Source of the DNA: Raillietiella orientalis
Lineage: Eukaryota
Direction: 5' to 3'
Length of the DNA stretch: 64,000 bases
Assembly: GCA_036172245.1 (NCBI GenBank)
Contig: JAYWIR010000049.1
Span: forward strand, 1-64,000
In this document: piece by piece, positions 1 through 64,000 of the stretch
Layout of the letters: each line of letters begins with the position of its first letter
How positions within the stretch are numbered: the stretch's first letter is position 1
The notes under the pieces: generated by a model
The model's database searches: none
What the model was told of the DNA's origin: nothing
The model's input: the letters and a program-made list of their open reading frames with translations, nothing else
Program-made: the position numbers and the translations under genes

Positions 1-1924
1 CTGGTTGCAGCCAGAACCCTCCAAGGCTGGCAAGAAGGCCGTAAGGCATCCGGCCTGCCCTCAGGAGTCCCCCACTTCCGACCCCGAGGTGGAGGCCGGA
101 AGCGCAGCCTTCGTTTCCACGGCACCTTGCAAGAAGTCTGGACGTATGTCCACAAAGCCAAGGAAGCTCGTCTACCCCGTCGAAGGGGAAGAGATGGCTT
201 CCGCAAGCGAGGGTGCCATGAGCGTGGGAAACTCTCGAGACCCTTCGCCCGAGAGACACCCACGCGCGGACACGGAGCGGATGGAGGGGGTGGAGGCTGA
301 ACAGGTGCCTCAGTTGCCTGGGAAGGCCGAAACCCCTATCGACATCCCGCCCGCGTCGCAGGAGGAGGGCTCCCCCACACCTTGATCTTCCCAGCAGTGA
401 TGCCGGGAATCTCCTCCCGCCGTCGTCTCCGCATCGCCGTTTGAAACGTGAACGGCATGACAGACGCCGGCAGGAGACGAGACATGGCCGCCCTTCTCGA
501 GTCTTACGACCTTGCGCTGCTGCAGGAGATCCACGTGATCTCTGCAGAACAAGCGCAACAGATCGAACGGATCTTCGGAGGGCGGCTATGGTACAGGTGT
601 GGAAGAACGAAAAGTTGCAGTGTCGCGTACTTGCTTCGGCCAGCCCTCGAGGCCGCGGCTCACGGCGTACGGTTCGACGATCACGATCGTGTAGGCCAGC
701 TGACTCTCAGGTGGTCCGACTCGATCGTTCTGATCGTCACGAACGTGTACGCACCGAGCGGAAGGAACTGATGAACAGGAGGGCGAGGAAAGAGTTTTTC
801 CTTGCCCTCCGGTGAGACTGGCTGACCGAAGCAGGCGTGCGGAATGCCCATCTGGTTGCAGGCGATTTCAACCTTCGCCTGAAACCAGATGGGCAGAATC
901 CCAAACGTGACCTGGACAACGAGGTGTGCATGGCGGTGCACACCTGTAATCTGTTGGCCAGTGCACCGGGGATGGAAGGCAGCATTGACCACGTGTTTCT
1001 TGACAAGCACCTGTGCCCTCGCGTGGGCAGGCGCGGCAAGTCACCGTGCGAGCTGTCCCACCATCGCCCGCTAGTCCTCGAGATCCATCCGCGCGACAAG
1101 GGCCCCCCCTCGTCAGCGTGACGTCAATCAGGGGACTGGCTGAAGCTCAAGGACGCAGCGGAACATCTCCGCACGTTCATACGGAGCTTAAGGCTGCGGA
1201 CACTCCAGGATTGGGACCGCTTTAAGCGATCGGTCCAGGAGTTCTGCGACCAGTTCCCTCTGCACCGCCTACCTACGGGTTTTAAGAACGGGGTCCGCAA
1301 CGAAGAGGCCTACCTGCAGACCCGTCGTTACGCCAGGACCCCCGACATCCGCAGGCTGGCGGAATACAAAGCGGAAGCCGAGAGGCAAGCCTGGCAGTGC
1401 AAATCGGCCACCTTACTGGACGATCAGGGCCAGGAGCACTCGGCACCTGTCCAAATCCGCGGCCTGCTGCAGAGTTACTACTCCTCCCTGCATGCCAGGG
1501 CACCTCCGGAGAGGAACGCCTCACGACTCCTGCTTCCGAAAGGCGCTCCAGCGATGGAAGAAAAGCAGAGAAAGACCCTCGTCGAGCCTTCCACGATGGA
1601 CGAGATCCTCTCGGCCATCGGAAAGCTCAAGAGGCGAAAGGCTCCAGGGGATGACGGCCTGCCCGCGGAGGTTTATTAAACTTTCGCGGCTGAGCTTACT
1701 CCCCTGGTACAGCAACTCACCTTGCTGATACGCAAAACAGGTGACGTTCCCGCCTCGTTTCGTTCGGCGAAGGTGCGGCTCCTCCTTAAGGGAGGAGATC
1801 TGAGGAGCATGAACAACTGGCGTCCCATCACAATAGTAAATGCGGACGCCAAGCTGCTGGCTAAGGTTTGGGCAGAGCGTCTGGGACGGGTTGCCAACAT
1901 CTTCATCAGCCCGGAACAGACATA
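1..1924 (+). mobile_element. Non-LTR retrotransposon fragment, family A: ORF1 C-terminus (to 385) plus disrupted ORF2 EN and RT N-terminus (ATG at 400), cut at 1924
   Basis: EN motifs NVNGM, LQEIH, NVYAP, AGDFN, IDHVFL; RT-proximal KAPGDDGL and NNWRPIT; stops and frameshifts; closely similar to 16400-18800 and 41030-43418 on the minus strand. Confidence 0.93.
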
Positions 1925-2716
1925 AGTGAAACAGGAGGAGCTGAGCGCTATGACCATCCGCAGCGGCGGTCAGTACATTGAGGTCATCTGCAAACAAGCA
2001 GAGCTGGCTTAGACGACTGCTTAAAACCCTTGCTGCGATGGAAACGCGCAGGCTCCTCCCACTACGGCGGACCGCAGCATGGTGGTCCACCTGTTAGGTG
2101 TTACCGCGCGAATGCGCAAGGAACAGGTTCGCGCCGCGTTGAAGGAATACGGAACGGTCCACGCGCAGTGGACGAAAGTTAGTCCTTTCGAGGACTACAA
2201 GGGGCTGCAACACGGCCTCACGGGTGCGCGCTTGACGGTTTAAGAGGGATGCACTCTTCCCCGCAAGCTGAAGGTCGAAGGCGAAACCGTCGACCTCTGG
2301 TATGTGGCGAAGCCGAAATACTGTGGCTTCTGCAATGCGTCGGGCCACCTCAAAAAGAGGTGTACCAACGAGCAGTGCCCAGTATGCGGAATCATGGGAT
2401 ACACGAGGGAGGTGTGCCCTAAAGCAGCAGTGCGGGTGGTTTCCAAGAGAAACCTTGAAAAACGTGCCCGGCTACCCCAGAAAAGGCTGGCGGCGAAAGC
2501 TGCTTCGAAGGCTGTGCCACCCGCGCCGAAGGCCCAGGCCGCACCCGAGACCTCGGCGAGCAACGCCGAACAAGTCGAGGGAAGAAGCCAGGAGCCTGGG
2601 TGGCAGGTGCCAACGGCCAAAAAATCAACAAAGGAGAGGAGGATGGATACAAAGGTCGCGTACCGCCAGAAAAAACAGCAGGCAAGCGAGCAAATTAAAG
2701 AATGCAGCGTTGTCGG
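1925..2716 (+). pseudogene. Family A ORF1 internal fragment with CCHC zinc knuckles
   Basis: KPKYCGFCNASGHLKKRC..CPVCGIMGYTREVC; inverted near-copy of 38030-38820. Confidence 0.9.
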
Positions 2717-5700
2717 TTATTATGCGGTTGCAGCGAAACGTTTATTATAATATCAACTGGGAACTGTGTTCCCAGGCAAGGGGAACAGAAAATGGGGAGT
2801 AGATTTCCCGGAACGCAGTCCGGGCACACTGAGAGTTCGGAACGGGAAAGGGGGGCACCATTAATAAATAGATCAAGTGGGAGGGCGAGGACAGGGGTAT
2901 ACAGTCTATCTGTTCCTATTCTCAGTACTGGCGGTGAAGGCCGCCGATCTCCGTCCTCACTTCTGCCCAAGATGTGGCCACCCGGCAGCCATTTGTAGGC
3001 TGCAGGCTGCGGTGTCGGGGACCGATGTTGGGAATGCTCGCATCTGCAATACGTGGCGCGCCCTGACAATGGCGCGGACGCAGCAGATGATTGCAACGAC
3101 CGCTCCAAGAGAAAGTCCGCCACGCGTGTAGAAGCGGCGCATCCAATCTAGTGAGGTGTGTCCAGGGTGCAGGAGCGCTGAAGACAGCCGCTGCCACAGC
3201 TCCTGAAGGGCACCGCACTTAAACAGCAAATGCGGTAGCGATTCCACCTCTCTGCATTTGGCACAGTTCGGGGACGCAACTCTCCCGTAAATAGGTGCGC
3301 CCGCTGGTTTCAGTACAAACCCCAATGCACCAGAAGAAAAGCGTCCTGCTTCCTCCGAAGGGGGAAGAGAGTCGCGTATGAACACGCAGAAGGCACCACA
3401 AGTTCATCAATGGGCACCCCGAGGAGCTCACTCCACCGGAGAAGCCCCTTTGCAAGAATGCGAGGTGTGGCAGCGTCTGCCACTTCGCAAGTCCGCCAGC
3501 CGCCCAGCAGTCGGGTTTCGCCTGCGGTTTCGCAAGTGATCTCCCACCTCGCCGGCAGGTCACTGTCATCTCGCACCATCAGTGTACACGGTGCTTCAGC
3601 GAGTGGCGTAGCGGCTAGGCGTGTCCACTGGTCCTGGTCTTCTAGCACCTCCCCCACTGGACAGTATTGGGAAAGTTTTCACGCAACGGAGTTCCAAACG
3701 GGACACATCCTGTTGCCCTGCCCAGGACGATAAGCTTCCTGCCTCCAGGCGTTGAAGTTCGTCGGCTGGCAGGAGATCCACTCATTGTTTCCTAGAAGCG
3801 TGGCGAGCTGCTACAAAGGAAAGCCGTATCCTCTCTGGGCGCGCTCCGTGCGCAGATGCAACGAACGTAGTCCGTCACCACCCGTGCAGCGCCGCAGCAG
3901 CAGCCGCGCTGGAGCACACCAGGGAGTAGTCCAGAGCTGCGCACAAAGTGCCAGCATGCGGAACTGCACTAGCAGTCCGATCCGCTCTAGCGTCAGGATG
4001 CCCAATCCTGCATCCCGCCGAGGAGCCGCGAAGTACTTTGGGCGTATCCTGGACCTCGCCGATCCCCACAGGGCGTTACGCAACAGGCGTTGCGCTAGGC
4101 GCTTAGCCGAGTAGGGAGAGGGACGAACAAGAAAGAGGGGACGGAGGAGGGGGGCAACGAAAATGTTCCACACGAAGGCCCGTTCCGACAGGAGAAACCT
4201 GCCGCCTTGGAACGGGCCCACAGCTGTCTCGGGTTTGTGAAGGCAGTCCGACCACGCTTCTGCTGGACAGAAGGCGCTCAAGGGAACGCCGAGGTACTTC
4301 AAACACCTGCCCGTGGGGATCCCCAGGCGGATCCATTCGGACTGCCCCTCCAACGTAGAGCCAACCGCTACAACGGTTGATTTCGTCCTGTTAACGCTCA
4401 GGCTCGCTACCCGACGAATGAGCTCGAAGAAGTCCTCGAGCCTGGACGCCGGGGTGGGCATGGGCAGCAGCAGGAGAAGGTCGTCAGCATAGGTGGCCAC
4501 GACCGGCGTACCTGCACAGCAGCTCGGCAGGTTGGCTAGCGTCAGCCTGTAAGCCTCCAGCACCAATTCAAAATAGATGCTGAAGAGCAGTGGACTTAAG
4601 CTGTCACCCTGCCTAATTCCTCGTCGTACCGGCACGCCGTACACGCGACAGCCACTGAAAACAATGGGTGTAATCGCGTGGCGCCACCAGGAGCGCAAGT
4701 AGGCCAACAGGGATGCCGAAATACCCAGACGTTCCAAAAGCTCAAGAAGAAGCTTTTGGTTCACGCAATCGAAAGCTTTGTGCAGATCGGCTGCAGCCGC
4801 TAAGGCTCCCGGTGTCTCCCTTTGCGTCCTGCGCCTCCGTCGGTGAGAGATCGAACGCGTTGCTTCCGCACGAGGATCCACCGCCACACGATGCTGCAAT
4901 TGCAGCCATGGGCGGATAAACCAGAGATTCGCGTTTATGGACCGTCCAGGAAAAGCGTACGTCTGCTCCAGTCTTACCAAGGATTCCGCGATCCTACCCA
5001 TCCGCGCCACCGAAAGTTTCGAGAACAACTTGACGTCCGAATTCACTAATGTGATCGAACGCCAGTTGCTCAGTTGGCGCAAATCTCCGCCTTTCGGCAG
5101 TAGACGCACCTTCGCTGAGCAAAACGAGGCGTGAAATCGCCCGATTCTCGCATCAGCGACGAGAGTTGGAGCACCAAGGGGATGAGATCCGCCGCAAAAC
5201 ACTGAAAGAATTCCGCAAGAAGCCCATCTTTGCCTGGCGCTTTTCGTCTCTTGAGCCCCGAGATGGCCGAGGAAATTTCCTCTGCCGTGAAGGGCTCATC
5301 AACACACGCGCGTTCCTCCTCGTCTACAACAGGTGCATCAATTTGCAGAAGCAGCCGGGAGAGGCTGCGTTCCGTCGGTGCCTCTGCATACAGAGAAGAG
5401 TAATAGCGCCTGACTATCCGTCGCACGTCGGCTGGAGCCGAGCATTCCCGGTCCTGGTCGTCGAGCAGAACTGTCGCCCCTGAGTGCCAGACCTGGCGCT
5501 CGGCCTTGGCCTTGTACTCGGATAATCGACCAACGTCCGCGCGCCTGGAAAAGGAGCGGGCCTGCAGAAAATCTTTGCTGTTGGTTACGCCCTTTCCGAA
5601 GCCGCGCGGAAGCTGGTGCAAGGGAAACCGGCAGCAGAACTCGCGGACCGATCTTTTCAGATCGTCCCAGTCCTCGAGCTCACTTATGGCAAAGCCGAGG

Positions 5701-7140
5701 CGGTACTGGCGAAGATACTAAGCCGCCTCCGGGTGGCTTAGCCAGTCTGCCGGCATCCTCCAAATACAGTTTAGAGGCCCCTTGCCTGGCGGCAGCAACT
5801 CGAACTCGAGCCTCTTGTGGCCTGAAAGCACGGACGGCACGGTACCTCTCCGACCCACACGACAGAGCAAGTGTTCATCAAGGTATACGTGGTCCGGCGT
5901 TGCTGCCATAACAGGGTCGCTAGCAAACAAGTTGCACGCGTGCACGGACGCGCCCATCTCTTCCGTTAGCAACTTTTCCCTTTTGTGGGATCTATTCTCG
6001 GAAAGCAGGTGAGCGTTAAAGTCCCCGGCAATGAGATGGGTCACAGTAGGGTGAGATCGAGTGAGCCACTGGCTTTGAAGGGTACCTAAGAACTCAATCC
6101 TTTCGGCCCATCGTCCTGCCCCGCTCGGCGCGTACACGTTGGTTACGACAAGGTCGATCGAGTGGGACCACTTGAATGCAAGCTGTCCCACTCGACATTC
6201 CGTGTCGAAGCGAACGCCGCGCACCGCTCCCGCCAAAGTTCCTCGCATGAGGAAAGCGACGCCGCACGTACGTGCAACGCCGCACCTACAAAGTAGCGTT
6301 CCGCCCGCGCGCCGTTCGATTTCGGCTACCTGCTCTTCGGATATCCTGTGAATCTCCTGCAGGAGCGTCAAGTCGAAGGCGCGCAGAGCGTGAGCCACTA
6401 GTCGCCTCTTCTCCTCGTGTTGGAGTCCGTTGACGTTCCAAGACGTCACGGCAACACGACGAGAAGACGGGATTGCCCACATCACGGCTGGGAAAGCGAG
6501 GCCGTGGTGCTCGCCTCACCCGGCGAGCGGGCAGTAAGGAACACGACGGGCTGGAGGGCGCGGTCGCCGCCGGCCTCAACTGTGCTGCACGTAATCGAGT
6601 GCTCCCCCCCGGGTGCAGAACCTGTGGGTTCCGGGGTGAGCACTCGCCGTTCCGCGGCGAGTGTGTCACGCCTCAGGGCTTCAGCCCTGCGGGCGCTTGC
6701 TCCCGCGCGAGTAACGCGTCGTTCAGCGGCGCTATCGGACTCCTTTGCGGAGTCTGATGCTCGCACGATCGGCGTGCGCTTGCATCCGTCCGATCGCACC
6801 GGAATCGTCTTCTCTGCGGTCATAGAGGCGGACTTGCACGCGTTGACGGCTCTGGTTTTTTCCAAGGCAGAAGAACCCTCCGCGCGTGTTTTCTTGGTCA
6901 CGCGGCTGTTCTTTGCCTTCAAGGAGCTAACGGATGGAAGTTGCGAAGCCTTGTTGGGAGATTTTTCTTTTCTCCTCTTTACAACCTTCCATTCGCCGTC
7001 ATGATTTTCGGACGCTTCCGCGACTTTCCTCTCGGAAACCTCCGGAGTTTTCGCTACCGCCTCTAGGGGCGCTGCTTTCGCCACGCCTTTAAAAGGAGGC
7101 AGCGTTCTCAGCTTCTTGTCAGTCGGGAGATCGCTCCTCT
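2717..7140 (-). mobile_element. Element D1: partial ORF1 (7084-6482), ORF2 (6485-2957, frameshifted) and 3' UTR; 3' half nearly identical to H
   Basis: WNVNGL/LQEIH/AGDFN; DLHKAFD, GIRQGDSLSP, YADD, KYLG; CAKCREVESLPHLLFKC; AATAAA terminus at about 2717-2748; 5' limit uncertain. Confidence 0.92.
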
Positions 7141-7199
7141 CTTACCGAGTTGGTGACCTGGCTTCGAGGTTCATTGCATTGCGCGCACGACGACGGTTA

Positions 7200-10100
7200 A
7201 TCAGTTAATTGTGATCGTGTGTGCCCGGAGAGGGAAATGTCCAGAAAAAAGTGAGTGTGGACTAGAGTGTGCTGCATAGGGTCTGCCCATACAGCTACAA
7301 AAGAAGCGCCGAGGAGATGACGGCGGAAGACCTGCAGTGGTCCCGTGCAGCAAGACCAGCTGCCAGGATGCAGGCACCTGGAGGAGGAATGGAGAGGCCG
7401 TCGTCCCCCATGGAAGCCATGGATAGAACGTGCGGCAACGGCGAAGCGGCGGCAGGCATGCCGAGGATCGCACCCGTTGCGGGCTTTGCTGCGCAGGCGG
7501 CGGCGATGCCAAGAGTCGTGCCCGCGGCGACGGCGGTGGCGGTCGTGCCCGCGGCGGCGACGCCGAGGTTCGTGCCCGCGGCGGGGAAGGACGCGCCTGC
7601 GGCGGCGATGCTGAGGGTGCTGCCGGAGGCGGCAACGGTGACAACATCGAGGGCTGCGCCCGCAGCGGCGGCGTCCCAGGCGGGATCCGCGGGCGTTCAC
7701 GCGGTACAGGGCGTGACACCATCTTGTTCGGCTGCGGCGGCGGAGCCCTTTTCCTATGCGTCGGTGGCGGCTGGACAAGCTAGTGTCCACCCGCGAAGGA
7801 AATTTGGAAAGCCGCTATACGGAAAAGTGCAAAAGGTAGATCGGCCGATCGTCGAGCTAAAGCCGAATCTAAAGCCCGTTATTTTCAAGACTGGGCTGAT
7901 AAAATTTAATAACATCAGGGAGGTGTATCTGTCCCTGGATAAAACAGACATCAACTTTGATCGCATACAGGCGATTATACCCACTAACAGTTTCACAGTA
8001 TTTACAGACTGTGAAAGCATTGGAGAGAGACTGATCCAGAAGGGGATCAATATTCAAGGAAGGATGGTTTGTGGTATTGGCGAGATGCCATACACAACCG
8101 TCTTCATAAACGGCATTTCAATCCTCACCGCAGCTAACGGTGTGGAACTTTTTTGGAGCAGTTTGGGGAGGTTCTGGACCTTGAATTCCAGAACTTCTCT
8201 GGAAATATATTTGCTGACGACATGATCGCTAATATGAAGATGAAGTAGGGAGCTGTTATACCTGGGTTGGCGTTTATTGACGAACAATCCCAGGGAGAGA
8301 ACGTGCGCTACCGGCAACAACCGGTATTATGCACCGGGTGCAAGCAGTTCGGCCACAGGGCCGGCAGTTTCCCGAAATGCCGTTTCTTCCGCTGCGGCAC
8401 AGTAGGACATCAAGTCCGAAACTGCCCGCAACCGGAGGTGTGCTCCTTCTACAAGAAGCACGGACATGCTAAATGGAGCTGTCCGAAATTGGCCAATTGC
8501 AGAAGGATTCGAAGACTCCCGTGAGAGAAAGAAACATCAAGGAGGCCGAACAGCCTCAGAAGTTGGCAGGAAGGCCGAAGAAGGTGAAGGAAGCCGTCCA
8601 GGTATCGACGGACGGCTTCATTGAGGTAGGAAAGAAAGAAAAGGGGAGGATGCTCGTCAAGGAGCAAGAAACCCCTCTTATCCTAGAAGGAGCAGCGCAG
8701 GAAGGCGAAAAGATGGAGGTAGCCCAGGAAGCCACTCCAGTGTCGCTGGAGGCCCTGCAGTCCACGGAGGAGTTGGTAACACTAGCGGAGGAAGTGATGA
8801 AGGTGCAAAGCGGGTCTCAGCAAGAGAAAATCTTGCAGAAGTTCTGCAATGAACAGGACAAGGTGGACCAGGTTGTGGTGGTCACCGAGCACGAGACGCT
8901 AGAAGAACAGCTTCTCGACGTAAAGGCGAACTTCTGCCCCAAGGTCGAGATAGAGGCGCCATCTCGAAAATTGATCGCGAGAGCCAAACACTCTACGGAG
9001 GAGGCGGAAGTAACCGACCTCACTGGAACGGAGAGTGACGCCGGCAGCGAGATTCCCGCTACTTCTTCATCGTCTGGAAGAACACGGTCTCTCAGACAGA
9101 AGAAGCTCAGGAAGGCCAAGAAATAGGTCTTCCCCTTTTATGGCCTCTTCCCTATCGACCGCCAGGAGGCTGAACATCGCCTCCTGGAATGTAAACGGTG
9201 TGGTCGACCAGGGAAAAAGAAAAAGGATTGTGCGGACCATCGCACACCAAGACATAGTGTGCCTGCAGGAGACCCACAAGATGGGTCTCGAGATTAGTCA
9301 GCAAATGGAACGGCGATTCAACGGGCAGATGTTTGTCAGCGAGGGAGAAACGAACACGCAGGGTGTGGCGGTCCTAATAAAGAACCACTTGGCCCCCACT
9401 CTTCTGGAAGTGTTCTGTTCCCAACCCGGACGAATCAACGGCGTGCGACTGGTCTGGTGCGCTACTGTTCACCTCATCCAGGTGAACGTTTACGGGCCGC
9501 AGTGGCTGAAACATCGTTGTGCGGAGGCGCTGCATGCAGCACTCCGTGAAAACGTCGCCCCCAAGGAGTCGTGATTGTTGCTGGTGATTTCAACATGCTG
9601 GATGAGATCACTCATTCCCAAGACGCCAGAGGAACGACGGCGTATCGGCGGCTCTCCGACGAGTTCGGACTGGTGTGGCGAACAGCAAGCCACAAGCCGA
9701 TCGATCACGTCCTCCACAGCACCGAACTAGGGAATCGCATTCAGGGTTTTCGAGACACATTGTTCACTCTGTCCGATCACCGTTGGTGCGGTTTTCCATA
9801 AGAACGGAGAATCCTCGGCGGAGGCAAGGCACCAGGGCGGCGCTCATCAGCGTGCCCACCTAGTTCGGGACACATCCTGGAAATCAGGAGGTTCTGGAGA
9901 CGATTCTGAAGACCACAAAAATCAGAAGAGTCGTTGACTGGGACAGCTTGAAACACAGGATACACCTGTTTGCAAATATGGAATTCGGGGATAAGCGCTT
10001 GAGGCAGGAGGCGTAGCGGGAGCTGAACATCCAAGATCGCTCACTCTCAAAGTACTTCGATCAGTACGAGAGTCCGTACGTCTTCAACAACATAAAAAGG

Positions 10101-10295
10101 AAGTCGGCCTTCTGGAGAAGAGAAATCTGGCAACAGATATCTTCTGCATCCAGTAAGACGGTCGTATGAAGATATCGTGGAAGCCTTTCACAGGCATTAC
10201 ACGAAACACTTCAGGCGAGACAGTCCAAGAGTGGCGCGTTCCTCCTCGTCGACCGCGAAGGAATCCGCCGGCAGAAGCAGCTCCGAGAGACTGCG
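7200..10295 (+). mobile_element. Divergent, lower-GC family Q: ORF1 (about 7269-9126, disrupted, three knuckles) plus ORF2 EN (ATG at 9140), truncated before the RT
   Basis: CTGCKQFGH, RCGTVGHQVRNC, KKHGHAKWSC; WNVNGV, CLQETH, NVYGP, AGDFN, IDHV, SDH; boundaries approximate. Confidence 0.85.
7445..7685 (+). repeat. Degenerate GC-rich coding minisatellite (AAAMPRVVPAA-like units) in Q ORF1
   Basis: Repeated gcggcggcga(t/c)gccgagg..cgtgcccgcg units. Confidence 0.75.
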
Positions 10296-10296
10296 T

Positions 10297-10477
10297 TCAC
10301 ATTCGTGACGATCAGTTCGATCGAGTCGGACCAGCTGAGAATCAGCTGACCGACGCGACCGTCGTCATCGAAGCCCACGCGCTTCACGGCAGCGTCGATG
10401 GCCGGCTTTCCAAAAAACGCGACCCCACAGGTGTTGCGTGCGCCGCATCGTCAATACAGCCGACCCCCTCCATTGTT
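10297..10477 (-). pseudogene. Short G-type endonuclease fragment
   Basis: Matches 52778-52960 (VGQLILSWSDSIELIVTNV). Confidence 0.85.
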
Positions 10478-13400
10478 CGGACGTGCATTCTTGCGCTCCG
10501 TCTTTGGTGCTTCTTTGCGGCTGTTCCTTTTGGGAGTGGTACGATTTTTCATTTGAAAATGAAGCCAGTGCCCACAGAAATGGAGGTGGAGGAATCCCCC
10601 TGCATCGCAGGACCTTCTTCGGGAGGAGTGGAAGCCTCCACCGATCGTCCCTCGTATCCAGCGAGAAGTTTTGCCGCCGTTGCTAAGGCAGCGGCGGATC
10701 ACGGAGCCCCACCCGACGAGGCAGAGCTGCGGGCGTACGCCGCCAGCGGTTACAACCCCCCTCTGGCCTACAAGATGAGTGCCGCGTACCAAGATGGGAC
10801 GGGCTACCAGCTCTGGAGAGAGCTGGAACGCGTAGAGGTCCGAAAGGACGATCTCCTGGCGCTTATGCCAGTGAGCGCGGTAGGCCATTGGGAGGTGCCC
10901 TGCAAGGATGCATCCCTCGTCCAGCGCCTACTACGAACCCATCTGAAAATCAGGGGTAAGGAGGTCGTCCCCTCGGCCCTGGACCAATCGTTCGTGGTCC
11001 AGCTCTCGGGCATTCGGCCGAGAATAACGGACCGCGACATCATTGTTGCACTCGAGGCGTTCGCCACAGGGCACGCGATATGGAGGCGCGCGAATGCGAT
11101 CGATAAAGTCGCGCGCCTCTCTTGCGGACTCCTGACGGCGCGCGTCACCATGGACGACCGGAGGCTCATGGCTTCGCAGATCGTCCTCGATGACGTCGTC
11201 GTCCATCTCCGGTTTGCCTAGCAAACCCCCGCTTGCGGCAACTGCGGGAAGCAGGGCCGCCGTCCGCGGAAGTGCCCAACACGCAGTTGCCGATACCGTA
11301 AGCGGCTCGGCCACTCGATTAACGAGTGCCCCGAGCTAAAACGTAAGAGGAGGGCCAGAAACCTCCCCGCAACATCGCCGTCCGCGCCGACTCCATCCGC
11401 CCCGTCGTTGGGTAAGAAATCCGGCGCGAACGAGGATTCGCAGCGAAGTCAACAGTCCGCTTGCGCGGGCGATTATCAGGGCAATGCTCCACAAAAACCC
11501 GCGCGAAAGGACAAGAAGCTTCTCCAGGCTTTTTCAGTGAAGCCCCAAGCGACCCATCCCGCCGATAACATCGGGCAGGCTGCAAAACCACCACCGCTTC
11601 CGCCCGTTCTCGCTCCGGAGCGAAATAGCGGTGGCACGCCCGGGAAGTCCACCGGAGCGTCGAAAAAGGGGTCGCGCGCTCCTTTGCCCGCGACAGGTAA
11701 GCCGGCCACGGAGGGCCGAACGTCAGCAAAGGTCTAAAAGCCTCGGGCGACCTCCGAGAATCCCGCCACTCTGTCCGCACATTCCGGTAAGGAGGTGCAA
11801 AAGGCAGACGTGGCGAAGGAGACACTGACCTCCACCGCCGTATCCGAGGCATTGGAAAGGATGCGAGGGACCCTAAAAGCCCTCGCGCCTAACCGAGGCA
11901 AACCGGAAGGCAGCGAGGATGGATGGACCTTTGTTGGGGGAAGGAAGAATGAGCGCAAACCGCTCGATCCTTCCCACTTCCCGATCGAAAAGGTAGGCGG
12001 AGTGAAGAGGCAGCCCCGCGCGCCAAGGAAGGCGCAAGATAAAGCCGCTGCTGCCGCCGCGCGCGCAACCGCTAACACCCGCGGCGAGAAGGGAGCTGCC
12101 GAAGCCGTGACCCCGAAAGGGGGATCGGCGACGAAGGCACCCTCTCAGAGTGCTGGACCAGCTCCTGGCTGCCAGGAAAAAAAGCGGCAGGCAAAACGCC
12201 CGCCGCGCGCGCGCAATTCGGACTCCGAGGTGGAGTCCGAGGGCAGCGCTAAGGCTCGCCAAGCCTCGGTCAAGGCCAGTGCTGCGCACAAGCCAAAACA
12301 TGCCAGGCAAGAGCCTGATGCCGGGAACGGTTCCCGATGTTCCGCGGAGCCCGAGGCAATGGTCCTCGACTCCACCGAGCCGGCCGCGAGCGGCGCGGCG
12401 GGGACAGGAAGCGCATGCGCTAACTCATCCGCCGTGCTCCCGGCTGATGCCTCGCCGGACGGGGCGAGGAACGCACCTCCATGTCCGTAGCAGCAATGCG
12501 CGGTCTCGCTTCTTCCCGTCGCGTCCGAGTGGCCTGTTGGAACGTCAACGGGCTGCAGGACAACGACAAGAGGCGATTGGTTGCCAACGTCTTGAGCGAC
12601 TTCGATCTGGCCCTGCTGCAGGAGATTCACGCACTCTCCGAGCAGCAAGCGGCCGATCTGCAAGTTCGCGCAGGCGGGACGCTCCATTGGAGGTCAGGCT
12701 CCCAGATTACCTGCGGAGTCGCATTCCTTGTCCGGGGCAGGGTGGCGGGAGCGGTGCGGAGCGTTTGTTTCGACGAGGAAGGTCGTGTGGGCCAACTTGT
12801 TCTCAAGTGGTCCGAATCGATCAACCTTGTCGTCACGAACGTGTACGCGCCGTGCGGCTCTGCGCGTCACACCGAGAAACAGGAGTTTTTCGAGAGACTG
12901 CGCGACCGCTGGCTCAGCAACTCCGTCCCCGACGTGGCTCACCTCGTAGCCGGATCTTCAACGTCCACGCGTTATCGGAGGAGTCTCACCGCCGCCGGGA
13001 GAAACGGCTGGTGAACGAGGTGTGCGCGTGCGTGCACATCTCGAATTTGCTGGCCGACGATCCCGGGATGCGTGCTTTGCCGGACCATGTGTTCCTCGAC
13101 GATCACCTGCATTGTCGGGTGGGTCGAAGAGGTCCCGTGCCGTCCGAGCTTTTCGACCACTACAGGCTGGAGTTTGAGCTACTTCCGCCTGGCAAGGGCC
13201 CTCCGACGCACGGCTGGAGGTTGCCGGCCGACTGGTTGAGGAATCTGGTGGCTCCGGAGCACCTCCGCCAGCATCTCCGGACATTGGCCGATCTAGAGCT
13301 AGTAGAATGGGACGATCTGAAAAGATCGGTCTGTGAGTTCTGCAGCCGGTTCCCCTTGCCCCTGCTTCCATGTGGCTTCGGGGAAGGCGTGGCCAACAGC

Positions 13401-13480
13401 AGAGAGTTTCTGCAGGCCTCCCAATTCTCCCGATGCCCGGACGTCCGGTACCTTGCGGAGTACAAGTCCAAGGCCAAGCG
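10478..13480 (+). mobile_element. Element J: intact 5' end, ORF1 (10559-12490, disrupted), ORF2 EN (ATG at 12496), truncated before the RT
   Basis: Starts CGGACGTG; ORF1 paralogous to 18977-20242; WNVNGL, LQEIH, NVYAP, PDHVFL. Confidence 0.9.
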
Positions 13481-14752
13481 CCGGCGTTGGCGCGGCGGCG
13501 GGTTGAACAGCTGGCGTGACGTGACACCGCATGGATCCGTCAGCTGAGCGAGTATCGATCGCCGGCACGCGTTTGATGGCCACGCTCCACGATTTCATGG
13601 TTGGGCGTGGCGCGACCTTTCCATTGCCCTTCACCACTTTCGCCGGTGCAAGCGCGGTTTTTTTAACGATTTTTCCTTTACGGGTGACCAGCTGCCAGCC
13701 TTCCTCGTCGGCATTCTTTTCCGGGAGCTCCTGTACCGAGTCCCTTTCCTGCTGCGCGACTTTTGTCGGAGCCGACGGCTGATCCCCTTTTGTGGGGTTT
13801 ATCACTATTTTTGCCTTCCCTTCCTTCTTTTGCGGAAGTTCCGGCGTTGGAGCGACGTTCATCGGGCACACCACTTTGGTGGTGCCCTTCGCGCCGCACG
13901 TTGGGAATACTGCGTCCGGGCACCGCTTTTTCAAATGCCCGAACGACTTTCCGGGCACCGCTTTTTCAAATGCCCGAACGACTTACAGTTTCCACAAAAT
14001 TTAGGTTTCCCCACAAATTAAATGTCGACGAACTCATCGCCAATTTGGAGCTTGTGGGAAAGCTGTACGCTTTCTGGAAGCGTCACGCGGGCGCCTTCTC
14101 GCCCACTAAATGCACCATTCACTCCGAAGGTGTTGGGCTTTCTCCATATCGCGAAAACGCTTGCGAATTTTTGCAGTTCAGCGCGGATGGCGTTCTCATC
14201 CATCCGCACTGTTGTCCCTGTTAGGTGGACCACAATGGAGTGGTCCACCGTGTGTGGGAGTAAATTTCTGCCCTCAAATTGTACGGGCGTGCAGAGCATC
14301 TTGTGGGTAAGAGCTGCGTCCTTGCAGATGAGCTCCGCCAACTGCCCTCGGCTCCGTATTGACAGGCAAAGTATTTCATGGTCGGCAATGCCCATCTTTG
14401 TGATGGCATTGCCGAACTTTCGCGGCCTTAACAGGGAATATAAATTTCTTACCTTGTAGAGGAGGGCCGGATTGTAGCCCTCCTGGATGTAGGATTGCAT
14501 TTCGGCGGCGAAATCGGGCGTTTCCGCCGCTGCCAACGCGCTCCAGGCCCTCGCCGTAGTGGCGGGTTCGGAAGTAGTGGTGGGGCGTGATCCCACCTCC
14601 TTTGGCTTGGGAGACGCGGTCTTTTCGCCTCCTTCACCTGAAACTGCGGCGTTCACAGGGATTTCTTCCTGTCAACGGCCCCGAAACACATACGAAACAC
14701 CAGAAAAGTAAAACTTCCCATCCACGGAGCGCACAACAATTGCGTCCGCCGT
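13478..14752 (-). mobile_element. Element E1: 5' end plus N-terminal ORF1, 3'-truncated
   Basis: Near-identical to 34097-35320; starts ACGGCGGACGCA; abuts J through a gcgcc microhomology. Confidence 0.9.
13915..13984. repeat. 35-bp direct tandem duplication frameshifting the E1 zinc knuckle
   Basis: tccgggcaccgctttttcaaatgcccgaacgactt occurs twice here and once in E2 at about 34518-34552. Confidence 0.92.
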
Positions 14753-17700
14753 TTGCCATTTGGCACCCGGATATGCCGGGGCATTTATTATTCTAATTTT
14801 TTACGAAAATTAGATAATAAAGTCTTTAAAAAGATGTTTTCCGTGGGAAAACACTGGGTTCTCCCACCTTGCTCGACGTGTCGTTTGCCGGTGCATAGAC
14901 CGCTTAGGTCCATTCCCGAGGCGCATGCGGAGGGAAAACTAGAACGACAACAAACAAAAAGAGCGATTACGGGGAGGGAAACAGTTATATGGGGAGAAGA
15001 GGGGCAGGAAAGGGATCACTGGGCGCCTGGGTCGGTCCTCCGCATCCTGTTGAGGATGCAGTCAAGTTCGGTTTTTATTGTGAAAGGTAGACGCCACCTT
15101 GTCGCCGTCTCTAAAGAGATCGTCGTCCAGTGGATGGCGTCCCTGCATCTTGGGCCTCTTCTTCTGGCGTGCCACCTTTGCACAATGCCGCGCACGCAGC
15201 AGAGGACTGCTAGAGACTCAGCGGGGCGCAGGCCGTCACGCAGAAAGAGGCGACGGTAAATTTCCTTAGGGTCGCCTACTGGAAGATGGAGGATTGGGGC
15301 GATTCAACTTCAGAGTCCATCCAGGGCGACACACTCGAGGATGAGATGCGGGAAGGTTTCTCTTTCTCCGCACTCAACACAGCGGGCATCCACATTCCCC
15401 AGTGTCCAGTGAGACAGGCGTGCTCTCCTTAACAGTCCCCAGGGCAGAAATAGAGCTCCTCCTAGTGTTTTTTAGGGAGGACAGAACGGGGACAAGGAAG
15501 CTGAAGGAATCCGACAGAAACTTCCGGGGCGTGTTGATAATCTCCTGCAGCGGCTGTCGAGCGTCGGTCCTCGTCGTAGGCAGTTGTATTCCGCCTCGCT
15601 CGTTCCGTTGATCTTAGCCCACGCGGAAGCTGACTCCTGAAGCCAGGCAGTGCAGTTCGCGGGGATGCAGGAGATCCAGGTATTCTCCCTGATCAGGGCG
15701 ACCATCTGGCGCAAATCGGGACCACAGTTGGAGAGGCTGCGCTGGTAGGCCACGAGGATCGAGGACAATCCTTTGCAGCCGGTCGCTCTTCTGGCGAGGA
15801 GCCGTGCCGGATCGCACAATGGCGTCATCCATAAGCTAGCCGCAAGGGCTAACTTTCGAATTCTTGTTTGAAGTTGGATGCGCTCCAACGTAAGGAGGCC
15901 CAAGCCACCATCCCTGCGTGGAGCGCACAAGTCTTTCAATCGGACTCGCGACCTTGCTGTGCCCCAAAGGGCAGTCCTCAAGAGGGCTTTGGTCCGTCTC
16001 TGTAAGATGAGAGGGGCGGGGCAAACAAAAAGTAAGGGGCAAACCAGTGGGACCGCGAACGCGTTCCACACCGCGGCCCGCTCCTGCAAGTAAAACTTGC
16101 CGTTCCGGAACGGGCCGATCGCCAACTCTACCTTTTGGAGACGGTCGGACCAGGCTTCTGCAACGCAGAAGTCCCCCAACGGAACGCCAAAGTACTTGAA
16201 GCACCTGCCCGTGGGGATCCCCAAGCGGATCCAGTCCAGCCGTCCGGCCCACGCCGTATTGTTTAAAAGTTGTGGTGATGTTGGAACGATGGAAGATTTC
16301 TCTCTGTTCACCTCGAGGCCCGTCCCGCGGCGCAGCAACTCAAAGAAATCTTCGAGCGCCGACGCCGGGGTGGACCCGGGGAGCAGCAGCAGAAGGTCGT
16401 CCGCGTACGCTGAAACGGCCGGCGTAACGGCACATTCGTGCCGCAGGTGCGCCAGAGTTTCCTTGTACGCTCCCAGTACCAACTCAAAGTCGGTACTGAA
16501 GAGCAAGGGGCTCACGCTGTCTCCTTGCCGGATCCCAGGTCGAACCGGCACGCCGTGCACTGTCTGCCCGCTGAAAGAAACGTTGATGAGCGCGTCGCGC
16601 CAGCTGGAGCGCAGATAGGCCACTAATGATTCCGCGAAGCCCAAGCGTTCCAGAAGCTCTAGAAGAAGATTCTGGTCGACGCAATCGAATGCTTTCCGCA
16701 AGTCGATTGCGACCGCAAGGGCTCCTTACCCCACCCGACCATTCGACCCCTTGAAGGCTCACGCACCGGAATTCCGGCTGCGCACCAAGCTCCTTACTTG
16801 TTGGAGCTCTAGCCAGGTGGAACCGTGGAACAGGTTGGTCTGCATGCTTCGTCCGGAAACAGCATATGTCTGTTCCGGGCTGATGAAGATGTTGGCAACC
16901 CGTCCCAGACGCTCTGCCCAAACCTTTGCTAGAAACTTGGCGTCCTTATTCACTATTGCGATGGGACCCCAGTTGTTCATGCTCCTCAGATCTCCTCCCT
17001 TAGGGAGCAGCCGCACCCTTGCCGAACGAAACGAGGCGGGAACGTCACCTGTTTCGCGTAGCAGCAAGGTGAGTTGCTGTACCAGGTGGGTAAGCTCAGC
17101 CGCGAAAGTTTTATAAAACTCCGCGGGCAGGCCGTCCTCTCCTGGAGCCTTTCGCCTCTTGAGCTTTCCGATGGCCGAGAGGATCTCGTCCATCGTGGAA
17201 GGCTCGACGATGGTCTTTCTCTGCTCCTCCCCGATCGCTGGAGCGCCTTTGGAAGCAGGAGTCGTAAGGCGTTCCTCTCCGGAGGTGCCCTGGCATACAG
17301 GGAGGAGTAGTAAGTCCGCAGCAGGCCGCGGATTTGGGCAGGTGCCGAGTGCTCCTGGCCCTGATCGTCCCGTAAGCTGGCCGATCCGGAATGCCAGGCT
17401 TGCCTCTCGGCTCCCGCTTTGTATTCCGCCAGCCTGCGGATGTCGGGGGTCCTGGCGTAACTACGGGCCTGCAGGTAGGCTTGTTCGTTGCGGACCCCGG
17501 TCCAAAAACCCGTAGGTAGGCGGTGCAGAGGGAACGGTTCGCAGAACTCCTCCATCGTCCGCTTGAAGCGGTCTCAATCCTGCAGTGTCCGCAGCCTGAA
17601 GCTCCGTATGAACGTGCGGAGATATTCCTCCGCGTCCGGGAGCTTCAGCCAGTCCCCTGGGAGACGTCACGCTGACGAGGGTGGGGCCCTGTCGCGCGGA

Positions 17701-18964
17701 TGGATCTCGAGAACTAGGGGGCGATGGTCGGACAGCTCGCACGGTAACTTGCCGCGCCTGCCCACGAGAGGGCACAGGTGCTCGTGAAGAAACACGTGGT
17801 CAATGCTGTATTACATTCCCGGTGCTCTGGCCAACAAATTACTGGTGTGCCTTGACATGGACAGCTCGTTGACCAGGTCACGCTGGGGATTCTGCCCATC
17901 TGGTTTCAGGCGAACGTTGAAATCTCCTGCAACCAGATGGGCATTCGGCACGCCTGCTTCGGTCAGCCAGTCTCGCCGTAGGGCAAGGAAAAACTGTTTC
18001 CTCGCCCTCCTGGTCATCAGGTCCTTGCCGCTCGGTGCGTACACGTTCGTGACGATCAGATCGATCGAGTGGGACCACCTCAGAGTCAGCTGGCCGACAC
18101 GACCGTGATCGTCGTACCGCACGCTTTGAGCCGCGGCCTCGAGGGCTGGCCGAAGCAAGTACGCGACACCGCAACTTTTCGTTCTTCCACACCTCTACCA
18201 TAGCCGCCCTCCGAAGATCCGTTCGATCTGTTGCGCTTGTTCTGCAGGGATCACGTCGATCTCCTGCAGCAGCGCAAGGTCGTAGGACTCCAGTAGGGCG
18301 GCCATGTCTCGTCTCCGGCCGGCGTCTGTCATGTTGTTCACGTTCCAAACGGCGATGCGCAGACGACGGCGGGAGGACATTCCCGGCATTACTGCTGGGA
18401 AGATTAAGGTGTGGAGGAGCCCGCTTCTTGCGAGGCGGGCGGGATGTCCATGGGGGTTTCGGCCTTCTCAGGCAACTGAGGCACCTGTTCGGCCTCCACT
18501 CCCTCCATCCTCTCCGTGTCGGCTCGTGGGAGTCTCTCGGGCGACGGGTCCCGAGAGTTTCCCACGCTCATGGCACCCTCGCTTGCGGAAACCATCTCTT
18601 CCCCGTCGACGGGGGAGACGAGCTACCTCGGCTTTGTGGACTTACGTCCAGCCTTCTTGCGTGGTGCCGTGAAAACCGAGGCTGCGCTTCCGGCCTCCAC
18701 CTTGGGGTCGGGAATGGGGGATTCCTGAGGGGAGGCCGGACGCCTTACGGCCTAATTGCCAGCCTTGGAGGGTTCCGGCTGCAACGAGGCAGCCAGCTCT
18801 AACGCGGGTCGCGTGAAGGCTACCTTATCGATGGTGGTACCGATGACGGACGCCGCAGCCGGCTCGCTCCCCTCGCTGTTGACAAAGTCAACAGAGCTGT
18901 TGTCGTCGGTAGCCGCGAGTTCTTTTTCGCAGCGCTAGGGAATACGCTCCACGACAACGGTGCA
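14753..18964 (-). mobile_element. Element A2, 3' segment: ORF1 C-terminus plus ORF2; family A sequence upstream of YADD and family E sequence downstream
   Basis: EN and RT motifs (RKAFD, QGDSVSP, YADD); 14753-16380 matches 22045-23890 apart from an approx. 225-bp deletion near 15455; 16385-18770 matches 41030-43418. Confidence 0.9.
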
Positions 18965-21900
18965 CGGACGTGTTCTGTGTTGGTCCTCGAACGCGATTCC
19001 TTTCCGTCTTCTTTGTGCGTGGTGTGCCCGAGTGCGTCCACTGGGATGTCCACGGAGCCCCTGCAGCAAAAGATGGATGTGAAGGCTGCTATTGGCAGTG
19101 AAGACTCTACTCCAGATGTCGGGTCCGCCTCTGATTCTTGTGTCTCGCCACCGGCGAGAAGCTTCGCCGCCGTCGTCAAGGCAGCGGCAGCCAACGGAGC
19201 ACCGCCCGACGAAGCGGAGCTGCAGGCATATGCAGCCCATGGCTACAAGCCTGCGCTCTGCTATCCGGTGAGTGCTGCGATCTCCGACGGGGTTGGAGAA
19301 AATTTGTGGGACGAGCTTTTGCGCGTCGAGTTCCGACAGGACGACCTCCTGGCCGTCATGCCGGTTAACGCGCTCGGACACTGGGAGGTGCACTGCAAAG
19401 AGGCATCCCTAGTCCAGCGCCTTCTTCGAACCACGCTAAATATCCGCGGGAAGGAGGTCGTCCCGTCGGCCATGGACCAGTCTTTCGTGGTCCGATTATC
19501 CGCCGTCCAGGTTGACACGCCCGATCGCGTGCTCGTCGATGCACTTAGTGCATTCGCCACGGTGCACGCGCTGTGGAGAGCAGACAATCCAATCAAAAGG
19601 ATTGCATCTCTCCACAGCGGACTTGCCATGGCGCGTGCCACCATGGCGGATAGGAGGCAAATGCCTCCGCACTTGCAGGTGGGCGATGCGATCGTCCACC
19701 TTAAATTTGCCGGTCAGCGACCGGCTTACGGCATTTGCGGCGCAGAGGGCCACCGTCCGTGGACGTGCCCTCCTCGCAACTGCCGCTATTGTAAACAGCT
19801 CGGCCACTCCATTAAAGAGTGCGCCGAGCTGAAGAGAAAGAGGCAGGCGAAAAGCCGCCAACAATCGACCCCGTCCGCGCCGAAAAGATCCCCGTTGTGC
19901 TACTGGAGAAATCGGGCGCGAAGGGTGGGGCATCTTCAAGTGGAGGTCCCGCGAAAAAGTACGCGGTTGCTTCAGGGAAGCCACAGTCCCAGAAAACCGC
20001 GCCGACGGGAAAGATGCCTCGTCGTCCTGGGGGCAAATCGCCTCCTTCGAAGCAGCCTAAGAGTGCGAAGACGCACTCAATCAAGGCTGCTGAACCTTCC
20101 TCTTCGGCTTCCGCGTCCAGCTGAGCGCACGGGAAACCGTGCGCGGGTATCCTCGGAACTGCCACTGAACGGCAGTCTCCTCCTACGGCGGTGGAGATCA
20201 CCTCTTCCACGCCGAAGGGACGAGCAGCGAAGGCTGCATTAGCGCCTCGCGGGACGACGGCGATGACCGCCGTTTCGCCCGCATCGGCTAAGAAGCAGGT
20301 ACAGCGCGTAACGGGGACGGAGCCGTCTCCCGTATCGAGCGCGCACCCCTAGCCGGAATCACCGGCCAAACAATTGAGGGAGGCGTCGGCCTCCCAGGAG
20401 GGCGTCCCCGACGCGGGCTGGACTCGAGTCTCCAGGACTCCAACAAAAGGGAAGAAGAAGGTTGACCCTTCAATATTCCCCATCCTTAAGGTGGGTGGGA
20501 GTTAAAAGAGAAGCACGCCGAAGAAGGTGCGTTCACAGGTACGCACTACGGCTGCGTGCTGTGTCTCCGTCGCTTCGCGCGAGAGGGCGGCTGCAAAAGC
20601 CAAAGCTCCGGAAGCTGCGTTCGCGACTGCGACGACCCTCGCGCGGGCAGGGCATGTCCCCACCTGCTTAAACAAAAAGAGACTGGCAAAACGTCAGTCT
20701 CGCGCCAGGCACTCCGACTCCGAGGTGGAGTCCGAGTGCAAACAAATGGAGCGCGCATCCCGGGGTAAGCCGGTAGCGCGCCGTGCAAAGGTGCGAAGGA
20801 ACGAGCCTGTTGCCGGAGGCGGTTCCGGCTCGTGCACGGAGACCGAGACGATAATCCTCGGCTCCCAGGACTCAGCTGGGCGCGATGTGGCGGCGAATGG
20901 GAGCGATTCCGCTTCCCAATCCGCTCTCCCACCAGCTGACTTCTCGCCGGACGAAGCGAGGAGCACGCCGTCATGTCCGCATCAGTGATGCGTGTTCTCG
21001 CGTCCGCTCGTCGCTTCAGCGTGGCCTGTTGGAACGTCAACGGGCTACGCGACGCTGACAAAAGGCGGACGGTAGCCAACGCTTTGCGCGCGTTCGATCT
21101 GGTTCTGCCGCAGGAGATACATAGCATCTCCGAACGGCAGGCATCGGATCTGGAAAAGCGCGCGGGCGGGACGCTACACTGGCGGCAAGGCTCCGCACAC
21201 ACGTGCGGAGTCGCGTTCCTCGTCCGAGGCAGGGTGGCGGAGGCAAGACGGAACGTTTGTTTCGACGAGGAACGTCGTGTGGGCCAACTTGTCCTCAAGT
21301 GGTCGGAATCGATCGACCTTGTCGTTACGAACATCTACTCGCCGAGTGGCGGCCGGCATTACGCCCAACGAATCGCATTCCTGGGTGGCCTGCGCAGCCG
21401 CTGGCTCGTTGACTCCGGCCCTAACGTGGCGCACCTACTTGCAAGAGACTTCAACGTCCACCTGCTTACGGAGGAGAGATGCCGCTTGAGGGAGAAGCAA
21501 CTGGTGAGCGACGTATGCGCGTCCGTGCGCGTGCAAAACTAGCTTGCTGGTGAGCCCGGGATGGAGAGATTGCCGGACCATGCCTTCCTCGATGAACACC
21601 TGCTCTCACGAGTAGGTCGGAGAGGGCGCCTGCTGTCCGAGATGTCGGATCATCCGAGACTGAAGTTCGAGCTCCTCCCGCCTGGCAAAGGGACTCCGAT
21701 GAATCTCTGGAGGTTGCGGCCGACTGGATTAGCAATCCGGAGGCGGCGGAGCATCTTCGCCAGCACATCCGGGGCTTCTCCATCCGTGAACTCGAGGACT
21801 GGGATGATCTGAAAAGATCGATCCGCGATTTCTGCTGCCGTTTCCGCTTCCACCTGCTTCCCCGCAGCTTTGGTGAGGGTGTCGCGAACAGCAGATCCTT

Positions 21901-22044
21901 TCTGCAGGCGCGTTCCTTCTCCCGATGCCCGGAAGTCTGGCGTTTGGCGGAGTACAAGGTTAGGGCCGAGCGCCAGGTTTGGCTGTCTGGAGCGGCTTGT
22001 CTGCTCGATGACGCTGGCCAGGAATGCTCGACTGCATCCGAAGT
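18965..22044 (+). mobile_element. Element H, 5' segment: 5' end, ORF1, EN; continues at 35321
   Basis: Starts CGGACGTG after TSD acgacaacggtgca (18951-18964); ORF2 breaks at ECSTASEV and resumes RVVKRYFSSLY at 35321. Confidence 0.9.
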
Positions 22045-25039
22045 TTGCCACCCGGATATGCCGGGGCATTTATTATTCTAATTTTCTACAAAAATTAGAT
22101 AATAAAGTCTTTCAAAAGTTAATTGTGGGAAACACTTGGTTTTCCCGGCTTGGTTGACGTGTCTGTTGCCGGTGCATAGACCGGTTAGGTCCATTCCCGA
22201 GGCGCATGGGAAGGGAAAACTAAAACAAAAACAAACAAAAAGAGAGATAACGGGGGGGGAAACAGTTGTATGGGGAGAGGCGGGGCAGGGAAGGGATTAC
22301 TGAGCGCCTGGGTCGGTCCTCCGCATCCTGTTGAGGATGCAGTCAAGTTCACTTTTTATCGTGAAAGGTAGAGGCCACCTTGTCGCCGTCTCTAAAGAGA
22401 TCGTCGTCCAGTGGATGGCGTCCCTGCATCTTGGGCCTCTTCTTCTGGCGTGCCACCTTTGCACAATGCCGCGCACGCAGCAAAGGACTGCTAGAGACGC
22501 AGCGGGGCGCAGGCCGTCACGCAGAAAGAGGCGACGGTAAATTTCCATAGGGTCGCCTACTGGAAGGTGGAGGATTGGGGCGATTCGACTCCAGAGTCCA
22601 TCCAGGGCGACACACTCGAGGGTGAGATGCGGGAAGGTTTCTCTTTCTCCGCACTCGACACAGCAGGCATCCACATTTCCCAGTGTCCAGTGAGACAGGC
22701 GTGCTCTGCTTAACAGTCCCCAGTGCAGAAATAGCAACGCCGTCTCCTGCCGCTTCAACGGAAGTGTGGCGCAATCCCAACACGCTGGGGGCCACTTCAC
22801 CTCCTCCGCAGGTATTGCGAGCAGCTCTCCCCAGCGAGCAAGTCCGTGAGGCGGGACGCTCGGAGTGGCAGCGTTAGTGAGCTCCCGAGTCGTCCACGCC
22901 TTTAAAGGTTTTTTCCTGCCTCGGATGAGGCAGGACACTTCCCACGATGCCAGCTCGTTGCTGCTCCTACTGTTTTTCAGGGAGGACAGAACGGGGGCAA
23001 GGGGGCTGGAAGAAGCCCACAGAAACTTCCGGGGCGTGTTGATAATATCCTGCAGCGGCTGTCGAGCGTACGGTCCTCGTCGTAGGCAGTTGTATTCCGC
23101 CTCGCTCGTGCCGTTGATCTTAGCCCACCCGGAAGCTGACTCCTGAAGTCAGGCAGTGCAGTTCGCGGGGATGCAGGAGATCCAGGTATTCTCCCTCATC
23201 AGGGCGACCATCTGGCGCAAATCGGGGCCACAGTTGGAGAGGCTGCGCTGGTAGGCCACGAGGTTCGAGGACAATCCTTCGCAGCCGGTCGCTCTTCTGG
23301 CGACGAGCCGTGCCGGATCGCACAATGGCGTCATCCATAAGCTAGCCGCAAGGGCTAACTTTCGAATTGTTGTTTAAAGTTGGATGCGCTCCAACGTAAG
23401 GAGACCCAAGCCACCATCCCTGCGTGGAGCGCACAAGTCTTTCAATCGGACTCGCGACCTCGCTGTGCCCCAAAGGGCAGTCCTCAAGAGGGCTTTGGTC
23501 CGTCTCTGTATGATGGGAATGGCGGGGCAAACAAAAAGTAAGGGGCGAAGGAGGGGGGCCGCGAACGCGTTCCACACCGCGGCCCGCTCCTGCAAGTAAA
23601 ACTTGCTGTTCCGGAACGGGCCGATCGCCAACTCCACCTTTTGGAGACGGTCGGACCAGGCTTCTGCAACGCAGAAGTCCCCCAACGGAACGCCAAGGTA
23701 CTTGAAGCACCTGCCCGTGGGGATCCCCAAGCGGATCCAGTCCGGCCGTCCGGCCCACGCCGCATGGTTGAATAGTTGTGGTGATGTTGTAACGATGGAA
23801 GAACAGAGAGAACTCTGTTCACCTCGAGGCCCGTCCCGCGGCGCAGCAACTCAAAGAAATCTTCGAGCGCCGACGCCGGGGTGGACCCGGGGAGCAGGAG
23901 CAGAAGGTCGTCGGCGTAGGCCGACACGGCAGACGTGCCGGGACACGAGCTTGGCAGGGTTGCCAGCGTCTCCCTGTATGCCCTCAGCACCAGCTCGAAG
24001 TAGATGCTGAAGAGCAAGGGGCTCAGACTGTCACCCTGCCTTATGCCACGCCGAACCGGCACGCCGTACACGTGCCGGCCGCTAAAAGAGATGTTTATTA
24101 GAGCGAAGCGCCAGCAGGAGCTCAGGTAAGCCCGGAAGACGGCCGGGAATCCCAAGTGTTCCTGGAGCTCCAGAAGCAGTTCCTGGTCGACGCAATCGAA
24201 CGCTTTACGCAGATCGACTGCGACCGCAAGGGCACCGGGCGCGGCTCTTCCATGAAGGGCGTCCCCTCCCTGGTCAGAGGAGAATCCAGGATTCTCTTGA
24301 CCTCCCTGTTCTTCGCTTTGTTGCAACTGCCACCATGTACTGGCGAGGAACAGGTTGGCCTCCATGCTTCGTCCGGGAACAGCGTATGTCTGCTCCAGAC
24401 TCACCACGGATTCCGCCACCCGTCCCAGTCGCTCAGCCCAAAGCTTGGCAAGCAACTTCGCATCCGCATTCACTACTGTGATGGGACGCCAGTAGCCTAC
24501 ATTGCGATTGTCTCCTCCTTTCGGCAGGAGACCTACTACAGCTGACCGGAACGATTTGGGGACGTCCCCTTGTTCTCGGATCAGCATGCATAGCCGATGC
24601 ACCAGGGGGGCCAGCTCCGCCACGAAGCCTTGGTAGAACTCCGCGGGCAGACCGTCTTCCCCTGGTGCTTTTCTCTTTCGGAGCCTTCCGATGGCGGAGA
24701 CGATCTCCGCCATCGAGAAAGGCTCGCGAGTTCATGTGCCTGCTCCTCCTGCAGCGCGGGGGCGCCTTGCGGCAGCAAGCGCTGCTCCACGGCGCGCTCG
24801 GTTGTTCTACGCGCGTACAAAGAGGAGTAATAGTCCCGCAGGATGCGGTTTATTCTCGCCGGAGCTGAGCATTCTTGGCCTTGGGCGTCCAGCAAGCTGG
24901 GCGACCCGGATTGCCAGGTCTGTCGCTCAGCCCCAGCTTTATACTCCGCCAGGCGTCGAACGTCGGGAGTCCTAGAGTAAAGACGGGCGTGGTGGTATGC
25001 CCGGTCGTTCCTCAGCCCTCCGCCGAATCCCTTGGCGAG
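22045..25039 (-). mobile_element. Element E2, 3' segment: RT, C-terminal CCHC and 3' UTR
   Basis: KAPGEDGL, DLRKAFD, QGDSLSP, YADD, CVECGERETFPHLTLEC; terminus aataaatgccccggcatatccgggtggcaa. Confidence 0.9.
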
Positions 25040-25126
25040 TGGACGTGTGTTTCCTTCGCTCCCGAGTGAGTCGACAGGAAGCGGTTTTTTGTTGTGTTGT
25101 TCAGTGTGGAACATCGTTGGTGTCCG

Positions 25127-26880
25127 ATGGCAGCGATGCCTGAGGACACCACGATGGAGGTAGGTGTGGGGGAGGCTTGCCCACCCCCACAGCCTACAGA
25201 ATCAGGGGCGTCCGCCCCGGAATCGCCCTCGCCGCTCAAGGCGAGGAGCTGGAGCGCCATGGTGGCCGCGCCGAGCGCGGAAACCATGGCCGAGATGGCG
25301 GCCTACCGGGCAGCTGGGTACAAGCCCAGCTTGGTTTACCAGGTAGGCAATCTCTTTGACGGGCGAACTGCACGCGCTTTTTCGAAAGCGCTGCAAAACG
25401 CCAACGTGTTGGAAAAGGACCTTGACGGTCTATCCGTGCTAAGCGGGGGTCAGCGCGTTGAGGTTGTCTGCAAGGACATCACCTTGGCGCAAAGCTTGAT
25501 AACCACCCCGCTGAACGTGGACGGACGCAAGATCCTACCAGTCACGATGGACCGCTCCGTAGTGGTCCATCTGACAGGGATCACCAGCCGCATAACGCGG
25601 TCTGCGGTTGGTGATCAGTTAAGAAAGCACGGGGATGTTCACGCGCTTTGGCCAAAGGCCACAATCTTCGATGGCTACGATAGCCTTTTCGGAGGGCAGG
25701 CCGCCGCGCGCGTGACGGTGAACGAGAGTGGGCTTCCCCACAAACTAGAGGAAAATGGCGAAGTCGTAGACCTCTGGTACGTGGGGAAACCCCGCTTTTG
25801 TGGCTACTGCAATGCAGTAGGACACTTGCGCAAGCGGTGCCCGAACATTGTGTGCCACTTATGCGGGGAGAAGGCCACGTACTCTGCGTATGCCCTAAAC
25901 GCCCCACTCCAGTGCCGCCTGCTGCAAAGAAAGCACAGTCAAAACGCGGTAAACTGGTCGAAAGACCAAAAAGAGATACTGGCCGGCAGCAGCCGCTAGC
26001 CCCTGTTCCTCCCACACAGGCGTCGGAAGAAAAACCCTCCGAAGACGCGGGAGTCCAAGACGGCTGGCAGCTGGTCAAGGCCAGGAAGGAGAAAAAGGTG
26101 CACCCCGCGGAACCCGCGAAAGCGGTAAAAAAGACTGCCGGCAAGGCGAAAAAACCTGGGCCGCGTTCTAAGACCATGCGGGAATGTACGGTAGCACTGG
26201 AGCGCATAGCCGTTCCCGAGATTGCCACCCGGGGCGACGAGCCTTCCCTCGCCGTTTCCACCGCGCCCGAGGTTCGCGACGACGAACCCTCTGTTTACAC
26301 AGAGGGTGAGCCGCGCGACGCGCCGGTCGACACTGCGGACGCCGCGTTCGCAAAGGCGGCGGAGGAGCTCGCGGCCACGCTGGCGGAGCGTGAGAACCCC
26401 TCACGCAAGGCCGTGCGAAGGCCGGCTCCCGCGAAAAAGGCCCCCACAGGTGAGTCGGACCTAGGGGCCGGAAGTGCATCCTCCTCCTCGGAGGCACCCC
26501 CCAGGAAGTCGGGACGCAAGTCCCAGAAACCCAGGACGCGCCTCCCCTCCACCAGCGAGGAGGAGAAGCAGGAAGGTAGCGGTAGCGTGGGAATCCCGGA
26601 GGGGGAACTCCCACGCTCGGAAGCCGTCGAGCCGGCCACCCCCATGGAGGAGGGTGAGCAGGGGGGCGAAGCCCTCCCTGCAGTCGCCGAGCCTGAACAG
26701 CCCGCCCCCATGGAGGAGGGCCAACAGGTAGGCGCGACCCCACTTAAGGGTGACCCCCTCGACGCGCCGTTACCCATGGAGGAGGGGGACCAGGTGCACG
26801 CAGCGCCTGACCCTTCTCCTCCACCTAGCGTCCCGCCCCAACAGGTGGCGGACGCCGCATCGCCATCTTCCCAGGAATAA
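25127..26880 (+). pseudogene. G1 ORF1, gag-like nucleic-acid-binding protein (one frameshift near 25870)
   Basis: CGYCNAVGHLRKRC, CHLCGE..GHVLCVC; GWQLV; ECTVALERI; three PMEEG repeats. Confidence 0.88.
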
Positions 26881-29800
26881 CACCTGGGCTCGCCAGTCGC
26901 CGTCGGATTCGCGACGCCTGTTGGAACGTCAACGGGCTGCGCGACGACGGTAACAGGCGAGATACGGCCGACACCCTGCGTGAGCTCGACCTGGCCCTGC
27001 TGCAGGAGATCCACGTGATCACCGCGGCAGACGCCCAAGAGATCGAGACGATCGCGGGGGGTCGGCTGTATTGGCGGTGCGGCCTCCGCAACACCTGCGG
27101 GGTCGCGTTCTTCGTGAAGCCGGCCATCGACGCGGCCGTGAAGGGCGTGCGCTTCGATGACGACGTTCGGGTCGGTCAGCTGATTCTCAGCTGGTCCGAC
27201 TCGATCGAATTGATCGTCACGAATGTGTACGCCCCCAGCGGTAAACAGGGATACAGCGACCGTAACAGGCTGCTGGATTCCCTGAAGCGCGACTGGCTGG
27301 CGGACACGAACGTGCGGAAGGCTCACCTGATAGCGGGAGATTTCAATCTCCGTCTGGTAACAGGTGAGCCAGAAACACAAGAGAACGCGATGAACGAGTT
27401 GTGCGCCGCCATGCGTGCGCGCAACTTGTTCGCGGGTGAGAGGGGAATGGTCCGCAGCATCGACCACGTCTTCCTCGACGCTGACCTGTGTTCACGGGTC
27501 GGCAAACGGGGGAGAGTTGCGTCGACGTTGTCGGACCATTCCCGGTTAATTTTCGAGATGCGGCCTCGTGACAAGGGACCGCCATCCAGGGATTGGCGTC
27601 TGCCGGGGGACTGGACGCGACTCTCAGGTGCGAAGGAATACCTTCGCGAATACCTGAGAGGTGTCACGCTCCGGAATCTCAAGGACTGGGACCTTTTTAA
27701 GGAATCGGTCCGCGAGTTCTGTGAGCAGTTCCCCCTGGATCGCCTGCCCCCCGGATTCGGCGAGGGTGCTCGCAACCATCGGGCCTATTTACAGGCTCGT
27801 AGGTACGAGAGAACCCCAAATGTCCGTCGCCTGGCCGAGTACCGCGCCGGGGCCGAACGCCAAGCCTGGCAATCCGGGTCGGCCAGCTTGCTGGACGACC
27901 AGGGCCGGGAATGTTCGTCCCCGGCGTCAATACGGCATCTCGTGCGGAGTTTCTATTCCTCCCTTTACGTCAGGCAGCCCCCGGATCGAAACGCCTCTCG
28001 GCGCTTGCTTCCGGATGGCGCCCCGGCAATAGGGGAGGAGGAGATGGAAAGCCTCGACGAGCCTTTTACCACCGGCGAAATTCTCGCCGGTATCAAAAGG
28101 CTCAAGAGGCGTAAAGCTCCAGGGGAAGACGGCTTGCCCGCGGAGTTCTTTCAGAGCTTCGCGGAAGAGCTGGCACCCCTGCTGCTTAAGTTGATCAGGC
28201 TGATCCGAGACGAAGGCGATGTTCCCGCCTCGTTTCGGTCAGCCAGAGTGAGGCTCCTGCCAAAAGGGGGAGACCTTAGGAATTTGAACAACTGGCGTCC
28301 GATCACGATTGTGAATACGAACGCCAAGTTGATCGCAGGGCTATGGGCTTCGCGTCTGGGGCAGGTGGCAGAATCCGTAATTAGCCCGGAGCAGACTTAT
28401 GCTGTTCCCGGGCGAAGTATGGATGCCAACCTCTTCTTCGCAAGCACATGGGTGCACCTGCAGAGAAGAGAGAAGAAAGGGATAGGGAAAGTCGTCAACC
28501 CCACATTGGGGCCGCCAGCCGGGCTGGGAAGGGACCCCCGGGCGGGGAAGGGGGCCCTAGCGCTCGCAGTCGATCTCCACAAGGCGTTCGACTGTGTAGA
28601 CCAGGAACTACTCTTGGAGCTCCTGGGTCGCATGGGCTTTCCACCCTCCCTGATTTCCTACCTGCGCTCTTGCTGGCGGAATGCGATAATTACCGTCTCT
28701 TTCAGCGGTCAAAGGTGTATGGCGTGCCGGTGCGGCGGGGCATAAGGCAGGGAGATAGCCTCAGCCCCCTGCTCTTCAGCACCTACTTTGAGTTGGTGCT
28801 GAGAGCGTACAGGGTGACTTTGGCCCCATTGCCGAGCTCGTGCCCCGGCACGCCCGCCGTAGCAGCGTACGCCGACGATCTTCTGCTTTTGTTGCCGATG
28901 TCCACCCCGGCAAAGGCGGTCGGAGACTTCTTCGATCTGCTCAGCCGCGGGACCGGACTGCAGGTTAACAGGGCGAAGTCGTCGGTTGTGCCAAAAGGTG
29001 CGGCGTGGGCAGGGCAGCAGGACTGGGTCCGTCTGGGGATCCCCACGGCGAGGTGCTTCAAGTACCTTGGTGTGCCGTTGGGGGACTACTCCCCTGCGGA
29101 AGCGTGGTCCAGCTGCCTCCAAAAGTCGAGACGGCGATCGGCCCGTTCCTGGAAGGCAAGTTTCACTTGCCGGAACGGGCCGCGGTTTGGAACGCCTTCG
29201 CGGCCCCCATCCTCCGCCCCTTGCTTTGTGTTTGCCCCCCCACCGTGGAATCCAAGAAGAGGACGAAGGACCTCCTCCGTATCGCCCTTTGGGGCAAGGG
29301 GAGGCCCCGAGTCCCACTGAAGGACTTGTGCGCTCCGCGTCGGGACGGCGGTCTTGGCCTCCTGACGCTGGAGCGCGTGGAAAAGCAGCTGCGGTGGCGA
29401 ACCCTTGCCATCGCAGCGAAGATGTGGAGCACCCCTTGGTGCACTCCGGCCCGCCTCCTGGCCAGCCGTGTGTCCCGGTGCGATGGACTCGCGTCTTTTC
29501 TTCTGAGCCGTGGCCGGAAGTTGCGAAGATGCGGCCTACTGCTCGGGCGCATGGCAACATTGGCCAAGGAGAACAGCTGGATGGTGTGCTGCCCCGCCAA
29601 CTCCCCCGCCTGGCTGGAGGAGAATATTGGAACGTGGGCAGTAGTCAACCAGAGAAGCCACGAGACGTGGAATCGTCTCCGATGCAGCCCCTACGCCCGC
29701 TGCACGCTGCGGAATCTCCTGGAGTGTCCAGCAAGATGCACGTGGGCAGAGACGACCTGCCTAGCCACGGCGCTACCCTTCCTAAGGAGGGCACTTCACA

Positions 29801-30474
29801 GCACCCGGACGCCAAGGTGGCAAGTCTCCTGCTGCATCGAGGGACGGGAGAAGTTGATCAGCGGCTGGACAACAGGAGAACTGGCCGACGCCTCGACCCC
29901 GAGCGTCCAGCCGCGAGGATTATTAAGATGGGGCGAGCTGCTCGCCATCCCCAGGGATGAGCTGAAGTGGCCCCCGGTGATGAAGGAATCCAGGATCCTG
30001 CCCCTGAAGTGGCAAGAGTCGGCGTTGCTTTTGTTGCACTGGGGTCTACCCTGCAACGCGCGCCGCTTCCACTGGACGAGGGGAGCTGTGGATCCTGCGT
30101 GTGCCAGGTGCGGGGAGCGGGAGTCGCTTCCCCCCCGTATTGTGGATTGTGCTGCCCTCCGACCCCTTTGGGAACGGTTCGGGACGACCCTCGGGCTCCC
30201 TACGGGCAGCACCCCCAGAGACGTTCTTCGGCCCCTCTTCGTGAAGGACGCACTGCAGCCAGCCGCAGCCATCGCAGCCTTGTGCTGCGTCCGAGGCATC
30301 TTGGGGGCATGGAGCGACGACAACAACGAAGGAGTGGGTCCACAGGCGAGGGATTTCATCCCGTATGCCAAACGCTTCTTGCGAAGAGCTGCCGGATGGC
30401 CCCAACTGGGGAATATGCAGGCTGACCTCGAGGGCTTCGTTCGACGGATGGGCCCTCCCCACAGCGACCAGTGA
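26880..30474 (+). pseudogene. G1 ORF2: APE endonuclease, reverse transcriptase and CCHC (frameshifts near 28710 and 29120)
   Basis: ORFs 27015-28745, 28448-29320 and 29005-30474 join into EN (GDFN, IDH, SDH), RT (DLHKAFD, QGDSLSP, YADD, KYLG) and CARCGERES. Confidence 0.93.
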
Positions 30475-30550
30475 TCCCTTCCCTGCCCTCCAACTTCTTT
30501 TTGTTTGTTTCTTTTGATTTAACTTTTTGTCTCATCCCCATCCCCCTTCG

Positions 30551-30679
30551 CTGTCGGGGAGTGCCACGCCGGGCTGCGTCCCGGTGTCCCGACAGGTCCT
30601 GTGTCTACGGCCGTGGTGGGGCCTTGTACCACGCATGTAAAGTTTATCAATAAACGCCCCGGGCGTACCCGGGTGGCAA
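30551..30679 (+). other. Structured 3' UTR of G1: CTGCGT-loop hairpin, second hairpin, AATAAA and terminal cccggg-cgta-cccggg stem-loop
   Basis: Inverted repeats are visible, and homologues with compensatory changes occur at other element ends. Confidence 0.8.
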
Positions 30680-32062
30680 CGCCGAAACCTGGAGGGAGAC
30701 GGTTTAGGGGAAACTGGTCGCAGAAGTCGCGGGCTGAGCTCTTCAAGTCGTCGCAGTCCGCGAGCGACTGCAGATGGAAGCCTTGCAGGAACGAGCGAAG
30801 ATGTTGCGCTGCTCCTGCGAAGCGCAACCAGTCCCCTGGCAAACGCCACGCTGTGGAGGGTGGAGCTCTACCGCACGGGTGTATTTCTAGCACGAGCCGG
30901 CGATGGTCGGAAAGTTCGGATGGCACTGCCCCTCGATTTCCAACCCGCGAACACAGGTGGTTGTCGAGGAACATGTGGTCGATCCTCGTCTCCGTCCCGG
31001 CGTCACCGGCCAACAAGTTGCGCGCGTGCATGGCAGCGCACATCTCGTTGACCAGCTGTGCGTGAATGTCGGGCGCACCTGCCAGCAGGCGGACGTTAAA
31101 GTCCCCGGCAATGAGGTGCGCCTTTCGCATGTCTGCTTCGGCCAGCCAATCTCGCCGCAGGCCTTCGAAGAACGCAGTGCGTTCCCCGCGCCTGTGGCTC
31201 GTGCCGGGCGCGTACACGTTGGTCACGACGAGGTCGATCGCGTCGGACCACTTGGCAACAACCTGCCCGATTTGACCTTCCCCGTCGAAGTGCACGTCGC
31301 GCAGCGCATTAACGACGGCTGGTTTCAGCATGAAAGCCACACCACTGGTGTGGTCTCTCCCGTTTTGGTATACGAGATGCCCGCCTGCGATCGGTTCGAT
31401 TTCCTGGGCCTCCCCTGCGTGGAGAACGTGCGTCTCCTGCAGAAGCGCCAGGTCGAAGTCCCGCAGGCTGGCGGCCACTTCTCTCCTCTTGCCGTCGTCG
31501 CGCAACCCGTTGACGTTACAACAGATTACGCGCAGTCGCCGGCAGGAGGAGAGTCCACGCGTTGGTGTGTTTATTGTGCTTGCTTACCGTCCTCCACCTG
31601 CTGTTCAGCAGGCGGGAGTTGTGTATCCATTGCGACGGGCTGTTGCTCGCAAGGAGGCGGTCCGTCGGTGGTTGTGGTGGTGGTTGGAGGATCCTGCTTG
31701 GCCAGGGACGTCTCCGGCGAGGAGTCGCGAGACCTCGCGGACATCGCCTCCCCGTCGTCGTGGTCCGACCGCATTTCCTCCTCCGCCGGTGGAGGTGCGG
31801 AGCGCCGCGGGTTGCCTACCGTGCGGCCCGCTTTGCGCTTCGGGAGAGCGATAGCCGGAGCCTTGCCGGCTTCGGCTTCGGACTCGGAAGTCTCCGGTCC
31901 TTTCGCCTCAGCCGGACGCCTCAAGGCCTTCTTCAGGGCCTTGGGAGGCTGCTGGAGCATGGCTGCCAACTCTTCCGCCGCCTTGTTGAAGTCCCGGTCG
32001 TCGCTGCTCACGCTGGGCTCGCGACTTTGTCGCGGCGTCGGCGTTCGCGCGGCGGCGGCTTG
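30680..32062 (-). mobile_element. Element E2, middle segment: ORF1 C-terminus plus EN
   Basis: LQETH, NVYAP, AGDFN, RIDH, SDH; joins 34097 through TSD ggcggcggcttg. Confidence 0.88.
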
Positions 32063-34096
32063 TTCACACCCGGATGTGCCGGGGCATTTATTTCTTAGAA
32101 ATAAAATAACAGGAAAAATGTCGCGTGGCGAACCCGAAGGTTCACCACTCCGAAACAGCTTGCTGGTTACCGGCTCCGTGCCGGAGAGGTCTTTCCGATG
32201 CGCGGGGATGGGAAATAAAGAAAAACAAAAAGAAACAAAAAGTTCAAATGTGGGGGGGAACAAATGTTGTAGGGGTGGGAGGGCGGGGAAGGGATCACGG
32301 TGCGCGTGGAGAGGTCCTCTAGATCCTATTCAGTATCCGCACAAGCTGAGTCCTTTCAGCGCCCAAGTGGCGCCACTTGCAGACACTTCGCGCGAAAACG
32401 CGAGTCCAGTGTAAGGCGTTGCCGGTTGGCTGACGCCTTCTTCTGATGGCGTTCCAAGCCGCCACTATTCCTCTGATGCAGCAGAGGACTGCTACACTAG
32501 CGGGCGGGGACAAGGCGTCACTACAGAAGAGGCGCCTGAAAACGTCCTTTGGGCCGCATCCGCGCAAGTCCAGGATCGCCGCGAGACGATCCCAGAAAGG
32601 GCGGATGGCACTGCACTCGATGAGAAGGTGGGGGAAGGTCTCTTTTTCCCCGCAACGGTCACAATAAGGATCCACAGCCCCCCGGGTTGTGTGATGAAGG
32701 CGTGCTTTGAATGGAAGTCCCCAGAAAACCACAAGCAACGCCACATCCTGCCATTTCAGGGGGAGGGATGCGCTGTTCCAGGACGCTGGGGGCCACTTCA
32801 TCTCCTCCGGAGATAGTCCGAGTAGCTCGCCCCAGCGTCGAATTCCGTTGGGCGGGACACTCGGCGTCGCAGCGTCAGCTAGCTGCCGAGATGTCCACGC
32901 CTTTATCGATTGTGTCCTGCCGCCTATAGTGCAGGACACGGTTTATTTTCCCTGCTCGCTACTGTCCCTGGCATTCACAAGGAAGGGCAGCACTGGGGCG
33001 AGGAAGGTTATCAAGGCCCACAGAAGCTTGTCGTGGGACTGCACGATCTCCTGCAGCGTCCAGCGGGCGTGCCTTTTCATACAAGTGTTCCTTGTGCCCG
33101 CCGGAACGTGGATCTTTACCCAGGTGGAGACTGACTCGTGCAACCAGGCGGAGTAGTTCCTTGGGAGGCAGGAGATCCAGGCGTTCTCCCGAACCGCAAC
33201 AAAGATGCGTCGCAGCATAGAGCCACAGTATGATCTCCTGCAGACGCGCGCAGACAGAAACGACAAAAGTCCGCCGATTCCGCAGGCTCGTTGGGCCAGC
33301 AGGCGTGCTGGAACGCACCAAGGCGTGTCCGACAATTCTGCCGCAAGGGCGAGAGTCCTGAATCGAAGTTGTATTTCGATGCGCTCCAGCGTAAGTAAGC
33401 CAAGTCCACCGTCCTTACGTGGAGCGCACAAGTCTTTGAGCCTCACACGGGACCTCCCTTTGCCCCAAAGGACTGTGCTCAGGAGGCCCGCTGCTCGTTT
33501 CCGAATAAAATAAGGGGCGGGGCAAACAAAAAGTAGGGGGTGAAGGAGGGGAGCCGCAAACGCGTTCCACACCGCGGCCCGTTCCTGCAAGTAGAACCTG
33601 CCTTCTTGGAACGGAACGATCGCCAACGCTGCCTTTTGGAGACAGTCGGACCAGGCTTCTGCTGCGCAGAAGTCCCCCAACGGTACGCCGAGGTACTTGA
33701 AGCACCTGCCCGTGGGGATCCCCAAGCGGATCCAGTCCGACCGTCCAGCCCACGCCGAACCGACGAAGACCATGGACGACTTCGCCCTGTTCACCTCCAG
33801 GCCCGTCCCGCGGCGCAGCAACTCGACGAAGTCCTCGAGTGCACTCGCCGGGGTGGACCCGGGAAGCAGCAGCAGAAGATCGTCTGCATAGGCCGACACG
33901 GCAGGCGTGCCGGCACACGAGCTCGGCAGGGTTGCCAGAGTTACCCTGTATGCCGTCAGCACCAACTCGAAGTAGATGCTGAAGAGCAAGGGGCTCAGGC
34001 TGTCACCCTGCCGGATGCCGCGGCGTACGGGCACGCCGTACACGTGCCGGCCGCTGAAACCGATATTGATTGACGCGTTGCGCCAGCAGGAGCGCA
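32063..34096 (-). mobile_element. Element F: 5'-truncated insertion (RT 3' half, CCHC, 3' UTR) with a 12-bp TSD
   Basis: ggcggcggcttg at 32051-32062 and 34097-34108; QGDSLSP, YADD; CDRCGEKETFPHLLIEC. Confidence 0.93.
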
Positions 34097-35320
34097 GGCG
34101 GCGGCTTGAACAGCTGGCGTGACGTCACGTCGCATCGATCCGTCAGCGGAGCGAGTATCGATCGCCGGCACGCGTTTGATGGCCACGCTGCACGCTCTGA
34201 TTGTTGGGCGTGGCGCGACCTTCCCCTTGCCCTTCACCACTTTCGCCGGTGCGGGCGCGGTTTTTTTAACGATTTTTACTTTACGGGTGACCAGCTGCCA
34301 GCCTTCCTCGTCGGCAGTCTTTTCCGGGAGCTCCTGTACCGAGTCCCTTTCCTGCTGCGTGACTTTTGTCGGAGCCGACGGCTGATCCCCTTTTGTGGGG
34401 TGTATCACTATTTTTGCCTTCCCTTCCTTCTTTTGAGGAAGTTCCGGCGTTGGAGCGACGTTCATCGGGCACACCACTTTGGTGTGGCCCTTCGCGCCGC
34501 ACGTTGGGCAAACCGCGTCCGGGCACCGCTTTTTCAAATGCCCGAACGACTTACAGTTTCCACAAAATTTAGGTTTCCCCACAAACCAAATGTCGACGAA
34601 CTCGTCGCCAATTTGGAGCTTGTGGGGAAGCTGTACGCTTTCTCGAAGCGTCACGCGCGCGCCTACTCGCCCACTAAATGCACCGTTCACTCCGAAGGTG
34701 TTGGGCTTTCTCCACATCGCGAAAACGCTTGCGTATTTTTCCAGTTCAGCGCGGATGGCGTTCTCATCCATCCGCACTGTTGTCCCGGTTAGGTGGACCA
34801 CAATGGAGTGGTCCACCGTGTGTGGGAGTAAATTCCTGCCCTCAAATTGTACGGGCGTGCAGAGCATCTTGTGGGTAAGAGCTGCATCCTTGCAGATGAG
34901 CTCCGCCAACTGCCCTCCGCTCCGTATAGAGAGGCAAAGAATTTCATGGTCGGCAATGCTTATCTTTTTGATGGCATTGCCGAACTTTCTCGCCCTTAAC
35001 GGGGAATATAAATTGCCTACCTTGTACAGGAGGTCCGGATTGTAGCCCTCCTGGATGTACGATTGGATTTCGGCGGCGAAATCGGGCGTTTCCGCCGCTG
35101 CCACCGCGCTCCAGGCCCTCGCCGTAGTGGCGGGTTCAGAAGAAGTGGTGGGGCGTGATCCCACCTCCTTTGGCTTGGGAGACGCGGTCTTCCCGCCTCC
35201 CTCACCTGAAAATGCGGCGTTCACAGGCATTTCTGCCTGTCAACGGCCGCGAAACTCACACGAAACACCAGAAAAGAAAAACTCCTTATCCACGGAGCGC
35301 ACAACAAGTGCGTCCGCCGT
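34097..35320 (-). mobile_element. Element E2, 5' segment: 5' end plus open ORF1 N-terminus (ATG at 35230)
   Basis: CGNCKSFGHLKKRC and CPTCGAKGHTKVVC knuckles; ACGGCGGACGCA start. Confidence 0.92.
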
Positions 35321-38029
35321 ACACGCGTAGTCAAGCGCTACTTCTCCTCGTTGTACGCGGAGGAGCCCACGGAACGCAGTCTCTCCGAGCTGCTTCTTCC
35401 GACGGGTAACCCTGCTATCGACGAAGAGGAACGCGCTAGATTGGAATGGCCCTTCACGGCGGAAGAAGTATCTTCTGTCATAGCAGGCCTGAAGAGGCGT
35501 AAGGCGCGTGGGGAGGTTGGCCTGCCCGCGGAGTTCTTTCAGTGCTTCGCGGCGGAGCTCGTCTTCCTGGTGCTAAGCCTTTCCTCGCTGATGCGTGATA
35601 CGGGTGATGTCCCTGTTTCTTTCCGCTCAGCAAAGGTACGGCTCCTGCCGAAAGGCGGGGATTTGCGGCACCTCAGCAACTGGCGTCCGATCACATTGGT
35701 GAATTCGGACGTCAAGTTCTTCTCCAGGCTATGGGTCGCACGCCTGGGTAGATTCGCAGAGTGCTTGGCAAGTCCGGAGCAGACGTATGCTGTTCAGGGG
35801 CGGTCCATGGACGCAAATCTCTTCTTCGGGCGAACATGCTTCGAGCTGCAGCAGCGCGTAGCGCAGCAGAACCAGGCAGCCGAAATCGCCGCTGCCAAAG
35901 GTAAGCGGCGGTGTTGAAGGCACGATGGAACGCCGTGAGCCTTAGCGGTCGCCGTCGATCTCTGCAAAGCGTTCGACAGCGTAAACCAGGACCTCCTTCT
36001 GGATCTTCTGGGACGCCTAGGCCTCCCGACGCACCTCATCGCCTACTTGCGCTCATGCTGGCACCACGCGTTATGCTGTATATCTTTCACCTGGCGCCAC
36101 GTGTACGGCATTCCCATACGCAGGGGTATCAGGCAGGGAGACAGCTTAAGCCCCCTGCTCTTCAGCATCTTCTTTGAGTTGGTGCTGAGGGCGCCCAGGC
36201 TAACGCTGGCCAACCTGCCGAGCTCCTGCCCGGGAACACCGGCCGTGGCCGCCTTTGCTGACGACCTTCTCCTGCTACTGCCCATGCCCACCCCGGCGTC
36301 CAGGCTCGAGGACTTCTTCGAGCTCATTCTTCGGGGAGCATGCCTGAGCGTTAACAGGACGAAAGCAACCGTTGTACCGGTTGGCTCTACGTTGGAGGGG
36401 CAGTCCAACTGGATCCGCCTGGGGATCCCCATGGGCAGGTGCTTGAAGTACCTCGGCGTTCCCTTGAGCGCCTTCTGTTCAGCAGAAGCGTGGTCGCACT
36501 GCCTTCACAAGCACGAGACTGCTGTGGGCCCGTTCCAAGGCGGCAGGTTTCTCCTGTCGGAACGGGCCTTCGTGTGGAACATTTTCGTTGCCCCCCTCCT
36601 CCGTCCCCTCTTTTTTGTTTGTCCCCCTCCCTACTCGGCTAAGCGCCTAGTGCAACGCCTGTTGCGTAACGCCCTGTGGGGATCGACGAGGTCCAGGATA
36701 CGCCTGAAGAAGTTGGCGGCTCCTCGGCGGGATGCAGCTTCGGGCATCCTGACGCTAGAGCGGATCGGACTGCTAGTGCAGTTCCGCATGCTGGCACTTT
36801 GTGCGCAGCTCTGGACTACTCCCTGGTGTGCTCCAGCGCGGCTGCTGCTGCGGCGCTGCACGGGTGGCGACGGACTACGTTCGTTGCATCTGCGCACGGT
36901 GCGCGCCCAGAGAGGATACGGCTTTCCTTTGCAGCAGCTCGCCACGCTTCTAGGAAAGCATAAGTGGATCTCCTGCCAACCGACGAACTTCAACGCCTGG
37001 AGGCAGGAAGCCTTATCGTCCTGGGCAGCGCAACAGGATGTGTCCCGTTTGGAACTCCGTTGCGCGAACCTTTTCCCATACTGTCCAGTGAGGGAGGTGC
37101 TTGAAGACCAGGACCAGTGGACACGCCTAGCCGCTACGCCCCTCGCCGAAGCACTGTCTGCCCTGATGGTGCGAGATGACAGTGACCTGCCGGCGAGGTG
37201 GGAAATCACTTGCGAAATCGCAGGCGAAACCCGACTGCTGGGCGTTTGGCGGACTTGCGAAGTGGCAGACGCTGCCACACCTCGCATTCTTGCAAAGGGG
37301 CTTCTCCGGTGGAGTGAGCTCCTCGGGGTGCCCATTGATGAACTTGTGGTGCCTTCTGCGTGTTTATACGCAACTCTCTTCCCCCTTCGGTGGAAGCAGG
37401 ACGCTTCTCTGCTGGTGCATTGGGGTTTGCACTGCAACCAGCGGGCGCACCTGGTTTACGGAGGAGTTGCGTCCCCGAACTGTGCTAAATGCAAAGCGTT
37501 GGAAACGCTACCGCATTTCTTGTTTGAGTGCGGTGCCCTCCAGGAGCCGCGGCAGCGGCTGTCTTCAGCGCTCATGCATCCTGGACACACCTCACTAGAT
37601 TGGATGCTCCGCTTCTACACTCGTGGTGGACTTTCTCTTGGAGCGGTCGTTGCAATCATCTGCTGCGTCCGCGCCATTGTCAGGGCGCGCCACGTATTGC
37701 AGATGCGAGCAGTCCCAACATCGGTCCCCGACACCGCAGCCTGCAGCCTGCAAATGGCTGCCGGGTGGCCACATCTTGGGCAGAAGTGAGGACGGAGATA
37801 GGCGGCTTTCACCGCCAGTACTGAGAATAGGAACGGTTAGACTGTAAACCCCTGTCCCCGCCCTCGCACTTGATCTATTTATTAATGGTGGCCCCCTCTC
37901 CCGTTCCGAACTGTCAGTGTGCCCGGACTGCGTGCCGGGAATTCTACTCCCCATTTTCTGTTCCCCTTGCCTGGGAACACAGTTCCCTGTTGATATTATA
38001 ATAAACGTCCCGGTGCAACCGAATAATAA
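35321..38029 (+). mobile_element. Element H, 3' segment: RT (FADD in this copy), CCHC and 3' UTR ending aataataa
   Basis: ORF 36047-37789; followed by TSD acgacaacgctgca at 38030-38043. Confidence 0.92.
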
Positions 38030-39218
38030 ACGACAACGCTGCATTCCTTAATTTGCTCGCTTGCCTGCTGTTTTTTCTGGTGGTACGAGAGCTTTTTATC
38101 CATCCTCATCTCCTTCTTTGATTTTTTGGCCGTAGGCACCTGCCACCCAGGCTCCTGGCTTGTTCCTTCGACTTGTTCGGCGTTGCTCGCCGAGGTCTCG
38201 GGCGCGGCCTGGGCCTTGGGCGCGGGTGGCACAGCCTTCAAAGCAGCTTTCGCCGCCAGCCTTTTCTGCAGAAGCCGGGCACGTTTTTTAAGGCTTCTCT
38301 TGGAAAACACCCGCACTGCTGCTTTAGGGCACACCTCCCTCTTGTGGCCCATGATTCCGCATACTTGGCACTGCACGTTGGTACACCTCTTTTTGAGGTG
38401 GCCCGACGTATTGCAGAAGCCACAGTATTTCGGCTTCCCCACATACCAGAGGTCGACGGTTTCGCCTTCGACCTTCAGTTTGTGGGGAAGAGTGCATCCC
38501 TATCAAACCGTCAAGCGCGCACACGTGAGGCCGTGTTGCAGCCCCGTGTAGTCCTCGAAAGGACTAACTTTCGTCCACTGCGCGTGGACCGTTCCGTATT
38601 CCTTCAACGCGGCGCGAACCTGTTCCTTGCGCATCCGCGCGGTAACACCTAGCTGGTGGACCACCATGCTGCGGTCCGCCGTAATAGGGAGGAGCCTGCG
38701 CGTCTCCAGCACCACGGGGGTTTTAAGCAGTCGTTGTGCCAGCTCTGCTTGTTTGCAGATGACCTCAACGTACTGACCCCCGCTGCGGATGGTCATAGCG
38801 CTCAGCTCCTCCTCTTTAACATCGAGAGCACGCATGCCCTTCGAGAAGGCGCGCGCGCTCTCTAAAGAATATAAATTGCCTACCTTGTAGAACAATGAGG
38901 GGTAATACCCCTCCTCTACATAGGCCGACAATTCCGCCGCGGCTGCAGGCGATGGCGCCGACACAACGGCGCTCCACGCCCGCGCTGCAGCGGGGACCGA
39001 TTTTGTGGAGGCGCAAGCCCCCACCTCCATCGCCTTCGAGGTGGACGTTGCCGCCGCCCCCCGGCTTTCCATCGCCAGTAAGGGAGGCGTTGCTGCTGCC
39101 CCCGGGCCATTCCTGGTGGTCGCGTCAGGTATCGTTGCCTTAGCGACCACCGAACCACACGACGCTTGCACTGGGGGAGACTTCCTGGCACGAGGAGCAC
39201 CGAGAAAACACGTCCACC
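38030..39218 (-). mobile_element. Element A2, 5' segment: 5' end plus ORF1 N-terminus; continues at 18964
   Basis: GTGGACGTG start; knuckles; ORF1 reads ..IKECSVV here and continues VERIP at 18964. Confidence 0.9.
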
Positions 39219-39240
39219 CTGGAGCACGCAAGGCGTTCGA

Positions 39241-42200
39241 TTTTCACCCTGATTTCGCCGGCGCGTTTATTGTAAAATAAACTTTTACAAAGACGTGCGG
39301 TTGCTGGAACATTGCTCCAGCTACGCACGAAGAAACACAGAGCCTGCCGGGTCATCGGTTCGCAGACCGGTATGGTCCACCACGGCAGCAGGGGGAAGGG
39401 GGAAAAACAAAAAACAAAACAAAAAAAAAAAGAAAAGTTGAGAGGGTAAGGGAAGGGATCACAGTTGCTGGTGGTGCCGTTGCATCCTTTGCAGGATGCC
39501 GGCAAGCTCCTTCTGTATTCCTGGATCCAGATGGGGCCATCGGGACTCCCTCCTCAGCAACTGGGAGGCTGGCTGGATGGCACCCTGGTCGCGTTGTCCT
39601 CCCGTAGCCTTGCTCCAAGCGGTGACGATCCCGCGTAGGCAGCACAAAGCTGCTAACGAGGCCGCTGGCCGAAGGGCGTCGGCAACGAAGAGGGCTTCCA
39701 GTGCGTCCCTGGGGTTGCCGCAGGGGAAACCGATGGTTGCGGCAAAGCGAAACCAAAGGGGCCGAAGGGCAACACAATTCACTAGCAGTTGGGGGAGGGA
39801 CTCCCGTTCCCCACACCTGACGCAATTGGGGTCCACCGCTCCCCAGGTCCAGTGTTGTCGGCGGGCGTTGCAGGGGAGTCCCCAGTGCTGCAACAGGAGA
39901 GCCGACTCCTGCCATTTTAAGGGGAGGGCGGAAGTGTTCATGAGCACCGGGAGCCACTTCACATGTTCAATGGAAACATCCAGCAGCGCGCCCCAGCGCA
40001 GAAGTCCATTGCGAGGCGTACTCAAGTACTCAGCGTGTGTTAACTGGCCCGTCTTCCACTCTCCTATCTTCTTCTCCTTTCCAGAGATTGTTACTGTAAC
40101 CACCCACTTCGCCGCAACATCGCTGTCCAGGTCTGTCATCAGGGAGTTCAGCGCAGCAGCGAGGGGGGTTCTTCCTGCCCACGCTCGCTTCCTTGGTTCC
40201 TCCAGGATCTCGCGGAGTGTGCAATTTCTGTAACCCCCAAACAGGAACCGTCGTTCCTGTTGGGAGCGTTGCATGCCGAACTGTCCCCACGTCCAAACGG
40301 TTTCCTGCAACCATGCACTACCGTTCAACGGGCGACAGGTAAGCAATCCTGGGTTTTTCCGATACAGCGCAGCCACCCTCCGTAGCTGGAGTCCGTATCA
40401 GTTGACGCAGAGACGGAGTGCAAGAAATGTCGTCAGTCCCGTGTTGCCGGTGGCTTGTTGGAAGAGGAGACGTGCAGGGACGCACCAACAGATGCACCAC
40501 AACTCTGGAAGGAGTGCCGACAAGCGGAACTGGAGCTGAAGCTCCAGCCGCTCCCGCGTCAGGCGGCCCAGACCACCATCCGGACGAGGAGCGCACAAGT
40601 CCTATAAGCGGACTCGGGCCCTCCCGTTGCCTCAAAGGGCGATACGGAGGAGGTCCTTTGTCCGCTTTTTAATTCTCTCTGTGGGGGGGCAAACAAAAAG
40701 CAGTGAGCGGAGGGGAGAAGCCGCGAAGGTGTTCCAAAATGCGGCCCGTTCAGGCAGGAAAAACCTGCCGATTCGGAACGGGCCGATCGCCGTGTCTACT
40801 TTTCGGAGGCAGCCGGACCACGCTTCCGCAGGGGAGTAGTCCCCCAACGGCACACCAAGGTTCTTGAAGTACCTCACCGTGGGGATCCCCAAACGGACCC
40901 AGTCCTGCTGCCCTGTCCACGCCGCACCAACTGGCATCACGGACGACTCCGCCCTGTTCACCGTAAGTCCGGTTCCCCGATGCAGCAGGTCGAAGAACTC
41001 CTCGACCGCCGCACTCGGGATGGACATAGGGAGCAGCAGCAGAAGGTCGTCCGCGTATGCTGAAACGGCCGGCGTACCGGCACAGTCGTGCGGCAGGTGC
41101 GCCAGAGTTCCCCTGTACGCTCTCAGTACCAACTCAAAGTAGGTACTCAAGAGGAAGGGGCTCAGGCTGTCTCCCTGCTGGATCCCACGCCGCACCGGCA
41201 CGCCGTGCACGCTCTGCCCGCTGAAAGTAACATTGTTGAGCGCGTCGCGCCAGCAAGAGCGCAGATAGGCCACTAATAAGGCCGGGAAGCCCAAGCGTTC
41301 AAGAAGCTCCAGAAGGAGATTCTGGTCGACGCAATCGTATGCTTATCGCAAGTCGATTGCGACCGCAAGGGCTCCCTCCCCCAACCGACCATCCAACCCC
41401 TTGCCGGCGCACGCACCGGAATTCCGGCTGCGCACCAAGCTCCTTTCATGTTGGAGCTCTAGCCAGGTGGAAGCGTGGAACAGGTTCGCCTCCATGCTTC
41501 GCCGGGAACAGCATATGTCTGTTCCAGGCTGATGAAGATGTTGGCAACCCGTCCCAGACGCTCTGCCCAAACCTTAGCCACCAACTTGGCGTCCGCATTC
41601 ACTATTGTGATGGGACGCCAGTTGTTCATGCTCCTCAGATCTCCCTTAGGGAGGAGCCGCACCTTTGCAGAACGAAACGAGGCGGGAACGTCACCTGTTT
41701 CGCGTATCAGCAAGGTGAGTTGCTGTACCAGGGGAGTAAGCTCAGCCGCGAAAGTTCGATAAACCTCCGCGGGCAGGCCGTCCTCTCCTGGAGCCTTTCG
41801 CTTCTTGAGCTTTCCGATGGCCGATAGGATCTCGTCCATCGTGAAAGGCTCGTCGAGGGTGTTTCTCTGCTCCTCTCCGATCGCTGGAGCGCCTTCCGGA
41901 AGCAGGAGTCGTGATACGTTCCTCTCCGGAGGTGCCCCGGCATACAGAGAGGAGTAGTAACTCCGCAGCAGGCCGCGGATTTAGGCAGGTGCCGAGTGCT
42001 CCTAACTCTGATCGTCCAGTAAGCTGGCCGATCCGGACTGCCAGGCTTGCCTCTCGGCTCCCGCTTTGTATTCCGCCAGCCTGCGGATGTCGGGGGTCCT
42101 GGCGTAACGACGGGCCTGCAGGTAGGCTCGTTCGTTACGGACCCCGGTCCCAAAACCCGTGGGTAGGCGGTGCAGAGGGAACTGGTCGCAGAACTCCTAG

Positions 42201-43418
42201 AGCGACCGCTTGAAGCGGTCCCAATCCTGGAGTGTCCGCAGACTGAAGCTCCGTATGAACGTGCGGAGTTGTTCCGCCGCGTCCGGGAACTTTAGCCAGT
42301 CCCCTGGGAGACGCCACGCTGACGAGTGGGGGCCCCTTTCGCGCGAATGGATCTCGAGCACTAGCGGGCGATGGTCGGGCAGCTCGCACGGTAACTTGCC
42401 GCGCCTGCTCACGCGAGGGCACAGGTTCTCGTGAAGAAACACGTGGTCAATGCTGTCTTCCATCCCCGGTGCACTGGCCAACAGATTACAGGTGTGCACC
42501 TTCATGCACACCTCGTTGACCAGGTCACGCTCGGGATTCTGCTCAGCTGGTTTCAGGCGAACGTTGAAATCGCCTGCAACCAGATGGGCATTCCGCACGC
42601 CTGCTTCGGTCAGCCAGTCTCGCCGGAGGGCAAGGAAAAACTCTTTCCTCGCCCTCCTGTTCATCAGTTCCTTGCCGCTCGGTGCGCACACGTTCGTGAC
42701 GATCAGATCGATCGAGTCGGACCACCTGAGAGTCAGCTGGCCGACACGACCGTGATCGTCGAACCGCACGCCCCGAGCAGCGGCCTCGACGGTTGGCCGA
42801 AGCAGGTAGGCGACACCGCAACTTTTCGCTCTCCCACACCTGTACCATAGCCGCCCTCCGGAGATACGTTCGATCTCTTGCGCTTGTTCTGCAGAGATCA
42901 CGTCGATCTCCTGCAGCAGCGCAAGGTCGTAGGACTCCAGAAGGGCGGCCATGTCTCGTCTCCTGCCGGCGTCTGTCATGCCGTTCACGTTCCAAACGGC
43001 GATGCGCAGACGACGGCGGAAGGAGATTTCCGGCATTACTGCTGGGAAGATTAAGGTGTGGGGGAGCCCTCCTCTTGCGAGGCGGGCGGGATGTCCATGG
43101 GGGTTTCGGCATTCTCAGGCACCTGAGGAACCTGTTCGGCCTCCACCCCCTCCATACCCTCCGTGTCCGTGCGTGGGAGTCTCTCGGGCGACGGGTCCCG
43201 AGAGTTTCCCACGCTCATGGCACCCTCGCTTGCGGAAGCCATCTCTTCCCCTTCGACGGGGGAGACGAGCTTCCTTGGCTTTGTGGACTTAAGTCCAGCC
43301 TTCTTGCGGGGTGCCGGAGAAACGGAGGCTGCGCTTCCGGCCCCCACCTCGGGGTCGGAAGTGGGGGTCTCCTGAGGGGAGACCGGACGCCTTACGGCCT
43401 TCTTGCCTGCCTTGGAGG
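39241..43418 (-). mobile_element. Element K (family A): ORF1 C-terminus, full disrupted ORF2 and 3' UTR
   Basis: EN ORF 42197-43036; RT QQGDSLSP and YADD; CVRCGERES; 3' part matches 62628-64000. Confidence 0.92.
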
Positions 43419-46400
43419 TTTACACCCGGGTACGCCCGGGGCGTTTATTTTTGAAAAAAAAACAACTCTACATCCGCGGTACAAGGCCCCGCTCACGGCC
43501 ATATGCAGTGGACCTGCCGGGACGCCGGGACGCAGCCCAGCGTAGCGTTCCTCAGCAGCGAAGGGGGATGGGGATAAAACAAAAAGAAAAATAAAAAACA
43601 TAAACAGACAAAAAGAAGTTGGAGGGCAGGGAAGGGATCACTGAACGCTGTGAGGAGGGCCCATCCGTTGAAGGAAGCCCTTGAGGTCCGTCCGTATATT
43701 CCCCAGTTGGGGCCATGCGGCAGCTCTCCGCAAGAAGCGTTGGGCGTATGAGACGACATCCCTCGCGTGTGGACCCACTCCTTCGTTATTGGCGTCGCTC
43801 CATGCCGCCACGATGCCACGGACACAGCACAAGGCTGCGATGGCTGCGGCTGGCTGCAGTGCGTCCTTCACCGAGAGGGGCCGAAGAACGTCTCTGGGGG
43901 TGCTGCCCGTAGGGAGCCCTAGGGTCGCCCCGAACCGTTCCCAGAGGGGTCGGATGGCAGCACAATCCACAATAAGGTGGGGAAGCGACTTCCGCTCCCC
44001 GCCCATGGCACACGCAGGATCCACAGCTCCCCTCGTCCAGTGGAAGCGGCGCGCGTTGCAGGGTAGACCCCAGTGCAACAAAAGCAACGCCGACTCTTGC
44101 CACTTAAGGGGCAGGATCCTGGATTCCTTTAATACCGGGGGCCACTTCAGCACATCCGTAGGGATGGCGAGCAGCTCGCCCCATCTCATTAGTCCACGCG
44201 GCTGGACGCTCGGGGTCGAGGCGTAGGCCAGTTCTCCTGTTGTCCAGCCGCTGATCAACTTCTCCCTGCCTGCTATTTGGCAGGTGACTTGCCACCTCGG
44301 CTTCTGGCAATCCTGAAGCGCCATCAGGAGGTAGGGCATCGCCTTAGCAAGGGGGGTCGTCAACGCCCACCTGCGACTCCGAGGAAATTCCAGTATTTCC
44401 CGCAGGGTGCGGTTGGCGTATGGGCCGATTCGCAGGCAGTTCATGTAGTTTTCGCTCCTCCGGTTCAGCTTAGCCCATGTGCCAGCAGACTCCTCTAACC
44501 AGGCGGAGGAGTTGGCGGGGCCACAAACCATCCAGCCGTTCGTCTTCGCCAAGGTTGCTATGCGTCCGAGCATAAGGCCGCATCTTCGGATCTTCCGGCC
44601 AGGGCACAGAAGAAACGACGCGAGTCCTTCGCATCGGGACACACGCCTGGCGAGGTGGCGGGCCGGAACGCACCAAGGGGTGCTCCACATCTTCGCTGCG
44701 ATGGCGAGGGTTCGCCACCGCAGCTGGATTTCCACGCGCTCCAGCGTCAGGAGGCCAAGGCCGCCGTCCCGACGCGGAGCGCACAAGTCCTGCAGAGGGA
44801 CTCGGGGCCTCCCCTTCCCCCAAAGGACGATGCGGAGGAGGTCCTTCGTCCTCTTCTTGGATTCCACGGTGGGGGGGCAAACAAAAAGCAAGGGGCAAAG
44901 GATGGGGGCCGCGAAGGCGTTCCAAACCGCGGCCCGTTCCGGCAAGTGAAACTTGCCTTCCAGGAACGGGCCGATCGCCGTCTCGACTTTTTGAAGACAG
45001 CTGGACCACGCTTCCGCAGGGGAGTAGTCACCCAACGGCACACCAAGGTCCTTGAGGCACCTCGCCGTGGGGATCCCCAGACGGACCCAGTCCTGCTGCC
45101 CTGCCCACGCCGCACCTACTGGCACCACCGACGACTTCGCCCTGTTGACCTGCAGTCCGGTCCCACGGCTGAGCAGCTCGAAGAAGTCTCCGATCGCCTT
45201 CGCCGGGGAGGACATAGGTAACAGGAGCAGAAGGTCGTCGGCATAGGCTGCTACGGCGGGCGTAAGGGGACACGAGCTAGGCAAGGAGGCCAAAGTCACC
45301 CTGTAGGCTCTCAGCACCAACTCAAAGTAGGTGCTGAAGAGCAGGGGACTCAGGCTATCTCCCTGCCTGATGCCCCGCCGCACCGGCACGCCATGCACCT
45401 TCTGACCGCTGAAAGAGACGGAAATTATCGCATGGCGCCAGCAGGAGCGCAGGTAGTTGATCAAGGAGGGTGGGAAGCCCATGCGACCCAGGAGCTCCAA
45501 CAAAAGCCCCTGGTCTAGACAGTCGAACGCCTTATGGAGATCGACTGCGAGCGCTAAGGCCCCCTTCCCCGCCCGGGAGTCCATTTCCTGCCCTGCTGGC
45601 GGCCCCAAAGTGGGATTGCCGATTTTTCCTTTCCCTTCCTTTTGACACCTCTGCGCGTGCATCCACGTGCTCGCGAAGAAGAGGTTGGCATCCATACTTC
45701 GCCCGGGAACAGCATATGTCTGCTCCGGGCTAATAATGGATTCTGCCACCTGCCCCTGACGCGAAGCCCATAGACCGGCAACCAACTTGGCGTCCGTATT
45801 CACAATCGTGATCGGACGCCAGTTGTTCAAATTCCTAAGGTCTCCCCCTTTCGGAAGGAGCCTATCTCTGGCTGACCGAAACGAGGCGGGAACATCGCCA
45901 TCGTCTCGGATCAGCCTTGTCAGCTGAAGCAGCAGGGGTGCCAGCTCTTCCGCGAATAGAACTCCGCGGGCAAGCCGTCTTCCCCTGGGGCTTTCCGCCT
46001 CTTGAGCCTTTTGATACCGGCGAGAATTTCGCCGGTGGTAAAAGGCTCATCGAGGCTTAACGACTCCTCCTCCCCTATTGCCGGGGCACCATCCGGAAGC
46101 AAGAGCCGAGAGGCATCTTGATCCGGGGGCGCCCTGGCGTAAAGGGAGGAATAACAACTCCGCACGAGATGCCGTACCGACGCCGGGGACGAACATTCCC
46201 GGCCCTGGTCGTCCAGCAAGCTGGCCGACCCGGATTGCCAGGCTTGGCGTTCGGCCCCGGCGCGGTATTCGGCCAAACGACGGACATTAGGGGTTCGCTC
46301 GTACCTACGGGCCTGTAAATACGCCCGATGGTTGCGAGGACCCTCGCCGAATCCGGAGGGCAGGCGGTCCAGGGAGAACTGCTCGCAGAATTCCCGGACT

Positions 46401-46767
46401 GATTCCTTAAAAAGGTCCCAGTCTTGGAGATTCCGGAGCGTGACGCCTCTCAGGTATTCGCGAAGGTGTTCCTTCGCACCTGAGAGTCGCGTCCAGTCCC
46501 CCGGCAGACGCCAGTCTCTGAATGGCGGTCCTTTGTCGCGAGGCCGCATCTCGAAAATTAACCGGGAATGGTCCGACAACGTTGACGCAACCCTCCCCCG
46601 TTTGCCGACCCGTGAACACAGATCAGCGTCGAGGAAGACGTGGTCGATGCTGCGGACCATTCCCCTCTCACCCGCGAACAAGTTGCGCGCACGCATGGCG
46701 GCGCACAACTCGTTCATCGCGTTCACCTGTGTTTCCGGCTCACCTGTTAGCAGGCGGAGATTGAAAT
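43419..46767 (-). mobile_element. Element L (family G), 3' segment with a 730-aa open RT-CCHC frame (43638-45830)
   Basis: DLHKAFD, QGDSLSP, YADD; terminus aataaacgccccgggcgtacccgggtgtaaa; EN split at GDFN. Confidence 0.93.
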
Positions 46768-49700
46768 TTATCACCCGGTCACGCCGGGGCGTTTATTAAT
46801 AATAATAAACTGGTCAGGGACAATGTCCCCAACCGAGAGAACGACAGAGAACATAGAAAAATTACCGGCACGCAGGCCTGGTAAACAAACCGCTCGCAGC
46901 GTGGGGGGAATGAGGGGAAACAAACAAAAATCAAAAACTGGAGGGAAGGGTAACGGGTTTTTGGTTAGGCTCCGTACTCACGGGGATTTATACGATGAAC
47001 ACCTAAAATGTTCCGGAGCCTATGGGGACGCGGGTGTAAAAAGAAAATACAAATTTAGTTTATGGAGGGTAGGGCAATGATCACCGTGTTGGCCGCTGCT
47101 CAGCGTGTGTAAACCGGCGGTGTATTGCGGCGAGATTCCTCTTTGTCTCCTCTGTCAAATGAGGCCATCTAGCGGATGCTCCCATGTAGAAGGATGCTTT
47201 GCTGATTACCTCTTGGTGCTGTCCGTTGATTACCAGCGCCTGGCGGACGGAAACTATCGCGCGTATGCTACCGATGGTTGCAATCCTTGCGCTCAGGGAG
47301 AGCCCGCTCGGAGTGAAGAATCGTCGCAGCAAGACTCTTGCGGTGTCCACGGGATGCATTAGTGCTGTTGCCAGCCTACTCCACAGTCCTTGTAGGACAC
47401 CGCAGTCCAGAAGTAGGTGCGGAATCGACTCCGTCGATCCGCACCGAACGCAGTTCGCAGACGCAAGTCCCCCGGAGACACGATGCCAACGCTCGGTGCA
47501 CTGAAAACCCCAGTGAACGAAAAGCAGCACGGCTTGTTTCCAAGCAAGGGGGAGCAGCGAACTGTCAATACACTGTGGAGGGACCACAAGTTCTTCGGGG
47601 GCGACAGCAAGTTCTTCTGCCCACCGGAGGAGTCCCTTTGCAGTAACACGAGGAGTGGCGGCGTCCGCCAACTTAGTCGTCTTCCAGGCGCCAAGCAGTT
47701 TGGTTTTTCCTGCTATCGTGCAGGAAACCTCCCATCTCGCCGGTTGGTAACTGTCGTTTCTTGCCCTGAGGGCAGACAGCGCCGCGGCAAGAGGCGTGGC
47801 AGCCAGGGTAGAAAACTTCACCTCGTCCTGCAGTACTTCTTCGAAGGATCGTGGAAAAAATTGGCGCAGGGGGCGAAGATCTTCAGGGCGTATTCCTTGG
47901 AACGCCGCCCAGGATTCAACAGACTCCTGCCGCCAAGCTTCAAAGTTCATTGGGCGGCAGGATATCCACGAGTGAGCTTCCAGAAGTACGGTCAACTGCT
48001 GCAATAGAAACCCGAAACCCCGCTTCCTGTATTGAGTGCCCGGCAAAAGCGAGAGAAATCCTCCGCTGCCGGCGCATCTCCGTAGGAGAATGCGGGCTGG
48101 CACACACAGGGAAGATGTCCATAGCTGGGCACACAGTGCCAGCAGTCGGAACTGCATCTGCGGTCCGATTCGTTCCATTGTCAATATACCCATACCAGCA
48201 TCCCGACGCGGAGCTAACACATCTTTAAGGCGCATCCTGGATCTCGCCGGACCCCAGAGAGCGTTCCTGTGCAGGAGTTTAGCCCGCTGTTTTGCCGCAT
48301 AGGGGACGTCCATAACAAAAAACAGGGGACGGAGGAGGAGGGCCACAAAGGTGTTGCAAATAGTCTTCCGTTCCTGCAAGGTAAAATTGCCGTTAAAGAA
48401 CGGGCTGATGGCCAACTCTGCTTTCTGAAGACAGCCCGCCCACGCTTCGGCTGCGCCGAAAGCGTCCAAAAAAACGACAAGGTACTTAAAGTACCCGCCT
48501 GTGGGGATCCCCAGGCGGATCCGGTCGGACTGCCCCTCCCTCGACGCACCCACAAGAGCGAACACGCTCTTCTCTCTGTTCACGCTCACGCCCGCTCCCC
48601 GACGAATCAGGTCGAAGAAATTCTCGACACAGAACGCCGGGGTGGACATGGGGAGCAGAAGAAGCAGGTCATCAGCGTTTGCGGCCACGGCAGGCGTTAC
48701 CGGGCAGGAGCTTGGCAAGTGAGACAGTGTCAGCCTGTATGCTCTAAGCACCAGCTCAAAGAATATGCTGAAGAGCAACGGGGTTAAGTTGTCGCCCTGT
48801 CGGATGCCCCTACGCACGGGGATACCATACACTCGGCAGCCGCTGAAAGTGATGCAGGTTAGCGCGTGGCGCAAGCACGCGCGCAAATACAGCAGGAGTT
48901 GCGCCGGGAACCCAAGGCGTTCCATAAGCTCCAAAATAAGCTTCTGGTTTAAGGAGTCGAACGCCTTGTGGAGATCGACCGCGACCGCTAAGGCACCTGG
49001 CGTTCCCTCGTACCGTCGGCGCCTGTTCTTCTTGCCTGCGGCAGTGACTTTCTCAGCAGCCTGGCTTTGCTGCGCCACAACTTCCTGCAGCTGCTTTCAT
49101 GAACGCGCGAAAAGGATGTTCGCCTCCATGGATCGTCCCGGAACCGCGTAGGTTTGTTCCGGACTCACCACAGATTCCGCGAAACATCCTAGCCGCGCGA
49201 CCCACAGCTTGGAAAAGAACTTGACGTTTGAGTTAATCAAGGTAATCGGACGCCAGTTGTTTAGCTGACGCAAGTCTCCGCCTTTCGGCAGGAGACGCAC
49301 CTTCGCTGAGCGGAAGAAATCCGGGACATTCCCGGATTCACTCATCAGCGTCGCGAGTCTCAGCATCAAGGGAATAAGCTCCACGTCAAAGCGCTGATAA
49401 AACTCTCCAGGGAGTCCATCCTCGCCTGGCGCCTTTCGTCTCTTCAGCCCAGCGATGGCGGACGAAAATTCATCCGCCGTGAAGGGCTCGTTGAGACGTA
49501 CGCCATCCTCCTCGCCGACAACACGAGCATCCTGAGACAGGAGTATCTCAGAGAGAATATCCTCCGTCGGGGATTATGCGTACAGCGAGGAGTAGTAGCG
49601 TCTCACAATGCGGCGTACTTCGGCTGGGGCCGAACATTCCTGGCCCTTGCCGTCCAACAGGCATGCTGCTCCGGACTGCTAGACCTGGCCCTTGGCCCTC

Positions 49701-52657
49701 GCCTTGTACTCCGCTAGACGCCCGACATCCACGCGTCTCGAAAACGTGCGGACCTGCACAGAGTCTCTACTGTCGGCCACGACCTCTCCGAAACCGCGTG
49801 GAAGCCGGTGCAAGGGGAATTGGCGGCAGAACTCGCGGACAGATCTTTTGAGATCGTCCCAGTCCACAAGTTCTTGAATGGCAAAGCCTCGGAGGTGTCC
49901 ACGTAGATGCTCCGCAGCCTCCGGTTGGCTAAGCCAATCCGCCTGCATCCTCCAGTTTTGCAACGGAGGCCCCCTGCCTGGCGGAAGGATCTCAAACACC
50001 AACCTGTTGTGGTCAGAAAGCCTAGTCAAAAATCTTCCTCTCCTACCCACACGCGAATGCAGGTTTTCATCGAGTAAAACGTGATCGAGCGATATTTACT
50101 TCCCAGGTTCTTTGGCCATCAAGTTGGCGGCGTGCACGGACGCCCACATCTCGATAAGCAGCGCGCGCTCCCTCGGGCGGCTCCAATCGTCGGAGAGCAG
50201 GCGGACGTTGAAGTCCCCAGCGACGAGAGGCGCCACTTGGAAGCCGGAGTTGTTGAACCAGTGGCTCTGCACCTCACCGAAGGAAGGTACTCTTTCTTCG
50301 AGGTAAAGAGAGCCACTCGGCGCGTAGACGTTCGTAACGACGAGATCGATGGACTCGGACCACTTGATGACAAGCTGGCCTATCCGTCCGTCGTCGTCGA
50401 AACGAACACTACGCACTGCTTTCGCCATTTTTCCTCTTACGAGGAACGCGACGCCGCACGTGTTTGCTCCGCCGCACCGCCAATGTAGCATTCCGCCTGC
50501 GCTCTAGTCGATTTCGGAAATTACGTGAATCTCCTGCAGGAGCACGAGGTCGAAGGGGCGCAGTGCGTTGGCTACTTATCGCCTCTTCTCGTCGTTCTGT
50601 AGTCCGTTCACGTTCCAACACGTTACGGACAGACGACGAAAAGACGCGATTCCCCGCACTACTGTTGGGAAGGTGGCGGCTTTTCGCTCCCTTTATCCGG
50701 CGAGCAGACGGCGAGCAGCACGACTGGCTGGAGAAGACGGTCGCCACCTTCCTCCGTCGTGCTGCATGCATGTAATACCTCCACGCGAGGCTTAACCCCG
50801 TCGGGTTTCGTGTACACTTCGCGTTGCTTCGCGGCGAGCGTTGCCTGGCTGCTTACTTTCGATCGGCGCGCACACGCTTTTGAACGAGTTGTCCTCGTCT
50901 CGGTGATCGGAAGGGCATCCATTTCGGAGTCCGACCGGCGCATGTTCGATCGGGTTTCGGCCTTCCGCGAAGCAGTGACAGGTTCTGCTGGATTGACAGC
51001 TGTCCTGTTTTCGTTTTCCGTCACCAGAGCATCGCTTTTGGTGACGGCTGCTTTCCCGGCGCGCGCGTTCTCAGCGTGCTCACGCGCAGTTGCACGAGGG
51101 ACCTTTGCTGTAGTCTTCTTTACTTCATTACGGTTCCTCACTTCGCGTGGCGCCGAAAATGGAGATTGTGCTCCATTGCCATCTTTGAAGCCATCCGCGT
51201 CTTTGGACGGGAGCACTTTCGATGGCTCCGACACAATCGTCATGTACGCTGCCTTCGGGAGGGCTTTTAATCCCTTCGTTGGCATGGCATCCGCGCCAGT
51301 CTAGAGCTTGCTCTCCGACTGCGACGGCGTGAGATTTTTCTCCGCTTTCGCGGTGTTGGATTCCGACGCGAATTCTTTTTGCCGACTTTCGAAGTCGACA
51401 CGGCACAAACCTTCTTAGCCGATTTCAGCTTCTCAGCCACTGCAGGAGGTGAAGGAATGGATCTGACGGTACTGGAAGTGTCCTTACCGCCGTTGTCCAT
51501 TGGCGTCGCCGCCGGTTGCTCGAACTCCGAGAGGGCTGGGCGTGCTTGGGAGGGACAGCTATTGCGCCTAGGGGGACTTACCATTGCCCCGGATTCCCCG
51601 CACTCTTTCTTTTGCGGCTTCCCTGCCGCGAGCAGGGGCGCGCAGGGCTTCGCGTGCGAGGTTTCCTGCTGCTTTGGGGCGACATTCCGCCTCGCGTTTT
51701 TACGGAATTTCTGCCTTGGGGTCTCTAGGTTTTTCGCAGATTTTTTCTTTTTATCCGCGCTTTGTTTTTTAAGATGGAGCTCCGCGGCTGCCTTTCTCCG
51801 CAAAAGATCCGGGCAATTTTTCAATTGGTGCCCGGATAGTTTGCAATAACGGCATTTTCCAGAGGGGCATTTATCCAAACAATGCCCCTCCTTCCCGCCT
51901 TGCTCGCACGTTCTTTTTTGCCCACGTACCACAGGTGAACGATTGTGTCTTTCACCTGTAGTTTGGTGGGCAGCAGACGGCGGTCCGGCATTGTAAGCCG
52001 GACTCCAGCGACTCCGCTGTGTATGGACGGGAAGTCCTTGAGGTTGCTACGCACCCTCCACAGCGCATGGACCGTGGCGAATTTCGCCAACGCGTTTCGA
52101 ATATCAATATCCGAGATTTCCGACTCGATGTCGAAAATCTCCGCCACAAATGAGTCGTTCATGGCGGCCGGGAAGACCTACTGGCCACGGATCGACAACG
52201 GGGTGCTCAACAAGCGTTGCACAAGTGCAGCGTCTTTGCAACGCACCTTGAATTAGCCCATAGCCTTTACGGGCATAATGGCGAGGATGTCCTCCTCCCG
52301 CACGCGAACACGGGTCAGTTCATCGTTGAACTGATTCCCGTCGCGCGCAGAAAGAAAACCACTCACCTTATATCGGAGAGCAGGTCTATAGCCTTGGGCT
52401 ACGTATGCTCGCAACTCCGACTCGTCGAGTGGTTTCCCTTTGACAGCTGCTGTGGCAGCAACGTCAGGAAAACTCGTCTCCATTTGCGAGAAAGACGAAG
52501 TGGAGGCGGCCGTCGGTTCCGCGATTGCAGATCCAGATGCTGTTCCTCTAACTACAGTAGCTTACTGTTGGGTCGACATCGTCGTCAAAATGTACGACAC
52601 CAAGATAAAGCGGATGAAAGGACGGAGACGACAGCGAAGAAAAACACGTCCGCACTC
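46768..52657 (-). mobile_element. Element M: full-length degenerate copy (about 5.89 kb, NADD in place of YADD) with a 9-bp TSD
   Basis: gattgaaat at 46759-46767 and 52658-52666; GCGGACGTG near the 5' end; ORF1 knuckles; EN; RT ORF 47081-49078. Confidence 0.93.
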
Positions 52658-54964
52658 GATTGAAATCTCCCGTTATCAGCTGAGCGTTCCGCACGTTCGT
52701 GTCTGCCAGCCAGTCACGCTTCAGGGATTCCAGCAAGCTGGTGCGGTCGCTGTATCTCTGTTTACCGCTGGGTGTGTACACATTCGTGACGATCAGTTCG
52801 AGCGAGTCGGACCAGCTGAGAATCAGCTGACCGACCCGAACGTCGTCATCGAAGCGCACGCCCTTCACGGCAGCGTCAATGGCCGGCTTCACGAAGAACG
52901 CGACCCCGTAGGTGTTGCGGAGGCCGCACCGCCAATACAACCGGCCCCCCGCGATCGTCTCGATCTCCTGGGCGTCTGCCGCGGTGATTACGTGGATCTC
53001 CTGCAGCAGGGCCAGGTCGAGCTCACGCAGGGTGTCGGCCGTATCTCGCCTGTTACTGTCGTCGCACAGCCCGTTGACGTTCCAACAGGCGGCGCGAATC
53101 CGACGGCGACTGGCGAGCCCAGGTTTTACTTCTGGCAAGATGGCGATGCGGCGTCCGCCACCTGTTGGGGCGGGATGCTAGGTGGAGGAGAAGGGCCAGG
53201 CGCTGCGTGCACCTGGTTCCCCTCCTTCATGGGTAACGGTGCGTCGAGCGGGTCACCCTCAGGTGGGGTCGCGCCCACCTGTTGGCCCTCCTCCATGTGG
53301 GTGTGCTGTTCAGCCTCGGCGACTGCATGGAGAACTTCGCCCCCCTGCTCACCCTCCTCCATGGGGGTGGCCGGCTCGACGGCTTCCGAGCGTGTGAGTT
53401 CCCCCTCCGGGATTCCCACGCTACCGCTACCTTCCTACTTCTCCTCCTCGTTGGTGGAGGGGAGGCGCCTCTTGGGTTTCTGGGACTTGCGTCCCGACAG
53501 TCCTGGGGGATGCCTCCGAGGAGGAGAATGCGCTTCCGGTTCCCAGGTCCAACTCACCTGTGGGGGCCTTTTTCGCGGGAGCCGGCCTTGGTACGGCCTT
53601 GCGCGATGGGTTCTCACGCGTGGCCAGCGTGGCCGCGAGCTCCTCCGCCGCCTGAGCGAACGCGGCGTCCTCGGCTTCGACCGTCGCTATTTCGCGCGGC
53701 TCACCCTCTGTGTATACAGAGGGTTCGCCGTCGCGAACCTCGGGCGCGGCGGAGACTGCGAGGGAAGGCTCGTCGCCCCGGGTGGCATCTACAAGAACGA
53801 CGATACGTTCCAATGCAACCGTGCACTCCCGTAAGGTTTTCGAACGCGGCGCAGGTTTTTTTGCCTTACCGGCTGACTTTTCTTTCTTCTCCTTCAAAGG
53901 AGCTTTTTTCTCTTTTCTGGCTGCTACAAGTTGCCAGCCCTCTTCACCTTCCGCCACTTGGGAAGGTTTATCATCCGTCTTTTCTTTTGGAGATTGAGGA
54001 TCTGGTAGCTTCTGCCGGCCAGCGTCCGCCTTAGGTGTTGTGACCTTTACTGTGCGTTTTCCCTGCGCCTTTTTCGCGGCAGGAGGAACCAGTGTGGGGC
54101 GTTTGGGGCACACACGTCGAACGTGGCTCTTCTCCCCGCTCATGTGGCATTGGATGTTAGGACACCTCTTGCGAAGGTGTCCTGCGGGATCGCAGTAGCC
54201 GCAATACCGGGGCTTTCCCACGTACCAGAGGTCCACGCTCTCTTGCGCAACCTCCAGATTGTGGGGAAGCCCACAATCCTTATTCACGGTTACCCGCGCT
54301 GCAGCCTGGCCTTCGAAATGGCTATTAAAGCCTTCGAAGATTGTTGGCTTAGGCCAAGCGCGTGCACCTCGCCGAACTTTCGAAGTTCTTGTGCTACCGC
54401 AGAGCAAGTCATGCGGCTCCTGATTCCAGTGAGATGCTACACCACGGAGCGGTCCATCGTCACCGGCAAGATCTTGCGGCCGTCGACGTTCAACGGGTTG
54501 CTGATCAGACTCTCAACCAAGGTGATATCCTTGCACACCACCTCGACTCGCTGACCTCCGCTGAGAACGGACAGGCCGTAAAGATCTTGTTCTTTTACTC
54601 CGGCGTTTTGCAGCGCTTTCGAAAACGCGCGTGCCGTTTTTCCATTAAATAAGCAACCTACCTGGTACACCAAGCTTAGCTTGTACCCAGCTGCCCGGTA
54701 GACCGCCATTTCTGCCATGGTTTCCGCGCTCAGCGCGGCCACCATGGCGCTGCAGCTCCTCGCCTTGGGCGGCAAGGGCGATTCCAGGGCGGACGCTTCT
54801 GATTCTGTAAGCTGTAAGGGTGAGCAAGCCTCTTCCACACCTACCTGCATCGTAGTGACCTCAGGCATCGCTGCCATCGGACACCAACGATGTTCCACAC
54901 CAAACAACACAAGAAAAAACCGCTTCCTCTCGACTCACTGAAGAGCGAAGGAAAAACACGTCCA
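52658..54964 (-). mobile_element. Element L, 5' segment: 5' end, ORF1 and EN N-terminus
   Basis: Inverted homologue of 25040-27350; resumes at 46767. Confidence 0.92.
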
Positions 54965-56477
54965 CCACCTAGCGTCCCGTTCCAACTGGTGGCGGACGCC
55001 GCATCACCATCTTCCCAGGAGTAACACCTGGGCTCGCCAGTCGCCGTCCGATTCGCGCCGCCTGTTGGAACGTCAGCGCGCTGCGCGACGACGCTAACAG
55101 GCGAAATACGGCCGACACCCTGCGTGAGCTCGACCTGGCCCTGCTGCAGGAGATCCACGTGATCACCGCGGCAGACGCCCAGGACATCGAGACGATCGCG
55201 GGGGGTCGGTTGTATTGGCGATGCGGCCTATGCAACACCTGCGGGAACGCGTTCGTTGTGAAGCCGGCCATCGACGCTGCCGTGAAGGCGTGCGCTTCGA
55301 TGACGACGGTCGGGTCGGTCAACTGATTCTCAGCTTTTCCGACTTGATCGAACTGATCGTCACGAATGTGTACGCTCCAAGCGGTAAACAGGGATACAGC
55401 GACCGCACCAGCCTGCTGGAATCCCTGAAGCGCGACTGGCTGGCGGACACGAACGTGCGGAAGGCTCACCTGATAGCGGGAGATTTGAATCTCCGTCTGC
55501 TAACAGGTGAGCCAGAAACACAAGAGAACGCGATGTACGAGTTGTGCGCCGCCATGCGTGCGCGCAACTTGTTCGCGGGTAAGAGGGGAATGGTCCGCAG
55601 CATCGACCACGTCTTCCTCGACGCTGACCTGTGTTCACGGGTCGGCAAACGGGGGAGGGTTGCGTCGACGTTGTCGGACCATTCCCGGTTAATTTTCGAG
55701 ATGCGACCTCGTGACAAGGGACCGCCATCCAGGGATTGGCGTCTGCCGTGGGACTGGACGCGACTCTCCGGAGCGAAGGAACACCTTCGCGAATACCTGA
55801 GAGGGGTCACGCTCCGGAATCTCCAGGACTGGGACCTTTTTAAGGAATCGGTCCGCGAGTTCTGTGAGCAGTTCCCCCTGGATCGCCTGCCTTCCGGATT
55901 CGGCAAGGGTGCTCGCAACCATCAGCCTATTTACAGGCTCGTAGGTATGAGAGAACCCCTAATGTCCGTCGCCTGGCCGAGTACCGCGCCGGGGCCGAAC
56001 GCCAAGCCTGGCAATCCGGGTCGGCCAGCTTGTTGGACGACCAGGGCCGGGAATGTTCGTCCCCGGCGTCGGTACGGCATCTAGTGCGGAGTTTTCATTC
56101 CTCCCTTTACACCAGGGAGCCCCCGGATCAAAGCGTCTTTTGGGGCTTGCTTCCGGATGGCGCTTCGCCAATAGGGGAGGAGGAGATGGAAAGCCTCGAA
56201 GAGCCTTTTACCACCGGCGAAATTCTCGCCGGTATCAAAAGGTTCAAGAGGCGTAAAGCTCTAGGGGAAGACGGCTTGCCCGCGGAGTGCTTTCGAAGCT
56301 TTGCGGAAGAGCTGGCACCCCTGCTGCTTAAGTTGATCAGGCTGATCCGAGACGAAGGCGATGTTCCCGCCGAGTTTCGGTCAGCCAGAGTGAGGCTCCT
56401 TCCGAAAGGGGGAGACCTCAGGAATTTAAACAACTGGCGTCCGATCACGATCGTGAAAACGGACGCTAAGTTGATAG
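54965..56477 (+). mobile_element. Element N (family G), 5'-truncated, segment 1: EN plus linker
   Basis: Matches 26821-28335. Confidence 0.92.
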
Positions 56478-59400
56478 TTGCCACCCGGTCACGCCGGGGC
56501 GTTTATTAAAACTTCTCTTTGATTCGTGGTACGAGGCCCCACTACGGCCAACTCAACTGGACCTGCCGGGTCGCCGGTACGCAGACCGGCGCGACTCTCC
56601 TCGGTAGCGGAAGGGGGTGGGGGAAAAAACAAAAAGAAAAATAAAACATAAATACAAAAAGATTTGGGTGGGTTGGGGAGGGATCACTGACCACTGAGAG
56701 GAGGGTCCATCCTTCGCAGGATGCCCTCCAGGTCCGTCCGTATAATCTCCAGGTGGGGCCATCTGGTCACAATCCGCAGGTAGCGGACTGCAAGTACGAC
56801 AGCATCCCTGTCGTGATTCGGTCTTCCGACGTTGCTCCAGCGCGTCACAATCCCGCGTACGCAGCAATGTGCAGCCAGGGTAGCGGCTGGACGCAGGGCA
56901 TCATGCACGAACAGAAGCCGAAAAACGTCTCTGGCCTGGCTGCCCTCCTGGATCCGTAGGGAGGCACGAAGGCGTTCCCACAGGGGTCGGAGGGCAGCAC
57001 AATCAACAAGGAGGTGGGGGAGGGTATCTTGTTCCTCACACCTGATGCAGGTAGGATCTACTCGACCCCTGGTCAAGTGGTGGCGGCGTGCGTTGCAGGG
57101 TAGACCCCAATGCAACAACAGAAGCGCCGACTCCTGCCACTTCAGGGGGAGGATCTTAGAACCAATTAATACCGGGGGCCACTTCAGGTCATCCGGCTGG
57201 ATGCCGAGTAGCTCGCCCCATCTCTGCAGTCCTCTCGGCTGGACACTAGGGGTACTGGCATCCGCCAGTTCACCCGTGGACCAGCCGCTGATCAACTTCT
57301 TGCCTGCGATGCGGCAGGAGACTTGCCACCTAGGCTTGCGGCTGCTGGAGAGCGCCCTCCTCAGGAAGGGCATCGCCGTAGATAGGGGGGTTGTCTCTGC
57401 CCACGTGCTTCTCCCGGGACACTGGAGTATCTTCCGCAGAGTGCAGCTGGAATAGGCGCCGCGTCGCAGGCAGTTCCACAGCTCTTCATTCTTTTCATTA
57501 ATCTTCGCCCACGTGCCAGCTGTCTCCTCCAGCCATGCGGAGGAGTTGGCGGGGCTGCATTCCATCCAGCCGTTTTCCTTTGCCAGGGTTGCTATCCGTC
57601 CCAGGAGGAGTCCGCATCTCTTGATCTTCGAGCCGCGGCACAGAAGATGAGACGCGAGACCCTCCGTTCCGGATACTCGGCTGGCAAGGACTCGGGCCGG
57701 AACGCACCATGGGGTGCTCCATAACTTCTCTGCGATGGCCAGGGTGCGCCATCGCAGCTGGATTTCTACTCTCTCCACCGTCAAGAGGCCCAGACCGCCA
57801 TCCCGACGTGGAGCACACAAGTCCATCAACTGGACTCGGGGCCTCCCTTTTCCACAAAGGGCAATCCTCAGGAGGTCCTTTGTCCTTTTCTTCATGTCTC
57901 TGGGGACGGGACAAACAAAAAGCAGGGGGCGGAGAATGGGAGCCGCAAAGGAGTTCCACACCGCGGCCCGTTCCGGAAGCAGGAACTTGTCTTCCAAGAA
58001 CGGGCCGATCGCCGTTTTTACTTTTTGGAGGCAGCCGGACCACGCATCCGAAGGCGAGTAATCCCCCAACGGCACACCGAGGTACTTCAAGCACCTCGCC
58101 GAGGGGATCCGCAAACGGACCCAGTCCTGCTGTCCAGCCCACGTCGCACCGACTGGCACCACCGACGACTTCGTCTTGTTAACCTGCAGTCCGGTTCCGC
58201 GGTTAAGCAGGTCGAAGAAATCCTCGACTGCCTTTGCCGGGGTGGACATCGGCAACAAGAGCAGAAGATCGTCGGCGTACGCTGCTACGGCGGGCGTGCC
58301 GGGGCACGAGCTCGGCAAGGGGGCCAACGTCACCCTATACGCTCTCAGCACCAAATCAAAGTAGGTGCTAAAGAGCAGGGGACTGAGGCTGTCACCCTGC
58401 CGTATGCCCCGCCGTACCGGCACGCCGTACGCCATTTGACCTCTGAAAGAGATTTTGATCAGCGCGCTGCGCCAGCAAGAGCGCAGGTAGGTCAGTAGGG
58501 AGGGTGGGAAGCCCATGCGTCCCAGGAGCTCCAGCAGCTGATCCAGGTCCACGCAGTCAAACACTTTATGCAGATCAACTGCGATCGCTAAGGCTCCCTT
58601 CCCCACCTGGGAGTCCCGTCCCTGCCCGGCTGACGCCCCCAAAGCGGGGCTGCCAATCATTCCCTCTTGCTTTTCTTCACTACTCTGCACATGAAACCAT
58701 GTGCTCGCAAAGAAGAGGTTGGCCTCCATACTTCGCTCGGGAACAGCGTAATTCTGCTCCGGGCTAATTATGGAATTGGCCACCTGCCCCAGGCGCGAAG
58801 CCCACAGTCCGGCGATCAACTTGGCGTCCGTGTTCACAATTGTGATCGGACGCCAGTTGCTGAGTTTCCTGAGGTCTCCTCCTTTCGGAAGGAGCTTCAC
58901 TCCTGCTGACCGAAACGAGGCGGGTACATCGCCTTCATCTCGGATCAGCCTTGTCAACTCTGCCGCGAAGCATTGAAAAAACTCCGCAGGCAGTCCGTCC
59001 TCCCCTGGTGCTTTCCGCCTCTTGAGCCTTTTGATACCGGCGAGAATTTCGCCGGTGGTAAAAGGCTAGTCGAGGCTTTTCTTCTTCTCCTCCACTATTG
59101 CCGGGGCACCGTTAGGAAGCAAGCGCCGAGAGGCATCTTGGTCCGGGGGCGCCCTGGCGTAAAGGGAGGAATAATAACGCCGCACGAGGTGCCGTATTCT
59201 AGCCGGAGCCGAGTGCTCCCGGCCCTGGTCGTCCAGCAAGCTGGCCGATCCGGATTGCCAGGCTTGACGTTCGGCCCCGGCTCGGTACTCTGCCAGGCGA
59301 CGGACATTGGGGGTCCTCTCGTACCGGCGGGCCTGTAAATAGGCCCTATGGTTCCGAGCCCCCTCCCCAAATCCGGAAGGCAGGCGGTGCAGGGGGAACT

Positions 59401-62356
59401 CCTCGCAGAACTCGCGGACCGAGGCCTTGAAGAGGTCCCAATCTTTGAGACTGCGGAGGGTGACGCCTCTCAGGAATTCGCGAAGGTGTTCTTTCGCACC
59501 TGAGAGGCGCGTCCAGTTCCCAGACAACCGCCACGCCCTGGACGGGGGTCCCTTGTCGCGCGGGCACACCTCGAATATATATCTGGAATGGTTAGACAGT
59601 TCCGACGCAACTTTCCCCCGTTTGCCGACCCGCGAGCACAGGTCGACGTCGAGGAAGACGTGGTCGATGCTGCTGACCATTTCCGGGATTTCTTCTAACA
59701 AGTTGCGCGTGCGCATGGCAGCGCACAACTCGTTAGCTGTCCGTTTCTGTGTGCGTGGCTCACCTGATAGCAGGCGGAGATTGAAGTCTCCCGCTATCAG
59801 GTGAGCCACGCGCACGTTCTCTTCGACCAGCCAGTCGTGCTTCAGGATTTCCGGGAACGCTTCGCGTTCCCGGTACCTGTTATAACCGCTCGGGGCGTAT
59901 ACGTTTGTTACGACGAGGTCGATCGTGTCGAACCATCTGAGAATCAGCTGGCCGACACGACCGGCTTCGTCGAAGCGCAAGCCCTTCACGGCAGCGTCGA
60001 CTGCCGGCTTCATGAAAAACGCGACGCCGCAGGTGTTTCGGGTGCCGCATTGCCACAGCAGCCGCCCCCCTGCGATCCTCTCGATCTCCTGGGCGTTCTC
60101 CCCGGTGATCACGTGGATCTCCTGCAGGAGTGCCAGGTCGAAGTCACGCAGGGTGGCTGCCGTGTCCCGTCTGTTGCTGTCGTCGCGCAGCCCGTGGACG
60201 TTCCAACATGCCACACGCAATCGACAGCGACAGGCGAGCCCAGGTGTTATTCCCGGGAAAGTGGCAATGGACCTCCCGCCACCTGGTCGGGCGGGACGGA
60301 TGGAGGCATGGGGGCACCGCGCACCGGTTCTCCCTCCTCCATGGGGGCCGATTCCTCGTCGGACCGCAACGGTTGAAGGGAGCATGCTTCACGCACCTGC
60401 TTCCCCTTTTCCATAAGGGCCGATTCCTCGACTGCGTTGGACGGCAGGGGGGAGCGGTTCTCAGCTGTCTGCTTCCCCTCTTCCATAACCATCTTCTCCG
60501 CAGGCTCCACCGGTGGAAGGGGGAGGCAATGCCCTACCTGCTACCCCTCCTCCATGGGGGTGGCCGGCTGCTCGGTGGCGGAGGGTGGGAAAATTCCTCC
60601 CTCCGTTCCCACGCTGCCGGCTTCCCCCTCGGCTGCCGGTGCGTCCCCCACGCTCTTCGTCGGGATGCGCCTCTTGGGATTCTTTGACTTCCGTCCAGTC
60701 TTCTTCGGAGGTGCCTCCGTGGAAGAGGACGGACTTCCAGCATCCGGGTCGTGGTCACCTGTCGGAGGTGCCCTGGTCGCGGCCGGCCTTCGCGAGGCCT
60801 TTCGCGCGCTGTTCTCACGGTCGGCGAGTTCGGCCGCGAGCTCTTCCGCCGCCTGCTGGAAGGCGGCCTAGTCGATCGCGGAGAGCGCGTCGCGCGGTTC
60901 CCCCTCGGTTTGCACAGAGGGTTCGCCTTCCGTGATCGCGTTATCGTCGGCGTCGACGCGGGGGATATCTCCCCCGGTGGCGGTCTCGGGTACCTCCACA
61001 CGCTCCAAAGCAACCGAACATTCGCGGATCAACGCGCGCCGTTGTCTCCTATTTAAAGGAGACGTCGCGGGTTCCGCTGTCGACCCTTCGGTTTTCATAA
61101 TTTTCTTGGCTTTAGTCTTCGCCTTCTGCCAGCCTTCGCTCTTTTCAGCGTCGTCGGTAGATTCCACGACCGGCGTTTGCTGTACGGGCTCGGGCTCCGG
61201 CTGTGGGTTCCGTCTCACGGGTGCCTTCGCAGGCTTTTCCGTAGCCCCCGCGCGTTTCCCTTTGGCCTTTTTGAAGGCAGCGAAAGCCGTGGGTTCGCGA
61301 TTCGTGCACACTTTGCGGAGGTGGCCCTCCTCTCCACAGTGGAAACACTGGATGTGAGGGCACCGCTTTTTCAGGTGCCCTGTGGCATCACAGTGTCCAC
61401 AGTACTTGGGCTTGCCCACGTATCAGACGTCGACGGTCTCGTTGCCGACGTCTAGTTTGTGGGGTAGCCCACCGTTTTCGTGGACGGTTACACGCGCACC
61501 AGCCATGCCACTAAACAGTCTTTCGTAACTCTGGAAGACGTTGGGCTTGGTCCATAGCGCATGAACCGTTCCGTATTTTCCGAGTTCCTCCTGCACGTCG
61601 GCTTTCGACATGCGGAGGGTGACTCCCGTGAGGTGCGTCACCACGGAGCGATCCTCCGTTACCGGGAAAACCTTTCGGCCTTCCAGTGTGATTGGCGTAT
61701 TCAGGAGGTGTCGAGCAAGGCTTGCATTTCTGCAAGTCACCTCCACCTGTTAACCACCACTCAACACGGAAAGACCTTCCAGGTCTTCCTCTTTTACATT
61801 CAACCGCTGCAACTCCCTATCGAAGTTGCGAGCGGTGTTATCGATAAACAGATTGCCTACCTTGTATATCAGGGACGGCTTGTATCCCTTCTCCAGGTAG
61901 GCTTTCTGCTCGGCGAGGGCGGCTGGAGATGGGACTGCAGCAACTGAACTCCAGGTCTTCGGCGATGCCGAAGACGCTTTCGAGGGTGCAGGTGCCCCCT
62001 TTTTCAAGGAGGCGGTTGCGCCCTTTTCCAGGGTTGCGGTTGTCCCATTATTCAAGGGGGCGGTTGCACCCTGTTCCAGAGGGGCTTTAGTTCCCTTTTT
62101 CAAGGGGGCCTTTGCCCTCACTTCCGAGGCGGCGGTTGCCCCCTTTTTAAGGGGTGCGGCTGCCGTCGCCTCCGTGAGGGCGGTTGCCCCCACCTCCGTG
62201 GGTTGCGGAGAGGAGCAAGCCTCTCCCCCTCCTATATCCATCGCGGTGTCCACAGGCATTTCTGCCATTGGACACCGCAGATGCTTCACCCACAAACACA
62301 ATCGAAATCAACCGCTTTACACCAGGCGCAATGGAGCGCTACAAAAACACGTCCGC
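56478..62356 (-). mobile_element. Element O: full-length copy (about 5.88 kb) with a 15-bp TSD and a 757-aa open RT-CCHC frame (56684-58957)
   Basis: acgctaagttgatag at 56463-56477 and acgccaagttgacag at 62357-62371; GCGGACGTG start; EN ORF 59066-60385. Confidence 0.95.
61985..62175 (-). repeat. Approx. 24-bp coding tandem repeat (ATAPLKKG-like) in the O ORF1 N-terminus
   Basis: APLKKG, APLEQG, APLNNG, ATLEKG and ASLKKG units; absent from the G ORF1. Confidence 0.8.
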
Positions 62357-62627
62357 ACGCCAAGTTGACAGCAGGGCTATGGGCTTCGCGTCTCAGGCAG
62401 GTGGCAGATTCCATAATTAGCACAGAGCAGACATATGCTGTTCCCGGGCGATGTATGGATGCCAACCTCTTCTTCGCAAGCACATGGGTGCACCTGCAGA
62501 GAAGAGAGTAGAAAGGGATAGGGAAAGTCAGCAACCCCACATTGGGGCCGCCAGCCGGGCTGGGAAGGGATCCCCGGGCGGGGAGGGGGGCCCTAGCGCT
62601 CGCAGTCGATCTCCACAAGGCGTTCGA
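62357..62627 (+). mobile_element. Element N, segment 2, ending in the RT motif DLHKAFD
   Basis: Matches 28321-28591. Confidence 0.9.
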
Positions 62628-64000
62628 TTTTCACACGGATTACGCCGGGGCGTTTATTGTAAAATAAACTTCTACAAAGAAGTACGGTGGCTGGACCATT
62701 GCTCCAGCCACGCACAAAGAAACAGAGCCGGCCGGGTCACCGGTTCGCGGACCGGTACGGTCCACCACGGCAGCAGGGGGAAGGGGGAAAAACAAAAAAC
62801 AAAACAAAAAAGAAAAGAAAAGTTGGGAGGGTAAGGGAAGGGATCACAGTTGCTGGTGGGGCCGTCGCATCCTTTGCAGAATGCCGGCAAGCTCCTTCTG
62901 TATTCCTGGATCCAGGTGGTGACATCGGGACGCCCTCCTCAGGAACTGGGAGGCTGGCTGGATAGCACCCTGGTCGCGTTGTGCTCTCGTAGCCTTGCTC
63001 CAAGCAGTGACAATCCCGCGTAGGCAGCACAAAGCTGCTAACGAGGCCGCTGGCCGGAGGGCGTTGGCAAAAAGAGGGCTTTCAGTGCGCCCTGGGGTTG
63101 TCGCAGGGGATTCCGATGGCCGCGGCAAAGCGAAACCAAAGGGGCCGAAGTGCAACACAATCCACTAGCAGGTGGGGGAGGGACTACCGTTCCCCACACC
63201 TGACGCAATTAGGGTCCACCGCACCCCAGGTACAGTGGTGTCGGCGGGCGTTGCAGGAAAGTCCCCAGTGCTGCAACAGGAGAGCCGACTCCTGCCATTT
63301 TAAATGGAGGGAGGAAGTGTTCATGAGCACCGGGGGCCACTTCAGATGTTCAATGGGAACATCGAGCGGCGCGCCCCAGCGCAGAAGTCCATTGGGAGGC
63401 GTACTCGGGGTCGCAGCATCTGTTAACTGGCCCGTCTTCCACTCTCCTATCTTCTTCTCCTTTCCGGAGATTGTTATTGTAACCACCCACTTCGCCGCAA
63501 CATCGCTGTTCCGATCTTCCATCAGGGAGGGCAGCGCAGCAGCGAGGGGGGTTCTTCCTGCCCACGCTCTCTTCTTTGGATCCTCCAGGATCTCGCAGAG
63601 CGTGCAACTTCTATAACCCCCAAACAGGAACCTTCGTTCCTGTTGGGAGCGTTGCATGCCGAACTGTCCCCACGTTCGGACGGTTTCCTGCAACCAGGCA
63701 CTACCGTTCAACGGGCGACAGGTGAGCAATCCTGGGTTTTTCCGATACAGCGCAGCCACCCTCCGTAGCTGGAGTCCGCATCGGTTGACGCGGCGACGGA
63801 GTGCAAGAAACGACGTCAGTCCCGTCTTGCCGGTGGTTTGCTGGAGAAGGAGACGTGCAGGGACGCACCAACAGGTGCACCACAACTCTAGAACGAGTGC
63901 CGACAAGCATAACTGGAGCTGAAGCTCCAGCCGCTATAGCGACAGGAGGCCCAGACTACCATCCCGACGAGGAGCTCACAAGTCCTTTAAGCGGACTCGG
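62628..64000 (-). mobile_element. Element P (family A type 3' end), running off the window
   Basis: Near-identical to 39241-40610; AATAAA-hairpin terminus. Confidence 0.92.

Follow-up and report, generated by a model that had tools for sequence, protein, structure and literature searches.

LINEs that rely on a stem-loop at their 3' end are known in principle; among relatives of L1 the hairpin strategy is unusual. The stringent L1-clade LINEs of monocots (LINE1-1_ZM, "monocot 1a") and L1-1_CR of Chlamydomonas belong, like the elements described here, to the L1 clade (PMC3472496, PMC3747384), and they resemble them in a 3' end that is conserved across diverged families and in a hairpin with compensatory changes (PMC3472496). 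They are plant and algal elements, however, both groups have partner SINEs, and L1-1_CR ends in poly(A); neither is described, in the text consulted, as ending at a constant 4 nt past a hairpin that lies 3' of AAUAAA (PMC3472496). Families without a 3' repeat make up 9 of 233 plant and 5 of 15 algal L1 families (PMC3472496, Table 1). In the L2 clade, ORF2p recognizes the 3' stem-loop of eel UnaL2 and zebrafish ZfL2-1 and ZfL2-2, and LINEs about 60% identical in reverse transcriptase (RT) have one stem-loop in common (PMC4176376). UnaL2 belongs to a different clade from the elements here, and its 3' terminus carries TGTAA repeats that have been tied to slippage (PMC3747384), whereas here there is no repeat.

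Elements of the Tx1 clade (Tx1L, Keno, Kibi, Koshi, Tx1-Mar) are, as here, animal APE-RT elements with family-specific targets, other transposons included, and with tandem copies separated by a target-site duplication (TSD), but the SINEU families that Tx1 mobilizes carry poly(A) tails (PMC4494074). Human L1 has the same domain order, an AATAAA near its end and a stem-loop that helps to set initiation in vitro; it requires A:T pairing at TTTTT/AA, however, and most targets here cannot pair with A (PMC10830416). In vertebrate L1s poly(A) directly follows AATAAA (PMC5381506), whereas here a hairpin stands between AATAAA and an end with two As. R1Bm and R2Bm are similar in their precise 3' junctions, in recognizing their own RNA via the 3' UTR and in initiating with or without target homology. 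They differ in having a single rDNA target and, for R2, an endonuclease of another kind, and what we could consult of the sources describes no AATAAA-hairpin cassette for them (PMC7265360, PMC10499050).

A common 3' cassette in the window

The preliminary description of the 64,000-nt stretch of Raillietiella orientalis DNA analysed here (the window) held that eleven LINE 3' ends lack poly(A) and finish with AATAAA plus a hairpin, and our counts bear this out. A free-stem pattern, AATAAAYG...TR-NNAA, has exactly 11 matches in the window, where shuffles predict 0.01; the strict motif matches seven of the eleven ends (0 in 100 shuffles). By tblastn the window contains 11 ORF2 C-termini, each with one cassette downstream, so that the eleven ends are its complete set (Table 1). 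In every family the end reads AATAAA-Y-G-Y, then a 5-bp GC stem with a variable loop of 4-6 nt, then T-R-NN-AA, and the element ends exactly there. Only two A/T runs of at least 9 nt occur in the window, both upstream of a cassette.

Some details needed correction. There is a family C cassette near 14753, but its end probably lies at 14760 (CCAA), the exact nucleotide being ambiguous there. Imperfect stems had been ascribed to the two family A copies; they occur in these and also, imperfect or decayed, at 39241 and 62628, whose family has 103 exact copies elsewhere in the genome. The tail after the stem, previously given as 3-4 nt, measures 4 nt (NNAA) wherever TSDs define it. The true end of family A is AATAAACGTCCCGG-CGCAA-CCGGGTA-ATAA, a compensated variant (GT...TA). 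We counted 22 family A loci outside the window: the end is CCGGGTA in 21 and CCGGATA in one, and ATAA comes next in 21; a 23rd locus, a duplicate of the window copy, was kept out of this count.

Table 1. Features of the window, with the evidence or context for each.
Feature	Position	Strand	Evidence or context
3' end cassette, family A, decayed copy	2717..2746	-	free-stem pattern; genomic family form AATAAACGTCCCGG..CCGGGTA ATAA
3' end cassette, family C	14760..14789	-	after CCAA, 10-nt spacer, then next element's 5' start GCGGACGC at 14749
3' end cassette, family C	22045..22074	-	strict and free-stem pattern
3' end cassette, family B	30649..30679	+	strict motif; element start near 25039; diverged TSD
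3' end cassette, family D	32063..32092	-	exact 12-bp TSD, 32051-32062 and 34097-34108, directly after TGAA
3' end cassette, family A, decayed copy	38000..38029	+	free-stem pattern; flank identical to that of the 2717 copy
3' end cassette, TCGA-target family, decayed	39241..39271	-	tandem with next element's 5' start at 39217
3' end cassette, family B	43419..43449	-	strict motif
3' end cassette, family E	46768..46797	-	strict motif
3' end cassette, family B	56478..56507	-	TSD of ~15 bp, 2 mismatches; 5' copy 62357-62371
3' end cassette, TCGA-target family, decayed	62628..62658	-	sits in RT-coding DNA of another LINE
Upstream hairpin, conserved CTGCGT loop, covarying stem	30569..30584	+	pair counts
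Equivalent of upstream CTGCGT hairpin	56574-56589	-	
Equivalent of upstream CTGCGT hairpin	37922-37939	+	
Equivalent of upstream CTGCGT hairpin	2807-2824	-	
Predicted AU-rich hairpin, about 17 bp, AATAAA in 3' arm	22069..22106	-	folding
ORF2 piece (RT and C-terminus), family B	56684..59065	-	RVT_1, E 3e-22
ORF2 piece	43638-46046	-	
ORF2 piece	35939-37789	+	
ORF2 piece	47081-49096	-	
ORF2 piece	3811-5295	-	
ORF2 piece, APE endonuclease and start of RT	26829..28745	+	Exo_endo_phos, E 2e-12
ORF1-like frame, CCHC zinc knuckle (weak)	33995..35239	-	zf-CCHC_6, E 0.0085, below cut-off

Genome-wide copies and target-site duplications

Genome-wide we found 1501 exact cassettes, against none in reversed controls. 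The claimed absence of poly(A) extends to copies elsewhere, as at least five As at the end were seen in 5 of 1920 cassettes, and A7 in 2 of the 1501 exact ones. The ends thus show neither the variable-length 3' poly(A) of relaxed (mammalian-type) L1s nor the terminal short tandem repeat of L2 type: the TSD adjoins NNAA, and no end has a tandem repeat. An extra A stands at 3 of 71 TSD-defined ends, and one TSD-defined copy (L337) has five non-target As. These rare tails of three and five As suggest that the RNA is polyadenylated though the DNA copies are not.

TSDs of 12-20 bp (mode 14 bp) were obtained for 56 copies, whose lengths of 50-2034 nt reflect variable 5' truncation; short copies resembled heterogeneous 5' truncations. 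With the TSD finder anchored at +5, the TSD started at +5, or was compatible with +5, in 54 of the 56 (null, 1/224), which places the fixed end point proposed earlier 4 nt past the stem. The first TSD base was A in 25 copies, C in 14, T in 13 and G in 4. As 31 of the 56 targets do not begin with A, A:T priming is not needed; T-rich primer/A-tail pairing (TTTT/AA) was not found, and AA stood in the bases before the TSD in none of the 56. The endonuclease cut is staggered by about 14 bp and falls at family-specific sites, a target preference characteristic of the Tx1 clade.

The two NN bases are inherited: they cluster on the family tree, with 14 changes against 20.5 when shuffled (0 of 200 shuffles). 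Three other origins of the end were rejected. NN is not templated by or complementary to the target (it tracks descent, and inspection by eye revealed no complement at a fixed offset), the TSDs exclude NNAA as part of the target, and a tRNA-like NCCA end does not fit with CC in 3 of 224.

Hairpins of the 3' end

As the preliminary description had it, the signal is common to the families, since the core of the terminal hairpin is identical even where the ORF2 pieces share 45-75% identity. None of the five core pairs varies in the families sampled, so they carry no information on pairing. Covariation, on which the structural reading had been made to depend, is present in the outer pair and not in the 5-bp core. 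The outer pair is C-G in 1501 cases, U-G in 266, U-A in about 104 and a C-A mismatch in about 49, the last two figures being scaled from 68 and 32 in the first 100 of 153. It brings no energetic advantage (-8.5 vs -8.7 kcal/mol for C-G, -6.6 vs -8.4 for U-A), and two events on the tree suffice for the U-A state, which may even have a single origin. Covariation within the core was not upheld: the double change to U-A at the outermost core pair (12 of 100, against a background of about 5%) can be explained by copy age. The 35-nt cassette folds no better than its shuffles (z -0.45 to -0.94). Because the core never varies between families and the folding scores are weak, we regard the terminal hairpin as a candidate only for the element bound by ORF2p.

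Two traits of stringent LINEs are visible. The 3' tail is far better conserved than the rest of the element, and a stem-loop with compensatory changes is found in the upstream CUGCGU hairpin, whose closing pair occurs in all four Watson-Crick types; in the terminal hairpin such changes concern the outer pair only. A conserved loop on a variable stem is also what the L2 clade has (PMC4176376), a pattern that the terminal hairpin reverses, with its invariant stem and variable loop. Judged by these base-pair patterns, the upstream hairpin is the better candidate for stringent-type recognition. The predicted AU-rich hairpin is kept in relatives of family C and missing from several other families. 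Predicted pairing of AAUAAA exceeds that in shuffles in 16 of 26 clusters (mean pairing 0.43 vs 0.27) and is absent in the other 10. An Rfam search of the window returned no family at the gathering score.

Coding regions and related lineages

The elements show three traits of the L1/Tx1 group: an N-terminal APE endonuclease and RT in ORF2, an RT nearer to L1 than to R2-type enzymes, and variable 5' truncation with TSDs. The best solved relative of an ORF2 piece in the PDB is human L1 ORF2p (E 1e-33 over 335 positions; R2, E 4e-17). In a tree that contains no named Tx1 reference, the RT groups with L1-like matches and away from the RLE-like outgroup. Matches to zf-RVT, a candidate C-terminal CCHC in ORF2, lie under the curated cut-offs (E 4e-5 and 1e-3). 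The sole close protein in the search was P0001 (66%), and a metagenome scan (alignment A1) gave 1 locus from 246 candidates, unrelated-looking at 33% identity and with no AATAAA downstream of the match.

A second lineage, 25-38% identical in ORF2 protein, has AATAAA, a bulged stem and 3-4 nt in other letters; its stem shows a C-G to G-C swap and no mismatch among the 81 listed. With the layout kept and the stem different, the layout appears to be old and its sequence replaceable. Intact-ORF copies of this lineage are also without tails. TSDs were found in only 4 of its 28 loci, and at 6 loci of one subfamily there are A-rich stretches of 8-15 nt, which may be tails or targets. The sister lineage includes a family that targets U1 snRNA. 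Evidence for a third lineage is weak: it consists of one copy, L287, which has a bulged, compensated stem and lies at the end of a contig, and the hairpin is missing from the related L288.

Discussion

Together, these features suggest that the elements are L1/Tx1-group LINEs of the stringent type, in which RT would initiate at a fixed register on polyadenylated RNA, a reading to which we give a probability slightly above one half. In this model, the host would cleave and polyadenylate the RNA about 22-24 nt past AAUAAA, and ORF2p would hold its own structured 3' UTR, with the CUGCGU hairpin and its conserved loop as the likely identity tag. The terminal hairpin may then act as a stop or ruler: the nicked DNA end would lie 4 nt beyond its stem on the 3' side, and only two As of the tail would be copied, occasionally three or five. 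The primer end need not pair with A, and the proteins would work mostly in cis. On this view the hairpin would be the mark from which the copying enzyme measures where to start. ZfL2 requires its cognate stem-loop (PMC4176376), the initiation site of human L1 is defined partly by a stem-loop (PMC10830416), and R2Bm can initiate without 3' homology (PMC10499050). In human ORF2p the stem and the active site must be separated by 15 or more single-stranded As (PMC10830416), and a different geometry would therefore be required here.

A precise, tail-free junction could also arise if the RNA, as in R1Bm and R2, were cleaved a few bases inside a parental flank that resembles the family target, the hairpin merely positioning the cleavage; flank bases would then pair with the nicked primer, and copying would start exactly at NNAA without any tail being copied. 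The information in the targets peaks, at up to 2 bits, just downstream of the nick (+1 to +5), R1Bm needs downstream target sequence (PMC7265360), 3' homology raises the precision of R2Bm (PMC10499050), and at one junction (L161) the +1 position shows the base typical of the family where the 5' TSD copy differs. We nonetheless consider this unlikely. There is bias upstream of the nick too (G at -4 in 11 of 13 TCGA-family sites), as expected of an endonuclease. In the three most homogeneous clusters target similarity is independent of descent (Mantel p 0.15, 0.56 and 0.57), unlike NN in the largest of them (p < 0.001), whereas two clusters that mix subfamilies show a relation (p 0.009 and 0.043). 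The extra As between NN and the TSD imply that As rather than flank adjoin NNAA on the RNA, and a search of 149 ends yielded no recognisable flank transduction (14 hits against 4.5 in the control; by eye, all 14 are LINE-LINE homology, tandem copies or low complexity). In histone mRNA a protein-bound hairpin blocks a trimming nuclease. The RNA itself might similarly end at NNAA, its poly(A) trimmed back to a hairpin-bound protein or never added, with RT starting unpaired. The constant 4-nt overhang and the rare extra A fit such an end, and the predicted pairing of AAUAAA in several families could weaken normal polyadenylation; that pairing is missing in 10 of 26 clusters, however, one lineage-2 subfamily has A-rich runs that may be tails, and R2Bm without homology skips or adds untemplated bases (PMC10499050), whereas the junctions here are clean. 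We rate this about as improbable as cleavage within the flank.

It is far less probable still that the cassette is an interchangeable tag through which the families mobilize each other, as the preliminary description had proposed on the basis of the shared signal. The core is indeed the same in families with diverged ORF2, and 28 of 118 insertions fitted the target matrix of a different family best, but these cases fall mostly between families with similar targets. The matrix of the own family, that is, of the inserted RNA, fits the other 90, where chance predicts about 15, with a complete fit in two families (17/17 and 7/7). Moreover, the loop differs by family, and the specificity of ZfL2 lies in the loop (PMC4176376); the stem of the distant lineage 2 is different as well. 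That these are ordinary poly(A)-primed L1s with decayed or mis-assembled tails might be thought of because the window copies are old and broken. The positions of the TSDs refute it, as they adjoin NNAA exactly even where they are perfect; intact-ORF lineage-2 copies are tail-free too, and long A runs are present elsewhere in the assembly.

Returning to initiation at a fixed register, we tentatively extend it to a deep animal L1/Tx1 clade (ORF2 25-38% identical) that may have replaced poly(A) priming. A bulged hairpin directly after AAUAAA would serve as a structural ruler, with RT initiation 4 nt downstream on polyadenylated RNA and no primer-template pairing. This would free the endonuclease of each family for targets that are not T-rich, such as genes of other LINEs or U1 snRNA, and between lineages the stem sequence would have been replaced entirely within an unchanged layout. 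This broader view is somewhat less likely to be right than not.

In the main text of the openly accessible papers that our searches reached, we found the cassette described for no animal L1/Tx1 element; the supplementary lists of Ohshima 2012 may bear on novelty. This study adds a register defined by TSDs, initiation that does not depend on A:T pairing, a signal of action in cis and a second lineage. An APE element with sequence preference whose insertion is precise and leaves no tail would be of interest for gene insertion. Clean, tail-free junctions at many different targets contrast with the need of human ORF2p for a long poly(A). The question of spacing can be tested directly in vitro, since the cassette measures 30 nt and occurs in natural variants and the sister lineage offers relatives with intact ORFs. 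The elements thus bear on how L1-clade proteins pick their start point, and on whether stringent recognition preceded the recognition of poly(A) (PMC3472496, PMC4176376).

The 3' cassette is element-encoded and found throughout the genome

The host is an animal, to judge by its actin, which is of metazoan cytoplasmic type; in the actin gene, AATAAA lies a short way 3' of the stop codon. The window is made up of nested, broken LINEs bearing APE and RT domains, to which, among proteins of solved structure, human L1 ORF2p comes closest (E 1e-33; R2, E 4e-17). Their ORF2 pieces are 45-75% identical between families, and the nearest database protein is a single metagenomic sequence (66%), the remaining 33 matches lying at 21-31%. 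As the preliminary description had it, all eleven 3' ends carry AATAAA and a hairpin: eleven ORF2 C-termini go with eleven matches to AATAAAYG...TR-NNAA (0.01 expected), NN being the two bases before AA. Seven of these eleven cassettes fit the strict motif, which occurs 1501 times in the 210-Mb genome (the window being the first 64 kb of its contig C49), and its reversed control 0 times. NNAA is present in 28 of 30 loci picked without regard to tail, and in 214 of 224 collected ends, a set that includes loci chosen for NNAA. The described absence of poly(A) is borne out, with five or more As after NN in 5/1920 cassettes, outer-pair variants included, and copies elsewhere that might have carried long poly(A) have A7 within 6 nt in 2/1501 strict cassettes. 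Family A stems, described as imperfect, do deviate in the window copies, but the genomic form of this family is AATAAACGTCCCGG-CGCAA-CCGGGTA-ATAA, while the window cassettes at 39241 and 62628, also decayed, have 103 exact counterparts in a family of their own. The cassette is real, genome-wide and encoded by the element.

The motif G(C/T)GGACG(T/C)(G/A), with a T-rich stretch after it, recurs at the 5' starts of seven elements belonging to different families and is a candidate promoter or start signal common to them. On contigs C71, C114, C30, C53, C33 and C26 of the assembly (G000), RT matches repeat on one strand every ~5.5 kb, which suggests head-to-tail arrays of near-intact copies; lineage-2 array units (see below) have a TSD-like spacer of ~15 bp between them. 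In the cluster 0 family (e.g. loci L020, L045, L049, L240), 5' truncation lengths group at 195-222 nt (7/23 copies) and 763-848 nt (5/23). L241 and L105, whose flanks resemble TSDs, are very short insertions, barely longer than the cassette. The element at L290:1-490, of a different RT type and 27% identical to the others, sits antisense in 28S rDNA; its end is AAAATAAAA and lacks the hairpin.

Coordinates of features in the window
Feature	Position	Strand
5' starts with the common G(C/T)GGACG(T/C)(G/A)	25039	+
5' starts with the common G(C/T)GGACG(T/C)(G/A)	62356, 54965, 52653, 39217, 35317, 14749	-
5' piece (ORF1 and APE start), lineage-2-like by eye	7266-10157	+
Decayed cassettes	39241, 62628	
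Tandem insertions	39217-39241, 14749-14760	
Penultimate hairpin	32100-32130	-

Where the element ends

Among 224 distinct ends from fetched loci and the window, 56 have a target-site duplication (TSD) scoring 12 or more, compared with 1/224 at a control position. The TSDs are 12-20 bp long (mode 14); 54 begin directly after NNAA or extend back into it by one or two shared As, and the other two begin one base later. The finder was anchored at +5, and unanchored scans gave identical offsets for clean cases. At offsets 6-100, the 149 ends that have no TSD yielded 14 matches (controls, 4.5); read by eye, these are homology between LINEs, tandem copies or low-complexity sequence. The 3-4 nt originally seen after the stem thus become 4 nt (NNAA) where TSDs define the end.

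The two bases preceding the TSD are never AA (0/56), so the element or its RNA supplies the As of NNAA. Since the first TSD base is often not A (A 25, C 14, T 13, G 4), A:T pairing between tail and primer is not required. NN is inherited, changing 14 times on a tree of 46 copies versus 20.5 times when shuffled (0/200 shuffles). The sole sign of a longer A tail on the template is a third A in 3/71 TSD-defined ends, together with locus L337, picked from five long-tail cases, in which five non-target As precede a 15-bp TSD.

Structure and covariation

The 5-bp core CCCGG/CCGGG is identical in every sampled family of the window lineage, most having been sampled through the core motif, by which deviating ones could be missed; the terminal loop differs between families. 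Because the core is invariant, the covariation to be looked for in the terminal stem is absent there, but the outer pair and an upstream hairpin do vary. At the outermost core pair, 12 double changes occur among 100 listed, compared with ~15 among 100 listed of 440 single changes (~5% of the consensus count); age can explain the double changes. The outer pair, past a bulged U, is C-G in 1501 cases, U-G in 266, U-A in ~104 and C-A in ~49; the U-A and C-A counts are extrapolated to 153 cases from 100 listed, 68 U-A and 32 C-A. Two families, A and a relative of window family E, have U-A as their family state; it needs two changes on the tree but may have a single origin. Energy alone does not favour the outer pair.

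The 35-nt cassette shows no folding advantage over shuffled sequence; the last 140 nt have z below -2.5 in 4/7 stretches. Some 65-100 nt 5' of AATAAA, 180/259 ends have a hairpin with loop CUGCG(U/A), whose closing pair takes C-G, U-A, A-U and G-C forms, the textbook stringent pattern. AAUAAA is predicted to pair with U-rich sequence 5' of it, above shuffles in 16/26 clusters of ends and strongly in family C. A penultimate hairpin of family-specific sequence lies 5' of AATAAA in the window and in other UTRs, with a cUUCGg tetraloop in family D.

More distant lineages

Of 20 RT-bearing stretches fetched from the best Pfam matches, 16 belong to a second lineage, 25-38% identical to the window families and forming a clade with them (SH-aLRT 98, in a quick tree with no named Tx1 reference). 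Its end, AATAAA-4 nt-CCCCA-CCC-loop-GGG-ACY-TGGGG-AAA(A), is a bulged stem of other sequence than the window stem, with 148 exact copies. A family targeting U1 snRNA has swapped C-G for G-C in this stem (71 C-G, 10 G-C and 0 mismatches among 81 listed). A compensated version also occurs in a single copy of a third lineage. As the lineages keep the layout with different stems, the layout predates the sequence. At the lineage-2 loci that yielded a TSD (4/28), the tail measures 3-4 nt; six loci, apparently members of a single subfamily, have A-rich stretches with 8-15 As, which may be tail or target. The window contains no lineage-2 tail, despite its lineage-2-like 5' piece. One lineage-2 insertion (L285:2281-2443) lies in a U1 snRNA gene (Rfam RF00003), and the flank of L280 is U1-like by eye.

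Targets and the mechanism of initiation

Each family has its own target: ACA(G/A)C, TCGA, CCAG, C-rich, AGCA, ACGA or ACTT. The upstream side of the nick is biased as well, with G at -4 in 11/13 TCGA sites, and this points to the endonuclease. The downstream half of the target suffices for re-insertion, since new copies have inserted in tandem against the 3' junction of older ones (L102, L015, L002 and two places in the window), with one TSD or a short spacer in between. The cluster 2 family (L121-L147) has a target similar to a single sequence that is repeated in the host, TTCCA|CCAGTGCCGCACCCGAAG.

A fixed end, inherited NN, family-specific targets, dispensable A:T pairing and partial covariation are established. 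The model that we favour, at a probability of roughly 0.52 from these sequence patterns, is that the RNA would be polyadenylated ~22-24 nt 3' of AAUAAA, that its structured UTR would be bound by ORF2p, and that reverse transcription would initiate in a fixed register, 4 nt from the terminal stem.

Pairing of read-through RNA, a mechanism drawn from the available text on R1Bm and R2Bm (PMC7265360, PMC10499050), is an unlikely alternative. Within three homogeneous clusters, related copies do not have more similar targets (p 0.15, 0.56, 0.57), although within two mixed clusters they do (p 0.009, 0.043), and these results count weakly against inheritance of the flank. We consider trimming of the RNA to NNAA improbable to a similar degree, and decay of once longer tails hardly credible. 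The preliminary description also held that the shared signal could allow cross-mobilisation. After de-duplication, 118 insertions were classified by leave-one-out matrices, and 90 of them fell to their own family's target (chance ~15). The tail shows which RNA was copied and the target which protein was at work, so that no more than a minority of events in the eight groups analysed can be cross-mobilisation; a tag interchangeable between families is very improbable.

As far as the accessible portions of the sources go, the cassette acts like a stringent LINE end (Ohshima 2012, PMC3472496; review PMC3747384; ZfL2, PMC4176376), in which bulged stem-loops are frequent (PMC5135761). The window LINEs differ from relaxed L1 in the tests that mark it: the vertebrate L1 3' end is AATAAA followed by poly(A) (PMC5381506), and human ORF2p requires at least 15 single-stranded As plus ~5 for pairing, a stem-loop helping to define the start (PMC10830416; review PMC12503042). 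They lack the terminal repeat of L2, and resemble Tx1 in target preference (PMC4494074). We found no report of such a cassette in an animal in the literature, Repbase, subscription papers and supplements lying outside the search. Within the L1/Tx1 group, the cassette is a new form of stringent LINE 3' end.

Follow-up and report, generated by a model that had tools for sequence, protein, structure and literature searches.

The 64-kb window (the whole stretch of DNA that was analysed) consists of old, broken copies of one LINE family, which are nested up to four deep. The anatomy of the elements and the order of their nesting can be read in the window, and other sequence classes as well as a common target are absent from it. 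The GC content is about 59–60%, the CpG observed/expected ratio is 1.0, and tblastn matches to ORF1 and ORF2 references tile the whole window. A Pfam scan of the 150 longest of 220 stop-to-stop ORFs (each of at least 120 aa) detected RVT_1 in 12, Exo_endo_phos in 8, and zf-CCHC in 1 of them; zf-RVT (PF13966) was found in 2 of the scanned ORFs with 24.6 and 26.2 bits, below the cut-off of 27.5. The sole non-LINE match was one sub-threshold DUF3558, and no further domains were detected in these 150 ORFs. Rfam yielded 0 matches on the window. An earlier note on this DNA had seen no LTR element, DNA transposon or host gene in the 64 kb, and this view is borne out by the LINE-only Pfam result for 150 of the 220 ORFs and by the tblastn tiling. 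Its assignment of the locus to one LINE lineage agrees with a tree of the reverse transcriptases (RT), which puts the window copies in one clade.

Anatomy and relationships of the elements

The elements have two reading frames: ORF1 carries CCHC knuckles, and ORF2, of about 1235 aa, encodes an APE endonuclease followed by a reverse transcriptase and, at the C-terminus, a putative Cys/His motif. Full-length elements are about 5.6–5.9 kb long. They have a fixed 5′ start, (T/C)GGACG(T/C)G, and a conserved 3′ end that is composed of AATAAAYGCCCCGG, a variable loop, CCGGGTG, and then 3–5 A-rich bases. A poly(A) tail was present at none of the ten 3′ ends inspected, and H, A3, and A4 have degenerate forms of CCGGGTG. 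The terminal CCCGG/CCGGG can form a short stem, which was paired in 88% of cells; a covariation check of this candidate stem found 0 compensatory pairs. The Pfam domains Exo_endo_phos and RVT_1 occur together in one ORF of G1, zf-CCHC was found in ORF1 of N (23.4 bits versus a cut-off of 20.8), and the C-terminal translations of ORF2 show a CxxC...H...C pattern. Two copies, F and A3, are 5′-truncated, and the TSDs with a clear match have lengths of 9–15 bp.

Decay is advanced. No intact ORF2 was found within the 64-kb window, and the longest open stretch covers 802 of the approximately 1235 aa. N is the best preserved copy of the window: its ORF2 frame has a single stop. The nearest copies are 79–97% identical, and the subfamilies are 20–35% apart. 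The decayed copies speak neither for current activity nor for current targeting.

The elements are APE-type non-LTR retrotransposons of the L1 group (L1/Tx1). The best relative with a solved structure is human L1 ORF2p (E 1.8e-25), and among named proteins HMMER searches placed Tx1-type proteins from turtles and Xenopus nearest (38% identity, E 4e-60). Zepp and ZeppL sequences did not appear among the search matches. The RT tree had 31 rows, with neither mammalian L1 nor Zepp as a reference. In this tree, a clade with a support of 100/100 unites the 7 window copies with one metagenome protein; it joins the Tx1 side with a weak support of 47/93, and its stem has a length of 1.69 changes per site. 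Close relatives were not found among metagenome contigs. The APE of the divergent copy P is about 30% identical to the other window APEs, and these are nevertheless its best match (E 3e-17 versus 4.6e-11 for the best of about 300 other proteins compared).

The earlier note had placed the elements in the Tx1 clade. The Tx1-type proteins as nearest named relatives are in agreement with this placement, but the join in the RT tree is weak and a fixed target is lacking, so that the placement is only partly supported. The Tx1 group (Xenopus Tx1 and its fish and reptile relatives) has the same ORF2 layout as the window elements, and the available part of PMC3747384 describes the Tx group as target-specific. 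However, one fixed target is the defining trait of Tx1, whereas the window elements occupy seven different sites with unrelated TSDs.

Nested insertions and their targets

The copies were delimited as follows.

1-1924, plus strand: A1, end of ORF1 and ORF2 residues 32-546; cut by the window edge, abrupt end at 1924
1926-4530, minus strand: second junction copy, the last 1.8 kb of H, TSD and 790 bp of A2 ORF1 flank (source 36213-38820)
2717-7150, minus strand: B, H-group, ORF2 residues 44-1213 and ORF1 tail
7200-10233, plus strand: P, divergent LINE of lower GC, ORF1-like region and APE, 3′-truncated
10478-13499, plus strand: C, H-group 5′ part with 5′ start, ORF1 and ORF2 residues 50-380; 3′-truncated against E1
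13494-14752, minus strand: E1, E-type 5′ part, 91.5% identity to the E2 5′ part
14753-18964, minus strand: A2 3′ part, ORF2 and end of ORF1; TSD copy 18951-18964
18965-22047, plus strand: H 5′ part, 5′ start CGGACGTG, ORF1 with CCHC knuckles, ORF2 residues 51-400
22044-25039, minus strand: E2 3′ part, ORF2 residues 336-1227; 3′ motif 22061-22074, tail end 22044-22048
25040-30679, plus strand: G1, full length (5640 bp), innermost level; ORF1 and ORF2, the latter broken into three frames
30680-32062, minus strand: E2 middle, ORF2 residues 36-345 and end of ORF1; TSD copy 32051-32062
32063-34096, minus strand: F, 5′-truncated, ORF2 residues 635-1227; innermost level
34097-35320, minus strand: E2 5′ part, ORF1; 5′ start ACGGCGGACGCA ending at 35320; TSD copy 34097-34108
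35321-38029, plus strand: H 3′ part, ORF2 residues ~406-1213; degenerate 3′ end motif 38000-38013
38030-39216, minus strand: A2 5′ part, ORF1 residues ~2-354; 5′ start TGGACGTG at 39216; TSD copy 38030-38043
39229-43421, minus strand: A3, 5′-truncated within ORF1; A-rich 3′ tail ends at 39241; head-to-tail between G2 and A2
43422-46767, minus strand: G2 3′ part, ORF2 residues 201-1234; TSD copy 46759-46767
46768-52657, minus strand: L, full length (~5.9 kb), in G2; five extra bases at the 5′ junction
52658-54968, minus strand: G2 5′ part, 5′ start, ORF1, ORF2 residues 16-203; TSD copy 52658-52666
54969-56477, plus strand: G3 left part, ORF2 residues 31-532, 94% identity to G1; TSD copy 56463-56477
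56478-62356, minus strand: N, full length (~5.9 kb), inserted in G3
62357-62627, plus strand: G3 continuation, ORF2 residues 516-611; ends within the HKAFD codons (an RT motif), the site of A4
62628-64000, minus strand: A4, 3′ part, inserted in G3; continues past the window end

The main nest has four levels: A2 (14753-39216, minus strand) is split by H, H is split by E2, and E2 is split by both G1 and F, as the earlier note had proposed. The 14-mer TSDs of H in A2 (18951-18964 and 38030-38043) match at 13 of 14 positions and directly adjoin the 5′ start of H (CGGACGTG at 18965) and its 3′ end (38029). The ORF1 of A2 is continuous over H: the right part, 39096 to 38029, reaches approximately residue 354 of the E2 ORF1 reference, and the left part, 18970 to 18494, picks up at the corresponding point in the G1 ORF1 reference. 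The ORF2 of H breaks at residue ~400 (22051) and continues from 35321, and a comparison with the uninterrupted relative B shows that the halves meet with a discrepancy of no more than a few bases; a TSD was sought at the junctions of E2 in H and none was found. Both flanks of G1 align to ORF2 residues 336-345 of E2, and the TSD is weak, with 7 exact bases and about 14/19 in a by-eye alignment. F is flanked by a perfect duplication of GGCGGCGGCTTG (12/12). For comparison, exact words were sought within ±20 bases of 2624 random position pairs; words of at least 9 bases occurred in 0.65% of the pairs, and words of at least 12 bases in none. The order of the nest is held to be real because of the TSDs of 13/14 and 12/12 and the continuity of the reading frames across the breaks.

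Two further nests lie to the right, and both had been described before with other labels. The former M in L is here L in G2, with a TSD that matches at all nine positions (46759-46767 and 52658-52666), and the former O in N is here N in G3, with a 15-bp TSD that matches at 13 of 15 (56463-56477 and 62357-62371). Wrongly joined repeats could mimic nesting in an assembly, and the region is indeed highly repetitive; moreover, the short contigs that were found in the sole public run bridge no junction. Nevertheless, an artefact of this kind is very unlikely, as the TSDs lie immediately next to 5′ starts and 3′ tails that had been defined independently, and beyond the inserts the host reading frames continue from the correct residue, a pattern that chimeric joins would not produce.

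The claim that every resolvable target is a related element held for 7 of the 7 readable hosts. The hosts were hit at varied sites, namely at ORF1 residues ~354-381 and at ORF2 residues ~200-611, and 5 insertions are antisense and 2 are sense relative to the host. The junction sequences are unrelated across the insertions, in accordance with the previous remark that the TSDs have no obvious consensus, and thus a model of homing to a fixed sequence finds no support. Where all the DNA is LINE sequence, new insertions have no other place to land, and nesting by itself does not indicate targeting. Therefore, a self-targeting system, which the earlier note had suggested as a candidate, is not established by the nesting within the window.

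Copied tracts, mosaics and head-to-tail joins

Not all junctions are simple insertions. A 2.6-kb tract with about 94% identity places the H/A2 junction including the TSD at a second site; the tract at 1926-4530 is a case of DNA-level copying of a nest junction. B, which contains it in part, has only about 70% identity to H outside of the tract common to both. A2 is a mosaic: two subfamilies contribute to it, and the changeover is at ~16300-16400. From 14753 to ~16300 it is 94–97% identical to the 3′ part of E2, with a 226-bp deletion at ~15453, and from ~16400 to 18790 it is about 92% identical to A1 and A3. The 5′ start of E1 adjoins the 3′ tail of A2, and the other end of E1 lies at the same 12-mer that holds F in E2. 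Left of 14753, two 3′-truncated elements meet at ~13495, 10233, and 1924, and insertion alone is insufficient to build such joins.

These four observations could indicate that the cluster grew mainly by segmental duplication or recombination of a few founding insertions. This is improbable, as the six checked insertions differ in TSD and host, a subfamily divergence of 20–35% cannot arise from duplication, and the copied tract comprises only 2.6 kb.

Three head-to-tail joins occur in series, i.e. G2 to A3, A3 to A2, and A2 to E1. The distance from the 3′ end to the full-length 5′ start is at most 24 nt for A3 to A2 and for A2 to E1, and the 3′ tail of G2 abuts A3. In addition, the 12-nt flank next to A3 at 39229-39240 (TCGAACGCCTTG in element sense) is identical to the flank of A4. 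The joins and the common flank are not predicted by a purely regional model, and they hint at some end-directed or homology-assisted joining.

One explanation would be self-targeting with the help of homology, in which the 3′ end of the RNA or a read-through flank would anneal to nicked DNA of relatives. New copies would then be joined to the ends of older ones or would fall in a conserved coding motif, and jumps between RNA templates would lead to head-to-tail chains. A4 sits exactly in the HKAFD codons of G3, and A3 has the identical 12 nt past its A-rich tail. The rough chance of landing as near to one of about ten 3′ ends as in the above joins is about 0.4% per event, and a contig of run X1 has an F-like 3′ end that is followed by the 5′ start of another element. 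However, the window has only two A-type 3′ ends, and A3 can be explained without homing by a 3′ transduction of 12 nt from a parent like A4. The other 6 insertions have no homology between tail and target, and the chain could equally come from later rearrangement, which is demonstrably present in the window. Hence, this explanation is unlikely.

Similarly low is the probability that the lineage builds and keeps its own exclusive domain, perhaps a centromere, outside of the known green algae and does so partly by a homing device. Here, the 3′ end of subfamily A would carry 12 nt complementary to the HKAFD motif of its relatives and would insert there, and template jumps or end-directed priming would line the copies up head to tail.

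Regional exclusiveness and known LINE clusters

The window is probably part of a domain of the centromere-cluster type, which one APE-type LINE lineage built through nested insertion and which is exclusive as a region. The subfamilies A, E, G/N, H/B/L/C, and P would have inserted into older copies over a long period. Insertion would have occurred by target-primed reverse transcription; both orientations are represented, the positions vary, the TSDs measure 0–19 bp, and there is no common target sequence. Pieces would later have been copied and mixed locally at the DNA level, by recombination or gene conversion, and by now all copies are broken. We infer that the exclusiveness is a regional property, caused by chromatin-directed integration, preferential retention, or both, and not by DNA-sequence recognition.

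The two regional causes can also be considered separately. Active integration directed by chromatin is a tentative possibility: element proteins would be tethered to a component of the domain, e.g. CENH3 chromatin or heterochromatin, and new copies would land almost only there, so that the lineage would build the domain itself. The 64 kb contain no other TE class or gene, even though the arrival of several subfamilies was spread over a long period, which is consistent with tethering, as are the behaviours of ZeppL and Celine described below. Yet, the features of the window fit retention equally, and it contains no active copy. A passive sink is a rather doubtful sole cause. Insertions would occur anywhere and survive only in a gene-free region of low recombination, and nesting would be due to chance; the available part of PMC11005252 advances this idea for Chlorella centromeres. 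All copies are old and broken, a target consensus is absent, and host positions and orientations are varied (5 antisense, 2 sense), as a sink would predict. However, a sink should gather other mobile elements and debris, and none are present in 64 kb, an argument that is weak if the genome has few of them.

Clusters of this kind have precedents; for PMC3446292, PMC8226300, PMC11005252, PMC3747384, PMC3472496, and bioRxiv 2025.03.28.645958, the following refers to the available parts of these sources. A centromere-like sink, which the earlier note had named among its options, is how comparable clusters of green algae are already explained. Zepp of Coccomyxa subellipsoidea C-169 (formerly Chlorella) and ZeppL-1_cRei of Chlamydomonas reinhardtii are L1-type LINEs that form centromeric clusters. 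Zepp forms nested clusters, one per chromosome (PMC3446292), and the centromeres of two green algae are dominated by one LINE/L1 element (PMC11005252); the reported sizes of Zepp-type clusters range from tens of kb to about 200 kb (PMC3446292, PMC11005252). In Chlamydomonas, ZeppL is reported to occur only at the centromeres (PMC8226300), where it is bound by CENH3, and one recent ZeppL insertion outside a centromere lies in the centre of a CENH3-enriched region (bioRxiv 2025.03.28.645958). According to their descriptions, Zepp and ZeppL resemble the window in having clusters of nearly a single lineage, nested and 5′-truncated copies, and APE plus RT. The GC content is also similar, with 61% for Zepp elements (PMC3446292) and about 60% for the window. 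In contrast, the 3′ ends of Zepp and of L1-1_CR / ZeppL-1_cRei are given as (A)n (Table 3 of PMC3747384), whereas the window elements have a conserved inverted repeat and 3–5 A-rich bases. In this respect they are alike in form to the plant L1 lineage with a "stringent" 3′ end, which has a conserved 3′ stem-loop and no long poly(A) (PMC3747384, PMC3472496). Furthermore, ZeppL is longer (8334 bp on chromosome 2, full-length copies >8 kb; bioRxiv 2025.03.28.645958) than the window elements of about 5.6–5.9 kb, and, unlike in Zepp and ZeppL, several subfamilies that are 20–35% apart coexist in the window.

Celine of poplar is likewise a LINE that is concentrated in one chromatin domain, has variable TSDs, and is often nested in other elements. 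CENH3 domains contain 84% of its copies, the TSDs have a mean length of 15 bp, and there is no sufficient sequence target (PMC11288735). However, in its AT-rich plant genome Celine nests mostly in Gypsy/CRM and is young, with a pairwise identity of 99.1% (PMC11288735), whereas the window has old copies whose hosts all come from their own lineage.

Taken together, the most likely setting of the window, by analogy with the green-algal clusters of Zepp and ZeppL, would be a transposon cluster of the centromere type. Nested clusters composed only of LINEs that mark centromeres are already known from Zepp, ZeppL, and Celine, and the window is read as a further case of that kind.

Composition of the domain and anatomy of its elements

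The window contains 64,000 bases without a single N, and its GC content is about 59% overall and 53–64% per 2 kb. The CpG observed/expected ratio is 1.0, and thus decay of the vertebrate type is absent. Three ORF1 frames and a single ORF2 frame from the window itself (56684-60388 on the minus strand, comprising 1235 codons interrupted by one stop) served as queries for translated searches, which revealed that LINE pieces tile the window on both strands. The window has 220 stop-to-stop ORFs with a length of 120 aa or more, and Pfam was applied to the longest 150 of them. RVT_1 was found in 12, Exo_endo_phos in 8, and zf-CCHC in 1 of these ORFs, zf-RVT appeared in two below the cut-off, and DUF3558 appeared once, sub-threshold. 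Integrase, RNase H, transposase, and host domains were not found in this set, and an Rfam search of the window yielded 0 matches.

Full-length copies have a size of 5.6–5.9 kb. All nine recognisable 5′ ends open with (T/C)GGACG(T/C)..., which in E1 and E2 is preceded by a common ACGG, and the pattern by which they were located matches 12 times in the window versus 3.0 times expected. The sequence AATAAAYGNCCCGG occurs at ten 3′ ends, compared with 0.05 expected by chance. At most of them it is followed by a variable loop of 4–5 nt, CCGGGTG, and 3–5 A-rich bases, a part that is degenerate in the copies H, A3, and A4. None of the ten 3′ ends in the window has a poly(A) tail. The 3′ inverted repeat could form a putative stem, with pairing possible in 88% of cells, and covariation supporting this stem was not found in the 3′ ends of the copies; RNAalifold proposed another hairpin of 4 bp with one covarying pair. 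TGTAA is the usual polyadenylation signal in chlorophyte algae. It is present about 15–25 nt upstream of an AATAAA motif in 2 of the 10 3′ ends (G1, A3), and TGTAG is present at this distance in 3 of the 10 (E2, G2, A4). Sites of the TGTAA type lie at 30620-30650, at 39280-39300, and at other 3′ ends. They are a weak indication as to the source of the DNA.

No intact ORF2 exists in the window, and the longest open stretch comprises 802 aa. The copy N has one stop in its ORF2 frame, and the ORF2 of G1 is split among three frames. For the reverse transcriptase (RT) part, human L1 ORF2p is the best solved relative (E 1.8e-25). An RT tree was built from 31 rows, and in it seven copies from the window and the metagenome protein P0001 (67% identical) form one clade with a support of 100/100. 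The stem of this clade has a length of 1.69 changes per site, and it joins the Tx1 side with weak support (47/93). Among named proteins, Tx1-type proteins from turtles and Xenopus come closest (P0021: 38% identity, E 4e-60). Word-index searches gave no algal or otherwise informative names among their top matches, and a search of the ESM Atlas yielded generic RT clusters only. A first scan of metagenome contigs found no relatives, and a second scan found 11 loci, all of them distant relatives with 22–36% identity. In summary, the elements belong to the L1/Tx1 group, in which they represent a divergent LINE lineage.

One copy is more distant from the others:

~7200-10233: P, a divergent LINE, 3′-truncated, GC content about 53% in 8001-10000

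The endonuclease of P is about 30% identical to those of the other copies, which are nevertheless its best matches among the proteins compared. Further pieces of P were not found in the window. Its ORF1 contains an alanine/proline-rich repeat, with a 27-bp tandem repeat at 7497-7584. Tandem Repeats Finder also detected a perfect 35-bp tandem duplication in the zinc-knuckle region of E1 ORF1 (13915-13984) and a 24/48-bp tandem repeat near the 5′ end of N, upstream of ORF1 (61978-62164; 3.5–7.8 copies, 66–73% matches).

The four-level nest and its neighbors

The LINE copies that form the nest, and those of the nests to its right, are the following:

14753-39216, minus strand: A2, with its ORF1 split by H
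18965-38029, plus strand: H, in ORF1 of A2; a target-site duplication (TSD) of 13/14 adjoins the defined ends of H
~22044-35320, minus strand: E2, in H at ORF2 residue ~400
25040-30679: G1, full length, in E2; both flanks encode ORF2 residues 336-345
32063-34096: F, 5′-truncated, in E2; perfect 12-bp TSD
46768-52657: L, splits G2; 9-bp TSD with five extra bases at the 5′ junction
56478-62356: N, splits G3; TSD of 13/15
A4, inserted in G3

The four-level nest claimed by the earlier note is real and well resolved, and it lies inside a LINE-only domain: TSDs are found at defined element ends, and the reading frames or residues of the hosts resume behind the insertions. The ORF1 of A2 runs on across the H gap, and when H is compared with its uninterrupted relative B, one half follows on the other with a discrepancy of no more than a few bases. 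The 5′ part of H, aligned to B, reaches the break to the base. The copy C was considered as the missing 5′ half for the 3′ part of H and was rejected, as C ends about 60 bp before the break. The quality of the TSDs was not uniform. At the two junctions of E2 in H no TSD was found, and that of G1 is of low quality, with 7 exact bases and roughly 14/19 matches by eye. As a control, 2624 random position pairs were analyzed; an exact word of at least 9 bases within ±20 bases occurred in 0.65% of them, and words of at least 12 bases were common to 0 pairs. The regions 43423-46768 (K) and 52658-54968 were rejected as separate tandem elements, because they are the two halves of G2 split by L.

The public sequencing run X1 contains 27% of the sampled window words. 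It yielded 157 short contigs, 43 at ≥99% identity and 114 at 95–99%; some bins have no cover, and none of these contigs was shown to bridge a nest junction.

In all seven insertions with a readable host, the host is a related element. Five are antisense and two are sense relative to the host, and the insertion points lie at ORF1 residues ~354-381 and ORF2 residues ~200-611. The target sequences of the seven insertions have nothing in common, in agreement with the earlier description of TSDs without a consensus. The accompanying proposal of a self-targeting system is not supported by the window, because the domain consists only of LINEs and any insertion is therefore nested. What needs an explanation is the exclusiveness of the domain, not the nesting.

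A copied junction, mosaic elements, and unusual joints

Positions 1926-~4530 are an inverted second copy of 36213-38820 (2.6 kb, ~94% identity). The duplicated tract spans the last 1.8 kb of H, the 14-bp TSD, and 790 bp of the A2 ORF1 flank. Outside of this tract, the identity between B and H is only ~70%, and therefore the ~94% identical tract, which includes the TSD, shows that the nest junction was copied. Copying occurred either at the DNA level, by gene conversion or segmental duplication, or by transduction of a read-through transcript. An end of the B/H homology exactly at the E2 junction was rejected: the identity profile places the switch at ~36213, inside ORF2, and therefore the idea that copying was tied to the nest was dropped.

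In addition, A2 is a mosaic (14753-18790 examined). Its 3′ 1.5 kb, which has a 226-bp deletion at ~15453, is 94–97% identical to E2, itself nested two levels inside A2, and the remaining 5′ part matches A1 and A3 with ~92% identity. A2 changes from one subfamily to the other at ~16300-16400. Taken together, the domain is shaped by repeated insertion and local DNA-level copying.

Several joints are left unexplained by insertion. To the left of 14753, several elements abut one another with truncated 3′ ends: A1 is cut at 1924, P at 10233, and C, against E1, at ~13495. E1 ends (13494-13505) at the same 12-mer, GGCGGCGG(G/C)TTG, that flanks F in E2 as its TSD (34097-34108), and at the E1/C joint a few bases are common to both elements. 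This joint may reflect a fragile or preferred site in ORF1 of the E type, or a rearrangement.

Four elements on the minus strand form a head-to-tail chain (G2, A3, A2, E1), with the following gaps from 3′ end to next 5′ end:

43422, minus strand: G2 to A3, 0 bases
39217-39240, minus strand: A3 to A2, 24 bases
14753-14758, minus strand: A2 to E1, 6 bases

By a rough estimate the chain exceeds chance placement, and template jumping or end-directed insertion is a possible origin. One X1 contig (at 32051) matches the 3′ end of F and the 12-mer and continues for 255 more letters, of which a 30-letter consensus reads as the 5′ start of another element (TGGACGTGC...). In a related genome, this would be another case of a 3′ end joined to a 5′ start.

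A3 (39229-39240) and A4 (62616-62627) have the same 12 nt past their A-rich tails, and beside A4 they correspond to the codons for HKAFD in the RT of the host G3. This is most simply read as a short 3′ transduction that originated in an A4-like parent. A homing mechanism based on annealing to the conserved RT motif would be possible as well, with two cases only.

Comparison with known LINE domains

LINE-only nested domains of this kind are already known. Zepp of Coccomyxa is described as having 61% GC and nested clusters, one per chromosome, which are probably centromeric (PMC3446292). In Chlamydomonas, ZeppL is reported to be confined to the centromeres (PMC8226300), where it is bound by CENH3, and one recent ZeppL insertion elsewhere comes with CENH3 (bioRxiv 2025.03.28.645958). 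For the centromeres of the two algae, averages of ~23 kb and ~200 kb are reported (PMC11005252), and Celine is presented as a centromeric LINE of poplar (PMC11288735). In Table 3 of PMC3747384, Zepp and L1-1_CR are given (A)n ends. Ends of this kind are lacking in the elements of the window, which speaks against simple Zepp membership.

We favor, with some reservation, a region-level accumulation of LINEs, comparable to the accumulations that mark the centromeres of certain green algae. That the domain is itself a centromere is suggested by analogy and is less certain. That the lineage has a homing device of its own and builds its own domain, in a group of organisms new for this behavior, seems unlikely.

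A single window of dead copies does not raise a new question alone. It does show how such a domain changes after insertion, by the formation of mosaic elements and the copying of a junction along with its flank. The lineage has only 38% identity to the nearest named relative, and its 3′ end is different. If the domain is a centromere, it would add an independent LINE lineage to the few known cases in which one retrotransposon family makes up a centromere, and this would bear on the question of whether such elements find or make centromeres.

Follow-up and report, generated by a model that had tools for sequence, protein, structure and literature searches.

Why does a short hairpin persist in the 3' untranslated region (UTR) of retrotransposons whose UTRs have otherwise diverged, and what might read it? 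The question is raised by the window, by which we mean the whole 64-kb stretch of DNA analysed here, in which a hairpin that we call HP1 is found at all 11 element 3' ends.

Retrotransposons in the window

The window has a G+C content of about 60% and is crowded with non-LTR retrotransposon copies on both strands. A domain scan of 10 long ORFs found RVT_1 in six and APE-type Exo_endo_phos in two, both above the cut-off; zf-RVT matches were weak, with two of the 10 ORFs scoring 17 and 19.9 bits against a curated cut-off of 27.5. A search of 5.8 billion proteins returned 222 relatives, the sole close one being P0001, which has 65% identity and lacks the C-terminus. None of the others exceeds 29% identity, and where these have names they are L1-like proteins, from vertebrates, plants and Mucoromycota. 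In the ESM Atlas, the clusters that lie nearest are L1-like families and "Transposon TX1" families. The elements have the features of the L1/Tx1 clade, namely APE, RT, a zf-RVT-like Cys-rich C-terminal region (below cut-off) and a separate ORF1, and we treat them as L1/Tx1-type LINEs on the basis of domains, relatives and Atlas neighbours rather than a phylogeny of reference elements. The first-pass annotation had placed the hairpin in the 3' UTR of the elements, a context that our analysis bears out for retrotransposons with APE and RT.

Three elements are bounded by target-site duplications (TSDs):

25031-30679, plus strand: element G1, with degraded ORF1/ORF2 containing APE and RT, bounded by a 10-nt TSD
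56476-62355, minus strand: element O, the most complete copy, 5' end approximate, ORF1 with a zf-CCHC zinc knuckle, TSD flanks of about 14 nt
32066-34096: element G2, with a 12-nt TSD

ORF2 of element O comprises 440+793 aa with a single in-frame stop between the two parts. Self-comparison revealed 5'-truncated copies, nested and head-to-tail arrays, and insertions into older copies; the window is a multi-layer nest of insertions. One element, F (22049-25030), resumes at 30682-32065 and again from 34097 on, past the insertions G1 and G2. A plus-strand copy, N (54973-56475, 62354-62627), is split by the later minus-strand insertions O (TSD about 14 nt) and P.

Several junctions between copies are unusual. 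At two head-to-tail junctions (43421-43423 and 46765-46772), the 3' end of M abuts a 5'-truncated L, and the 3' end of L abuts a 5'-truncated K; a 14-mer beside the L 3' end recurs at 49886-49899 with three mismatches. M and L may have moved as a single composite, or the element may target junctions. K and P, which belong to the same family, both end and then run into the same 12 bases, TCGAACGCCTTG (39229-39244, 62616-62631). At P, TCGAACGCCTTG is the antisense of the RT motif codons K-A-F-D in the interrupted copy N (62354-62627), and at K, RT similarity beyond the 3' end stops after about 13 nt. The common flank could mean that the element inserts site-specifically into the RT motif of other copies, or that a P-like master copy gave rise to a short 3' transduction.

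We located element 3' ends through a conserved tail, AATAAA(C/T)G(C)CCCGG, which gave 10 matches against 0.61 expected, and added D1 as the eleventh. G1/L, K/P and E/F are close pairs and D1 duplicates H, so the 11 ends represent seven lineages and not 11 independent copies. D1 and H lie in an inverted segmental duplication (2058-3291 / 37455-38688; 1234 nt, 94%) that contains both tails plus about 650 nt of flank. Because the shared duplication includes flanking DNA, D1 and H are one insertion copied later. Upstream ORF2 sequence (about 800 nt) gave a maximum-likelihood tree whose topology is (M,(H,D1)),((K,P),(O,(G1,L)),(G2,(E,F))); seven of eight inner branches are well supported.

HP1 is present at every element 3' end

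All element tails share one order: stop codon, C-rich stretch, T-rich tract, C-tract, HP1, a second hairpin (HP2), AATAAA, a third hairpin (HP3), TG, two variable bases, and 2-4 A. In G1, this order reads as follows:

30472-30550, plus strand: segment before HP1, with the ORF2 stop TGA, conserved C-rich stretch, T-rich tract and C-tract
30551-30595, plus strand: HP1, cgccggg-CTGCGT-cccggtg, loop CTGCGT at 30574-30579, G-C closing pair; minimum free energy (MFE) -27.6 kcal/mol, z -2.18
30551-30558 with 30588-30595, plus strand: outer stem of HP1
30566-30573 with 30580-30587, plus strand: inner 8-bp stem of HP1
30596-30648, plus strand: HP2 region, a variable second hairpin between HP1 and AATAAA
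30649-30679, plus strand: AATAAA, HP3 (CCCGGG-CGTA-CCCGGG) and TGGCAA; the element ends at 30679

HP1 is built on CCGG-N / N'-CCGG arms. All 11 hairpins lie between the ORF2 stop and the element end, 72-110 nt upstream of the invariant AATAAA and 100-135 nt from the 3' end. The other 10 copies, with scores in bits and energies in kcal/mol, are:

43510-43562, minus strand: HP1 region of L; loop CTGCGT (43530-43535), G-C closing pair, U.G wobble at p4; 50.3 bits; -13.2
56559-56611, minus strand: HP1 region of O; loop CTGCGT (56579-56584), U-A closing pair, 7-bp stem; 57.9 bits; -12.9
39340-39390, minus strand: HP1 region of K; loop CTGCGA (39360-39365), U-A closing pair, C.A mismatch in the stem; 53.2 bits; -4.2
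62725-62775, minus strand: HP1 region of P; loop CCGCGA (62745-62750), U-A closing pair, A-U at p6; 51.8 bits; -9.5
32155-32206, minus strand: HP1 region of G2; loop ACGGA (32175-32179), C-G closing pair, 5-bp stem CCGGC/GCCGG; 33.3 bits; -8.9
14873-14925, minus strand: HP1 region of E; loop CTATGC (14893-14898), U-A closing pair, G.G mismatch at p5; 42.7 bits; -4.0
22154-22206, minus strand: HP1 region of F; loop CTATGC (22174-22179), U-A closing pair, 5-bp stem; 46 bits; -7.0
46850-46903, minus strand: HP1 region of M; loop CTGCGT (46870-46875), C-G closing pair, 8 bp with a bulged A; 40 bits; -8.7
37900-37953, plus strand: HP1 region of H; loop CTGCGT (37928-37933), A.G at the closing position, 5-bp stem; 44 bits; -9.6
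2793-2846, minus strand: HP1 region of D1, duplicate of H; loop CTGCGT (2813-2818), A-U closing pair, 6-bp stem; 42.4 bits; -10.8

The loop is CTGCGT in six copies (four of seven lineages), CTGCGA in K, CCGCGA in P, CTATGC in E and F, and ACGGA in G2. Re-reading G1, O, D1, M, L, H, K and P on the element strand confirmed every coordinate and sequence given for them in the first-pass annotation, including the loops, as well as its statement that E and F use a different one. Its list of copies missed G2 and counted D1 and H, which are not independent. It had also described the M stem as 3 bp (ggc/gcc), which proved too short: the stem is TTACC-A-GGC / GCCGGTAA, 8 bp with one bulged A.

Stem compensation and loop conservation

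By itself the hexamer CTGCGT does not stand out: it occurs 50 times where 39.6 ± 6.2 occurrences are expected, and three of 100 shuffles reach 50. The longer pattern CCGGNCTGCGTNCCGG, allowing at most two mismatches, has nine matches against 1.32 ± 1.09 expected, a count reached by none of 100 shuffles, and eight of the nine are UTR hairpins. RNAalifold, applied to the 11 hairpin regions, returned the inner 6-bp HP1 stem as the sole consensus structure. A covariance model trained on the 11 UTRs gives them 33-58 bits; no other match on either strand of the 64 kb exceeds 18.3 bits.

Pairing was measured on a MAFFT alignment of the 11 tails that was not fitted to any structure. A 16-pair structure has 70.5% of its cells paired, a figure that none of 500 shuffles attains (59.0 ± 2.3%), in a comparison where related rows can exceed shuffles without structure; in controls with slid partners, only 26.7-39.2% are paired. 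The inner helix is 80.7% paired across the 11 copies, and the outer stem, in aligned columns, 60.2%. Two central G-C pairs are invariant and hence uninformative either way. With an invariant stem core, CCGG/CCGG, the evidence for compensation comes from two pairs, the closing pair (p1) and p6, together with the outer stem.

At these two positions, changes on one side are matched on the other. The closing pair is U-A in five copies, C-G in two, G-C in two, A-U in one and a mismatch in one; p6 is A-U, C-G and G-C in two copies each, G-U in one, and other or unpaired in four. Counted by hand under parsimony, the ORF2 tree implies double substitutions on four or more occasions at the closing pair and on two or more at p6, each ending Watson-Crick. 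The proposal in the first-pass annotation that a compensated closing pair (U-A, G-C, C-G, A-U) holds a nearly fixed loop is upheld, on at least four tree events and with the stem as RNAalifold consensus; the one qualification at this position is the A.G mismatch in H. Its further claim of covariation in the outer stem holds for ctgtcg/cgacag (G1) versus ctgccg/cggcag (K), but this stem, CTGYCG/CGRCAG, is confined to G1, L, O, K and P and has a mismatch in O and another in P.

Mean identity between the seven lineages is 0.63 for HP1, 0.75 for the AATAAA-HP3 segment and 0.29-0.44 for the rest of the UTR, making HP1 and AATAAA/HP3 the two conservation islands. The loop CTGCGT is identical across lineages whose ORF2 C-termini are only 36% identical. 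These results support the conclusion that the HP1 stem is kept by compensation and the loop is nearly fixed, while the surrounding UTR diverges.

Could the hairpin nevertheless have no function, and reflect shared ancestry and 3'-end exchange between families, with pairing that stems from the self-complementary CCGG? Any two CCGG motifs pair, each tail has four of them, and whole-tail MFE folds mix them; moreover, the copies are few and related, and kinship alone can beat shuffles. We disfavour this reading and hold it to be very doubtful, given that p1 and p6 change on both sides yet stay paired in the events counted above, that pairing falls when partners are slid, and that HP1 is an island of conservation inside a divergent UTR. 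In addition, the stems differ among M, H/D1, O and G1, which makes recent exchange of segments unlikely.

RNA or DNA as the folded form

Single-sequence folding of the 51-54-nt HP1 region is not exceptional, with z from -2.18 to +0.67. The MFE fold is HP1 in just two copies, G1 and O (inner stem), and in part in H; as a local hairpin, HP1 forms in each of the 11 copies, with energies of -4.0 to -13.6 kcal/mol. Folds of whole tails were set aside as evidence, since they mix the four CCGG-based arms and are inconsistent between copies.

In K, P, E and F, the MFE fold is an alternative hairpin that pairs (G/A)UGGACC with GGUC(U/C)(G/A)(C/U). It competes with HP1 by drawing on a portion of the 5' arm of HP1 and on the first bases of the loop. 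The outer pair of this alternative, G-C in K/P but A-U in E/F, amounts to one compensated pair.

Comparison of strand energies favours the sense strand in four of 11 copies and the antisense strand in seven. Thermodynamics does not identify sense RNA as the active form, because the antisense folds equally well. This raises the alternative that the hairpin works as single-stranded DNA, with first-strand cDNA using it in template switching or second-strand priming, or as a protein-bound DNA palindrome. Besides the strand energies, sense A.C mismatches (antisense G.U) in E, F and K are about as frequent as sense G.U pairs in G1, L, K and P, as such a role would allow. A sequence-specific double-stranded site, however, is hard to reconcile with a closing pair found in all four Watson-Crick states, and the mapped insertions (G1, O, P, K, G2) all lie outside hairpins. 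We found no precedent for a role of this kind in the literature examined and regard it as highly improbable. That the hairpin is an insertion target was likewise rejected, the mapped insertions sitting elsewhere. From its context, we infer that the active form of HP1 is RNA.

Other parts of the 3' tail

The copies terminate precisely, in 2-4 A and without long poly(A). TSDs of 10-14 nt in G1, O and G2 fix three 3' ends as GGGTG-NN-AA, 21-26 nt past AATAAA. The G1 duplication consists of CGCCGAATCC at 25021-25030 and CGCCGAAACC at 30680-30689, 10 nt with one mismatch.

HP3 has the general form CCCCGG, 4-6 nt, CCGGG; copies K, P, H and D1 retain HP1 but have a degenerate HP3. HP2 is a hairpin in every lineage, with unrelated sequences; its z is about 0 in G1, L and O and lies between -1.5 and -3.1 in the other eight of the 11 copies.

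Three further observations concern the tail as a whole. About 20 nt right after the ORF2 stop (TGATCCCTTCCCTGCCCTCC-like; G1 30472-30500) are conserved among families G1, L, O, K, P, G2 and E, and the long T-rich tract comes next. An extra A/U-rich hairpin lies just 5' of AATAAA in E, F, K and P (14790-14830, 22075-22110, 39272-39290 and 62659-62677, respectively) and is absent from the other lineages. The final 28 nt of M (46772-46799) are 100% identical to those of O (56482-56509), and the ORF2 C-termini of the two are about 36% identical. This terminal identity points to either very strong constraint on the terminal hairpin or exchange between families.

Searches for further copies and transcripts

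The Rfam search suggested by the first-pass annotation gave no support from known families, among which is UnaL2: there were no matches in the 64 kb at gathering score, and at E<=10 the G1 tail matched only an unrelated sRNA model (E 5.8). A protein-profile scan of metagenome contigs, built on a four-sequence alignment, gave 143 pattern matches, none of which was confirmed, and so yielded no further copies. The tail DNA pattern AATAAAYGCCCCGGN{4,6}CCGGGTG matched two metagenome and two prokaryote-genome sequences, none with an upstream T-rich tract or HP1; the four resemble bacterial coding sequence and were rejected by eye as element copies. The contig of P0001 was dismissed as a source of UTR sequence, since the C-terminus is absent and the contig therefore cannot hold the UTR. 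Among public sequencing runs, one DNA run contains the stretch (share 0.52) and no RNA run is listed with it; 30 contigs of that DNA run, of about 100 nt, held no usable linked variation in the hairpin. No partner SINE with the same tail was found in the 64-kb window, where all 11 model hits follow an ORF2.

HP1 as a candidate recognition signal

What, then, would a structured RNA at this position do? Precise ends combined with two conserved structured modules in a UTR that otherwise diverges are characteristic of stringent LINEs. There, a 3' stem-loop is recognised by the ORF2 protein that the element itself encodes, and reverse transcription begins at a set position (PMC3472496; PMC4176376). 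HP1 has the traits of such stem-loops: a 3' UTR site in an autonomous element, island conservation, a compensated stem and a precise element end. We propose, with a probability of roughly 0.55, that HP1 is, or is part of, the recognition signal for ORF2 protein; the case rests on 11 copies in seven lineages, all within one window. We infer that HP1 acts as RNA, is bound by ORF2 protein and is needed for retrotransposition. Under the proposed model, HP1, probably with HP3, would serve as the cis signal by which the endonuclease and reverse transcriptase of ORF2 recognise their own transcript. The bound protein would be positioned so that target-primed reverse transcription begins at a fixed point at the extreme 3' end, and the elements would have precise ends with 2-4 A and no long poly(A) because this start is fixed. 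The stem would need only to pair and could therefore vary with compensation, whereas loop bases read directly would be held fixed. Families with other loops (E/F CUAUGC, G2 ACGGA) may have shifted specificity. That the E/F loops confer family specificity, as the first-pass annotation had suggested, is speculation; it would fit the loop-specific recognition described for zebrafish L2 (PMC4176376).

A different division of labour within the tail deserves consideration. HP3 is more conserved than HP1 and lies at the extreme 3' end, and it could be the main reverse transcription signal instead. HP1 would then be a conserved RNA structure with another role in the transcript, for example as an enhancer of cleavage/polyadenylation at AAUAAA, a stability or export element, or a packaging site for the CCHC ORF1 protein. 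Identity in the AATAAA-HP3 segment exceeds that in HP1 (0.75 against 0.63), HP3 adjoins the precise 3' end, and the last 28 nt of M equal those of the distant O. The position of HP1, 72-110 nt upstream of AATAAA, and the zinc knuckle of ORF1, an RNA-binding module, would also suit such roles. However, HP3 is degenerate in K, P, H and D1, yet these copies retain HP1, and no sequence feature points specifically to processing. Moreover, in the stringent LINEs described to date (PMC4176376; PMC3472496), a conserved 3' UTR stem-loop with a fixed loop is a reverse transcription signal. We therefore judge it unlikely that HP1 serves another role and HP3 alone is the recognition site.

The recognition reading also has a more elaborate variant, in which HP1 would belong to a family-specific tertiary switch as one of its states: the HP1 loop would form a kissing contact with the HP3 loop, and in some families the competing hairpin would sequester it. 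In most lineages the HP1 and HP3 loops are complementary over 4-5 bases (none in G2, two in K); the best runs add up to 28, where shuffling within the loops gives 21.3 ± 2.1 (p 0.004, eight related rows). E and F changed both loops jointly, and their HP3 loop finds a good partner only in the HP1 loop of E/F; most cross-lineage HP1/HP3 loop combinations, by comparison, pair equally well. We consider a switch of this kind quite improbable. If it did exist, a co-evolving loop-loop code would set which family's reverse transcriptase copies which RNA within a self-targeting LINE nest.

Comparison with known systems

L1-clade elements are usually viewed as relaxed, poly(A)-dependent retrotransposons. 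To our knowledge, examples in this clade with a structured, specifically recognised 3' tail are few, and most of them have been inferred. Our best reading, drawn by analogy, is that HP1 belongs in kind with the known 3' recognition stem-loops of stringent LINEs, its function being deduced from that likeness. Judged against the literature and Rfam, the HP1 sequence, the three-hairpin tail with AAUAAA and the host element group appear undescribed.

The closest parallels within the L1 clade come from plants. Stringent recognition has been proposed for the L1s of green plants, the green-alga case being drawn from a tail shared by a LINE and a SINE (PMC3472496), and a monocot L1 lineage has a conserved 3' stem-loop with compensatory changes and fixed loop bases (Ohshima 2012, PMC3472496). 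The monocot LINE1-1_ZM group and the green-algal L1-1_CR, where recognition was inferred, resemble the window elements in clade, conserved 3' region, compensated stem, fixed loop and proposed role in reverse transcription (PMC3472496). They differ in the loop, which is UCU with a 3' CGAG in maize (PMC3472496) and CUGCGU here, a comparison made by description only. The maize and algal elements also end in poly(A) (PMC3472496), in contrast to the 2-4 A of the window elements, and their case rests on a tail-sharing SINE (PMC3472496), whereas no partner SINE was seen in the window.

For the L2 clade, such recognition is known from experiment. As reported by Hayashi 2014 (PMC4176376), the region of zebrafish L2 ORF2 between endonuclease and RT binds the cognate stem-loop, reading the stem generally and the loop specifically. 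The eel UnaL2 and zebrafish ZfL2-1 and ZfL2-2 (PMC4176376; Nomura 2006, PMC1636434) resemble the window elements in a short 3' stem-loop with a variable stem and a specific loop, in family-specific cognate loops, and in precise 3' ends without long poly(A). Their hairpins instead sit in the final ~60 nt, ahead of short repeats, and the elements belong to clade L2, not L1/Tx1. Their function is known from experiment, while HP1 is known from sequence.

Two further comparisons can be drawn. The stem-loop in the human L1/Alu 3' UTR has, in the prediction of Grechishnikova and Poptsova 2016 (PMC5135761), a loop of 5-7 nt and a stem of 8-10 bp, with a bulge at a distance of 4-6 bp from that loop. 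The geometry of HP1 is similar to what that text describes: a 6-nt loop, an inner stem of 5-8 bp, an internal loop and an outer stem, with the M bulge 3 bp from the loop. Human L1 is nevertheless of the relaxed, poly(A)-dependent type, and its stem-loop is, in the same text, a computational proposal (PMC5135761). Nested arrays are likewise described for Zepp/ZeppL clusters in Craig 2021 (PMC8226300), and the window resembles them by description of the array pattern only. Zepp and L1-1_CR end in poly(A) (PMC3472496, Table 1), which the window elements do not. Tx1-type site-specific LINEs of the L1 clade (PMC3472496) include the Tx1 family found among the nearest Atlas clusters of the window elements.

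Against this background, HP1 is an expected feature of a LINE rather than the mark of a novel element type, and the main value of the window lies in its series of loops. Here, seven related lineages share one tail architecture with compensated stems and three loop variants, forming a compact natural series with which template choice by an L1/Tx1-type reverse transcriptase, and the point at which its copying begins, could be tested.
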